From Selaginella moellendorffii (lineage: Eukaryota > Plantae > Lycopodiophyta), in assembly GCF_000143415.4 (NCBI RefSeq), contig NW_003314354.1:38575-102574 (forward strand): a DNA stretch of 64,000 nt, given 5' to 3'. The notes beneath the pieces were generated by a model. That model saw only the letters and a list, made by a program, of their open reading frames with translations, did no database searches and was not told the origin of the DNA. The position numbers and the translations under genes are program-made. Positions 1-64,000 of this stretch are shown here, piece after piece (the stretch's first letter is position 1; each line of letters begins with the position of its first letter).

Positions 1-299
1 TTGGTAAGGCAATTGCCTTTTAGACATATTTCCCAAGAGTATCTCAATACAATGCGTATAAAGTTTTAGAGGACTAGGTAAAAATATCCTTGTAATCTTT
101 GAGTAGATTTATGGCTTGATTGTGAAAGTCACTTTACAATCCTTAAACAATTTTAACAGTATATAGATTATCCTCATCAGTTAAATTGATTTGCTCAAAT
201 GGTTGATCATAGAAAACATGTAAAACATAATTTCTTTATTGATTAATTTTATAAGCAAGATTCTCTTTTAAAGAGAAATCTTTTATAGCTATATCAACC

Positions 300-2700
300 T
301 TTAGTCTAGGTACTTCTTTGAGTATTGAATAAACATCAACTTTTGAAATTAGTTCAATTTAAAAAAAAGTTCTAAAATTTGTTATTCTTGAAAATCATTT
401 AAACCTTCCTCCTAATCATAAGATTGAGATTTGAGGGGTCAATTTTCCTTTTCCAACTATACAGTGGAAGTAATGAGCACAGATCTTTCCTAATTGTCCT
501 ACTTTATATAAAAGAAATTATTTTTTTTAGTTTTGGTTTATGCAAGCAATTTTTAGCCAAGGTCTGCCTAATAGAGTTTTGTAAGTAGAATTTCGTTATG
601 TCATTTTAAGCATGACATAATTGAGTTTGTACTTTAGGCTAACCATATTTATTAATAATTCTAATAAGCTTGACACTTCGGTCATCAGCCATTTATACAT
701 TAAGCAGGGCTAGTTGAATTAGGCCTAGGCCTAATTTTTTGCAAATACTCTTTTCTAGAATATTTACATTTGAGCCACCATTGATAAAATTCTAAATAAT
801 AAATTCTTGCCAATCTTTATATCGATTGTAGGAACTTCATCATCACAAACTTTTAGCTCAATTACAATGGCCATAAATGGGATTAAAGTTTCTTTCTTCT
901 TAGGCAAGAGTTCTTTGAGCAATGTAACTTTAAGGTAAGATTTATAATGAGAAGTTAGCCTAGAGTGAGTGTAATTTTTACATTTAAAATGCCTTTTATT
1001 GTGCCATTTAGCTTTAATATAAAATTTTCCTTTTACACTGGTGGTAAATTCATGTCAATTTATAAAGGAATGAAACTCTCTATATTAGAATTATTATTCT
1101 CCAAATTGACTTATGGTTGCAAGTCTTGGAGTTGTTAAGTGATTTCTATGCTGATCTTTTTCTTTTGGCGCCATTGAGAGTTTCATCATCACTCTTTTCA
1201 TTTTGGCTTTCAGATTTAACTGTTCTTTTTTAGGCTTTAATTATAACACAAATGTTAGATAACTCTTTTGTATCTGACCATTCTACCTCAACGTGCCTAG
1301 ATACAAGTTGCATATCTTTAGGAGGCTTATCATTTTTGCTTGATAATTCAATATGGCCTAAGATAGCAAGTAGGAATCTTAACTTAATCATACTCTTTTG
1401 GTCTTTTATATTCTCTAGGCCTATTATAGCCTCTTGGATTATAATGTCTAGGCTTATTTTTCTCATAGCTATGTGGATAATCTTGAAAATTACCCTTAAG
1501 CGAATAATCCTAATGGTCATCTTGTGTTTCAGTGCATGGGTGTCTCACTTATACTGTGTACCTACAAAGTAATTTAGGTGTATTATCACACCTTCTTTAA
1601 CAATAGTAAAAGTACTAAGAGTCAGACTTCTATATACATTAAGTAGAATATCATTAAGTATTTTCTCGGTAATTAGTTAAGCTGTTTAAGCAATTTTGTT
1701 AAATCTATTATTCACTAGCCTAATTATAGTTTAGTTTTTGCTTTCTTATACTTTTGCCTAGTTACATAAAGTGGGGATCAACGAACTTCCATCTAGGTCT
1801 ATAAGTAAAATATATCTTCTGATAGGATAAACATTCTTATTTTGTCTACCCCAATTCCCACATTTAACTTCTATCAAAATAGTGGAGAGTTGCCAATCCT
1901 CAATTTCTCCACCTAGGTGCATAGGAGGACCTTCTCTTTCTGCCTGTGTTTAGTGTGGTTAAAATTGATTTAGTGCAAGGTCTTTGGCACGTGATAGTCA
2001 ACTCTAGAGTAGTTTGCTTGTTTCATAGTGGGTCTTTTTTTTTTGTTTATAGCCAACCTTGCCTTTACAATTATGCAATTAGAAAGAGTGGCTTATTCCT
2101 CTTGACAAATTTTAGGCAAATTGGATTAACACTAGGGACTAATTTGAATAAGACGTGAAGACTAATCTGTGAAATTGCCCTATAGAATCAACACAAGAGT
2201 CAAATTGTCTAGTGCATGATAGTCTATTCTAAATCAATTTTCTTGTAGAATGGCATTAGGTACTTTTTCAAACATGTGATAGTTAGAAGACTATGCTTCA
2301 AATCTAAATAAAAATTGCTTTTCAAGGAAAATTTCTCTCTAGCCTCTTTGCTAATATGCGGTTATGGTCAATATAAGTCTATGCTCAAGTTTGTATAATA
2401 AAGTTTTGAGCTTTACAATGTATTTTAGAATTTTTTAGGAGTGTCTAAGGTTATTTCACCTTTTTAGACAAAACACTTTTCTATATCTTTAAGTTTGTTC
2501 TAGTTTTATAGAGATTAAAGTGATGGTAGTAGTGTTTCCAAGACTGACATTTACACCTAACAACAAGCTCTACAACTCTCTGTTCCACATTTATAGCATG
2601 AAGCCTTTCAACTGCTTTGTCTGGCAAAAACTCAATTAGTATATATGATGATGTGTGCATTCCAAATATAGGTGAAAATTGAGCTATAACTCTTACTAGA
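300..2700 (-). mobile_element. Degraded Ty3/Gypsy gag-protease remnant
   Basis: The minus strand translates to retropepsin-type motifs ILINGGSNVNI (~760-795) and LLGRPWLKI (~548-575), with many stops. Boundaries are approximate. Confidence 0.55.
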
Positions 2701-4077
2701 GTAATTGTATAATTTTGTCTATATGAAAAATATTCTCTATGTGGTAATTCTCTCTTGTAAGGAGGTACGAACACCTATGGATCGCAACTCACAAAGAGTA
2801 ATTCACATGTTGCAAAGGTTTCATTTCTAGAGTGGTGAGTATTTCCCTTAGCAATTGAATATAGCTCAATTAGTTTGATAGAAAAATTTTCACGCCTATT
2901 GCAATTAAAAATGGCTTAAATAAAAAATAAGCTCTTAAGCAAAGATTTGCCAAAGTAGAAAATTTAGACAAGCTTAAGATTAGAGCAATCTAGACCCTAC
3001 ATGTAATTCAAAAAGCCAAAAATGCTAATATGACAAACAATTAAAAATCTTTTGTGAGCTTAAACTAAAAGATAAAGTCCTTTGGTATCAAAGTAAAATA
3101 GATGCTCTTGGAAATAAATTTAAGAGAAGAAAATTGAATAGTCCATTTATTTTATCTAAGATATTAGTTCTAGGAATGGCTAAAGTGCACACCATAAATG
3201 GGGACGATACTGCAATAGTAAATTTAAACCTTTTAAGGAAGGACTATAAAGATATAAACATAAATATTATTTATGCCTTAAGGTATAAAACTATGAATAA
3301 GTTCATAGATGAAGCCCTCACAGGGATTCATTGTGATGAGCTACCTAAGTGCATAGATAGGGTGGCCAATTAAATGAAGGATAGGGGTTTAGAAAAATTC
3401 TACAAAGTAACATTAAATTTTGTAGAACTATAGAAAGGCAGATTGGTTCTTCAATTATGGGATAATGTAAAATTGACTTTCAAAATGGATGAAGGGGATA
3501 TTAAGACCACTTAAAATCTTATTTCCAAACTTTTTATCTCCCTATAGTGTTAGATTAGTGGAATTGGATAGAAGAAGTAATCTTTCCTGATAAACTTAGA
3601 CAGAGATTTGTTCATTCAGAACAAAGGGAAAATACATATCCCCTAAAAAATATTCGCCTTTATGCTAGAGAAACCTTCATATATTTCAATGCTTTCTTTG
3701 ATAGGAAAGTTCTAAGGAAAGAAATCAAGGGATACATTAAACAAATATTTCTTTCTCTGGAGCAAGCCTTCCTTAAAAGTCTTATTGGTATAGCTTATAG
3801 AAATTTTCTCTAGGCAATGTAAGATTTAGAAGAAAAGAAAAGAAAGGGCGGATACTCTAAGAGTAATGTCTATATTTCTTTTACCCTACCAATAAACCAC
3901 GAGAATTAATGAACAAAGATTACTAAACTAATAAAGAAAACAATTTTCCACAAGAAGCTTCTTTTTCTCTTTTGTTTTTTTCTTCTCACTCACTCCATGC
4001 CTATGTCTCTACCAAGATGCATCGACACTCTAAGCTTAGCTCTAAAGCAATGTACAACAGCTCAAATGCCGCCTAGG

Positions 4078-4890
4078 TGTAGTGCAATTTTTACCCTTTA
4101 TTTTATGGTGATTTACCATAGGATAACCACGAAGTAGAACCTAAACCCTCCATATACCATGTGCCACATGCCATGTGTCCAAAGGATAGCGGTGTAAAAC
4201 CCAAGTTTTAAGGCCTTGGGCCACTAAATAAAGGAATAGTGCTAAACTCCCAAGTATGGAGCCAAGGAGTGATGGCATTGGAGCATAGAACAACTCCGAA
4301 GTATACAGCCCAAAGAGTGAAGGGATAGGAGTATAGAGTAATTTGGAACAATCCTAGAGTAACCAACATCCCAACGCTAGGACCAACACGCAAAACAGAG
4401 ATAAATAGAGTCTGGTGCTATTTCAGCATACCAGTGGTTTAACACAAGGATATGGGTACTCCACCAGCTAGCATGGTGTGGAACTTGGGTTTAGACCCAA
4501 GCTAGATATAGAATAAGAACAGGCACGCAAGCAGGAGTTAAACTATATTTTAGGTTGGTCAGCCATGCCTGACCTACCCACTATCCCTATTATACATTTG
4601 AAACCCCCTATATCCCTTCTCCCTTTGAGAAACACATGCTTTAGGCTTTCACCCAAAGCCTCTCTTAGTATTAGGAGTTAATCTCTGGGACAAGCTTGAA
4701 ACTTACTAAATATGGAATGTCTCTAGATTGTGAATTTGGGCACGGGATGAACACTATTGTGTTCAGGACAATTTTTACATTTTGTAGATATGCTAAATAA
4801 GCAGATTTAGACACTTTCCATAAATACCATTTGGGACCGAAATGAGACTAACACAAAAGGCATAATAGCAAGGGTTTTTAGCAGACATGG
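4078..4890 (-). repeat. Partial LTR of family A (same family as 16937-17745)
   Basis: Reverse-complement similarity to 17240-17745, including the LTR 3' end (tttacccttta...ccataggataaccac...cctaaaccctcc). Confidence 0.7.
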
Positions 4891-4899
4891 TAAGATATC

Positions 4900-6943
4900 A
4901 TCTTGTGAACTTTGCTCTAGCCATATGGCTAGGGCACCCAAAAATGGAAGGTGGGGAGAGTATCTATGAAGCTTGCATAAGGTCACAATGTTCTAAAATG
5001 TTGTCTTAAAGTCCTAAACTGTGGAAAGAAAGAAGAGCAATCTTCTGGTGTAGAGACCAAGGATATAGAAGGGTTAGCTTGGGTGCACCGCCAAGTATGG
5101 GAGATAGTCAACAACTTAAAAGTTTAAAAGACCTAATACCTATTGGCAAACCTATTAAAGTGTTAAGGTTAGATCACTAGATGATTTTATAGCTAAATAA
5201 GGACAAAGTCTTTGTGAAGTTAAGGGATAAAATTCCTAATTCAAAGTGTTGATTTGAATTACTGGTAATGGTGTGGCTTGGTCAAAATGACCAAGTGGGA
5301 AACACATATAAGGGAAATGAACTACAATGATGTAGTGGTATTATAAGTTTAAAAAACTAGTCTCTAAGGAAAGAACTCATGGGTGGGTTACAAGGTAGAG
5401 CCATGAATAGAGCCCATAATAGAAAATGTTAAACAAACCTACTAGAGGTGAACACCTCTTGGATTTAGCAAAGCAGAGCCTTTGCTATGGAACCAAAAAG
5501 ATATATTATGGAGGTAGTGATTTTATGTTGCTTGGTATAACAATCAAAGGATAAAAGCAAAAAATTAGTGACTAAGATTGGGCTATGGAAATCATTAGAA
5601 GGAATCCAAACTATAAAGTTGAGAAATGAACATTTATGTGTTAGATGCTAACGGATTGTGGAAAAGGGAATATGTTTCCAAAAATGGATCTTAAATGCTC
5701 CAATTCAGTAAAGGTGAAAGCTCCAAAGGAGAGAATGACAAGATAGCTAAATGATAGGGCCGTGGACAGCCCTAGCATAAATTATGGATAAATAGAACTT
5801 AATGCTTAGAGTGGAATAAAATAAAAGAAAGGATGATGGTGCCCTTAAGTGAAAAACTTTATAGGATGGGATAGTGGAGTTTGCACAATGTCGAGGATAC
5901 CCAGGAAATTGACTTTGACAAGTCAAAATTAAAAATTCCAAAGTGTGATGATTATGTTGATGGAAGATGAGATTACTCAAGAATGAGTAGTTGGATTAAG
6001 ATAGAAAAGGTGTCTCTAACGAGTTTAGCAAGAACTAAACCAAATAAAAGAAGAGAACCACCACAAGTGGTCTAATAAGTATCTAAGTTGGAAAGACTAT
6101 ACTCCTTAGACGATGGGCAAGGTATGGTGAGCCTTGGTGTCAAACCATTGATGAATATTGATTGGGTATCAAGGATGAAAAATGGTAATCCATGATGGGG
6201 TTACTCTATAAAATGGTTTATCGTTCGATGAAAACAGCAAACTTTGTCTATGGGTGATAGAGTTGCGAGACACAAATCTTTAAGCCCTAAAGTGGAGTAG
6301 AAAGGGTGCCACATGGTAGTGGTCAAAGCAAAAACATGTGTTTCATCAAAGCAAAAATAAGTGTAACATGTTTGGACCTAAGGCTCTGACTTGGAAAGTT
6401 GAAAATGGAAATGGAACTCTGAATGAAGTGTTCAAGGGATGAGCACGAAGCAATTGGTGAATGAGTGGATACAAGAAGGACTGACATATAGCAAATGTTA
6501 TGACAGATGGAAGTGTGAGGAATGAGTCCAAGATGGATTTGAGATGGAGTCCGAGATAGAGTTTAAGATGGACCCGAGATGGAGTCTAAGATGGACTCAA
6601 GATGGAGCATGAGATGGACCTGAGACGGAATCCAATATAGACTCGAGATATAGTCTAAGATGGACTCAAGATGGAGTCTGAGATAGACTCGAGATGGACC
6701 TCAAATGGAGTCCAAGATAGAGTTCGAGATGGACCCTAGATGGAGTGCAAGGTTGAGTCCGAGATGGACTTGAGATGGAGTTCGAGGTCGAGGCCGAGAA
6801 AGAGACTGAGATTGAGTTTGAGATTGAGACCAAGTCTAAGTTTGAGTCCAAGTCCGAGGATGAAAGCTCAAAGCAATCGTCTCCCAAACCCTAGGGGGTT
6901 TGGTGAGCTCCAAAAGTATAGTTGGGGGAGGATTCTAGTGGAG
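4900..6943 (+). mobile_element. Older, deleted family-B LTR retrotransposon: LTR fragment, 3' internal region and start of 3' LTR (from 6264)
   Basis: Reverse-complement homology to 7860-10010. Purine tract gggtgatagag is followed by tgcgagacacaaa at 6264. Interrupted at 6943 by a younger copy. Confidence 0.7.
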
Positions 6944-8810
6944 TGTAAGCGACTAAATTTTCCATTCTACTTTAGTCACTTAACCACACCTCCGACCACT
7001 TGGAGGAGTCTCATTCACAACCTCCATCAGTCCAATTCAGGACTTGGGACTTGCTAGCCCCAAGAATGGCATCCATGCCACTCAACACTTGCACCTGGTC
7101 CAAGTGCTCCACGTGTCCGGTCCCAAGACCGACACCCAAAGGTACCACTGACATCTTGGCCCGTTACGCTAAGGCCATGCCCATTCACCTTTGCTACACT
7201 AGTGGTCCAATACCACTTGCATCACCATCCCGTCTCTCCAAGACTGGGCCATCTGTCCACGAGTGGTCATCCTAGATCCACTCCTTAGCATCCTTAAGAT
7301 GCCCACAGACCTGGGGAATCGCCTTCCCCAAAGTCCCTTTGTCAGTTCCTACCAAGTCCCTTTCTACCCCTGGCCGTGTTTGCTAACACTGCCACTGGAT
7401 CGAGGCCCACAGGCCCGACCACTAAGTCCCATGGTCCTCTGGGACTTCCTCACCACACGACTGTGTCCTTGATCACTACCCCAGAGGACTGCTCCTCTTC
7501 CTTTCCACAGTCTAGGCCTTTGGGACAACATTTCGGAACACCGTGGCCTTACGCGAGCCACCTGGGTACTCTCCCCGCCTTTCGCCTTTAGGTGCTCTAG
7601 CCATGGGCTTAGAGCGAGGTTCTGTTGAGCCACGCCTGGTATCCAAGTAGGTAGTGCCACCCACACTTGGACTGGGAGCATCGGCCAGTCGATCTCCCGG
7701 GGGAACTAGAGCCGGCTCTTGAACACTTCACCAAGCTACCCCGCTTGTCGGTCCGTATTCACTCTAGTCTTGGACTTCCCAGTGGTCAGTTCATCACCCA
7801 ACACTGGGTCTGGCCTTCCTGGGCCAAACTGGCCTTTCTTGGCCAAACTGGCTCCACTACAGTCCTCCCCCTCACTATACTTTTGGAGCTCACCAAACCC
7901 CCCAGGGTCTGGGAGACGAACGCTTTGGGCTTTCACCCTCTCAGACTCGAACTCGGACTCGGACTCGGACTTGGACTCGGATTCGGACTTGGACTCGGAC
8001 TCAGACTCGGACTCGGGCTCGGGCTCGGTCTCAGCCTTGGCCTCGGTCCCGGTCTCGGTCCCGGTCTCGGTCCTGGTCTCGGTCTCGGTCTCGGTCTCGG
8101 TCCCGGTCTCGGTCTCGACCTCGGACTCCATCTCGGGTCCTTCTCGGACTCAATCTCGGACTCCATCTCGGGCTCCATCTCGGTCCATCTCGGACTCCAT
8201 CTCGGACTCCATCTTGGACTCCGTCTCGGTCCATCTCGGACTCCATCTCGGGTCCATCTCGGACTCCGTCTCGGTCCACCTCGGACTCCATCTCGGACTC
8301 CATCTCGGGTCCATCTCGGACTCCATCTCGGGTCCATCTCGGACTCCATCTCGGGTCCATCTCGGACTCCGTCTCGGTCCACCTCGGACTCCATCTCGGA
8401 CTCCATCTCGGGTCCATCTCGGACTCCGTCTTGGTCCACCTCGGACTCCACTTCGGTCCACCTCGGACTCCATATCGGACTCCATCTCGAACTCCACTTT
8501 GGACTCCATATCGGACTCCACTTCGGGTCCATCTCGGACTCCAACTAGGGTCCGTCTTGGACTCCATCTCGGACACTTCCACGTGTCATGTGTTGGTCCT
8601 TTTTTTGGGTCCCTTTTTGGAGCCTTGCTTATTGCTCGCTTCGTGCTCGCTCCTTGAGCACTTTGTTGGGAGTTCCACTCCCGCTCTCGACCTTCCAAGT
8701 TAGAGCTTTTAGTCCAAATGTGTTACACTCGTTTGGGCTTTCGCTTCGGCCACTACCACATGGCACCCTTTCCGGCTCCACTTTTGGGCCTAGGGATTTT
8801 GTGTCTCATA
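6944..8810 (-). repeat. 3' LTR of family-B element (1867 bp)
   Basis: tgtaagcgactaaa...gtgtctcata; direct repeat of 12725-13912. Confidence 0.9.
7940..8572. repeat. Tandem array inside the LTR: (GGACTC)n, (GGTCTC)n, then 10-12-mers GGACTCCATCTC/GGGTCCATCTC
   Basis: Directly visible. Shorter array at 13700-13882 and a degenerate inverted one at 6525-6860. Confidence 0.95.
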
Positions 8811-11800
8811 ACTCCACCACCCATAGACGAAGTTCGATGTCCTCATCAAACGGTAAACCCTTTTATAAAGTAACAACCGCAAGTATTACCATTCCCATCC
8901 TTGGCACCCGGCCAATATTTGTCTATGGTTTGACCCCGAAGGCTCACCATGCCTTGTCCATCCTCTAAGGAGGATAGTCTCTCCAACTTAGAAACTGATT
9001 GGACCACTTGTGGTGGTTCTTTCCGTTTATTGGTTTAGTTCTCGCTAAACCCGTTAGAGGCACCCTCTCTAACTCAATTCCACTACTCATTCTTGAGTAG
9101 TCACAGATTCCATTGATCTACCTTTGCACTTTGGAACGTTTACTTTTGACTTCTTGAAGTCACTTTCCTAGGTGTCTCCGACACCTTGTCTTGCACATTT
9201 TGTGCAACTCCACTTCCCCTAGGAAGTTCTCTACTCGAGGGCACCCTCATCCTCTTTTCTATTTTTGTGCCACCATTGGCATTACGTTCCATTTATCATT
9301 ATTTGTGCTAAGGCTGCCCACGGCCCTATCTTTTGGCTATTTAGTTGCTCCTTCACTTGGAGCCTTTCCTTTGCCAAATTGAAGCACTTGGGAATCCATC
9401 CTTGGAAGTCCACTTCTTTTTCCGCAATCCATTAGCATCAAACACATTAGTCTAACTTTGCCACTTGGATTCTTTCCAATGGATTCCACGGCCCTATCTT
9501 GGGCACTCGTCTTTTGCTCCTATCCTTGGATTGTTGCACCAAGCAACATAGGATCGCTACCTCCATTTTTGAGGTTTCCTTTCGGTTCCATAGTAAACAC
9601 TTTGCTTTGCCAAGTCCAAAGAGTGTTCACCCTTAGTACGTCTCTTTAACATTTTCTGTCGTGGGCTCTATCCACGGCCCAACTTTTTGAGACCCTCTCT
9701 TAGATCTTTTATAGAGACTACTTTCCTTGGACTTGCTATGCCATAGCATTGACATAGCTCATTTCCCTTAGGTGTGCTTCCCACTTGGTCACCTCAACCA
9801 AGCCACACCTTTATCAATGGTTCAAATCAACACTTTGAACTAGGAATCATATTCCTTAACCCAAACAAAGACTTTGTCCTTGTTTAGCCACAAAATCACC
9901 TAGTGATCTCATCTTGACCCTTTAATAAGTCTATCAATAGGAACTAGGTCTTCTAGACCCTTCTAAGTTGTTGACTATGACCCCGTGGGCATCCCCCACA
10001 CTCGGCAGTGCGCCCAAGCCAGCCCTTCTGGCCAAGGATCCATAGCAACTGAGACTGGATGTCCCCATCTCATTCACCACGTCCTTGGTGCCTTTCGCAC
10101 CAAAGTGTTCAAGTTAGATATGCTGAGCTTTCACTCTAAGCAATCTAACCGTGCATCACGACTCCGGGGCATCCCCCGCTTGGCGGTGTGCCCAAGCCAA
10201 TCTCCTCATTGAGAGTCCATGACCACCGAAATATGAGTGTCCTCATATTCCAAACCATCACCACGCCCTAGTGATTTGGGACTCGAACCCAAGCACTAAA
10301 GGGTCGGGACTCGAACCCAACCTCCGTATATGCATCTACAGACGGCATCACCCAGGATGCCTGGCGTGACTCCCCACGCCGGTGCACCAACTTATACTCA
10401 AAGCGCGCTACAGATCACAGCTTAGGAACCTAGTTCCTTCACATTGCCAAGTCCTCTCACTTGACAAGTCTGTGATCATGCATGGACTCCTCCATGCTTG
10501 GCCCTATGGCCCACCCTTTTTGAAGTTATCACCTTCAACTAGGGTATTTGTTCCCCTGACTTGCCAATCTCGCTTTGGCAAGTCCTTCGACCACTGTAAC
10601 ATGGTTCCTGCACAAGCGTGATCATCGACTTTCGTTCAAAGCCCTCTCTTTGAACACTCGGGAACTACTTCCCTAACCTTGATAGCCTTGCCTCATGGCA
10701 AGCTTCAAGACCACGCTTCTGCTGCGCCACTCTGATTTTGCACGTGCTTTGAACCATTTACACTTGGTCTTTCTAGGTACTAAGCTACCTAGAATCATCT
10801 TTGGGAACCTTGAAGGAACCCTGTCCCTTAGCTTGCTAAGGCCTCCCTTTTTGCAAGCTTTCCAATTACCATATAGTCTAACATGGACAATTTCATATTT
10901 TAGACTCTCCATGGCATCACGGTTGCTAGCGGCAACACCCTCGAGCCCCCACTTGATTCTCCACTCCCAACTGGCATAACTACCCTTGGTTATGCTCTTC
11001 GATTCCTATGGTTTGGTTCTATCCCCCTACTACTTGCTTTTGGCTTCACACCTTTCCTTCGGTCATTCTCCTCCCGACTAGGAGGATAGCTTTGCACTTT
11101 CTATCATGCCTTAGCAAGTATTCTTAGGGATGAACCTACCCAATAGCCTAGGGAGTGGTTCCTCAATCCAGGTATGCTCACCCTATAATCCCACACACCG
11201 GGATTACATTGTTGCTTATGGGCCCTTACATACCCATCACTAGCCTTGCCAAAATTCCATTTTTGGCTTTGTCCAATTCGAGTAGACAGTCTTCTCCTGT
11301 CTCCGCCACCTTGGACATTTGGATAGCACTTTCTATCCATCATTTGCTAGAGACTTAGTCCCTTGGGCCTTATCTATTGCCCTTGCAACATCAAACACCA
11401 CCTCATGGTGTTCTAGAGTGTTTGGGTGTCCCAATGATGGCTTCTTTGACAATGAGTATTTCCTTTTATGACATTGACTTACTATATCGCAACATAAGCA
11501 ACTTATCCCCTGTAAGGGTATATCCAACTTCCCTATGCCATTAAGAAGGCTTGGGTAGCTACCTTCTACCCATTTAACCAATTATTTTGCACCTCTTGCT
11601 TAGTTGCCTCATAGTTGTCAAGTCCTACAACTCATTGCTGGTGCTTCCACACCTCCATCATTATCTGGGTCACCGCACTCCAATTGCATGCTTTGCAGCT
11701 TAGGCTATGCCATTCCCATTTCCATTGGGATTCCTTTGGCAAGGGATTCTCATGAACCCACCAACATAGCCTCAAAGTATCACACCTTGGCACATTTGGT

Positions 11801-12724
11801 GTCTCCACACCATCGGCTCCACGAGCCTACCTCTATGACACTTTTTCTTTGTGTCTAAGTCTTTGCCAAGACCAATACCGCTCTTTCTCATGCCAACCAT
11901 CTGTTAGCACGGCACCATAGAGGTCACGCACAGCTTTGTGTCAAAGTTGTTTTCTTTTTTGGGAACACCTTTCCCACAACTTTAGCACGGCACATTTTGC
12001 CATTGATGAGATACCCTCTGTTCTCATCCTTGGATCCTATGATCCCCCCCCATCCTTCGTGGGGTGCAACACACCTCAGTCCAAATTCTCCTATCAGTCC
12101 TTTTTAGGATCATTCCTTGACTCTACTTGAGTCATCCAGCAATTTTGGACTTGGTTAATCCACATACCCGTAAGGTCCTACTTGTGAGGCACTAGCTCAC
12201 TTGGAATACACTTTTTGCATTCCTGTCCTACTCAAAAGGACTATTTTCACAAGTGTTACTCTGACACTTGATTTTGTTCTCTGGGGCAACCTTTGCCCCT
12301 TAGGAGTACTTGTCCATGTGATGAGAATACCAACTCATCTCTAAGTACACCCCCCAACTCCTTGGGTTGTTCTAGCATTTATTAAAGGTAGCCCCGGCTA
12401 CCATTTCAAAGACTTGAGTCCTCTTCCGTATTTGACCTCCCATGGTCATCACTTCAAGTCTCACATTCATGAGCACTAACCTCAACTATATGAGAATAAC
12501 CATATACTGTCCCCAAGATCCCAAAGTCGTTCCCTTACTGGCCCCTTTTCTATCCACCACATCGCGCCCAAGTTCATGCATGAACTCGAGTGGAGAGCCA
12601 TGTCCTCTCGACGTGCTACTCCTCAAGGATAGGCCCACTCCTAGGACCTTCCGATGCCAATATCAATGGTGATATACTTGAGCACCAATAAAAGTCGGAC
12701 TAAGGAACAGCTCCGATACCAAGT

Positions 12725-13912
12725 TATAAGCGACTAAATTTTCCATTCTACTTTAGTCACTTAACCACACCTCCGACCACTTGGAGGAGTCTCATTCACA
12801 ACCTCCATCAGTCCAATTCAGGACTTGGGACTTGTTAGCCCCAAGAATGGCATCCATGCCACTCAACACTTGCACCTGGTCCAAGTGCTCCACGTGTCCG
12901 GTCCCAAGACCGACACCCAAAGGTACCACTGACATCTCGGCCCGTTACGCTAAGGCCATGCCCATTCACCTTTGCTGCACTAGTGGTCCAATACCACTTG
13001 CATCACCATCCCGTCTCTCCAAGACTGGGCCATCTGTCCACGAGTGGTCATCCTAGATCCACTCCTTAGCATCCTTAAGATGCCCACAGACCTGGGGAAT
13101 CGCCTTCCCCAAAGTCCCTTTGTCAGTTCCTACCAAGTCCCTTTCTACCCCTGGCCGTGTTTGCCAACACTGCCACTGGATCGAGGCCCACAGGCCCGAC
13201 CACTAAGTCCCATGGTCCTCTGGGACTTCCTCACCACACAACTGTGTCCTTGGTCACTACCCCAGAGGACTGCTCCTCTTCCTTTCCACAGTCTAGGCCT
13301 TTGGGACAACATTTCGGAACACCGTGGCCTTACACGAGCCACCTGGGTACTCTCCCTGCCTTTCGCCTTTAGGTGCTCTAGCCATGGGCTTAGAGCGAGG
13401 TTCCGTTGAGCCACGCCTGGTATCCAAGTAGGTTGTGCCACCCACACTTGGACTGGGAGCATCGGCCAGTCGATCTCCTGGGGGAACTAGAGCCGGCTCT
13501 TGAACACTTCACCAAGCTACCCCGCTTGTCGGTCCGTATTCACTCTAGTCTTGGACTTCCCAGTGGTCAGTTCATCACCCAACACTGGGTCTGGCCTTCC
13601 TGGGCCAAACTGGCTCCAGTACAGTCCTCCCCCTCACTATACTTTTGGAGCTCACCAAACCCCCCAGGGTTTGGGAGACGAACGCTTTGGGCTTTCACCC
13701 TCTCAGACTCGAACTCGGACTCGGACTCGGACTTGGACTTGGACTTGGACTCGGACTCGGACTCAGACTCGGGCTCGGGCTCGGTCTCAGCCTTGGCCTC
13801 GGTCCCGGTCTTGGTCCCGGTCTCGGTCTCGGTCTCAGTCTCGGTCCCGGTCTCGGTCTCGACCTCGGACTCCATCTCGGGTCTTTGGGGCCTAGGGATT
13901 TTGTGTCTCACA
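12725..13912 (-). repeat. 5' LTR of family-B element (1188 bp; ~650 bp of the array region deleted)
   Basis: tataagcgactaaa...gtgtctcaca, adjacent to the PBS. Confidence 0.9.
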
Positions 13913-13917
13913 TGGAG

Positions 13918-14798
13918 CTAGTCTGGCCAGAAAAGGCCAGTATGACTAAGGAAGGTTATACCCACGTGTTGGGTTATGATATATGTATTAAAGAGTCCAA
14001 GGATAGAGTGAATATGAACAAACAAGTGGAGTAGCTTGGTGAAGTATTTAAGAGCCAACTCTAGTTCCCTCGGAAAATCAAAATGATTAATGCTCCCAAT
14101 CCAAGTGTGGATAGCATTACTTACTTGGATATTTGGCATGGCTCATCAGAACCTCACCCTAGCCATATGGCTAAGGCACCCAAATACAGAAGGTGGGGAG
14201 AGTACCCATGAGGCTCATGTAGGGCCACAGTGTTCTTAAATGTTGTCCCAAAGTCTTGGACTATGGAAAGGAAAAGGAGTAGTCCTCTAGTGTAAAGACC
14301 AATGATATAGTTACATAGTGAGGAAGTTCTAGAGGTTAGTGGGACATAGTGGTTGGGCCTATGAGCCTTGACATAGTGGTAGTGTTGGTAAACACGGCTG
14401 TGGATGGAAAGGGATTTAGTAGGGATTGAAAAAGGAATATTGGGAAAGTTTATTCTCTATGTTTGTAGGCATCCTAAGGATGTTAAGGAGTGGATCTGGA
14501 ATGATCATTCATGGATAGATGACCTAGTCTTTGAGAGACAAGACTGTGGTGTAAATGGTGTTGGACTACCAATTAGATAAGGGTAAATGGACATGGCTTT
14601 AGCACAACAAGCTAATATGTCAATAGTACTTTTGAGGTGTCGATCATAGATCAAGTGTAAATGCTAAGTTGTTTAGATGCTATTCATGGGGTTAATAAGT
14701 CCCTAAGTCCAAAATAGGACTTATGAAGGTTGTGAATGAGACTCCTCTAAATGGTCAGAAGTGTGGTTAAATGACTAAAGTGGATTTAGTCTCTTATA
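13918..14798 (+). repeat. Remainder of the older family-B 3' LTR, split by the 6944-13912 insertion
   Basis: Continues the reverse-complement homology to 6944-7850 after the TSD and ends gatttagtctcttata. Confidence 0.8.
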
Positions 14799-16936
14799 GG
14801 TTTTTGTGATAATCCGTTTACCATATAATTTTCCTCCAATCCAAGAAAGACACTTAACTATAGATTTTACTCCATTTAACATATAGCCCACTCAATTTTA
14901 TGAATCTTTTGTTCTTTAACTTGGAAGCACCTAAGCTCTTGGTTGCTCAGAAGCATTAGTCCTCCTTATTCTCTAATAACATACTCATGCTTGGGATGGT
15001 GCGAATCTGTCAACTGCATCAGCTTAATTGCTTATTGCTTCCTTTTAACAATTTTAAAGTTCCTAGTTAGTTTTGTTGTAGATCAAATTTCAAGATTATC
15101 TAAAGTTGATCTCATCACTTCTGTGAAGTTGTGACTAGGAAATCATATCAATGTTAATAGATAAGCTTACCACTAAATCCTCAAGATTCAGTCCATTTCA
15201 TATAACTTGGCCTTTCATATAAGCATGTATAAAGGCTTGTTGTAAGATAGAAATAACCAAATTGTTCCAGCAAGCTTTAGATAAAAGTATATATTTAAAG
15301 CCACTTGTTTTTGCTAGCCATATCATATAATAACTCTTGGTAAGATTTGTTGTTAGAATTTGGGTAGTAACTATTTTAGAGCTCATCTATAATAGAAAGA
15401 GAATTAATAAAAAGGTCAATGCTACTACTTGCTCATCTAAGAAATAACTAGAGTCTCCCAATGTGGAGAATGAGTAAACCACAATGGCAACCAAGTCTAT
15501 AATATTGGAATTACTTTCTCATACACATTACCTCCAGCCCACCATAAATGTATAAATTTGTATTACTTTTATGTATCTTCTAAAGTGTTTGTAGCTTTTA
15601 ATCTTTGACAAAACTGCTTATACTTATCATGGTAATCAACTCGAATGCATTTCTCTATGTGTTCATATAAACTTTGCTCCCAATGGAAAAGGCAACTCAT
15701 CTCTCAGCCAACTAACACCTTATTTGGACCATCATTGCAGAAAGTTTTATATTTTGTTCAGTAGTGTCCAAAAAGAATTTAAGTTGGCATATCTTCTCCT
15801 TTCATCTCATAAATAGCTATCACCATTAAGGATTACGTTCTACATAATATTATTAATATAATAATTGAATAAATACATATTTACTTTAGATCATACATAG
15901 CAAACATTATAGACCATTCAGGAATTTTGTATGTATAATTGAAGCACACCTAAGAGTATTACAAATCTATATTTGGCTGCATCTGTTTCCAATACCATCC
16001 ACTAACATCTTGAAAATATGATATTGTTCTTTGGCTTCACTTTCAATTAATCCCAAAAAACAATGTTTTAGAAGAAGTTGTAGCTAAACTCATTTTTAAG
16101 CATTAAAGCTATATTGAGACTTAAAGAATTTTTAAAAAAAATGAGATTTCCTTCTAAAGTTTTCTATCATAATTTGCATCCTACAAAGAGGATACTAAAT
16201 GAAGTATCTTCGACCTTGGTTAGTTTGGTTGTTAAAGAGATTTAAGTTGTGCTTCACTCTTTCTTTCTTTTAGCTTTGTTTTGATGTTGATGGCATTGAA
16301 GTAATATCTTGATATTAACATTGACATTGTTGAAGTTGATATTGGAGTTATTTTAAAGTAAGTATAAAATACTATTTCAAATTGACTAGATATTTGTTGG
16401 TAAGTGACGAAAGATTATCTAGAGTTTTGCTCAATTGTTAAGGTAAAAGTGGGATAGTGTTTAAAACTGATCATAAGAAATTTTGAAGAAGTAATCTCTA
16501 TCACTGTAACCCAAAGCAATCCTATACCTTAAGCCCTTTATAACATTTTAACCCGATCAAATTGAAGCTCAAAGAAAATACACAAGGATCCTTTCTCTAT
16601 TAGTGACTCCATTTCTAATGACAACTCTCTCCTTTAATATCTCACTATCGCCATCACCACATCACTCACTATTAGCCATATCTAAAAAGAGGGAAAATCA
16701 AAACACACCTTACAAGAAAAAATCAAGTCATTAATGGCACTAAAGTTTTATAACTATAATTTTATTTCCTTTCTTCAAAATTAATTTAAGGTTTTAAGGT
16801 TAAAATTAGGTTAGGGTTTTTGGCAGCTAGGGTTTCTTAGCATGGTGAGCAAAGCAAGCACATAGGTAAGAAACACTCACTTGTCATTGCCGCAAAAATG
16901 ACCATAGCATTCAATTTGCTCAATTTGCTGCGGGAA

Positions 16937-17745
16937 TGTCGCGAATGTGACTTCAAGTATTGAAAATTACTTGTCAGCTAGTCCTTATGGACACTCTTCC
17001 TTTACTACCACGACGGCAAGAGGTCGGTACTGCTAGACCCTTTATCAATCCTTCTTGTGCTAGTGGAGTTAACTGAGCATTTCAAGTGTACTTAGACCGG
17101 ACGAACATAAGGATGGAATTTTTACGTGTTATTAACTAAGCATACTTAGCTCTATAAGGAGTTCCCGTCTCATTTTGTCTTGCACTTGCTAGTGACAAGA
17201 ACCCTCGCATATTGAGATTAGTCCTTCAATATTGCTAGATGATAACTTACTATATCTACCAAACACCTTTGCTATCATGTCTTTTAGTTTTATTTCGGTC
17301 CCAAATGCTATTTATGGAAAGTGTCTAGATTTGCTCATTTGGCATATTTACGGAATGTAGAGATTGGTCTAAACACAATGGCGTTCGTCCCATATCCAAA
17401 TTCGCAATCTAACACTATTCCATATTTAGTAAGTGTCAAGCTTATCCTAGAGATTAACTCTTGATACTAAGGGAGGCTTGGGGTGAAAGCCCAAAGTGTG
17501 TGTTCCTTAGGGGGGGTGGGAGGGGGGTTGTGGGGGGTTCCAAATGTATAGTAAGGATAGTGGGTAGGTTGGGCATGGCCGACCAACCTGAGGCATAGTC
17601 TAGCTTCTGCTTGTGGCCTATCCTTGTTCTGCATCCTACAACACGTGGCATGTGACATGTGGCATATGGAGGGTTTAGGTTTTGCTTTGTGGTTATCCTA
17701 TGGTAATTCACCATAGGATAAAGGGTAAAAACCACATGCGCTACA
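16937..17745 (+). repeat. 5' LTR of family-A element
   Basis: tgtcgcgaatgtg...cacatgcgctaca, followed by the PBS. Homologous to rc(25350-25914) and 47174-47299. Confidence 0.85.
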
Positions 17746-18576
17746 TTTGGTATAAGAGAAAGAGTCTCGGCAAGTACTATCCAATGAGATTGGGCAACTA
17801 GTCTCATTGCATACGCAAAGATGAAAACGATGATCCGAGTGGGTACACATTTGGGTGCAAAGGCTTTGCAATGGTTCCTTGAGTACAGATTTGGTTACCT
17901 TTTTGTTCCATACTATGTGAGCTTGCGCTTGGGCTCATAAGAGGGATTGAGTAAGGCATATTAGCACAAGTTTTCGCTTGGACTCATAAGTGAGGCACAT
18001 TAGCAACTCAAGGTTACACTTTGAGTTGGCAGAATTAATGTTAACCTATTAGTGATTCCATGAGTTGTTCCAGTGGTTCCATGAGTTGTTCCATATACCA
18101 TGGGTGAAAGTAAACTTTCCCTGGGTTTGTTATGAGTGGCAAATAGGCTGGTCCATAGCTATTTAACACGGCACTAGTGGATCTTTCCTAGGCATGATTA
18201 CAAGTGAATCAATCAAGACTGTAGGGATTAGTCTATTGGTTCAAGTAGTCATTGCCATGCTCTCTCATAAACTTTTCTTGGATTAGACTGAAAGTAGTGC
18301 AAACACAAACTTAAGGTTTGGTCAAAGATGAGACCGAAAAGAGAGTCCTCAGGGATGAAGGATCAAACACGTAAATCATCTTCTTTTTTTAGAGAGATAA
18401 TTTACAATGAGGAGTTAACTCATTGCTCGTGTTCACATCGTGCAATCAAGAGTCCCTATCTTCATGCTGTTGGGTATAATGGTTTTACAAGTGGTGAGTT
18501 GTGGGATGGATAGTGGTGAAGTGCTAAACCATCTTGTCTAGGCTTGCTATTGAAGAATTAGGTTGCAATGCTCAAT

Positions 18577-18601
18577 TAAGCTCTATTTTGTTAAAGTGGG
18601 A
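18577..18601 (+). repeat. TIR (end B) of DNA transposon copy 1
   Basis: taagctctattttgttaaagtggga, one mismatch to the other three TIRs; preceded by AT. Confidence 0.92.
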
Positions 18602-19019
18602 ATTGTCATTATCCCACTTGTAAAATAAGGTTTCCAAACCTTTATATAGTATATAAATATAACAAAATTCAACTACATTGAGGCACATGCCATTTTATTT
18701 TAAACAAGGAAATGTCTACTCAATCACTTCTCCTCCCCCTGCCACTGCTTCACCTCTCTCTTCTCCTTGTCATCGTCGTCCAATTTCTTTCCATCCTTTT
18801 AATATTGGCTCAGTTGCTCCGAGTCTAGGTGGAGCCCAAGTCCCCATTCAATCTTTACTTTCCCATTATTAATAAAACAACTTCGTAGACTTCCAATAAC
18901 ATGCTGTAACACTTCTAGTATAATGCAAATCCTCTCAAATAATTGTCTTTTAATATTAATACAATGGCATGGCACCCCATGCCATAATAAGTTACATTTT
19001 TAAATAAATACATGCCATC

Positions 19020-22000
19020 TCAGACTGTTATTTTTTGCCTCCAACGCCTATACAATAATCTTGGAATTTCATCACTCTCCATACTATCAGGATTTAAACC
19101 CAATAGTAATGCCATCTCTTCTCTAATATGTCCACGCTCATGTTCAGTGGTCGAAGAACCCATCCGGTTGAGCAGATTATGGAGATGCGGATAGTGCTTG
19201 GCTAGACAATATACATGCCATAAATGATGACTGGTGTCTGTCCGATCAAATGGCTTCTGATATACCGTTCCATCTGCCATTTGGTTGATTTCTGCAGCCA
19301 CCTCCTGGACTGGCCGGTTCTCTATCACCATCGCTCCAAGCCGTTTTGCAAGGTCCCCCAGAACATACGGTTTCTTCTCCCTAGTTTCCATACTGCAAGA
19401 GATGGGGTGCACTGCATATGTGTGCGTGTTCGCTGCAGTTTTAATCGGCGAGTCATCGATGATAAGGATTTCACTTGAGCTAGCAGTCCGGTTCATCACT
19501 ACAGCCTCTGGCTTGACGAAGATGGGCTTGCTACCCCTCACATGGACCATAGTCAAGCAATCCTCCTGCGTTAGGAGAAAGTCAAATGGTAATATTATTC
19601 GTGTCTGATCGTGCATCATCTGTAGCAACGTTAATGCATTGTGGCGCATCATGGATGTCCAAACTCCCAATTGCAAATTGAACCCGGCCCTCTGTTTTAA
19701 GTGTCGCATGGTCATTATTAGATCCCGCAGTTTCTCCCGTGTGATTAATGTGAATCTGTCTCTTTTGACCAACTTGCGACCGCAGGCTTTGGAGGGTGCA
19801 ATGACATTCGAGGACGAGCCACGCTCATGGGAGAAAAGGACACCGTTCAGATCAAAAACGATACAGTACCTTCGCCGTGACTCTGAAATGAAATGCGTCA
19901 GCATAAAAAATGGTACAAGTCAATTTTACCATCTACAATATTAGCGAATGTTGCTCCCGATGGTCGTTGAGAGGGTTTTGGTCGAGGAAACGTGAAGGGC
20001 GGAAATACTCTCCTCTGCAATGTGGGGTCAATCGCATCCGATGGCGTGTGGGCACATGCCATTTCAGTTGTAGACTCTGGTACAACTGGCTCAACAGTGG
20101 CATGGGGTGGTTCCGATGGCATGTGATCACACGCCATTTCAGCTGGTGCCTCCGTTGGCAAAGTGGACATGACCGAACAGGCAGTAGGGGCGGTGTAGGG
20201 AGGTTCCAACGGCGCGTAGTCAGATGATTGGGCACACGTTGGGTCCGTTGGAAATGAGGATACGACCGGCTCGGCGGCTGGGGCGGCCTCATGTGGGTCC
20301 AATGGCGCCTGGTCACCGTCAGTTGGATACGTGGACAAGATTGACTCAGTGGTATGGGCAGCATCAAGTGGAGCATGGTCAACTTGCTTGGCGTTGATAT
20401 GGATAGTAGCCTCCACCAGCTCTGATGACTCTTGTAGCCAAGTAGAGTCCACTGGCGGATCCATATGCATGTCCAAATATCTCCCTTCGATTGAGATGGT
20501 ATCCTCCCGTGCTACTAAAAACAAACTCATTAGCACATTGAATCGACTATACTGTATTTACCATCAACTGCTATTGAGGAACTAGGACCGATATCAGTTG
20601 GGCGCACTGCTGATTCTGAAGGATTGGACATACGTTTCGACCCTTGCTTGGCACTATCCTTCCTCGACACTAAAGGCTAGAGTTTGTAAATTCAACTGAA
20701 TAATCTCTACTTACCATTTGCTCTACGACCTACATGGACAATGTTAGAAATGGTAAAAGGTTAGGAATGGATGTAGTATTATTTACCTGATGGTTTGTCT
20801 TGTATGACCTTCCTCCGCTGCTCTTTGGCCACCTCAGGCTGGCCATTGTCGTCATCATCGTCGTCGTCGTTATTGTGATCGTCACCATTGTGAGGACCAT
20901 CTAAGTCCTCTTCGTCCTCCTCTTCTTCGTCCTCCTCTTCTTTGTCCTCCTCTTCGTCCTTCTGCTCTTCCTGCTCATTATCTTTCTCTGGCTCCTCATC
21001 CCCCTCCTGCATTTCTTCCATAGGCTACTCAGGCTGGATGGCTTGTTCTTCCAGGACCATCTTGGGAAAATCATCTGGCCGAGTCTCCATCTCAAAATAC
21101 AAGACATCCATAGCCTGTTTTAGTGCGTGACCTAGGACTGTATCCTCACCCGACTGTCTTAACATGGTTTCTGCACGTTCTTGCACCCTTCGAAGACGAC
21201 GAGATGAGAAAAATGTGGCCCTGACTTGAAAAGCTTCCCTCATCCATTGTACCTCTCCATTGAGATTGGGGAAGGGGAGTCTGCCATAGGAATCTGAGTC
21301 ATGAGGTGGTGACTGCCTGCTTTCACTCAGCCCTTGATCTGCAATGAATGGCATGAGCACACATGCCATAACCGCGAGGCATTACCTATCATCTTTTCGT
21401 TGCCCTTCTTCCTTTTCAAATCAAACGCCTCTGATCTCGACGACTATCCAACGTGCTTTCGCTTTTTATGACCACTGTCAGTTTGAGCTTGGCTGGTGCT
21501 TGCCTGTTTTGCCTTTGAAGAAGTTTCTCCTGCAAGGAATGGCATGAGACCACACGCCATTGCAAATATAATTTGTACCTCCTTTTTTCCTATTGCTTGT
21601 CTGTTTGTCCTTCTTCGATGCGCCACCAGTGTGCTTTTCAGTCCTCGTGTCTGAATATTCACAACGATCTATAATCAAAATGGCGTGAGGCCTCACGTGA
21701 CCTTACCTTGTGCAGGTTGTGAGCTCGGCCCAACATGGGTATCTTCAACAGTAGCTGTTAACGCCGTTTCAGCATCTGGGGGTGGCCACGCTCCTGCATA
21801 CAGAGCTTGTAAGATAACATTTAAACTTAAAGTGTGTACTCACCAAGTTCGCAGAGAAGATACTGTTTTTCTTTGGCAACTGTAATTATATGCTCCATTG
21901 AAGTCACCTCTTCAATGGAGTTTGTCACCGCAACACACGGGACACCCTTGAGTAGTGCGGCTCGAAAGAATAGTCTGCCGCAGTTGTACTCGACAACGCA

Positions 22001-22482
22001 TTGCCCTTGGAGTCGGAAGCAGGTGACCCACCCGCTATTGCGTTGAAGACCCAGCTGAGCATTTCCCATGCTGCACCTGGAGCTTTCTTTGGATTCGAAA
22101 GCTCCATAGCCGTCTTCAGTTCCTTAGGCACGGGTAAATTGACCTCCCTCAGATCAATTCGATTGGCCTTGTCGAACGAAGCTGGGAAGTCACTCCAGTC
22201 CCACTCTGCTGCAAGACCAATAACAAGGGCGAGTGTGAAGATGCGGACATTCGTCGGTATCTTCTTCTTAGCCATTATCCCATGGATCTCCCGCATCTCC
22301 TTGCCTTTCAACCGAGCCTTCACCTCGTTCAAGGCCTTCCAGAACTTGTGATAGGATTCGGAGTCGTAGATCATATAGTGGACTGAAGATTCCACCTCCG
22401 CAAGTCCCACCATTAAGTCAATGATGGAGCTGAATTCGTCTGCATGAGTGATCTCCTCGTTTGTGAAGTCCATCACACAAAA
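19020..22482 (-). pseudogene. 3' exons of the transposon accessory gene, copy 1: MTase-like C-part, acidic linker, FCP1/NIF HAD domain (last exon 19882-19020)
   Basis: HAD motifs CIVFDLNGVLF, LGVWTS, IFVK and LIIDDSPIK. GT-AG phase-1 introns link the ORFs. Nonsense codons at ~21444 and ~21022. Confidence 0.8.
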
Positions 22483-24805
22483 CTTGTTACTATTCCAACA
22501 AAGTATATACAATCGACGTGAGCCGTATCGACATCCAAAGCAAATACAACCACAGGCTAGTATCTGATGAGTGGGTGGAGAAACTGAAGCAGAAGATGCT
22601 GGCAAGTCCAGTAACACCCGACATCGCAGACGTGATCCCCTACTACCGAACAATGAAGGGCGAGACGAGGTTTCCAGACTTGATCAATAGGAAGGTGTTG
22701 GATGATCAGAACATCCGGTTCTATGCCATCTCCGGGCAGCATTCTAGCTTGGCGATGCAAGAGATAGTTGTGGATATTATGGTGGGCGAGGAGGTGAAGA
22801 AAGTCTTCAAGACAAGAGTTGTCCGCCTGATAAAAGGCAACTCGCCCCTCCGATCTATCATATACATCTCCCACGCGCAGAATGTCAAGCAAGAAACGTG
22901 CTACAAATTGGGTCTGCACGAGACATTGGCACGAACACGGAAGCTCTGGGTTCAACTGAAGAAGCCACAAAAACCAGGACAAGGACGTGCACTAGCAACT
23001 AGCGCCTGGCAGGTAAGCCTCGTTGCATGTGGCATAGCATGTGGCCTCACGCCATTTCCATTGCAGGAATTCTCGAGTCTTCTCTCGAAAACACTGGGGG
23101 TCAATGACACACTCAGCATCCATAACATTCTACTCGCGACAAAAGTTGTTTTTGACAAATGGGTAGATGTGCTGAGGAGGTACCATGACGGGGAGTTACT
23201 AAACTCAATGGGTGTGGAGGACGGCCGGAAGCCCAATGATTTGAAGCTCAACGCCTTGCGTTTCTTGCGGTCTCTAGACGACGACGACCTTCTGATAGTG
23301 GCTAATGCTCTTCTACGTGGTGAGGTAGTCTTCAACAAGACCAAAATGATTCTCGGCCATATTGTGACATACGAGGACTTGTGCACGACTCTGAGAGCTC
23401 GTGCACTATTGAAGGATTGGATCTTCGAGCAAGTGGCCGTGGAGAGGGTGAGCATTGACACCACGCAAGAGATGATGGAAGCGCTAGATTTGTCAAATGA
23501 AGACATCGACGAGTACGTGAAGGGGGCCCCCAAGTTCATCGATCTGCTGCGGGATGCCACGAAAAGTAAAGCTGAGAAGTTGGATCAGTATCCAAATTTC
23601 ATTAAGAGTGATGTCGACCGCTGGGTTCAGAAACAACTCGACCCCGCAGCAGAGGCCTATCGAGAACCTTACCGGGTGTACTTGAATTCGGATGAGGATC
23701 AAAGGTGGAGGAGCATCGTTTCCCGCGGAGATGAGCAGGTCAAGAACATCTTTTGTGTGATGGACTTCACAAATGAGGAGATCACTCATGCAGACGAAGT
23801 TAGCTCCATCATTGACTTAATGGTGGGACTTGCGGAGGTGGAATCTTCAGTCCACTATATGATCTACGACTCCGAATCCTATCACAAGTTCTGGAAGGCC
23901 TTGAACGAGGTGAAGGCTCGGTTGAAAGGCACGGAGATGCGGGAGATCCATGGGATAATGGCTAAGAAGAAGATACCGACGAATATTCGCATCTTCACAC
24001 TCGCCCTTGTTATTGGTCCTGCAGCAGAGTGGGACTGGAGTGACTTCCCAGCTTCGTTCGACAAGGCCGATCAAATTGATCTGAGGGAGGTCAATTTACC
24101 TGTGCCTGAGGAACTGAAGACGGCTATGGAGCTTTCGAATCCAAAGAAAGCTCCAGGTGCAGCATTGGAAATGCTCAGCTGGGTCTTCAACGCAATAGCG
24201 GGTGGGTCACCTGCTTCCGACTCCAAGGGCAAATGCGTTGTCGAGTACAACTGCGGCAGACTATTCTTTCGAGCCGCACTACTCAAGGGTGTCCCGTGTG
24301 TTGCGGTGACAAACTCCATTGAAGAGGTGACTTCAATGGAGCATATAATTACAGTTGCCAAAGAAAAACAGTATCTTCTCTGCGAACCTGGTGAGTACGC
24401 ACTTTAAGTTTAAATGTTATCTCACAAGCTCTGTATGCAGGAGCGTGGCCACCCCTAGATGTTGAAACGGCGTTAACAGCTATTGTTGAAGATACCCATG
24501 TTGGGCCAAGCTCATAACCTGCACAAGGTAAAGTCATGTGAGGCCTCACGCCATTTTGATTATAGATCGTTGTGAATATTCAGACACGAGGACTGAAAAG
24601 CGCACTGGTGGCGCGTCGAAGAAGGACAAACAGACAAGCAATAGGAAAAAAGGAGGTACAAATTATATTTGCAATGGCATGTGGTCTCATGCCATTCCTT
24701 GCAGGAGACACTTCTTCAAAGGCAAAACAGGCAAGCACCAGCCAAGCTCAAACTGACAGTGGTCATAAAAAGCGAAAGCACGTTGGACAGTCGTCGGGAT
24801 CAGAG
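22483..24805 (+). pseudogene. Middle exons of the accessory gene, copy 2: ParB-like and methyltransferase-like regions
   Basis: ORF 22518-24407 carries YNHRLVSDEWVEKLK...FYAISGQHSSLAM and GKCVVEYNCG..FFRAALLKG. Introns at 23013-23066, 24391-24440, 24528-24565 and 24656-24704. Stop TAA at 24515. Confidence 0.78.
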
Positions 24806-25274
24806 TATGAATGTTATTTAGTTTCATGAAAATACACTAAGGGTCAAATGAGTTAAATGACTTCTCCAGACTAGCAATGCCTCTTGCTACACCTTCACAA
24901 TTAGATTCGTTAGAAAAAGATAACATTGAATAATATCTAAATGTTCTCACCATTAAGTTATATGTCTGGCTAATAGGAATGACGTTCATCTTGGAAAGCT
25001 CACCATACGCTCAATGAACAAACAAATAGTGTGTGCGTGCATGCCATCACTCTTCTTTAGCTTCAGATTCGGCTTGTTCACCTTGACAATGAGATTTATT
25101 ATACAACCAGATGGACTCAGTCTGGACACAAAGTCACCGCGCTAGTCACCATGCCCCAGATATGTCTAGCCCCTGGACAAAAAACATATAATTTCACGTC
25201 ATTTTCAAATACTTGAAAATTTGTACCTAGTCCCATTTTACTGAATAAATCCCACTTTAACGAAATAGAGCTTA
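24806..25274 (-). mobile_element. A-end of DNA transposon copy 2, with TIR at 25250-25274
   Basis: Inverted near-identical copy of 30081-30549. Ends tcccactttaacgaaatagagctta, followed by GA (rc TC). Confidence 0.9.
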
Positions 25275-25349
25275 GATAAAATAGCCATTAAGGGCTCTCT
25301 TATCAAGCAATTGCCCCTTTTCCAGTTGACTTAAGAGGAGAGGAACACA

Positions 25350-25914
25350 TTGCCCCCCCTAAGGAACACATGCTTTGGGCTTTCACCCCAAGCATCCTTT
25401 AGTATAGTCTTTGGGATAAGCTTGAAACTTACTAAATATGGAATGGCACTAGATTGTGAATTTGAACACGGGACAAACACCATTGTGTTCAGGCCAATCT
25501 CTACATTCTGTAGATATGCCAAATGAGCAAATTTAGACACTTTCCATAAATAGTATTTAGGACTGAAATGATATTAATACAAAGGGCATGATAAGACACA
25601 ATAAGCTATCATTTAGCAATATTGAGGGACTAGTTTTAATACATGAGGGTTTTTGTCACTAGCAAGTGCAAGACAAAACAAGATGGGAACTCCTTATTGG
25701 GTTAAGTATGCTTAGCTAATAACACGTAGGAATTCCATCCTTATACTCGTCTAGTCTAAGTGCACTTGAAATGCCCAATTAACTCCACTAGCACAAGAGG
25801 GATTAATAAAGGGTCCAGCAATACCGACCTCTTGCCATCGTGGCAGTAAGGGAAGAGTGTTTGAAAGGACTGGCTGACAAATAACTTTCGATACCCAAAG
25901 TCACATTCACAACA
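25350..25914 (-). repeat. First part of the family-A 3' LTR (inverted)
   Basis: rc begins tgttgtgaatgtg after PPT gggggggagag (rc from 25915). Homologous to 16937-17516. Confidence 0.85.
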
Positions 25915-28900
25915 CTCTCCCCCCCTTAGGGAAGATCGACGTCCTCGTCAATGCATACTTGAGTTTAGAACACCACTAAGAAACAACTCCAGAAAAAGTT
26001 TATGGTATTCACACTATGTGAGAAATGCACCAACTTAAATGAGTTAGGAAGTAACCTCTTTCTCTAACGCGGATGCACTACTAACTCAAATGCCTTCCAG
26101 TTGCCGCTGACAAGGGAATGACCAATAGAGTCAGCCACCCTTGCTGCTCTAGGTGTCACCCAGCTTACAAAAGTGTGATACACCCATGCCCGTAGGGAGA
26201 TAGAGAGAGAAGCTAAAGGCCCCAACCCTCCTGAGCAAAGAAACCAAACCCGTCGGTAAGGTTTAGATAGACTACTGTAAACAGGTAGTTATAGTTGTTT
26301 ACACGGTCATGCCCTTTGAATGGAATAAGGAACATTGACAAAGAGGCAGGTGATGTGACTAGTCGACAATAGCTACCCCATGACTAGAGATTTCACCATA
26401 TACACGAAGTGCCGAAGCCAGTTTGCCTATACTGGCCCAAAGTCAAAGATCAATAGATGAATATTAAAGTCATAGACAATGATATCTGAGAGTTTTAACT
26501 ATCAGTGAATAAAGTTTAAATTAGAACACAAAAGTATTCCAAGTAAGTTATCATCTGATAAACTAGTATTATAGTATAGGAACCACCAAGATCAATATGA
26601 TTGAAAGATATAGGATTCACTATCCAACAAAATTCGATAGCCAAACTATCATCAAGAAAACTCAATGATAAAACTTAACTATCAAAGATTACAGATAGTA
26701 TGCCAAACAACTTACCAAAGATAACTCAACAAACACAAAGTATCATTGACTGGCAAGTAAGATGCTTACGAATGTATCACCCGAAGGAAATAATATCCCA
26801 ATCTATCAGAATTAACTTGAGCAATAATCAACAGAATAGAATAAATGCGGTAAGACTAACAAACACCCATTCATGCCAACTATCACAAAAGTCAATCTGA
26901 ATAAATCTTGGTCAACAATACAAAGGAACTCAAGTTGCTTAAGCAAGTGTCAGTAATATCCTATTGATGTCTCAAACCCAATAGACCAATCTAGAGTAAA
27001 CCATAAAGAACATATGGTATTGCAAAAAGTCATAAGCCATTAAAGAAAATAACTAATTATCATGAAAGATCATCAATCATCCCATCAATAAAGAAATCCA
27101 TAATTAATGTCAAAAAAAAAATCCACCATCCTAAAGAATAGTGAATCATTCTTTATCAACAATAATCAAGAAAAACCTTTTGACAAGGATAATCAACTAT
27201 CCTAAATAATAGTCAATCATCACCAATGATTGCCAGATATAAATACTAACTTCAACATCAAAGCTAATGAGCTAAATATACCTTCCCTAACAACTTTTAA
27301 CAAATGGATCAATGAGCACAAAACTCAAGGAACCAAAAGCTCAAAGAAGCCTATAATTAAGTCTTGCTTAATAATAATCACGAGTCTTGTAGGAACTAAC
27401 TTCAATGCTAAAGAGAAATTATGGTACAACCCATTATATCCCCCTCAACACATCTATAAGCTGAACTTCATAATGCCAAAGCTAATGAAGAGCATATTTG
27501 CATCAATCCAAAAGCTAAGCACAATGAAGCTATGCTCAACAAATAATCTTCTGATTGATCCTCCATGAATCCATTTATAGCAAAATGTAACTCACTTTAT
27601 AACAAACACAAGAAGAATCATCTATAATCAATATATCCCAACTCAAATCCAATAAGAATTCAAATATTCTAATATCGATCACTAGCTTTTCCTTTTGTAA
27701 AATTAGTATAGTCCACAACTAAATCACTTTTCAGTGAAAAACTAAAACTCAACCCCTACTAAACAATCTCGTCTAGAACATAAATAACTCAACTTGCCAC
27801 TCAAATCATTTAAACATCAATACAGTTGCTAACTAGCAAGTGTTTGAATGCCAATAACTTAAATCTATAACCAAATCATCAATACTATCTCTATCAAGAC
27901 TAATGAAACTCAATATCAATCCTAAGGAGAGACATCTCATTTTACTCAAATCTCAATATTAACAATGTCAACGACAAAGCATCACTTCAATGCCACCAAC
28001 ACCATAACAAAGCTATAGGAAAGCACGAGTGAATCACCACTCAAAACTCCCTAGCAACTAAGCTAACTAAAGTTGAAAATACTTTATTCAATATCCGAGA
28101 ACAATCCTTTAGCAAAACTCAGTTATAGATAACACTTCCTCAAGGAGTGAATCACCACATCCAAGACTCCATGAAATCCAACACTAAGGACTAAATGTAA
28201 CCAAATGACATTAACAAAGGTAGAATCGATATACCAACATGGAAAAACCATGTAAATCTAACAACACGATCCTCCACACCATCCGATAAAGCAAGCCCAT
28301 CACTGCTAAATCATCATTGAGTGAAGTAAGTGTTAAATAGTCTTTGACAAAGTCTACAAGCCATCATTAGCTGCCAAACAACAGACAATCACTCTTTCAA
28401 CTTGCTTTCATAAGACCCAAACACCAACTCTTGTCATCAAGTTATATTCTTGTTCAATATGAATGTAATACCTCAAGTATGAGATAAAGGTTCATAGGCA
28501 AGCATAAACCAAAGACCACTCGAAACCAACTCAGCCGCAATAAGCTCACTAATGCGTTTATCCAAAAGCTCTGAGCATGCCTTAAAGTGGCTAGCTACAC
28601 ATAATCAACACTTAGTTGAAACTAAAGTGAAGACCATGAGATGGACTCATATCAGTACACAACCTCCTCATAGATAAAGCTTTAGTATGGGTACCAACAG
28701 CTCAACCTCAAATAACTAAGTTGGATATCACCATCCTCTGCCAAAGCACAGGGCCACCAAGACTAAATCAGGATCAATAAGAGCTCACTACTCTCATAGA
28801 GTCTAATAAAATGCAAGGTCCAACCTGCCACCAAGCATAATGCTAAAAGAAAGGCATAAGGGTCACCCTTCTAGAAAAGTGCAATGGCCATTTTTTTACA

Positions 28901-30080
28901 CCAACTCTAGACTTTATCCAACTCAATTGCCTTAGTTGCAAAAGTCAGCATCCCTTTTGGGCCGCATCATACAAATCATTTACTAAGGTTTAGGCTAACC
29001 AAAGTCAACACTAACCCCTTCACTAGTTTGTATTGGCTTATGAAAATGAAATGGTTTTCAAGCAAAGTGATTAATAGATCAACCATTGAAAAAGTCTAAG
29101 AAAATTTGTAGAAAATTTTCCATCATAGAAAAAGAATGACTCTTAGTCTAGGAAATCAAACTTTCAAGACTCAACCAACTTCTTCCTACCTACAATTTCT
29201 GATAGGTTCTCCTCAACATAAATTCTCATGATCCATCAATATGCTTAAGCATTGAACATCTTTGCCTATATAACCGATATCTAACACCGACATTCGCAAA
29301 GTGCAAAATGAACATCCAAGGCTTGATCATGAAGACCACATCTTCGGATATCCACATTGCACTAACACTCTTCTTCAATCACCTTCAAGATCCAATGTGA
29401 AGCCAAAACACTAACAAGAAAAATGACATGAAACATCAAAGTCTAAGGAGAATTTCTTATCACTTGAAATAACAATGCCATTTCCACTAACACAAGTGTT
29501 AACAATATCAATGCCTCAACTACATACTTTCTCCATCCAATAATTTACTCCAAATGCTAATGGATCAACTAATAAGCCATAACAAGTGAATGCTATAACC
29601 CTTTCCAACATTACAATAGGCAAACTCAAGGAAACAAATACCAACTTAAGTTTAGCATAATGGACCACCACCGAGAATCCAGTCAAATCTACTACAATAC
29701 TACTTCGCAAGTAGACTAGTTTCACTATCAACCACTTTGGGGTTGATCATCATTTAACCAAGCAACTTCGTAAACACATTACTCACAATCATACAGATAT
29801 GATATGGAAATCACAATGACTTGATCATCAATTGAGCAACACCATGAGCAATGCACATGTCACTGCTACAAAGGTTTATATGAGTATTAAGTGTCAACTC
29901 GACTTGACGAAATGCAACATAAATGCCACACCCCACCGATAAAAATTTACAACACTTTAACACTACTAACTTTTGTTCACAATACAGACAAGCTCATATC
30001 AATCTCTTTTCGACCAAACTCAAAACTAATCCAACACCAAGCTACTTAAGGAGTAATAGCAAAATTTCCTAGAAAAGAAT
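25915..30080 (-). pseudogene. Degraded Gypsy pol of the family-A element (inverted segment)
   Basis: RT-like remnants SSIVV..VVHYAKL..LPIVMLE (29516-29731) and FLQIFLDF (~29100), with numerous stops. Confidence 0.6.
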
Positions 30081-30770
30081 TAAGCTCTATTTCGTTAAAG
30101 TGGGATTTATTCAGTAAAATGGGACTAGGTACAAATTTTCAAGTATTTGAAAATGACGTGAAATTATATGTTTTTTGTCCAGGGGCTAGACATATCTGGG
30201 GCATGGTGACTAGCGCGGTGACTTTGTGTCCAGACTGAGTCCATCTGGTTGTATAATAAATCTCATTGTCAAGGTGAACAAGCCGAATCTGAAGCTAAAG
30301 AAGAGCGATGGCATGCGTGCACACACTATTTGTTTGTTCATTGAGCGTGTGGTGAGCTTTCCAAGATGAACGTCATTCCTATTAGCCAGACATATAACTT
30401 AATGGTGAGAACATTTAGATATTATTCAATGTTATCTTTTTCTAACGAATCTAATTGTGAAGGTGTAGCAAGAGGCATTGCTAGTCTGGAGAAGTCATTT
30501 AACTCATTTGACCCTTAGTGTATTTTCATGAAACTAAATAACATTCATATTATTAAGGAATTTCTCTAGTACCTTTTTTTTACGACATAGAGGCTTGCAT
30601 TTCTTTCAAAGGTGATTTAGTAAAAGGCCTGAGGGCACATGCCATTCTATTTCTCAGACCGGTATTAAGATATACTAGTGCAAAGGGCCACATGCCATCA
30701 CGCCTCCTCTGATTCAGATTCGGATTGTTCACCTTGAAATAAAATACATTAGAAACTTAGTAAAGGAATA

Positions 30771-32580
30771 TTAAATCTCACCTTGAACCCGGGTTATGAA
30801 TGCTTTTGCTGCATCTCTTGCATGGTCTAGCAAGGTGATGGTGGCACTCTGCTTCCGCATCCAACCATGCACAACATTATCCACCGATATGCTCATGCTG
30901 GGATCCCTTGGATTCAGCACCCATCTCTTTTCTAGGCAATCCTTCGTATATCCGGAACTTGGCTTGAACCACTCCACAGTTACATTGAAGGAGTTAGTTT
31001 CCGCGTCCTCCTCTGCATCAGTGATGCAGCGCCCCACCCATATCATTTGTTTTTTATTACTGGGTCTAACAAGCACGACCATTCCTTTGTAGACCTGTAC
31101 TGGATTGAATGCTGAATCCGGCTTCTTGTTCCTCGGCCCACAATAGTGATCCTCAACATCGTTATCTGTCACTGCATTTCCAGAGGACATTGTTCCGCTA
31201 CTATCTGGTGCTCTAGGTTCTGGCCAAAAGGACTCTTCCAATTCTTCATATACAACCGGCCCATTTTGGATAGCAGATATAATCTTCTCCCAGTATTCGA
31301 GCAAAGGCTTGCACCTCTTAAAATAGGATTCTCCACCAAACACCAACCCCCTCTTCCAGAAGGCAATATGCTGTCTAATCCCGGCCACTATACTTTCCTG
31401 GTCTTTGAGTCCATCCGGGTGCATCGGCCGTGGGGAACCCTGAGGAATCATAGGTTCCCCAGTTATGGGATCTCTCTTGAAGAGTTCAATGCCATCCACT
31501 GGCAGCCACACTGTGTCCCATTCTCTCATCTTGTACCTCATCACTGGAGCACCGTCACGCATGTTGAAATGAAACTGAAGAGGCTTGGAGTGGCCAATCA
31601 GCGTTTCGGATCCGTCCCTGATGTAGCCTCTTACAAACCCCTTAAAGTCTGGAACCTCTGTCACAAGTGCAGCTTCAACAGTGCCTTTGATACAATTTTG
31701 GAATTCATCGTAGAGTTGTGGGAGGGTGAGGACATTGGATCGCCGGAGGGACTCTGCCAGGTGACTGAACATGGCATCGACGTCTTCATGAGTGTGCCCA
31801 ACCATGAGAAAGCCAAGTGTAACCGTTTCAAATATGCCTTTGGCAACAAGCATCGCCAAGTACGCGAAGACGTACATGTTTTTGTTCTCACTGCCAGCAT
31901 TGTCTATTTGGAGCAGAAGATGGGGTGGAAGGCCACATCGGCCGCAAGAACTTCCTTGAGATTCTGCTTCGTTTGGATGAGGCTATGCATTCACCGGGCG
32001 ACCAGCCTCGTCGGAATGGCATGAGGCCTCACGTGATAACCCTACAATCTGACGGCCAACATATTCACTGGGATGGCATGGGGCCCCACGCGATACTGCA
32101 AGCCTTTGCTCCTCCTCCAGCTGAACCCTGTATGGGGTTCGATCGACAAGGGCCTTATGCAAGGGTTGGCCGTTCAGCTCAGTCTGCGCACTTTGCAGAG
32201 ACCTTAAGTGTTATGCTAGGGACGCAATCATCATGTTTGCACCCCCGCCACCCCATAGAGGTACAAAGAAGTTCCCATAGTTCTGGGCACCATGCCCATG
32301 AGCGATTATGCCAAACAGAGACACAGGCAGCTGCATGGATGAAGAGATTGCCTTGGGGGCAGGATTGAGTCGAGGTAAGCACGTCTTTTTCTGGTCCATT
32401 TTGTCGTGGATGATGCAGAGGTAAGAGTCAGGTCTCTCCATGGAGAGAATCCTGTTATGATAATATGCAGTCCTGCAGCTTCTCTGCTCGATGTTGTGGT
32501 CGAGCCGCCTTCTAACCAACGTCTCTCGCTCTTAAGCGCTGCAAGAATTCTTCAACAAAACCATTTTGATAGCAGTGCAC
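30771..32580 (-). pseudogene. 5'-deleted DUF7869/Sola1-like transposase (copy 1)
   Basis: Motifs HDKMDQ, QIDNAGSENKN and FLMVGHTHEDVDAMFS. In-frame stops at ~32211 and ~32532. N-terminal ~420 aa removed by the deletion. Confidence 0.85.
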
Positions 32581-33329
32581 TGCGCTCAGCGGAACCAAGA
32601 ACACGGCGCACAAAAATGATAGACCTAGGAAGGAGTTCGAGAATTCAAAAATAACACACGCTTGAACGTCACATCAAATCCTCTGACAAACCAGATCTTA
32701 TGATTCCTCTGACAAATTTCAAACTGAGTAGCTTCTAGACTTTGCTGTCGGAGGTTGAACTTTGTCACATCATGTCCTTGCCTCGATCCAGCTGTGCCAT
32801 GTCAGTGATTCGAACTTTGCCATGCCATGTCAGCGATCCGCGCCAAGATTATTCGCCGTGTAAAGGAATAATTATGCTGTGTGTGTACGTCCATTTATGG
32901 CAATATAAGGCCACACGCCATTCAAAGAATAATGCTAGTCGAGCATTTTTTGGTGCATTTTTGGGTTCAAAATTGCATGAGCCCACACGCTATAAAGTTT
33001 ACCTGTACCAAAAATAGAAACAGCTTTATTTACTTGGGAATTTAAGTGGTTGAGGCATTTTTAAACTTACAAACACATGCCCTACTTACATTTATTTGGT
33101 TGCTTAAAATTCAAAAATATTATAAACCTTTCTTTTTGCATTTTCAATGTTTTCAATTATGGTTTTTGATTTTCGCAGGACCAGCCTAGTAATCTATTTG
33201 CATCCCGTCATGTTTATAGCTAGCTTTCGTTTGTCCCCTTCGCTGGCCTGAGATACATCTGCTCGGAATCTGCCTCTTACAGCATTTGCCCAGAAAGGGC
33301 ATCTTTCTTCACGCAGCATTTGCCACATG

Positions 33330-33361
33330 TTTAGGGTTAGGGTTTAGGGTTTAGGGTTTAG
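33330..33361 (+). repeat. Interstitial plant telomere-type repeat (TTTAGGG)n in the transposon promoter
   Basis: tttagggttagggtttagggtttagggtttag; inverted copy at 38881-38912. Confidence 0.9.
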
Positions 33362-34589
33362 CAATTCAGTAGCTTGATAAACATGCAAATACAGAACTTA
33401 ATGCAAAATCCTTTGATATGTCACAATGCCCCTAGGACCATAAACACATTTCAATAGAGAGGGTCCTTTCATTTCATAACTCCTTACGTAGATCTTAGTG
33501 AAACCAGAGTTAGTGAAGTTGGTTTCTTGTGATCCCGCATCTAATTGTGATGTCCCTTTGCAGTGTCGATGGAAAGGTCAATGCACACCAAACTGTAGAA
33601 TCTTGGAGCAAAATAACGGTCGGATCTATGGCAAATGCCCCTGAAATATTGTAAGGCTTGTGTGGTCTTATGTGGTGTCTGATCGAGATGCTTTTTTGCA
33701 GGGTCATCAAGAAGGACATTGTATACCATTCTGTAAAATCTAGTTGCGATCTAACGGTTGGATCTCCAGGAAACTCAAAACAATCTCGCGCGTGTCAGAA
33801 TATTCTAGGAATATACTCCTATGTGCTCCTGAAAATGGCATGCGGCCCCACGCCATTCAAGAGATAACGCCAGATGACGCCGAGCATTTTTTGGTGCATT
33901 TTTTGGGATCAAAATTGCATGAGCCCACACGCTTGAACGTCACATCAAATCCTCTGACAATTTATTTAGCTGAACATCTGGCATTTTTGGAAATACAAGA
34001 TGCTTTGGAATATCCAATCATGCATGGTATAAATATAGCGAGGGTATTAAATGATATCCCAATCATCATCTTTCTTTTGGATTTCGCGTGCATGCAGTCC
34101 GAGGAATGATGACGTTGCGGATTTCTTTTGGATTTCACGCATGCGCGCGCCGATCCAGAAATTAATGGTGGCGCCCAAGTCCGAGGAATGATGACGTGGC
34201 GGGATTACCAACCGTCATGACATTTCGCGCGTGTGAGGTTAGGTTTTGCATTTTGCTTCGTACTCGCGCTCGCATCGCGCTCCCACTCGCGTTCCCACTT
34301 CTCTATAGGTTTCTCGTGTGCATCGGCGTCCACTCGCGCTTGCATCACACTCGCGCTCGCATCGCGCTCGTGTGCATCGGTGTCCACTTCAAGACACACC
34401 CAGTTTGTAACTTCGCCGCCAACTCTGCTGCCCACTCCGCCACCCACACGCAGCCCACTTGGCGTCCCGAGAGATTTCAGCGCCACTCTCCAACTGTAAG
34501 TGGCAGAGTAGCCTTGCTGCTACGATCCGCTGCACACACAGTGCACATTCGCCAGCGAGTCTGGTTGTCACGCTTCCATTCGGCTTCAA

Positions 34590-36739
34590 ATGGTAAGTCT
34601 TTTAGGCCAAGTAGAAAATGGCATGAGGCCACATGCCATTCAGTAGCAACATTGGCATGCACCGATTGGGCTCTCGAGTGCAGTCTGGTTACAGATGGCG
34701 TGTAGCCTCACGCCATCTTAGGATGCAGCCTCAAGACATCTGATGCAGTGGTGAATGGCGTGTGGCCTCACATTATTTCCAGCTACTAGCTTTTCATCTG
34801 TCAGCTCTAATTGTTGTGCATTTCTGAACAGGCGAGGAATTGCGTTCTTCTTCCAGCCACTGTCAATGTGGATGCAAAGAAGGGGGAGGAGCTCACCAGT
34901 TGGACTTTCGGGATGGAAGGCGAGGATCTGAGGCTGTACAACACAGATGGTGGGAGAAAAGAATGCATGGGGATCCTCATCCAAGTGACAGACACTCCAT
35001 GCAGTTCCATGCAAGAATATGGACTGGCACTTGTGGTAGAGACAGCGTCTACCTTCAAGATCCACCTTGCACATCCTAGCGGCTTCCCGAAGGGGGGCAG
35101 CGGCTATGAGGAATTCCTAGAGGGAGCTAGGGAGAGGTTGTCCAAGAGGCCCACAATTTCAAAGACGCTGCGGGTCTATGAAGATCACATGGAATCCACG
35201 GACCTCACCTACGGTGATGTTCAAAAACTATATTCCAACATTGAGCCGTTGAGAGTGACTCCAGTTCGCGAAGCAAAGGGGAAGGGGGTCGATCTGGAAA
35301 CTACCTCGAAGCAGAAAAGGGTGGTCAAGCTCAAGCCGACGTCCGACTCTCCTGCTCCAAAAAAGAAGCTACTCAGTGATGCCATTGCCTCGAGTTCGAA
35401 CACTACACCCACCAAAAAGAAGAGCCGCAAAGAGCAGAAAGAGCAAGAAGAGGCAGCAAAAATCGTCGCAGATAATAGTACTTGTTACTATTCCAACAAA
35501 GTATATACAATTGACGTGAGTCGTATCGACATCCAAAGCAAATACAACCACAGGCTAGTATCTGATGAGTGGGTGGAGAAACTGAAGCAAAAGATGCTGG
35601 CAAGTCCAGTAACACCCGACATCGCAGACGTGATCCCCTACTACCGAACAATGAAGGGCGAGACGAGGTTTCCAGACTTGATCAATAGGAAGGTGTTGGA
35701 CGATCAGAACATCCGCTTCTATGCCATCTCCGGGCAGCATTCTAGCTTGGCGATGCAAGAGATAGTTGTGGATATTATGGTGGGCGAGGAGGTGAAGAAA
35801 GTCTTCAAGACAAGAGTTGTCCGCCTGATAAAAGGCAACTCGCCCCTCCGATCTATCATATACATCTCCCACACGCAGAATGTCAAGCAAGAAACGTGCT
35901 ACAAATCGGGTCTGCACGAGACATTGGCACGAACACGGAAGCTCTGGGTTCAACTGAAGAAGCCACAAAAACCAGGACAAGGACGTGCACTAGCAACTAG
36001 CGCCTGGCAGGTAAGCCTCGTTGCATGTGGCATAGCATGTGGCCTCACGCCATTTCCATTGCAGGAATTCTCGAGTCTTCTCTCGAAAACACTGGGGGTC
36101 AATGACACACTCAGCATCCATAACATTCTACTCGCGACAAAAGTTGCTTTTGACAAATGGGTAGATGTGCTGAGGAGGTACCATGACGGGGAGTTGCCAA
36201 ACTCAATGTGTGTGGAGGACGGCCGGAAGCCCAATGATTTGAAGCTCAACGCCTTGTGTTTCTCGCGGTCTCTAGATGACGACGACCTTCTGATAGTGGC
36301 TAATGCTCTTCTACGTGGTGAGGTAGTCTTCAACAAGACCAAAATGACTCCCGGCCATATTGTGACATACGAGGACTTGTGCACGACTCTGAGAGCTCGT
36401 GCGCTATTGAAGGATTGGATCTTCGAGCAAGTGGCCGTGGAGAGGGTGAGCATCGACACCACGCAAGAGATGATGGAAGCGCTAGATTTGTCAAATGAAG
36501 ACATCGACGAGTACGTGAAGGGGGCCCCCAAGTTCATCGATCTGCTGCGGGATGCCACGAAAAGTAAAGCTGAGAAGTTGGATCAGTATCCAAATTTCAT
36601 TAAGATTGATGTCGACCGCCGGCTTCAGAAACAGCTCGACCCCGCAGCAGAGGCCTATCGAGAACCTTACCGGGTATACTTGAATTCGGATGAGGATCAA
36701 AGGTGGAGGAGCATCGTTTCCCGCAGAGATGAGCAGGTC
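34590..36739 (+). pseudogene. 5' exons of the accessory gene, copy 1 (N-terminal region and ParB-like domain), truncated by an inversion breakpoint
   Basis: ATG|gtaagt at 34590. Intron 34593-34831 gives M-ARNCVLL in frame with ORF 34811. In-frame intron at 36011-36064. Homology to 22483-23741 ends at 36739. Confidence 0.78.
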
Positions 36740-37617
36740 TGCAACGATTTTTGCTGCCTCTTCTTGCTCTTTCTACTCTTTGCGGCTCTTCTTTTTGGTG
36801 GGTGTAGTGTTCAAACCCGAGGCAATGGCATCACCGAGTAGCTTCTTGTTTGGAGGAGAGTCGGACGTCGGCTTGAGCTTGACCACCCTTTTCTGCTTCG
36901 GGGTAGTTTCCAGATCGACCCCCTTCCCCTTCGCTTTGCGAACTAGAGGCACTCTCAACAGCTCAATGTTGGAATATAGTTTTTAAACATCGCCGTAGGT
37001 GAGGTCCGTGGATTCCATGTGATCTTCATAGACCCGCAGCGTCTTTGAAATTGTGGGCCTCCTGGACAACCTCTCCCTAGCTCCCTCTAGGAATTCCTCA
37101 TAGCCGCTGCCCCCCTCCGGGAAGCCGCTAGGATGTGCAAGGTGGATCTTGAAGGTAGACGCTGTCTCTACCACAAGTGCCAGTCCATATTCTTGCATGG
37201 AACTGCATGGAGTGTCTGTCACTTGGATGAGGATCCCCATGCATTCTTTTCTCCCACCATCTGTGTTGTACAGCCTCAGATCCTCGCCTTCCATCCCGAA
37301 AGTCCAACTGGTGAGCTCCTCCCCCTTCTCTGCATCCACATTGACAGTGGCTGGAAGAAGAACGCAATTCCTCGCCTGTTCAGAAATGCACAACAATTAG
37401 AGCTGATAAATGAAAAGCTAGCAGCTGGAAATAACGTGAGGCCACACGCCATTCAGCACTGCATCAGATGTCTTGAGGCTGCATCCTAAGATGGCGTAAG
37501 GCTACACGCCATCTGTAACCAGACTGCACTCGAGAGCCCAATCGGTGCATGCCAATGTTGCTACTGAATGGCATGTGGCCTCATGCCATTTTCTACTTGG
37601 CCTAAAAGACTTACCAT
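36738..37617 (-). pseudogene. 5' end of the accessory gene, copy 2
   Basis: Inverted homologue of 34590-35472, with a premature stop at 36983-36985. Confidence 0.75.
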
Positions 37618-38880
37618 TTGAAGCCGAATGGAAGCGTGACAACCAGACTCGCTGGCGAATGTGCACTGTGTGTGCAGCGGATCGTAGCAGCAAGGCTACT
37701 CTGCCACTTACAGTTGGAGAGTGGCGCTGAAATCTCTCGGGACGCCAAGTGGGCTGCGTGTGGGTGGCGGAGTGGGCAGCAGAGTTGGCGGCGAAGTTAC
37801 AAACTGGGTGTGTCTTGAAGTGGACACCGATGCACACGAGCGCGATGCGAGCGCGAGTGTGATGCAAGCGCGAGTGGACGCCGATGCACACGAGAAACCT
37901 GTAGAGAAGGTAGATGAGCGCGAATGTGAGCGTGATCGCGAGTGGGAGCGCGATGCGAGCGCGAGTGTGCGAGCGCGAGTACGAAGCAAAATGCAAAACC
38001 TAACCTCACACGCGCGAAATGTCACGACGGTTGGTAATCCCGCCACGTCATCATTCCTCGGACTTGGGCGCCACCATTAATTTCTGGATCGGCACGCGCA
38101 TGCGTGAAATCCAAAAGAAATCCGCAACGTCATCATTCCTCGGACTGCATGCATGCGAAATCCAAAAGAAAGATGATGAATGGGATATCATTTAATACCC
38201 TCGCTATATTTATACCATGCATGATTGGATATTCCAAAGCATCTTGTATTTACAAAAATGCCAGATGTTCAGCTAAATAAATTGTCAGAGGATTTGATGT
38301 GACGTTCAAGCGTGTGGGCTCATGCAATTTTGATCCCAAAAAATGCACCAAAAAATGCTCGGCGTCATCTGGTGTTATCTCTTGAATGGCATGGGGCCGC
38401 ATGCCATTTTCAGGGGCACATAGGAGTATATTCCTAGAATATTCTAACATGTGCGAGATTTTTTTGAGTTTTCTGGAGATCCAACCGTTAGATTGCAACT
38501 AGATTTTACAGAATGGTATACAATGTCCTTCTTGATGACCCTGCAAAAAAGCATCTCGATCAGACACCACATGAGACCACACAAGCCTTACAATGTTTCA
38601 GGGGCATTTGCCATAGATCCGACCGTTATTTTGCTCCAAGATTCTACAGTTTGGTGTGCATTGACCTTTCCATCAACACTGCAAAGGGACATCACAATCA
38701 GATGCGGGATCACAAGAAACCAACTTCACTAACTCTGGTTTCACCAAGATCTACGTAAGGAGTTATGAAATGAAAGTACCCTCTCTATTGAAATGTGTTT
38801 ATGGTCCTAGGGGCATTGTGACATATCAAAGGATTTTGCATTAAGTTCTGTATTTGCATGTTTATCAAGCTACTGAATTG

Positions 38881-38912
38881 CTAAACCCTAAACCCTAAAC
38901 CCTAACCCTAAA
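38881..38912 (-). repeat. Interstitial telomere-type repeat (CCCTAAA)n
   Basis: ctaaaccctaaaccctaaaccctaaccctaaa. Confidence 0.9.
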
Positions 38913-40022
38913 CATGTGGCAAATGCTGCGTGAAGAAAGATGCCCTTTCTGGGCAAATGCTGTAAGAGGCAGATTCCGAGCAGATGTATCTCAGGCCAGT
39001 GAAGGGGACAAACGAAAGCTAGCTATAAACATGACGGGATGCAAATAGATTACTAGGCTGGTCCTGCGAAAATCAAAAACCATAATTGAAAACATTGAAA
39101 ATGCAAAAAGAAAGGTTTATAATATTTTTGAATTTTAAGCAACCAAATGAATGTAAGTAGGGCATGTGTTTGTAAGTTTAAAAATGCCTCAACCACTTAA
39201 ATTCCCAAGTAAATAAAGCTGTTTCTATTTTTGGTACAGGTAAACTTTATAGCGTGTGGTCTCATGCAATTTTGAACCCAAAAATGCACCAAAAAATGCT
39301 CGACTAGCATTATTCTTTGAATGGCGTGTGGCCTTATATTGCCATAAATGAATGTACACACACAGCATAATTATTCCTTTACACGGCGAATAATCTTGGC
39401 GCGGATCGCTGACATGGCATGGCAAAGTTCGAATCACTGACATGGCACAGCTGGATCGAGGCAAGGACATGATGTGACAAAGTTCAACCTCTGACAGCAA
39501 AGTCTAGAAGCTACTCAGTTTGAAATTTGTCAGAGGAATCATAAGATCTGGTTTGTCAGAGGATTTGATGTGACGTTCAAGCGTGTGTTATTTTTGAATT
39601 CTCGAACTCATTCCTAGGTCTATCATTTTTGTGCGCCGTGTTCTTGGTTCTGCTGAGCGCAGTGAGCGCTGCTTGTGTAAGCGGCGTTGTGAGCTGTGGT
39701 TTATGCGTCTACAAGCAGTTGCGCCATTGCGAGCGGCAGTTTATGCGAGTGGCAGTTTGTGCGAGCGGCGCTACGAGCAGTTGCGGTGTTGCGAGCGGCG
39801 CTACAAGTAGTTGCAGTGTTGCGAGCGGCACTGTCTTTGGTGTGGCTACCGCTTCCTCTTGATATTCGGCACTTGTGCTTCCTGGTATGTTCACCATGGA
39901 ATGGCTTAGGACCACATTTAGAAATGGCATGAGGCCACATGCCATCTTGGGCCCTTGCAATTTCATGGCTAGCGTATTGTCATGTATGTTTTTACTTGCC
40001 TGCAGCTGTGTGTATATCAAGA

Positions 40023-40212
40023 TGGCATGAGGCCTCATGCCATCTTTGGCCCCTGCTAGCCTATTGCCATATTCCTTTTGCCTTGCTGCAACTGTATATA
40101 TTTTTGTATGGGTGACTAGTCACACACACAAAAATATATACAGTTGCAGCAAGGCAAAAGGAATATAGCAACAGGCTAGTAGGGGCCAAAGATAGCGTGA
40201 GGCCTCATGCCA
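40023..40212. repeat. 190-bp loopless imperfect palindrome
   Basis: Symmetric about gtgact|agtcac (centre 40117/40118). Both arms end in tggcatgaggcctca. Confidence 0.9.
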
Positions 40213-40356
40213 ATTTTGTGAATGCGAAATTTCACGTGGGTGTCAATAGCATGTTTGAATAATGGCATATGGCCTCATGCTATTTGGTATGTTATGATTT
40301 AGGCCATTCTCCAATCATTTTTTGTATGGTCTTAACTTCTTTTCTGCACTTTCAGA

Positions 40357-43300
40357 ATGGCCTTCAGGGTTGGGGAAAAGGTTTACATTTTGAATGGTGG
40401 GAAGAGAGTTGCAAAAGGGACCCTTGTGTCTATGGATCGGAACTTTGTTATACACTGTCAAAGGCTTGGGGAAGGCAATGCTGCTATATCAGTAGAGACT
40501 GTCTTTGATGGGAATGTGGTTGCTATTGAACGAGGAGAGATGGTCGTCGGGGTAAATGTTCTTGTTGCCTTGAAAAATCTGCAAAAGAAAGCAGATGTTG
40601 GGGACAACGCAAGTGCGACACATGTTCCCTCCGTGGATCTTAAGAACCGTGCTACATGGATTTAGGCAAAGGTGTTTCTAAACAACCCCGAGGGGGAGGT
40701 GGTAGCTGAGGGCTTAGCCACAGTTGTCGATCCAAGAGATGCGGTTGCTAATCAAGAATTGGGCTGGGATGATATTGGAGTTGCGATTTTAGAGGTTGTT
40801 GACACAGAAGAAAACAGTCTGACTATTGGAAGCATTGTGCGGTGGAAATTGAGGCATTTAGTGTTTGAGAATGTGAAGGATTCACAATCAAACACCACTA
40901 CAACTGATGACAGAACATCTCTTCATGGGAAAAGAAAGTACACCTTCCTAAAGCGCAGCCAAAGGGATCTGAGCAACAAACCGAAAAGGCAGAAAATGGC
41001 GATGGAGGTTCGAATGGTCTCGACAGTTGCTTGTTGCAAGAGGAGGTGCTGTCAACATGCTGATTGGGATGCTATTGAAGAGGAGAGAGCAAGATACAAG
41101 ACATTGTCCTGGAAGGCAGCTCGCAATTTTGTGTATGAGGCATTACGGTCATCTGTTGATGCTTCAGAACATCAGGTGGGGGGCATGGTCTTCCAGAGGG
41201 GTTTGGTCTGCATGAAGGCATGGAGAATCATTTATGGAGTCCCTCGAAACACATTCTACATAATCAAAACTGAGTTCGAGGAACAAAGGGTTCAACAGGC
41301 AGTCCATGGGAACGACGGTACGCACAAAACCAGGGGTCATGTTGTATATGGAGAGGCAATCTTCAAGAGGTTTGTCGAGACATGTAGCGAGCAGCAACCA
41401 CATAAAACCCGCCTCTTGGAAGATGGAACACGAGACTCCCAACGAGTTCTCCCTTCCATGTATACCAAAGGGGCCATATTGGAAGATGTGAATCGGGAAC
41501 TCCAGAGTAATGGCTACAGGAAGCTGAGCCAATCTAGATTTAGTAGATTGTGGAGCAACAGGTTCAGGGATGTGAGTATAGGAAAGTACTCCAGCTTTTC
41601 AAAGTGTGACAAGTGCACTGCTATCAAAATGGCTTTGTCGAAGAATTCTTGCAGCGCTCAAGAGCGAGAGACATTGGTTAGAAGGCGGCTCGACCACAAC
41701 ATCGAGCAGAGAAGCTGCAGGACTGCATATTATCATAACAGGATTCTCTCCATGGAGAGACCTAACTCTTACCTCTGCATCATCCACGACAAAATGGACC
41801 AGAAAAAGACGTGCTTACCTCGACTCAATCCTGCCCCCAAGGCAATCTCTTCATCCATGCAGCTGCCTGTGTCTCTATTTGGCATAATCGCTCATGGGCA
41901 TGGTGCCCAGAACTATGGGAACTTCTTTGTACCTCTATGGTGTGGCGGGGGTGCAAACATGATGATTGCATCTCTAGCAAAACACTTAAGGTCTCTACAA
42001 AGTGCGCAGACTGAGCTGAACGGCCAACCCTTGCATAAGGCCCTTGTCGATCGAACCCCATACAGGGTTCAGCTGGAGGAGGAGCAAAGGCTTGCAGTAT
42101 CGCGTGGGGCCCCATGCCATCCCAGTGAATATGTTGGCCGTCAGATTGTAGGGTTATCACGTGAAGCCTCATGCCATTCCGACGAGGCTGGTCGCCCGGT
42201 GAATGCACAGCCTCATCCAAATGAAACAGAATCTCAAGGAAGTTCTTGCGACCGATGTGGCCTTCCACCCCATCTTCTGCTCCAAACAGACAATACTGGC
42301 AGTGAGAACAAAAACATGTACGTCTTCACGTACTTGGCGATGCTTGTTGCCAAAGGCATATTTGAAACAGTTACACTTGGCTTTCTCATGGTTGGGCACA
42401 CTCATGAAGACGTCGATGCCATGTTCAGTCACCTGGCAGAGTCGCTCCGGCGATCCAATGTCCTCACCCTCCCACAACTCTACGATGAATTCCAAAATTG
42501 CATCAAAGTCACTGTTGAAGCTGCACTTGTGACAGAGGTTCCAGACTTTAAGGGGTTTGTAAGAGGCTACATCAGGGACGGATCCGAAACGCTGATTGGC
42601 CACTCCAAGCCTCTTCAGTTTCATTTCAGCATGCGTGACGGTGCTCCAGTGATGAGGTACAAGATGAGAGAATGGGACACAGTGTGGCTGCCAGTGGACG
42701 GCATTGAACTCTTCAAGAGAGATCCCATAACTGGGGAACCTATGATTCCTCAGGGTTCCCCACGGCCGATGGACCCGGATGGACTCAAAGACCAGGAAAG
42801 TATAGTGGCCGGGATTAGACAGCATATTGCCTTCTGGAAGAGGGGGTTGGTGTTTGGTGGAGAATCCTATTTTAAGAGGTGCAAGCCTTTGCTTGAATAC
42901 TGGGAGAAGATTATATCTGCTATCCAAAATGGGCCGGTTGTATATGAAGAATTGGAAGAGTCCTTTTGGCCAGAACCCAGAGCACCAGATAGTAGCGAAA
43001 CAATGTCCTCTGGAAATGCAGTGACAGATAACGATGTTGAAGATCACTATTGTGGGCCAAGGAACAAGAAGCCGGATTCAGCATTCAATCCAGTACAGGT
43101 CTACAAAGGAATGGTCGTGCTTGTCAGACCCAGTAATAAAAAACAAATGATATGGGTGGGGCGCTGCATCACTGATGCAGAGGAGGACGCGGAAACTAAC
43201 TCCTTCAATGTAACTGTGGAGTGGTTCAAGCCAAGTTCCGGATATACGAAGGATTGCCTAGAAAAGAGATGGGTGCTGAATCCAAGGGATCCCAGCATGA

Positions 43301-43425
43301 GCATATTGGTGGATAATGTTGTGCATGGTTAGATGCGGAAGCAGAGTGCCACCATCACCTTGCTAGACCATGCAAGAGATGCAGCAAGAGCATTCATAAC
43401 CCGGGTTCAAGGTGAGATTCATTAA
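40357..43425 (+). pseudogene. DUF7869/Sola1-like DDD transposase, ~1020 aa, with two nonsense codons (40663, 43330)
   Basis: ORFs 40357-40665 and 40672-43332 share one frame. Motifs: KCDKC..H zinc site, D in HDKMDQ (41788), D in QTDNTGSENKN (42289) and GHTHEDVD (~42395-42417). Copy 1 has Trp at the second stop. Confidence 0.88.
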
Positions 43426-43748
43426 TATTCCTTTACTAAGTTTCTAATGTATTTTATTTCAAGGTGAACAATCCGAATCTGAATCAGAGGAGGCGTGATG
43501 GCATGGCGTGATGGCGTGAGGCGTGACACCAAAAAGGAGGTGTCCACTAGCGCTTAGGCTTATAATGGCGTGTGCCCTCATGCCATTTACTTGATCACCA
43601 AATACCTTTTTCCCTTTGCACTAGTATATCTTAATACCGGTCTGAGAAATAGAATGGCATGTGCCCTCAAGCCTTTTACTAAATCACCTTTGAAAGAAAT
43701 GCAAGCCTCTATGTCGTAAAAAAAAGGTACTAGAGAAATTCCTTAATA

Positions 43749-46141
43749 GGCGTTTGATTCGAAAAGGAAGAAGGGCTACGAAAAGATGATAGGTAATGCC
43801 TCACGGTTATGGCGTGTGTGCTCATGCCATTCATTGCAAATCAAGGGCTGAGTGAAAGCAGGCAGTCACCACCTCCTGACTCAGATTCCTATGGCGGACT
43901 CCCCTTCCCCAATCTCAATGGAGAGGTACAATGGATGAGAGATGCTTTTCAAGTCAGGGCCACGTTTTTCTCATCTCGTCGTCTTCGAAGGGTGCAAGAA
44001 CGTGCAGAAACCATGTTAAGACAGTCGGGTGAGGATACGGTCCTAGGTCACGCACTAAAACAGGCTATGGATGTCTTGTATTTTGAGATGGAGACTCGGC
44101 CAGATGATTTTCCCAAGATGGTCCTGGAAGAACAAGCCATCCAGCCTGAGCAGCCTATGGAAGAAATGCAGGAGGGGGATGAGGAGCCAGAGAAAGATAA
44201 TGAGCAGGAAGAGCAGAAGGACGAAGAGGAGGACAAAGAAGAGGAGGACGAAGAAGAGGAGGACGAAGAGGACTTGGATGGTCCTCACAATGGTGACGAT
44301 CACAATAACGACGACGACGATGATGACGACGATGGCCAGCCTGAGGTGGCCAAAGAGCAGCGGAGGAAGGTCATACAAGACAAACTATCAGGTAAATAAT
44401 AGTACATCCATTCCTAACATTGTCCATGTAGGTCGCAGAGCAAATGGTAAGTAGAGATTATTCAGTTGAATTTACAAACTCTAGCCTTTAGTGTCGAGGA
44501 AGGATAGTGCCAAGCAAGGGTCGAAACGTATGTTCAATCCTTCAGAATCAGCAGTGCACCCAAGTGATATAGGTCCTAGTTCCTCAATAGCAGTTGATGG
44601 TAAATACAGTATAGTTGATTCAATGTGCTAATGAGTTTGTTTTTAGTAGCACGGGAGGATACCATCTCAATCGAAGGGAAATATTTGGACATGCATATGG
44701 ATCCGCCAGTGGACTCTACTTGCCTGCAAGAGTCATCAAAGCTGGTGGAGGCTACTATCCATATCAACGCCAAGCAAGCTGACCACGCTCCACTTGATGC
44801 TGCCCATACCACTGAGTCAATCTTGTCCATGTATCCAACTGACGGTGACCAGGCACCATTGGACCCGCATGAGGCCGCCCCAGCTGCCGAGTCGGTCGTA
44901 TCCCCATTTCCAACGGACTCAACGTGTGCCCAATCGTCTGACTACGCGCCGTTGGAACCTCCCTACACCGCCCCTGCTGCCTGTTCGGTCATGTCCACTT
45001 TGCTAACGGAGGCACCAGCTGAAATGGCGTGTGATCACACGCCATCGGAACCACCCCATGCCACTGTTGAGCCAGTTGTACCAGAGTCTACAGCTGAAAT
45101 GGCATGTGCCCACACGCCATCGGATGCGATTGACCCCACATTGCAGAGGAGAGTATTTCCGCCCTTCACGTTTCCTCGACCAAAACCCTCTCAACGACCA
45201 TCGGGAGCACCATTCGCTAATATTGTAGATGGTAAAATTGACTTGTACCATTTTTTATGCTGACGCATTTCATTTCAGAGTCACGGTGAAGGTACTGTAT
45301 CGTTTTTGATCTGAACGGTGTCCTTTTCTCCCATGAGCGTGGCTTGTCCTCGAATGTCACTGCACCCTCCAAAGCCTACGGTCGCAAGTTGGTCAAAAGA
45401 GACAGATTCACATTAATCACACAGGAGAAACTGCGGGATCTAATAATGACCATGCGACACTTAAAACAGAGGGCCGGGTTCAATTTGCAATTGGGAGTTT
45501 GGACATCCATGATGCGCCACAATGCATTAACGTTGCTACAGATGATGCACGATCAGACGCGAGTAATATTACCATTTGACTTTCTCCTAACGCAAGAGGA
45601 TTGCTTGACTATGGTCCATGTGAGGGGTAGCAAGCCCATCTTTGTCAAGCCAGAGGCTGTAGTGATGAACCGGACTGCTAGCTCAAGTGAAATCCTCATC
45701 ATCGATGACTCGCCGATTAAAACTGCAGCGAACACGCACACATATGCAGTGCACCCCATCTCTTGCAGTATGGAAACTAGGGAGAAGAAACCGTATGTTC
45801 TGGGGGACCTTGCAAAATGGCTTGGAGCGATGGTGATAGAGAACCGGCCAGTCTAGGAGGTGGCTGCAGAAATCAACCAAATGGCAGATAGAACGGTATA
45901 TCAGAAGCCATTTGATCGGACAGACACCAGTCATCATTTATGGCATGTATATTGTCTAGCCAAGCACTATCCGCATCTCCATAATCTGCTCAACCGGATG
46001 GGTTCTTCGACTACTGAACATGAGCGTGGACGTATTAGAGAAGAGATGGCATTACTATTGGGTTTAAATCCTGATAGTGTGGAGAGTGATGAAATTCCAA
46101 GATTATTGTATAGGCGTTGGAGGCAAAAAATAACAATCTGA
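43749..46141 (+). pseudogene. 3' exons of the accessory gene, copy 2: acidic linker, Pro/Ala repeats, FCP1/NIF HAD domain (45279-46141)
   Basis: Introns at 43793-43839 (acceptor mutated), 44392-44431, 44447-44491, 44600-44646 and 45232-45278. Stops at ~45287 and ~45854. Confidence 0.8.
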
Positions 46142-46584
46142 GATGGCATGTTTTTATTTAAAAATGTAACTTATTATGGCATGGGGTTCCATGCCATTGT
46201 ATTAATATTAAAAGACAATTCTTTGAGAGGATTTGCATTATACTAGAAGTGTTATAGCATGTTATTGGAAGTCTACGAAGTTGTTTTATTAATAAGGGGA
46301 AAGTAAAGATTGAATGGGGACTTGGGCTCCACCTAGACTCGAAGCAACTGAGCCAATATTAAAAGGATGGAAAGAAATTGGACGACGATGACAAGGAGAA
46401 GAGAGAGGTGAAGCAGTGGCAGGGGGAGGAGAAGTGATTGAGTAGACATTTCCTTGTTTAAAATAAAATGGCATGTGCCTCAATGCAGTTGAATTTTGTT
46501 ATATTTATATACTATATAAAGGTTTGGAAACCTTATTTTACAAGTGGAATAATGACAATTCCCACTTTAACGAAATAGAGCTTA

Positions 46585-47173
46585 TCCCCATTTATCCCCT
46601 AAGGTTCCAAGGATCCACGGTGACAATATATCCAAATCTCATCCCATGATCGCATGCATTACACTCACCCCCCCTTTAGAAATGTCAATGTCCTCATTAA
46701 TTATTGACTAAAAACCCCTATTGAGCCAAAGGGAACTAACACCTTCATTTCCGCACTAAATCTACCAATCCTTCAATTGTGTAAACTAATTATTCCATGT
46801 GAGGCAACTAGTCATCCACCCGTATTACAGTCCCACGATGAATATCTTTGTTTGTGGATATACCACACAAGAGGAAGGACATATGCATAGATGCCCAATA
46901 TTCACGATTTCAAATTTAGGTAGGAATATACCTTGCTCAAAGGTATATTATATTTTTAAGTAGCCACTAATCAATAGAAATCAAACCCGTGCCATTTACT
47001 CCGACACCAACTATAGCACACTTTATCTCTCTCCCCTTCAACCAATTAGAAAAGGGGCAATTGCTTGATAAAAGAGCCTTTAGTGGCTATTTTATCCCCA
47101 TTTATCCCCCAAGATTCCAAGGATCCACGCTGACAGTATATCCAAATCTCATCCCATGATCACATGCGCTACA
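46585..47173 (-). mobile_element. TRIM-like miniature LTR element nested in the family-A 3' LTR
   Basis: One LTR at 47012-47173. The second LTR is rc(25275-25345) plus 46585-46663, split by the DNA transposon. PBS rc ctccgacacca at ~46999-47009, PPT rc ctcaccccccc at 46664, ~350 bp non-coding interior. Confidence 0.75.
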
Positions 47174-47299
47174 TTTATGGACACATGGCATGTGACATGT
47201 GGTATACGACATGTGGCACATGGGGGGTTTAGGTTCTAATTTGTGGTTATCCTATGGTAATTCACTATAGGATAAAAGGTAAAAGCCATATACACTATA
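47174..47299 (+). repeat. End of the family-A 3' LTR
   Basis: Matches 17640-17745 (ggtttaggtt..tgtggttatcctatggtaattcac..ggataaa..ggtaaaa). Confidence 0.8.
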
Positions 47300-50200
47300 G
47301 GGAGCTTGGATGGCACTATGGCAATTCTTACGGCAGCCTTGACCATAGGAATTAGCCATGAATCATACTACCATGTGAAAAGGAGCAATGTTGTCACTCC
47401 CCCATGGCAAGTCCAAGTGGTGGCACTCACCACCACTTGAGTTGCTATATAAGAGGGAGTGGCACTATGGTTCCCCCCAAGGCAGCTTAGATGGTGGCAC
47501 TTGCCACCACTCGGAGGTACAAGCCACAAGTGCCCCTCCCCCTAGATTTGCCACTCAAGCTGTTGCATGAAGGGGATGGTGTTGTGGCTCCCTCTATACT
47601 ATTTTGCTTTGCAATTATTGATTTTAGTTTTTATTTTTTCTCCTTCAGATTTATGCCTGCTCTTGCTAGAATACGTGTAAGAAGGCAATATTTATCAAGA
47701 ATATTGCTATCCATGCTACAAAGAATACGTGCATAGTGTGGGCAAGGGAACATTTTTCAAGCTTCATCAAGAAATCCTCAAGAAAGCGAATCTTGAGCAA
47801 ATAAAGACTTCTAAATGTCTGGAGATAAGTCTAAGGAGGAAAAAAAGCAACAACAAAATAAAGAAGAGGAAAATTACATTTTTGACCCTTTAGAAGTCAA
47901 GTTGTATAGAGAAGAATGGGTACAAAAGAACTAAGTGGAGCTAAAGACGGGTTTAAAGAAGGAAAAGCAAAAAGCAAGACCATGAGCATGCAAAGAAATT
48001 TTAGATACAAGCTCATTCAATTGTCCCTCAAAGTTCAAAGTGAAAGTTGTCTTAAATTTGCTACAACAGCTAAGAATTAAGAAAAAAATTCCACCTCCTC
48101 GAGTGCTTCTATACTACATAATCTCAAATTCAATGGTGTGACATTATGGACTAGCTTAGATTTTTCATTCAATACCAAGTCTTTGTGCAAATAGAGAAGT
48201 TTATTCTAGTAAAGAATTTAGTGCTCTTGAACAAGAAAAGAGCTTTTTCAAATAAGACATGGCAGCAGCTTAACATGGAATTCAAGGCCACTTTGAAGAA
48301 TGAGATTTATACCAAATGGAAAGAGGTTTTTTTCAATCGAATGCTACTTGTGTAGGAGGGAATTCACTAACTCGAGGCATAGTTATTATGGATAAATTTG
48401 AACTATCTAAATCTAATTGACTAAAAGATTTCAAGATATTATGTTATGGCGGATGTTGCAATGATAGAGTTCTAGAACAAAGATCATATAGCACTCCTTA
48501 TGACTTTAACTTTAGTGAATAGGTATACTCATTTTTTCTCTAAATTCTTTATTGATATAATTTTTCTTATGTAGACAACATGAAGATTTAGTAGTCAACC
48601 CCATCATTGAAAAGGTTCGAATGGAGTTTCTGGATGAAGTTCTTGAGTTTATTTCTTTGGTGCATACTTGGCTCTTTCACACATGATTATGGCTATGTGA
48701 AATATTTTTCAAGCAGATGCTAGCAAGATTATAGATGAACTGACGAGGAAAAAGTCCAACTGAACATAATAATAACCAAAGAAAATTGGTCCAAGAAGTA
48801 TAATGGCTATACTAAATTCACTTAATATATCTGAATGCACATCCTATTTGAGGTACTTAAATTTGCAAAAGTACTTATTTAGAGTTTTTTCTTGCTTCTC
48901 TAGTATGACATCAATAAAGACTTGGAGAGATTGAGAAAGAAGAAACTTGATGTTGATGCTACTGCTAAAGAGGAGTACAAAATCAAGCAAAAACATATAA
49001 CAAAGATGATAAAATTAATCAATATCTCACATCTGGATCTTGGGAAGAATGGTTTGATATTATGAACTTCAATGCAAAGGATCCATAGTATAAATAGTGC
49101 ACACTCAAAAAGCTAAACATGATAACTTTGACGCAAATTCCAAATTCGTATAAGGTAGTAGCATTCAAGGAGTTAAGAGTAGCTAGTGGATTGCTTAAAG
49201 TTGTCCACTCTTCAATTTCAACTATTGATGAGTTGTTCTAAGTTTGGTGGAGAAAAAAGGTGATGAAAATCAAGGTGGTAGATAAAATGATTAGGTATAT
49301 TGAGGAGGTGGGTGAAAAACTCTTCTCTAGATTAAATTGATCAAAATATAAACTAGTATTAAAGTATTATAACAAGTGCAAGCTCAAGTTTGGCATTCTA
49401 CAAATTTGGCTAAAACTTCTAATAGTGTCTAGTAAACTGAAATCGAAAAGGATGATGATGAAGACCAAGGGGACAAGATAAATGATGCAGTAATACAGAA
49501 AGTTGGCCATCATCTTGCATATAAGTAACACTTTTATCACTTTGTACTTTTTAAGTTTTAATTCTATTTATTTTTCAAATACTTCAAATTTGTATGGAAA
49601 GTGATTCCAACTATTATTAAGCCATAGTTGTCCCCTACCTCTCCTACCTACATGTATAGGGATGAGAAGTTGCCTAAATGTATTGGAGTCATAAATTACT
49701 ATTAAATCTTAGCATTGCTGTGATGCCACAAGTGGAGTAAAAAATGTGGAACTCACATACAAAAGACTAATTTAAGGAGAAATAACTCATGACCATCAAG
49801 GAGAAATTTTTGATAGAATTTGACGATATTGACAAACCCGCTGAAGTGAAGACACAACTGGAAAAAAAAGAAGAGAAGGTGTGGTACTCAAAAAGCTCCA
49901 AAGGTGTTTATTACATTTAGTAAGCCCACAAAATTTCTTTATTTATTTTGTATTTAACTATGTTTTCCAACTAATCATGAGATGAAAGAGGTCCAAATTT
50001 TAGAAAAGAAAGAAATCTTTCTCACAAACTTTGATTCAGATAAGATGCCAAAAGCACTTAGCCATGTTATTATCTAGCATGGAGTTATAGAAGACTTGAT
50101 TCTTCAAGAGGGCTACAAAATATATATAAGAAATAAACTGATAAGGATTTTGATGACAATTTTGAGACTGGTGAAGATGAAAAAGCTCCATATACCAAGG

Positions 50201-52210
50201 CTTTTAAGCAGCATAAGTTAATTCTTTAGGAGCTGAAGTAGTTTATATATTGCCACTCTCAAAGTTCCTTTATTGGTAAACCTTCACATCAAGTAAGTAA
50301 TAATAGTTTTAGTGCTCACTTATTAAATAATTTTTTAGACTTGGTTATCCCTGACTTCCCTTCGAGGGGGGGGGGGGGGGGGGGGCCTAATGAAAAAAAA
50401 TGACAATGGTGATTCAATTCAATTTTATTTCGGTGTTAGTTTTGGAAATGAATTTTGTGAAACTTTCAGCTAGTATTTAGCTTTTACGATGACATCATAG
50501 ACAGTTGAGATTGTAAAGGTGTTTTCTCAATCTCACTTTGTCTTAATTGAAGACTATATACTAGAGTCATAAATAGGTTAAGGTTTCAGAGGCAAGAAGT
50601 AGGTATTTTTAAAGTTCTTGTGTTTCTGATTAGTAATTGATTTTGTAATAAAGATCAAAGCTATTTCAATGCTACTGTTCCATAAAATAATAGAAGTAAG
50701 GGAAAAAATGGCTTTGCTTTTGAACCTTTTGTCAAATCTCCTCTACCATGAACTAGCTAACACTACTATGGATGAGCTTGATAAGTCCTTCTTTTTAAAC
50801 AAGAAAATAACCTAATATTTTCTATAAGCAGCTTAAGTCAAAAACTTTAGCAAACATGGTTATGAGATGCCTTTGTCATGAGGGTGGTTGTATCCTTCTT
50901 TTTCAGTGACATAGGGGTTTTTTTGGTTGCTACTTGACACAATGGTCGCAATGACTTTGGACTAGATTGTGATCCTAGCAGTGTGCAATGGTTTCAGAGC
51001 ATTATTATGAAGAAAGGTCTTGATGATATGCCACTCCATGTGAAGATTATAACTGAGTTTATGAAGAGGCATCCATAGCATTCTAACATGCACGTTAAAG
51101 AAAAGTCAACTTTCATGTCAAACCTCATTAATGATCATACAAAAGAGAAGAAGAGAGAAAAACAAAAAGGTGAAAGAGAAGAAGAAAGCAACTTAGTTCT
51201 TCTATATGTATCGATTGTGTATGGCTTTGAGATATAATTTATTGTAGTTATAATAATATATCTGATATTATATAATAGTTTATAGTTACAATATAAAGTA
51301 TAGTTGTAGTAATTACATGATTTAATATATAGTTATAATGAATAAATATTTTCGAATATTAAATTATTACAGAAGAATGTTCTTAGTATATTGGAAAATA
51401 ACAATAAAAATTAGTAGTATTCTTCAAAGTGTTCTTGAAGCTATTATAAAAAAAATTCTTTAGCCAAAGACAAGATTGATGTGTTTCCTTTATTTTAGAT
51501 TAATTTTGATTAATTAACACTTCCTTTCGCTTGATCAAACATGAGAGTGTTGTCAAAACAATCTTTCTCCCTCTCCATCCTCATCCTATCCAAACCAAAA
51601 ACACAGGATCACTCTCTCTCTGCTCCTTCCCAAGGTGACAATTTTGATGAGCCTGACTGGGCAGTAAAGTGCTCCACTCACTAAAATCTCTTCTTTCTTC
51701 TTACCTCGCATCAACAAACTGTGATCCCCACCTATGGCAAAAGAGCAAGAGCAGGCATACCTCAGAAGAAATCTAGAGGTCAAGCCATGACACACCTTGT
51801 CTGCCCTAAAATGACAAATGCAGCGTCAAATCGCAGTGCCTCATGACAACGCTCCATCACCTACCTCGACTCCCACAACGCCCTCTCAATACCTCAGCCT
51901 AGCCCAGCAAGCAGCATCTCTCTTAGCGCCCAGCCTAGCCCAGGAAGGAGCATCTCACCCAGCCCCTAGCAATCTCAGCCTAGCAGAGCATCCAGTGAGG
52001 AAGATTGAAGTTAATTCCCTTGAGATGTGATGAGGTTCGAAGCATGAACTATTTTATAATCTAAATTAATTAATAATAAACATTTGATTCACTAGGGATA
52101 TTCATATTCAAAGATCATTGAAAGAATATCATAAACCATATGATTATGATTTATAGTGCTTACCATGATTGCATTGTGGTGTTTGTCGCCTATGTTGTCC
52201 ACATAGTCCC

Positions 52211-53080
52211 TCAGCAGATGGATTTTCTGCAAATCATCATCAGGCAAATCAAAATGCACCTTATACTGGCAAATGTTTGGATTGGTTTTGGTGATGCACT
52301 TTCGACCTTAGGTGTTTTCTTCCAATCGCTTCCTGGTACGATGATGTAAAGTCCCCTGACGTCAATCCCTAATTGAGCTGCCAAAGATTTCAGCGCATGC
52401 CATGATACAACCTGATCCATGTTGCAAACGCGCACCTGGAGAAGGTACCTGCGCTTGGTGCTGAAGTTCACGTACAAACTGTTGATGGCAGCCTCCGATT
52501 TCGTCCTGGACCAGAAGTAGGCTGCATGGCCATGGCTGACGCACATCTCAAGCTTCTCCTGCAGCTCTGCAATGTTGCAATAAAGGATTACATGCAGCCC
52601 GTCCGTTTTGCCCGCCTCCAGCAGCTCACTCGCACTGCCTTCATCTGACACATGCTTATCACAGCATGATATGCGTTTGAAGCCAACGAAATGCTTCGGA
52701 AAGGTCAAGTGCATGAGTAGCTCCACCAAAGTAGCCCGGAAATCTGTTAATATCCGCTTACCCCGCTGCTTCACCACCTCTGTCCAGTGTTGTTTCGCAA
52801 GCCACAGCAGCAGCTGCTCCTTGGCAAACTTCGAAGCGATCTTTGTGGAGCATTTCCAGGACACGTTGCCATTCCTGTCCAAGTGAACAAGCATCGGGAG
52901 CCCCTGTTTGCTGTCCAAATCGTGCCAGGGTATCCTCAAAAGCAGCAATAGCATATCTTGACTTTGCCTCAGCTTGCTCCTCACATCACGCTCGATGGTC
53001 TTGAAAATCTCTAGCGGACAGCTATATGATATTGACTTAATCTCTCCATCAAAAAGTTTATTTGAAATCAGCAAACCCAA
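52211..53080 (-). CDS. Crinkler/RHS-type restriction-endonuclease-fold domain protein (probably catalytically degenerate; start uncertain)
   Basis: GC-rich 289-codon ORF. YFWSRTKSEAAINSL..YLLQVRV..ALKSL..LYIIVP resembles the P..N...ID...QxT...H...L.FVVP pattern of CRN C-terminal nucleases. Confidence 0.45.
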   Translation of the reverse strand: MGLLISNKLFDGEIKSISYSCPLEIFKTIERDVRSKLRQSQDMLLLLLRIPWHDLDSKQGLPMLVHLDRNGNVSWKCSTKIASKFAKEQLLLWLAKQHWTEVVKQRGKRILTDFRATLVELLMHLTFPKHFVGFKRISCCDKHVSDEGSASELLEAGKTDGLHVILYCNIAELQEKLEMCVSHGHAAYFWSRTKSEAAINSLYVNFSTKRRYLLQVRVCNMDQVVSWHALKSLAAQLGIDVRGLYIIVPGSDWKKTPKVESASPKPIQTFASIRCILICLMMICRKSIC

Positions 53081-53904
53081 AGTTTGAAATATATGTTATA
53101 TGTAATTAAGTATTATTGAAGGACTAGCTATTTCCCAGCATATGCTGCCCAATTAGCAAACACTGTTTTGATTGTTATAATTTTTTTACATTGAAAACTT
53201 AATTAGAATAATATCAATATTATATTCCACTTTGAAAGATGAATTAAAGAAGTATGTATTTCCCCAGAAAAACTATTAAAGTCCTTAGAGGGAATTATAA
53301 AATCTCATGAGTCTCCACTGTAAAAGGTTGAGTGTTAATGCCAGTCAGCAATGCATCATCAAGTACATGCATTCATCATAATGCCTTCTTTGCTCAACTG
53401 ATGTAATCTAAATCTTGCTGCTCAATCTTTTTCCTGCATTGATCAAATACTTGTTTTGCTTGCTTTTATGAGGACAAAAGTTTGTCTTTGGTTTGATCTG
53501 GTTTGTTCCCTCAGGCTTGCCAATGTGGCTCTAATCATTCTGGTGGTAAACTACTTCAAGACTAAGCGGTGTTTAACAAGCAGCCACTAGGCGACTGCCT
53601 CTCTCACACTACACACCTTTGCTCATCTATTGGTGACTCACATAGAAACTCCTTCCAACATCCAACACCTTCAACATGAACCAGGCAAATATATGTCCCT
53701 CTGATCAAGCAGCCCAAGAAGAAACTAGAGAATCTGATGCCCTAGTTCATCAATCTCTCCTCCTTTTGGATCAAATCTCTAACAAAGTTTACTCTTTATA
53801 GGAGAAGCATTGTAGTAAGGACTAGGTGAATTGTTGTGTCAGCATCATGTTTGGTAAGTACGCTGGAGAAGATCATCCATGTTTGGCAAGGTGAGAAGGA
53901 TTTT

Positions 53905-56900
53905 TGAAATGAACAAGAGAGTGAACCCTAGGCCAACCTCCCAACCCTTAAGGCGTCACAACCTTAAATCCCACAGACCATGGAATATTCTGAAAATATT
54001 TTTGTGGTTTGTGTCATTCTCCCCTCCCTCATGACCCAGAGCCTCGAGAAGCTAAACAAGCTTCATATGAAGGGAGTCCAAGGCAATACACCATGGAGAA
54101 AAGATGTGTAAACACCATGACAAACGACCACGAAAGAAAGAAAGCAACTTTCTCGCATGACAATATGGTCATGGAAACAAGAATAAGAATAGAACAAATG
54201 GCTAAAATCATATAACAATACAGCTATAGAACTCAATTCTCCCCTTCCTTAGGAATGTAATCCAAGTTATAACTAAAACACAGAAACACTCTCTTCACGT
54301 CATCTTTAGTTTCCTATGTAGCTTCATCTATATTCCACTAAATTAACAACTCTCTAATCTTCTTCCAGCATGTTTTCACCAATCTTTGAGCAAGAATATT
54401 GGTTAGATTAGCCTTTTCGGCATCAATTTCTAAGACTTGGATGATAGACTGATTCATGACAGCACTAGAGTGTAAACACGCTTTAAGCTTGCTCACATGG
54501 AATGTTGGATGAATCTTCAAACTATTTAGCAAGTCCAAAGTGTATGCAAAATCCCCCATATGCTATAAAATTGTCCAAAGCCCACAATACCATGGAGACA
54601 ACTTAGCACTACTACCTTCTTTCAGAGACCATTGTGCATTCGACAGCTTAAGGAAAACTTTGTCATTATGTTCAACTTTGCCAACTCAAGCTTATCTTGC
54701 ATATCCTCCAAGAAATCACAAGTATGAGGTACCTGAACCAAAGCCAAATTCAAACTCACAAGAAACCTAGACTTATAGCCATACATCGCTATAAAGGGAG
54801 ACATGCCAATTGCTGATTCATGAGCATTATTGTGAGCAAATTGAAGCAAAGGCAAATACTTCTGTCATACTCCTTGTCAAGTCAAATTTTCTATAAAAGA
54901 CTTTAGCATATCTTCTAATAGTTGATTCATGCACTCTGTCTATCCATATGATTGTGGATGCTCACCACTACTCATGCTCAGCTTAGTCTCTAGCCTTTCA
55001 AAGACCATTTGCCAAAACTTAGATGTGAACTTGGGATCCCAATCACTCATAATGTCACTCGGCAAACCATAGAGAGTGAATAATCAATCTACAAACAACT
55101 AAGCAAGTTCAGAAGCTTCTATCGCTGTCTTCATGAGGAAGAAGTGAGCCATCTTCGTCAAACAATTTATAACAACCTAAATAGCATTATTTCCTCGAAA
55201 GGTCTTGGGCAAACCAGTGATAAAGTCTATCAAGATGTTATCCCACTTATTTTTGGGTACGTGTAAAGGATGATAGAGGCTAGTGAGCTTCTAATGATTA
55301 ACTTTGACCACTTGGTAGATCAAAAAACCACATACTTCTCAATATCTAACTTCATTCCAGGCTAAAAGAAATTCTTCTTCACTAACATATACGTTTTCAA
55401 TACACCCGGATGCCCAGCACTTGGCACATTATAACAATCAACTAAAATCCGTTTGATAAGTTTGTCAACATGAAGAACCACTACACATCCCTTCTTCACT
55501 AGGATTCCATCTTATATCTCAAATGACACAAACTTGTCACCCTTCAAATCTGTAGAGGTGTCCCTCAACAAAACCTTCGCACAAATATTAGTGATAAAGG
55601 AGTCGAAGTTAACAAATTCCTTAAACTCATCCAAGAGATCATTGAATAGCTTCACAAACGAGATAGAGTTCACCATCTTAGATAATGCATTAGCCATTTT
55701 ATTGTCACATCCATGCTTGTACTAGATCTTAACAAATATTTCCTTCAAGAACTCTTGCCAATGAGCAAGGCAACCTCAAAGATCCTTTTGTCAACTAAAA
55801 TATTGAAGAGATTGATGGTTTGAATCCACATGGAATTCCAATCCATACAAATAATGTTGCCATTCCTTCATAGTAGCAATCATAGCATATAACTCCTTGT
55901 CTTGAGTAGGCTAATTCCTCTATGTGGCATCAAATTTATGGCTCATATACACAAGAGGATGCCCAACTTGAAGCAATACGGCTCCAATAGCAATAGCACT
56001 TGCATCTATCTTGACCACAAGAGGCTTTTTAGGATAAAAAATCTTCAACATTTGAACAGAGATACAACACTATTTTAAATGTTGAAATGCCACTTCACAC
56101 TTCTCATCCCAACCATAAATAAAGCATGTTTCGACATGTTCTAAAGAAGATCAATCAAAGGGGCTGCTATCCCTAAAAATTCCTTCACAAATCGTTGAAA
56201 AACTCTAGCCATACTAAAGAAACTATGGAAATCATGCACTATTGAAAGTATAGGCCAATCAACCACGACCTGAATCTTTGCAGGATCAACTCTCATTCCA
56301 TGTACTGAAATCAAATGCCCGAGATATCCAATCTCCTCTAAAAAAAACTCACACTTTGATAACTTTGAGTAAAGTTTATTATCCCTCAAAAATTGTAAAA
56401 GACTTTGCACATGCATCTCATGTTCCTCCATTGAAGAGTTGAATATCAGGATATCATTAAAATAATCAAATACAAACTTTCTCAAATAAGGTTGTAGAAC
56501 TGATTCATTAATCTTTGAAAAGTTGCAGAAGCATTTGTCAAACCAAATAGCATCACCAAAAACTTGTAGTGACCTGTCCTTATCCGAAATATAGTTTTTG
56601 GAACATTCTCTGGCTTAACATAAATTTGATGATACCCTTGCTTCAAATCAATCTTAAAAAAATATCAAGCACCACGAAGACGATCGAGCAAATCATTGAT
56701 ACGAGGGATTGGGAACATATTCTTTACCTTCTTATCATTCAATCCTTTATATTTTACATAAATATGCCATGTGCCATCTTTCGTTTTGACCATCACCACT
56801 GGAATAGCCTAAAGAGACTTATTGATCTGTAACCACCCTTTCTGAAGGTATTTAGCAAGTTATCTATTAATCTCCTCATCTTCAATAGGACTAATATGAG

Positions 56901-58798
56901 TCGGTTGTCACTAATAAGAAGTAGCTCTAGGAACCAAGTCAATCTCATGCTAAATTTCATCTTTGGGAGGTAAACCATTAGGCAACTCATCCAGAAATAC
57001 GTTATAGAACTCCTCCTGAATGGAATCCACCCAACCCCTATGCCCACAAACGTACTTCAAATCAGATATAATCATATTAGAAAGAAATGTACACCACAAA
57101 AGAACTAGCTATCTCATGTGTGCATGTCACCAACTCCAAAGCATTAATCAATGGAGTATCACCATTGTCTATCTTGACAATCTCTTTCACAGTGCCCCCA
57201 ACTTTGATACATAGAACATTATGCTCCCAATCGATTCTTAGCTTCCTATTATAAAACTATTCCTTCCCAAGAATAATGTCTGTGCAACCAAAATCTATAA
57301 CCTGGAACAAAAGATGGTTGAAAATCCCCTAAACTGTCAAAGAAACACTCAAAGCCCATTCATTGTAAACACAAGTGTTACATCCATTTGCCATAACCAC
57401 CTTGTAGATTATTGAACTCTTTTCCACAAGCAAACTAAGTTTCTTCACCACTTTGGAACTCAAAAAGTTGCGAATAACACCTGGATCAAAAAGAATACTA
57501 ACAACACTACTCTGAATGTCCCCTTTGGCCTTCACAAGTTGATTGTGCATTAATCTCTACAGAGTTGATATGAACTTGAGACTTAAATTCTTGAACTTTT
57601 GCCATATGGTGTGGAAGAGCCACTACAGCAGATGCCTGAGTTGTATCCACAATGGATTCCACTATATTCACCTTAGCATTTTTTTATCCCTTCACAAGAG
57701 GACAATTCTTGCCGTGATATCTAGCCTTGTGACAACGAAAATAATTTCCTTCCACTTTGTCCTTCTCTTACTAGTCCAAACAATGTCTTTTAGCCTTATT
57801 ACCATTTCCACTCTTCGAGCCACAATGGAACAATGGCTACTTTTCCCTGAAAATGAAGTATTGGTGGGTTGGTCATCATGTTGACCACCACATAGACCAT
57901 CCCATTAACCATAGTTGACTAAGTTGACTGACGGTTTGAGCAAAAAGATCAAGCCTTAGTGATAGCATCAGTCAATGTTGTTAGAAAATTCTTCTTGACC
58001 TTTTGCTGCACATCCACTAAGCTCAATCTTTTGATGAAACATTACACCTTTAGCAACTCATTATAAATGCCCGTAAGACTAAAGCAAAGATCACAAAACT
58101 TACATGCAAACGCATCTAAAGACAAAATCCCTTGCCAAATCTCTAACAATTGGTTCATGAGATCAATCTCTTCAAACTTCTTGACAAATGAAGCAGAAAG
58201 CCTTCATCAAATCATTCTAAGAAGTTAGCTTTGGATTAGCTTTGATGTAGTTCTTCTATCATAAAGAAGTATGGACCATAAACTTTGTTATAAAAAAATC
58301 AATCTTCACTTTATCCTCATAAAGATTGTGAGATTAACAACTTTTCCATAATTCCAACCAAGAATTAACCTCCTGGGTATCACAAACATCTAATGATGAC
58401 TTTCATTCCATGATATTATAATTCTTAGCATGCTTGACATACCAATGGTAATCATGGACATGAGATTGATTCAACCCTTAAGGGTCTATACAAAGCTAAA
58501 GTCTTTAATGAGATTGATAGAATCTTTAACCTCTTTATGTTGCTTTAAACCTCATAAATTTAATGTCCTTGCCACACAATGACATCATCAAGAGTCTCTT
58601 CTTCATTGTTATAACCATCATCACTAACACCATACTCCTTATTAAGATCAATATCTTACTCACCCACCATCCTTAAAAGAATGTGTTGTTTCGATACTAA
58701 TGAAACAAACAAGAGAATGAACCTTAGGCCAACCTTAATGCATTATAGCCTTAAATCCCACAATCTATAGAATATTCTTGGATGTGATATGTGTTACA
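53905..58798 (-). mobile_element. Degraded chromovirus-type Ty3/Gypsy element with ~100-110 bp LTRs
   Basis: LTRs at 53905-54016 and 58701-58798; PPT rc ttctcccctccc at 54017. Protease LFDPG, RT YFNDILI..SKCEF..YLGH, integrase LQFAHNN..SPF, HPTFHVSKLK and a chromodomain-like tail. Confidence 0.85.
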
Positions 58799-59204
58799 AT
58801 GCCTTCAAGCAATTAGCCACCTCCCATTGGCTAAGAGCCAACATCAACACAATTATTTGCTACCCTTAAAAAATTACCCCCCAAATCAGATGGATGGATC
58901 TGACAGCCTAGAAAGTTTGGCAACTCCTTTTATTATTATACATTAGTGTTGGATATTAAGGTATAGTTAGTTTAATTGCTGCAAAGTATTAAGTGGTGAT
59001 TCACAAATGCTTTTTACTAGCTTTGTTATGGCATAAATTAGGAATTTGCCAGCAATTAGCAAATCATCTCCTTAACCCATGCATTCTACTCTGAAATCTT
59101 CAATCACCCCAAACAAGCAAGCCTGCAAACCTGCATGAAATATGGAAATATGGTGGCCGAAAGGTCCCCAAGATCAAGCGGGTTCCAAGAACAGCATCCA
59201 TTTT

Positions 59205-60676
59205 CTACTCAACAGCAACCGCTGGCCTGTCTTCGTCATCCACCTCCAGCTTAACATACTCTCGGTTTACTCGAGCAGCGTCCCTGTCCACCGGGTATTT
59301 GACGTAGAGCGCCGAGATGATCGCGATGCACGCCACAAATGGCACGGCAATGCAAAGAAACAGTCCCCGTGCCATTGCTCGTGCGTTTGCCCCGCCACCA
59401 CCATCCGGCTTGCTACTAAAACCGAAAACTTCCGAGAGTATTCCCACCAGAGGAGAGCCGACGGCCGCTACGGACTTCTCCAGGGCCATGTCCAGCGCGT
59501 ACACAGTCGTGCGGAGCTCCGCCGGTACAATCTCCGAGAAGATGGGCCAGTTCGTCGCGGGAGAGTTCCAAGACATGAGGAAGCCCATGGCGTAGAGGAC
59601 CAAGCCGTAAGCCCAGGCAAAAGATGGCCGGCTTGGAAGCCCAAGCAGGAGCAGTGCCGAGAGAGGAATCCCGACCCCGGCGCTAAACTGCGAGCAAGCG
59701 ATCCGGCCAGCGTTTGGAAACTTCGCTGCTGCAACGTCGCCAACCCATCCCCCGAAGACCGATCCAAATGCGTTGCCGATGGAGAGGAGTGCCACGCACA
59801 GAGCCGCCCTGGCATGCCCGAATCCCAGGAGCTCCAGCCAGAGCGTGAAGAAAACCATGGCGTTCCATGGCGTCTGACCGACCACCCCTTGTGCCACGAT
59901 GACTTGGAAAGTCCTCAAGCTCAGCACGGAACGCGTGCCTCGGATCATCTCTTTCGTTTTCTCGCTGACAGACCTGCGAAGATCATTGTCACCCATTGAG
60001 CAAGAACTTCAAGCAGCAACAACGATAAAAGAAACTTACGTGCAATTGCCCGACGATCTAGGCGGGGTTGGATCTTTGACGATGGCATAGACAATGATCC
60101 CGAGGAGCACGCTAAGTAGAGCGACGATGAAGAACGCCACCCTCCAGCCAGGAACTCCAGAGAAAACATTCGTGCCTGCGAGGAGTGTAGCAAAAACTCC
60201 TCCAAAGACTGTTCCCAGCTGGCCGGACGCGTGTAGCCAGCCAAAAGCCAGCCCTCTACTCTCCTCCTTGTGGCTATCGGCCACTAAAGACTGGATCGCT
60301 GGAACAACCACGGCAAGACCAATGCCATTCACTGCCCTGGCGATCACGGCCTATGGAAATTTTATCCTTCCAAAGCTTTCAGATTTCTTCTTACCTGCCA
60401 GTAGCTCCTGGAAATTCCCACTCCCGCCGTCGCCGCGCCCCACACCAGCGCGCCCAGGCCGACGATGTGCGCGCGATTGTAGGTCATGGCGAGATAGGCG
60501 GCGAGAGGCGACGCCAGGGCCTGGACGAGCGCGCGGACGAAGGTGAGCCATCCCAGGGCCGAGGGACCGATCCCAAAGCCTGCCGCGATCTCGGAGTACA
60601 CAGCCGGAACGAGCGCCTCGTCCGCTCGCTCCATCATCGCAGCGGCGTTGAGCGCCAAAGACATCCGCCAGTCCAT
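59205..60676 (-). CDS. Major facilitator superfamily (spinster-like, MFS_1) transporter, 453 aa, exons 60676-60395, 60350-60040, 59973-59205
   Basis: GT-AG introns of 44 and 66 bp give a 1362-nt uninterrupted frame. MFS motifs MERADEALVPAVY, RAVNGIGL..P..QSLVAD..RGLAFG, GWRVAF and multiple transmembrane segments. Confidence 0.93.
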
Positions 60677-60799
60677 AGTTTCCCGCTTATACCCTAAAAT
60701 TGTTTGAAGGTTTAGAAATGCGACGGATTCGTGACAATTGCTGCAGCTGTTCATTGTCCAATCTCGTTAGCATCTGTGTCCCTTTTGTGGTTGTGGCCT

Positions 60800-62430
60800 A
60801 CCTTTGTCCGGTTGCCATGTTTTGTCACAGATGAATGCTATGTCCCCCTCTGCAGCTGCGGTAGTAGTTCGTGTTCGCGATGGTGGGCATCAATTCTGTT
60901 ATAGCAGCTGAGCTCCATCTCAGAAATAGGCAGAGTTGATTTGGCCTCGGAGGCAAATGGTGGAGATCAGCCACCCACAGAACCGGAGAGTGTTGGAGCT
61001 TGGTTTTTGATGATTGGCCACTGAACGGGACGCAGAGACTTATAGTGGAGCTAGGCTGACAACTGAGACCGTGAGAGGAGACTCTACCCAACTTGCTTCG
61101 AGCAAGCTGGGGACATTGAGCATTTGATCAACGATTGTGCTCCATATGTCTCTTGTGGTGGTTTGTAAGGAGAACCATTGCTACAAGGCTTGCCACATTC
61201 AGAACTCTAGTCAGTTTATCAATTCAGTGTACAGTGTTTCAAGATTGCGTCCAAGCTTCTCTATCCATGTCTTGAGCTTGCTTCACCACCCTTTCCCTAG
61301 AGTCTCAGCCATCTATGCTAGGATCTCTAGAGGGAGAAGGCTGGTTTCGAGGATTAGAATTGGGTAAGTTGTCCTGTACATGCTGAATTCTGCTGCCAAG
61401 AAGCGTTTGTTGATCTAGTTTGTCCCACATTGACTGGGCCCTAACATTTGGCATTGTACAATGCAGTCGCTATGACTTTTGTCATGTAGTATGTCCGCTT
61501 TACCCCCCATCTGTGGACTTTTCCCTGGTGACAGTAAGATTGGTGCTCATGATGCTATCATGATTCTCTCCTCTCGGAAACTTGTGGTCTACTGTGTAGC
61601 CAAGGTATTTTTATGTAGTTGCCTTTGTATATGAGCACACTTGGTATCTGGCCCAAATACCATCACCTATGAGCCCTATTTCATTGCAGAATGCAACTAA
61701 AGTGTCAAACTAGCTGGTGGTCTTTGGGCTTTTGGATGGTGGCCAGTAGTAGAACTGAATAAGCCAAAATAGTGTGGGAGAGAGGGGGCATCCTTGTCTA
61801 ACTCTAGTGTCACAGTTTTCACGTGCTTGTTTGAGGACATCCGCTTGCACGTTCTTGTATAACAATTGGATCATCTTTATCAGCTTAGGTGGAATATTGA
61901 ACTAGTAGAGATGCTGAAAGAGTTTAGCTTGTGACATTGAATGCCTTGGCAATGTCCACATAGCCCATGTAAACACAGTTAAATTGTTTTGAAGTGTCAC
62001 TTGGAGGGTGACCATGCAGGGCGTGAATCCCACCTGTCCCCTGGCTCTACAGCCATTCGTCCTTGTCCATGTCACTAGGTGGTCAGCCACCTTTGCAAGG
62101 AGCTTGGTGAAGATTGTTGATATCATAGGTGTGATGGTTCGACAGGAGTGTTGGGTCTCCTGCATAGTAGATCAAGACAACTCTGTTAATGTTCCATATG
62201 GACGCTCCATTGTCTCATTGAAGAGTTGACACAAGATGGGGACCAACCAGTCGGCATCCAACGTTTGTAAAAACAGGGCTGTGAATCTGCATATGTCAGC
62301 CACTTTCCAAACTCCTTCACCTAAGCTATGGTGATACCTAGCATCTCTGTCCACTAGAACTGTTCTGGCAATGTGCTCCCAAGCTTGTATATCTGTCATA
62401 TATGCTGGATCTAAAGCTCTGCATTCTCAA
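60800..62430 (-). mobile_element. LINE (non-LTR) reverse transcriptase remnant
   Basis: The minus strand gives RARGQVGF (~62030) and RVRQGCPLSPTLF (~61770-61808); frameshifted. Boundaries are approximate. Confidence 0.75.
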
Positions 62431-63537
62431 TGACTACTGGCAGTAAAATGAAGTGCCAATTACAGTAAATTGATAATACTTTCTTTCTTCTGTAAATAAT
62501 ACTAAATTTTTATTATTTTGCAGATTAATAATGCAATATTGTGTATATAATATTATTTTACCATTTAATAAAACATTTCAAAATAATCTTTTTGATATGT
62601 CCACATAATATTGAGTTTAAAAATTGAACTTTATGCAAAAAATAATCAGAAAAACCTGCATTAAAAATTATTTGAGCAATTTGACATTTTAGTAATATTA
62701 ACAGAATGAATTACTAATGCATAATAAATTAAATACTTATTAGATATTATTTTACATTCATAGACTGGGCTTTAAGTAAATCCTTTAAGTTTTTTATTAA
62801 TACTTCTTTTATTGACCATTTTAGACCTCTAAATATATAATTATCTTTTGTATTTCAATTTGAACAATATCCAATAGTAAAATGTTATATTCTTATTACA
62901 ATATCCACCATCAATATCTATTAGAATTTGAGTTAGATACTATATAGTTTTCATATTCATTGATAATGGTGTTAATATCATTTTCAGTAAGTATATTATT
63001 TCTCCCTCATATTAAATTTATTATTCCAAAAATAAATTTTATTTAAGAAATAAAAATATTATTTAAATATGATCCATTTAATATTTACACATATAAAGGA
63101 AAAATAATAGTGATTAAATAAATATTATATTGTGAGGTCCAAGTGTACGGCTACAATGCTATATCCTAATATTAGCATAGTGTGATTTTGGTAGTCATCA
63201 GATTGGTTTTAATTTGGACTAGTCATTCCTATATATAAACTAAAGTTTTTGGGTTAATTAATATGCACATTTTTTGTATTCCCTTTCCATATTTCATACA
63301 TTCATATTAGTGGAATTAAGGGGTAATTTTGATTGTCCCTAAGGAGTGTTTGGATTTGGGATTTTGGTTTAAATCTTGCTTTTACATCGTTTAGATTTAG
63401 TTTTTTCTATTTCCTATTTTTTGTTCTTTCCTTTCGGGATTTTAGATTAAATTTAACTTTGTATTGTCTAAATCTCCTTTTCCTTCTAACTTTTTTTTTT
63501 TAATTTTCTTTTGCTCTTTCCTTTTTATTCATCTTTA

Positions 63538-64000
63538 TGGCAGAGCAATAGTCTCCTCCTCCTTTGATTCTATAGTAGCAGTTAGTGCAATTGCTTGATG
63601 CTATGTGATTGCAGTTGAACAATCAAACTCAGTTGATGGCGGGATTCACAATATATGGTATAACTCCTCCTACTCTTGATGTTAATCCTCGTGTTCAGCC
63701 AAAGTTTTTTTGTGGGAATCTTAGGGATGATGTGTACTATTGGTTTAATCACTTCACAATGATTGCCACATATTATTCTTGGGATGATGCTCGATGTTTA
63801 CATGAGTTTTCCACGTGTCTCCAAGGGATAGTGCTGCAGTGGTATAATAGTTTAAGTGCAGCCACTTATGGGGATTGAAGTATTCTCTCAGATGTTTTCA
63901 AATATGCATTCAGATATGTTAACGATTGTGATGATGCCTTCCAACAATTGTATCATTTTTGTCAAGGACCATCTACATCGGTGATGCAATTTAGCATTCA
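63538..64000 (+). pseudogene. Retrotransposon gag fragment running off the window
   Basis: PKFFCG...DVYYWF...W......CLQGIVLQWY is typical of Retrotrans_gag; contains stops. Confidence 0.65.

What the first reader, a model, noticed from the sequence alone, without database searches (positions are those of the whole stretch)
19020..46141. Scattered ORFs splice into one 11-exon ~1650-aa protein: ParB/Srx-like + amino-MTase-like + acidic linker + FCP1-type HAD
Seen: canonical GT-AG introns join exons 34590-34592, 34832-36010, 23067-24390, 24441-24527, 24566-24655, 24705-24805+43750-43792, 43840-44391, 44432-44446, 44492-44599, 44647-45231 and 45279-46141 into 4950 nt in one frame. Each stop and the one mutated acceptor in one copy is intact in the other. 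Motif reading: IDVSRIDI..YNHR..EWVEKLK..FYAISGQHS resembles the ParB/Srx nucleotide-binding core (GxxR/GxH). CVMDF...PKKAP..LEMLSW...GKCVVEYNCG..RAALLKG resembles a beta-class N6A/N4C methyltransferase that has lost DPPY and FxGxG, so it is likely inactive. DLNGVL/GVWTS/IDDSP is the NIF/FCP1 family, which includes Pol II CTD phosphatases. Inference: a phage/plasmid-type ParB-MTase module has been intronised and fused to a eukaryotic phosphatase, possibly to tether transcription- or chromatin-modifying activity to the element.
Basis: partly seen in the sequence, partly recalled or inferred. Interest (0 to 1): 0.9.

Follow-up and report, generated by a model that had tools for sequence, protein, structure and literature searches.

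The report
Plant transposon's ParB-methylase-phosphatase helper gene
The scattered exons are the second gene of a 12.6-kb jumping DNA element, likely from a seed-free plant, present here as two broken and shuffled copies; its protein has a bacterial ParB-type fold, a likely disabled methylase and a phosphatase-like end, and it likely binds a palindrome repeated through the element, a design already reported in seaweeds but without the phosphatase-like part.

Summary
The window carries two 97-98% identical copies of a 12.6-kb DNA transposon (25-bp terminal inverted repeats, 2-bp target duplications, DUF7869 transposase), cut into blocks and reshuffled. An independent sequencing run shows the unshuffled order at high depth. 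The 11-exon, about 1650-codon gene is this element's accessory gene, divergent from the transposase; neither local copy is intact. The ParB/Srx fold is confirmed by two structure searches, though the GxxR arginine is missing. The NIF/HAD match passes Pfam's cut-off but has DLNG for DxDxT. The methylase call is plausible but unproven: language-model hits all say N6_N4_Mtase, sequence tests are weak or negative, catalytic motifs are gone. No spliced read was found, so fusion of the HAD exon is inferred. A ParB + amino-methylase accessory gene opposite a Sola transposase is already published for Ectocarpus. New here: land plants, degenerate methylase, HAD tail, palindromes doubling as branch-point-like sites. 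New variant of a known kind.

The parts
30081..30105 (+). Left terminal inverted repeat (25 bp), copy alpha; 2-bp duplication AT shared with the end at 18577
18577..18601 (-). Right terminal inverted repeat, copy alpha
25250..25274 (-). Left terminal inverted repeat, copy beta; 2-bp duplication TC shared with the end at 46584
46560..46584 (+). Right terminal inverted repeat, copy beta
47040..47140 (+). Uninterrupted paralogue of the repeat into which copy beta inserted (empty site)
40357..43420 (+). DUF7869 transposase gene, divergent from the accessory gene in the native element; 888-codon open stretch 40666-43332; premature stops at 40663 and 43330 in this copy; weak TNP1/EnSpm-like N-terminal match
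   Evidence: PF25273 E 1e-42
30691..32581 (-). Second, 5'-deleted transposase copy (block F; block H lost at a 4-nt microhomology)
32578..34589 (+). Upstream region of accessory gene (block G): palindromes, TTTAGGG tract 33329-33361, 40-nt rRNA-like patch 34497-34536; second copy 37618-39664 on minus strand
34590..36010 (+). Accessory gene exon 1 (ATG), intron 1 (239 nt, 3 palindromes), exon 2: N-terminal region of unknown fold, basic linker, ParB/Srx domain (about 35480-35900)
22482..24390 (+). Second copy of the ParB domain, intron 2 (23013-23066), exon 3: conserved helical region and methylase-like domain
24441..24805 (+). Exons 4, 5 and 5' part of exon 6 (low-complexity linker); intact exon 6 is 21386-21529 on minus strand
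43750..45231 (+). 3' part of exon 6 and exons 7-10: acidic tract and Pro/Ala/Ser-rich linker; second copy 19930-21428 on minus strand
19020..19882 (-). Exon 11, NIF/FCP1-like HAD domain, open copy; copy with two stops at 45279-46141 (+)
   Evidence: PF03031 26.8 bits vs cut-off 21.8
18965..46196 (.). 36 of the window's 37 matches to a 20-bp palindrome, all inside the two element copies; 21 per native element; in introns 1, 2, 4, 5, 6
25275..30080 (.). Host/repeat DNA between the two copies, flipped relative to its original orientation as judged by target-duplication pairing

Best explanation
This is the accessory gene of a multi-copy, 12.6-kb cut-and-paste DNA transposon with a DUF7869 transposase, likely from a seed-free land plant, and its protein likely works as a self-recognising regulator: it is predicted to bind the 20-bp palindrome spread through the element and would use a likely disabled methylase fold, an acidic linker and a likely fused phosphatase-like domain to keep the element's own chromatin permissive. 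Shown: the element, its ends, two decayed copies, the native block order, the gene's reading frame, the ParB/Srx fold, the NIF family match, the element-restricted palindrome. Inferred: splicing into one 1650-aa protein (about 0.75), methylase ancestry (about 0.7) and its inactivity, palindrome binding (about 0.65), an anti-silencing rather than a transposition role (about 0.55). Steps: (1) the gene is transcribed divergently from the transposase; (2) a dimer would recognise the two-fold symmetric site through the ParB domain or the conserved helical region behind it; (3) dense sites upstream of both genes and in introns would concentrate it on the element, as VANC does on VANDAL; (4) the methylase-like fold would act as a DNA-binding or shielding module, and the acidic tract and HAD domain would engage host chromatin or phosphoproteins.
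For: TIRs, paired 2-bp duplications and an empty-site paralogue. PF25273 transposase inside the same ends. Run X2 holds G-C, C-B, B-A and E-D joins, contig depth 80-135 on the element against 3-15 on flank contigs (the tool warns depth is no copy number). ParB model pLDDT 74.9: 28 of 29 listed Foldseek rows are ParB/Noc/Srx-type, best E 1.8e-4; VIA Z 10.2, rmsd 3.2, 100 aligned to PadC, then KorB Z 9.2. Palindrome: 37 matches, 36 in the element, 0.02 expected (the pattern was drawn from this sequence, so the clustering and not the count is the evidence). Homologues in Selaginella and Calypogeia; atlas clusters of 813 and 1673 aa from Streptophyta at 0.96 and 0.92. CG and CHG sites decay at 9.7% and 6.9% per site against 1.3% for CHH, so the host methylates this element in plant fashion. 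Precedent: Sola1-1_Ec32 ParB+methylase gene on the strand opposite the transposase (PMC12477816, passages); PAG3 with adjacent inverted-repeat arrays (10.1101/2025.02.11.637652, passages); VANC binding in introns and non-coding parts (PMC5735166, passages).
Against: No spliced transcript seen; the one low-depth contig in a presumed RNA run crosses the intron 1 acceptor unspliced. No retrieved homologue carries the HAD domain: the 9 genuine hits of 11 are 134-492 aa fragments, and the Selaginella protein ends after the methylase-like region. An in-frame ATG lies in intron 10, so the HAD exon could start on its own. Methylase evidence is weak: no Pfam hit, hhalign P 0.057 and 0.088, window copy not above shuffles (344 of 500 reach it), and a decoy-ranking control was negative (family AUC 0.48). 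The ParB GxxR arginine is S or T in 7 of 7 aligned sequences. 4 of the 21 sites lie in open frames. No binding or silencing data exist for any such protein in the papers I read.
Confidence: 0.55

Rival explanations
1. The protein is a transposition cofactor (like CACTA TnpA): it binds the palindromes to pair or load the element's ends for the transposase, not to counter silencing.
For: Sites occur on both arms and near the ends; ParB proteins are DNA clamps that bridge DNA (established knowledge); weak TNP1/EnSpm-like match at the transposase N-terminus (E 0.005, below cut-off).
Against: Most sites are internal, upstream of the two genes and in introns, not packed at the termini; the methylase-like, acidic and HAD parts suit chromatin work better (inference).
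Confidence: 0.22
2. The HAD exon is a separate passenger gene or an optional last exon, and the main product is a shorter ParB-methylase-like protein like the algal one.
For: No fused homologue retrieved; Selaginella protein stops after the methylase-like region; 813-aa atlas cluster; in-frame ATG in intron 10.
Against: Eight consecutive canonical introns keep one open frame from exon 3 to exon 11; frame-breaking indels fall in introns; the only AATAAA in blocks B and A lies after exon 11; a 1673-aa streptophyte atlas cluster matches the predicted length, though no Pfam family is common in it.
Confidence: 0.22
3. The methylase-like domain is an active, divergent 4mC/6mA methylase that marks the element's own DNA, as proposed for Sola1-1_Ec32.
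For: An Asp at the motif IV position is kept in all 5 aligned family sequences; all 4 family-named atlas rows for this region are N6_N4_Mtase (0.79-0.80); a liverwort uses a bacterial-type 4mC methylase (10.1101/2021.02.12.428880, passages).
Against: PPY and FxGxG are absent in the window protein and in every homologue aligned.
Confidence: 0.1
4. The shuffled layout is partly an assembly artefact between two near-identical inverted copies rather than real rearrangement.
For: Flips inside inverted 97-98% repeats cannot be told from misjoins without spanning reads; run X2 shows only native joins at the breakpoints in the rows listed.
Against: The four novel junctions are not at homologous positions and carry small deletions or microhomology, which points to real double-strand-break repair; X2 holds only high-depth consensus contigs, so a single-locus junction would not show.
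Confidence: 0.3

Closest known systems
Sola1-1_Ec32 accessory gene, Ectocarpus (PMC12477816; passages read, figures and supplements not)
   Same: Giant DNA transposon; accessory gene on the strand opposite the transposase; ParB-like domain followed by an N4C/N6A methylase-type domain; proposed to bind its own element.
   Different: 1104 aa against about 1650; no phosphatase domain or palindrome mentioned in the passages (0 occurrences of 'palindrom'); methylase described as productive there, motifs lost here; sequence homology to it not tested.
PAG3/PAG2 of red-algal Plavaka elements (10.1101/2025.02.11.637652; passages read, supplements not)
   Same: ParB-like accessory protein with inverted-repeat arrays proposed as its sites; amino-methylase in the same cassette.
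   Different: PAG3 is fused to a 2OG oxygenase; the methylase is a separate gene (PAG2, with SET); EnSpm-type host element; arrays are tandem and adjacent, not dispersed into introns.
VANC anti-silencing proteins of VANDAL elements (PMC5735166; passages read)
   Same: Element-encoded protein and an element-specific short motif enriched in introns and non-coding parts; functional analogue only.
   Different: No homology tested or expected; VANC motifs are 8-9-bp non-palindromic; function there is shown, here inferred.
Phage ParB + N6_N4_Mtase fusion proteins (atlas clusters; ParB-terminase loci in PMC4738411, passages)
   Same: Same domain order; nearest named clusters by language-model features (0.77-0.79, lead level).
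   Different: No sequence hit in PHROGs, phages or viral contigs; long helical insert, introns, motif loss, C-terminal additions.
NIF/FCP1/SCP HAD phosphatases (PF03031)
   Same: Passes the Pfam cut-off; motifs I-IV recognisable (DLNG, WTS, K, DD).
   Different: Second Asp of DxDx(T/V) is Asn; no BRCT or other FCP1 parts; a DLNG subfamily of plants and fungi is recalled, not tested.

Membership tests
ParB/Srx superfamily | ParB/Srx core fold | tested here: met
   28 of 29 listed rows; Z 10.2, rmsd 3.2, 100 aligned; top 12 of 23 rows belong to the superfamily, some assignments recalled
ParB CTPase clamps (Spo0J/Noc/KorB) | GxxR nucleotide-binding motif | tested here: not met
   GQH invariant but followed by S/T in 7 of 7 sequences; an upstream Arg and a downstream Asn are kept in the closer set
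ParB CTPase clamps (Spo0J/Noc/KorB) | HTH domain binding a palindromic parS-type site | tested here: inconclusive
   conserved helical region follows but no HTH match; palindrome present
ParB CTPase clamps (Spo0J/Noc/KorB) | CTP binding, hydrolysis and sliding | not testable with these tools
   needs biochemistry
beta-class N6A/N4C methylases (PF01555) | Profile match | tested here: inconclusive
   no Pfam hit; two homologues beat 500 of 500 shuffles, the window copy does not; decoy ranking negative; atlas named rows all PF01555 at 0.79-0.80
beta-class N6A/N4C methylases (PF01555) | Motif IV before motif I (beta order) | tested here: inconclusive
   two collinear hhalign matches at DPPY and at HPTQKP..VLDPF, P 0.057 and 0.088
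beta-class N6A/N4C methylases (PF01555) | (D/S/N)PP(Y/F) and FxGxG motifs | tested here: not met
   only the Asp is kept
beta-class N6A/N4C methylases (PF01555) | Class I methylase fold | tested here: inconclusive
   model pLDDT under 50 over residues 486-619; generic alpha/beta hits, best Z 7.3, rmsd 3.8, 95 aligned
NIF HAD family (PF03031) | Score above Pfam gathering cut-off | tested here: met
   26.8 and 25.5 bits vs 21.8
FCP1/SCP CTD phosphatases | DxDx(T/V) catalytic motif | tested here: not met
   DLNGVL in both copies
FCP1/SCP CTD phosphatases | Activity on phospho-CTD | not testable with these tools
   needs assay
TIR DNA transposon | Terminal inverted repeats, target duplication, transposase | tested here: met
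Sola superfamily | Sola-type DDD transposase | tested here: inconclusive
   PF25273 DUF7869 with DKMD, DNT and GHTHEDVD motifs; the link of this family to Sola is recalled, no Sola profile was at hand
Sola superfamily | 4-bp target duplication (recalled; the defining paper is not held) | tested here: not met
   2-bp duplications TC and AT at 2 of 2 insertions, one checked against an empty site; filed as Sola-like only
ParB-methylase transposon accessory proteins (Sola1-1_Ec32 type) | Inside the element, opposite strand to transposase, ParB-like N-terminal part | tested here: met
ParB-methylase transposon accessory proteins (Sola1-1_Ec32 type) | Sequence homology to the algal proteins | not tested
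   their sequences are in supplements I did not read

The most novel reading that the evidence does not exclude
Land-plant transposons carry a ParB/parS-like self-recognition system in which the binding site has colonised the gene's own introns by doubling as the branch point, and the site-bound protein delivers a captured host HAD domain (phosphatase or phospho-protein trap) and a dead methylase fold to the element: a second, independent plant anti-silencing system beside VANC, acting through phosphorylation state rather than DNA modification.
Probability: 0.2. Interest if true: 0.85.

Novelty: new variant of a known kind. Interest (0 to 1): 0.55.

Why it matters
[quoted passage not shown] This element supplies a land-plant case with a defined candidate site, a high-depth family and homologues in Selaginella and a liverwort, so the binding idea becomes directly testable. 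It also shows the module swapping its effector (methylase, 2OG oxygenase, here a HAD domain). My searches found no paper with a NIF/FCP1 domain in such a gene (0 papers with 4 of 6 terms; for ParB-methylase transposon genes found only the algal cases); subscription papers and supplements were not covered.

Tried and rejected
No whole genome is held, so copy number and other insertion sites could not be read. Three word-index homologue searches were blank, even though alignment members are in that collection, so the blanks say nothing about fused forms. Exact look-up of 10 window ORFs: 0 of 10 in the collection. No RNA holder listed. Runs X8 and X9 laid 0 reads, which the tool marks as no test; X1 covers promoter and introns without gaps and behaves as DNA; X10 laid 260 reads, 256 only partly, nearly all on a 40-nt patch; no joint in any RNA run. 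Fold searches with the 646-aa model gave nothing clear. PDB sequence, PHROGs, NCBIfam, phage and viral-contig searches for the ParB, methylase-like, NIF and transposase parts were blank or spurious. Locus L003 is a chance match in a bacterial glycosyltransferase operon; L001 is unrelated. Hits P0003 and P0006 are spurious and were dropped, leaving 9 of 11. N-terminal region against P0004: E 0.057, not significant. Confirmation of the rRNA-like patch failed. TA, TAA and 4-bp readings of the target duplication were considered; the empty site favours 2 bp with TAAG termini. Bao 2009 and Iyer 2011 are not held; what I say of Sola duplications is recalled. No complex was predicted.


Full report
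1. What is in the window. Self-comparison shows that 18577-46584 consists of blocks present twice at 97-99% identity, in the order -A -B +C +B -D X +D -E -F +G +C -G +H +F u +E +A. Four ends share a 25-bp sequence at 18577, 25274, 30081 and 46584. Read in native order (D, E, u, F, H, G, C, B, A) the blocks give one element of 12,615 bp with terminal inverted repeats. The flank of 25274 and the flank of 46584 are two halves of a repeat whose uninterrupted paralogue lies at 47040-47140; comparison gives a 2-bp duplication (TC), and the other two ends share AT. The pairing crosses the present layout, so the DNA between the copies was flipped. Run X2 holds the native joins G-C, C-B, B-A and E-D, with contig depth 80-135 on the element and 3-15 on flank contigs.

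2. Transposase. Blocks H-F hold an 888-codon open stretch matching PF25273 DUF7869 (E 1e-42), pointing away from the accessory gene in the native element. This copy has stops at 40663 and 43330; X2 differs at the first and the second copy is open at the second. I recall DUF7869-type proteins as Sola-like, but Sola is recalled to make 4-bp duplications and this element makes 2-bp ones, so I do not file it as Sola.

3. The gene model. The listed segments give 4950 nt in one frame with three internal stops, each open in the other copy; the other copy has two stops and a 1-nt deletion of its own. All ten introns are GT-AG in at least one copy; nine are 38-57 nt. A 17-nt and a 4-nt indel fall in introns 7 and 8. 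Intron 2 is supported by homologues: the Selaginella RefSeq protein reads straight across that column, several unspliced gene calls break off there and others start just after it. Splicing was not observed: I laid 7 of 23 listed runs (X1, X2, X8, X9, X10, X11 and X1/X2 twice count as 6 distinct runs) and none showed a splice joint. To be exact, 6 distinct runs of 23 were laid.

4. Host. TTTAGGG repeats, CG and CHG decay (76 of 786 and 54 of 780 sites against 42 of 3137 CHH) and homologues in Selaginella and Calypogeia point to a seed-free land plant. This is inference.

5. Domains. ParB: a model of the 177-aa region (pLDDT 74.9) hits Noc, ParB, PadC, KorB, Srx and SbnI in 28 of 29 listed Foldseek rows and PadC at Z 10.2. 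The motif is GQH(S/T), without the arginine, in 7 of 7 sequences, so canonical CTP clamping is doubtful. Methylase-like region: the atlas returns ParB+N6_N4_Mtase clusters for the 646-aa ORF (0.77-0.79) and N6_N4_Mtase for the region alone (0.79-0.80), both at lead level. A profile of viral beta-class methylases aligns at motif IV and at motif I in beta order but not significantly; two homologues beat all 500 shuffles, the window copy does not; ranking 67 methylases among 266 ORFs failed (family AUC 0.48, noise up to 0.69); the fold model is poor there. I put methylase ancestry at about 0.7, helped by the published precedent; PPY and FxGxG are lost. HAD: PF03031 at 26.8 bits over a cut-off of 21.8, with DLNGVL. 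Fusion rests on splice signals and frame; no retrieved homologue includes it, while a 1673-aa streptophyte cluster fits the length.

6. In introns 2, 4, 5 and 6 it ends 10-12 nt before the acceptor and its 3' half reads CTCAY, a branch-point-like word; these four intron ends resemble each other (6 of 6 pairs reached by at most 5 of 1000 shuffles). Introns 3-10 are all phase 1. A likely reading is that sites entered the gene packaged as introns.

7. Mechanism. Most likely the protein recognises its own element through the palindrome and protects or activates it, as VANC proteins do for VANDAL elements (PMC5735166, passages). The host does methylate the element, so there is silencing to counter. 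The binding, the role of each domain and the direction of the effect are inferred. Rivals: transposition cofactor, separate HAD gene, active methylase.

8. Literature. PMC12477816 (passages) describes a 1104-aa ParB + N4C/N6A methylase protein on the strand opposite the transposase of the 21.5-kb Sola1-1_Ec32 and cites similar proteins in green and red algae. 10.1101/2025.02.11.637652 (passages) describes PAG3 (ParB + 2OG oxygenase) with inverted-repeat arrays. PMC4738411 (passages) notes eukaryotic methylases derived from phage ParB-terminase loci, none matching this architecture in the passages seen. 10.64898/2026.05.21.726589 (passages) covers adenine methylases in retrotransposons, reports them absent from Streptophyta and has no mention of ParB. 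10.1101/2021.02.12.428880, PMC4455052 and PMC5751038: passages only. No supplements were read; those of the two algal papers may hold plant homologues or HAD fusions. Earlier AI notes of this scan led me to the algal papers and report similar elements elsewhere, including moss elements with FCP1-like domains; they are leads, not support.

9. Verdict. Real feature, well read from raw sequence; a new variant of a recently described kind of transposon accessory gene. Interest 0.55.

Noticed in passing
34497-34536 (+) and 37675-37714 (-): A 40-nt patch about 55 nt upstream of the accessory gene's ATG is matched by abundant RNA reads that run on into unrelated sequence on both sides. It looks like the 3' part of large-subunit rRNA (recalled), in sense with the gene: a captured rRNA fragment in the 5' leader. 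Not confirmed.
   Followed up: partly
33329-33361 and 38881-38913: About five TTTAGGG plant telomere-type repeats between the two divergent genes; could be a telobox-type promoter element.
   Followed up: no
element ends 18577, 25274, 30081, 46584: 2-bp target duplications with TAAG termini on a DUF7869 element do not fit the recalled Sola pattern; may mark a distinct lineage (2 insertions only).
   Followed up: partly
42000-42290: A roughly 90-codon insertion between catalytic motifs of the transposase holds two palindromes in frame; an unrecognised intron is possible.
   Followed up: no
43506-43611: The 106-bp block u, missing in one window copy, is also skipped in a contig of run X2 (depth 41), so this deletion is a family polymorphism.
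   Followed up: partly
40020-40215: An 85-bp-arm inverted repeat bounded by palindromes upstream of the transposase.
   Followed up: no
59208-60766 (-): Host major-facilitator transporter gene pieces (MFS_1 E 2.9e-8).
   Followed up: no
56144-56614 (-); 4900-14800: Reverse transcriptase fragment; and a set of decayed, CpG-depleted repeats with 6/12/23-bp tandem arrays and no Pfam hit.
   Followed up: no
P0001/P0012-P0014: Selaginella moellendorffii proteins of 379-451 aa cover the helical and methylase-like region only; could be truncated annotation or a domesticated copy.
   Followed up: no
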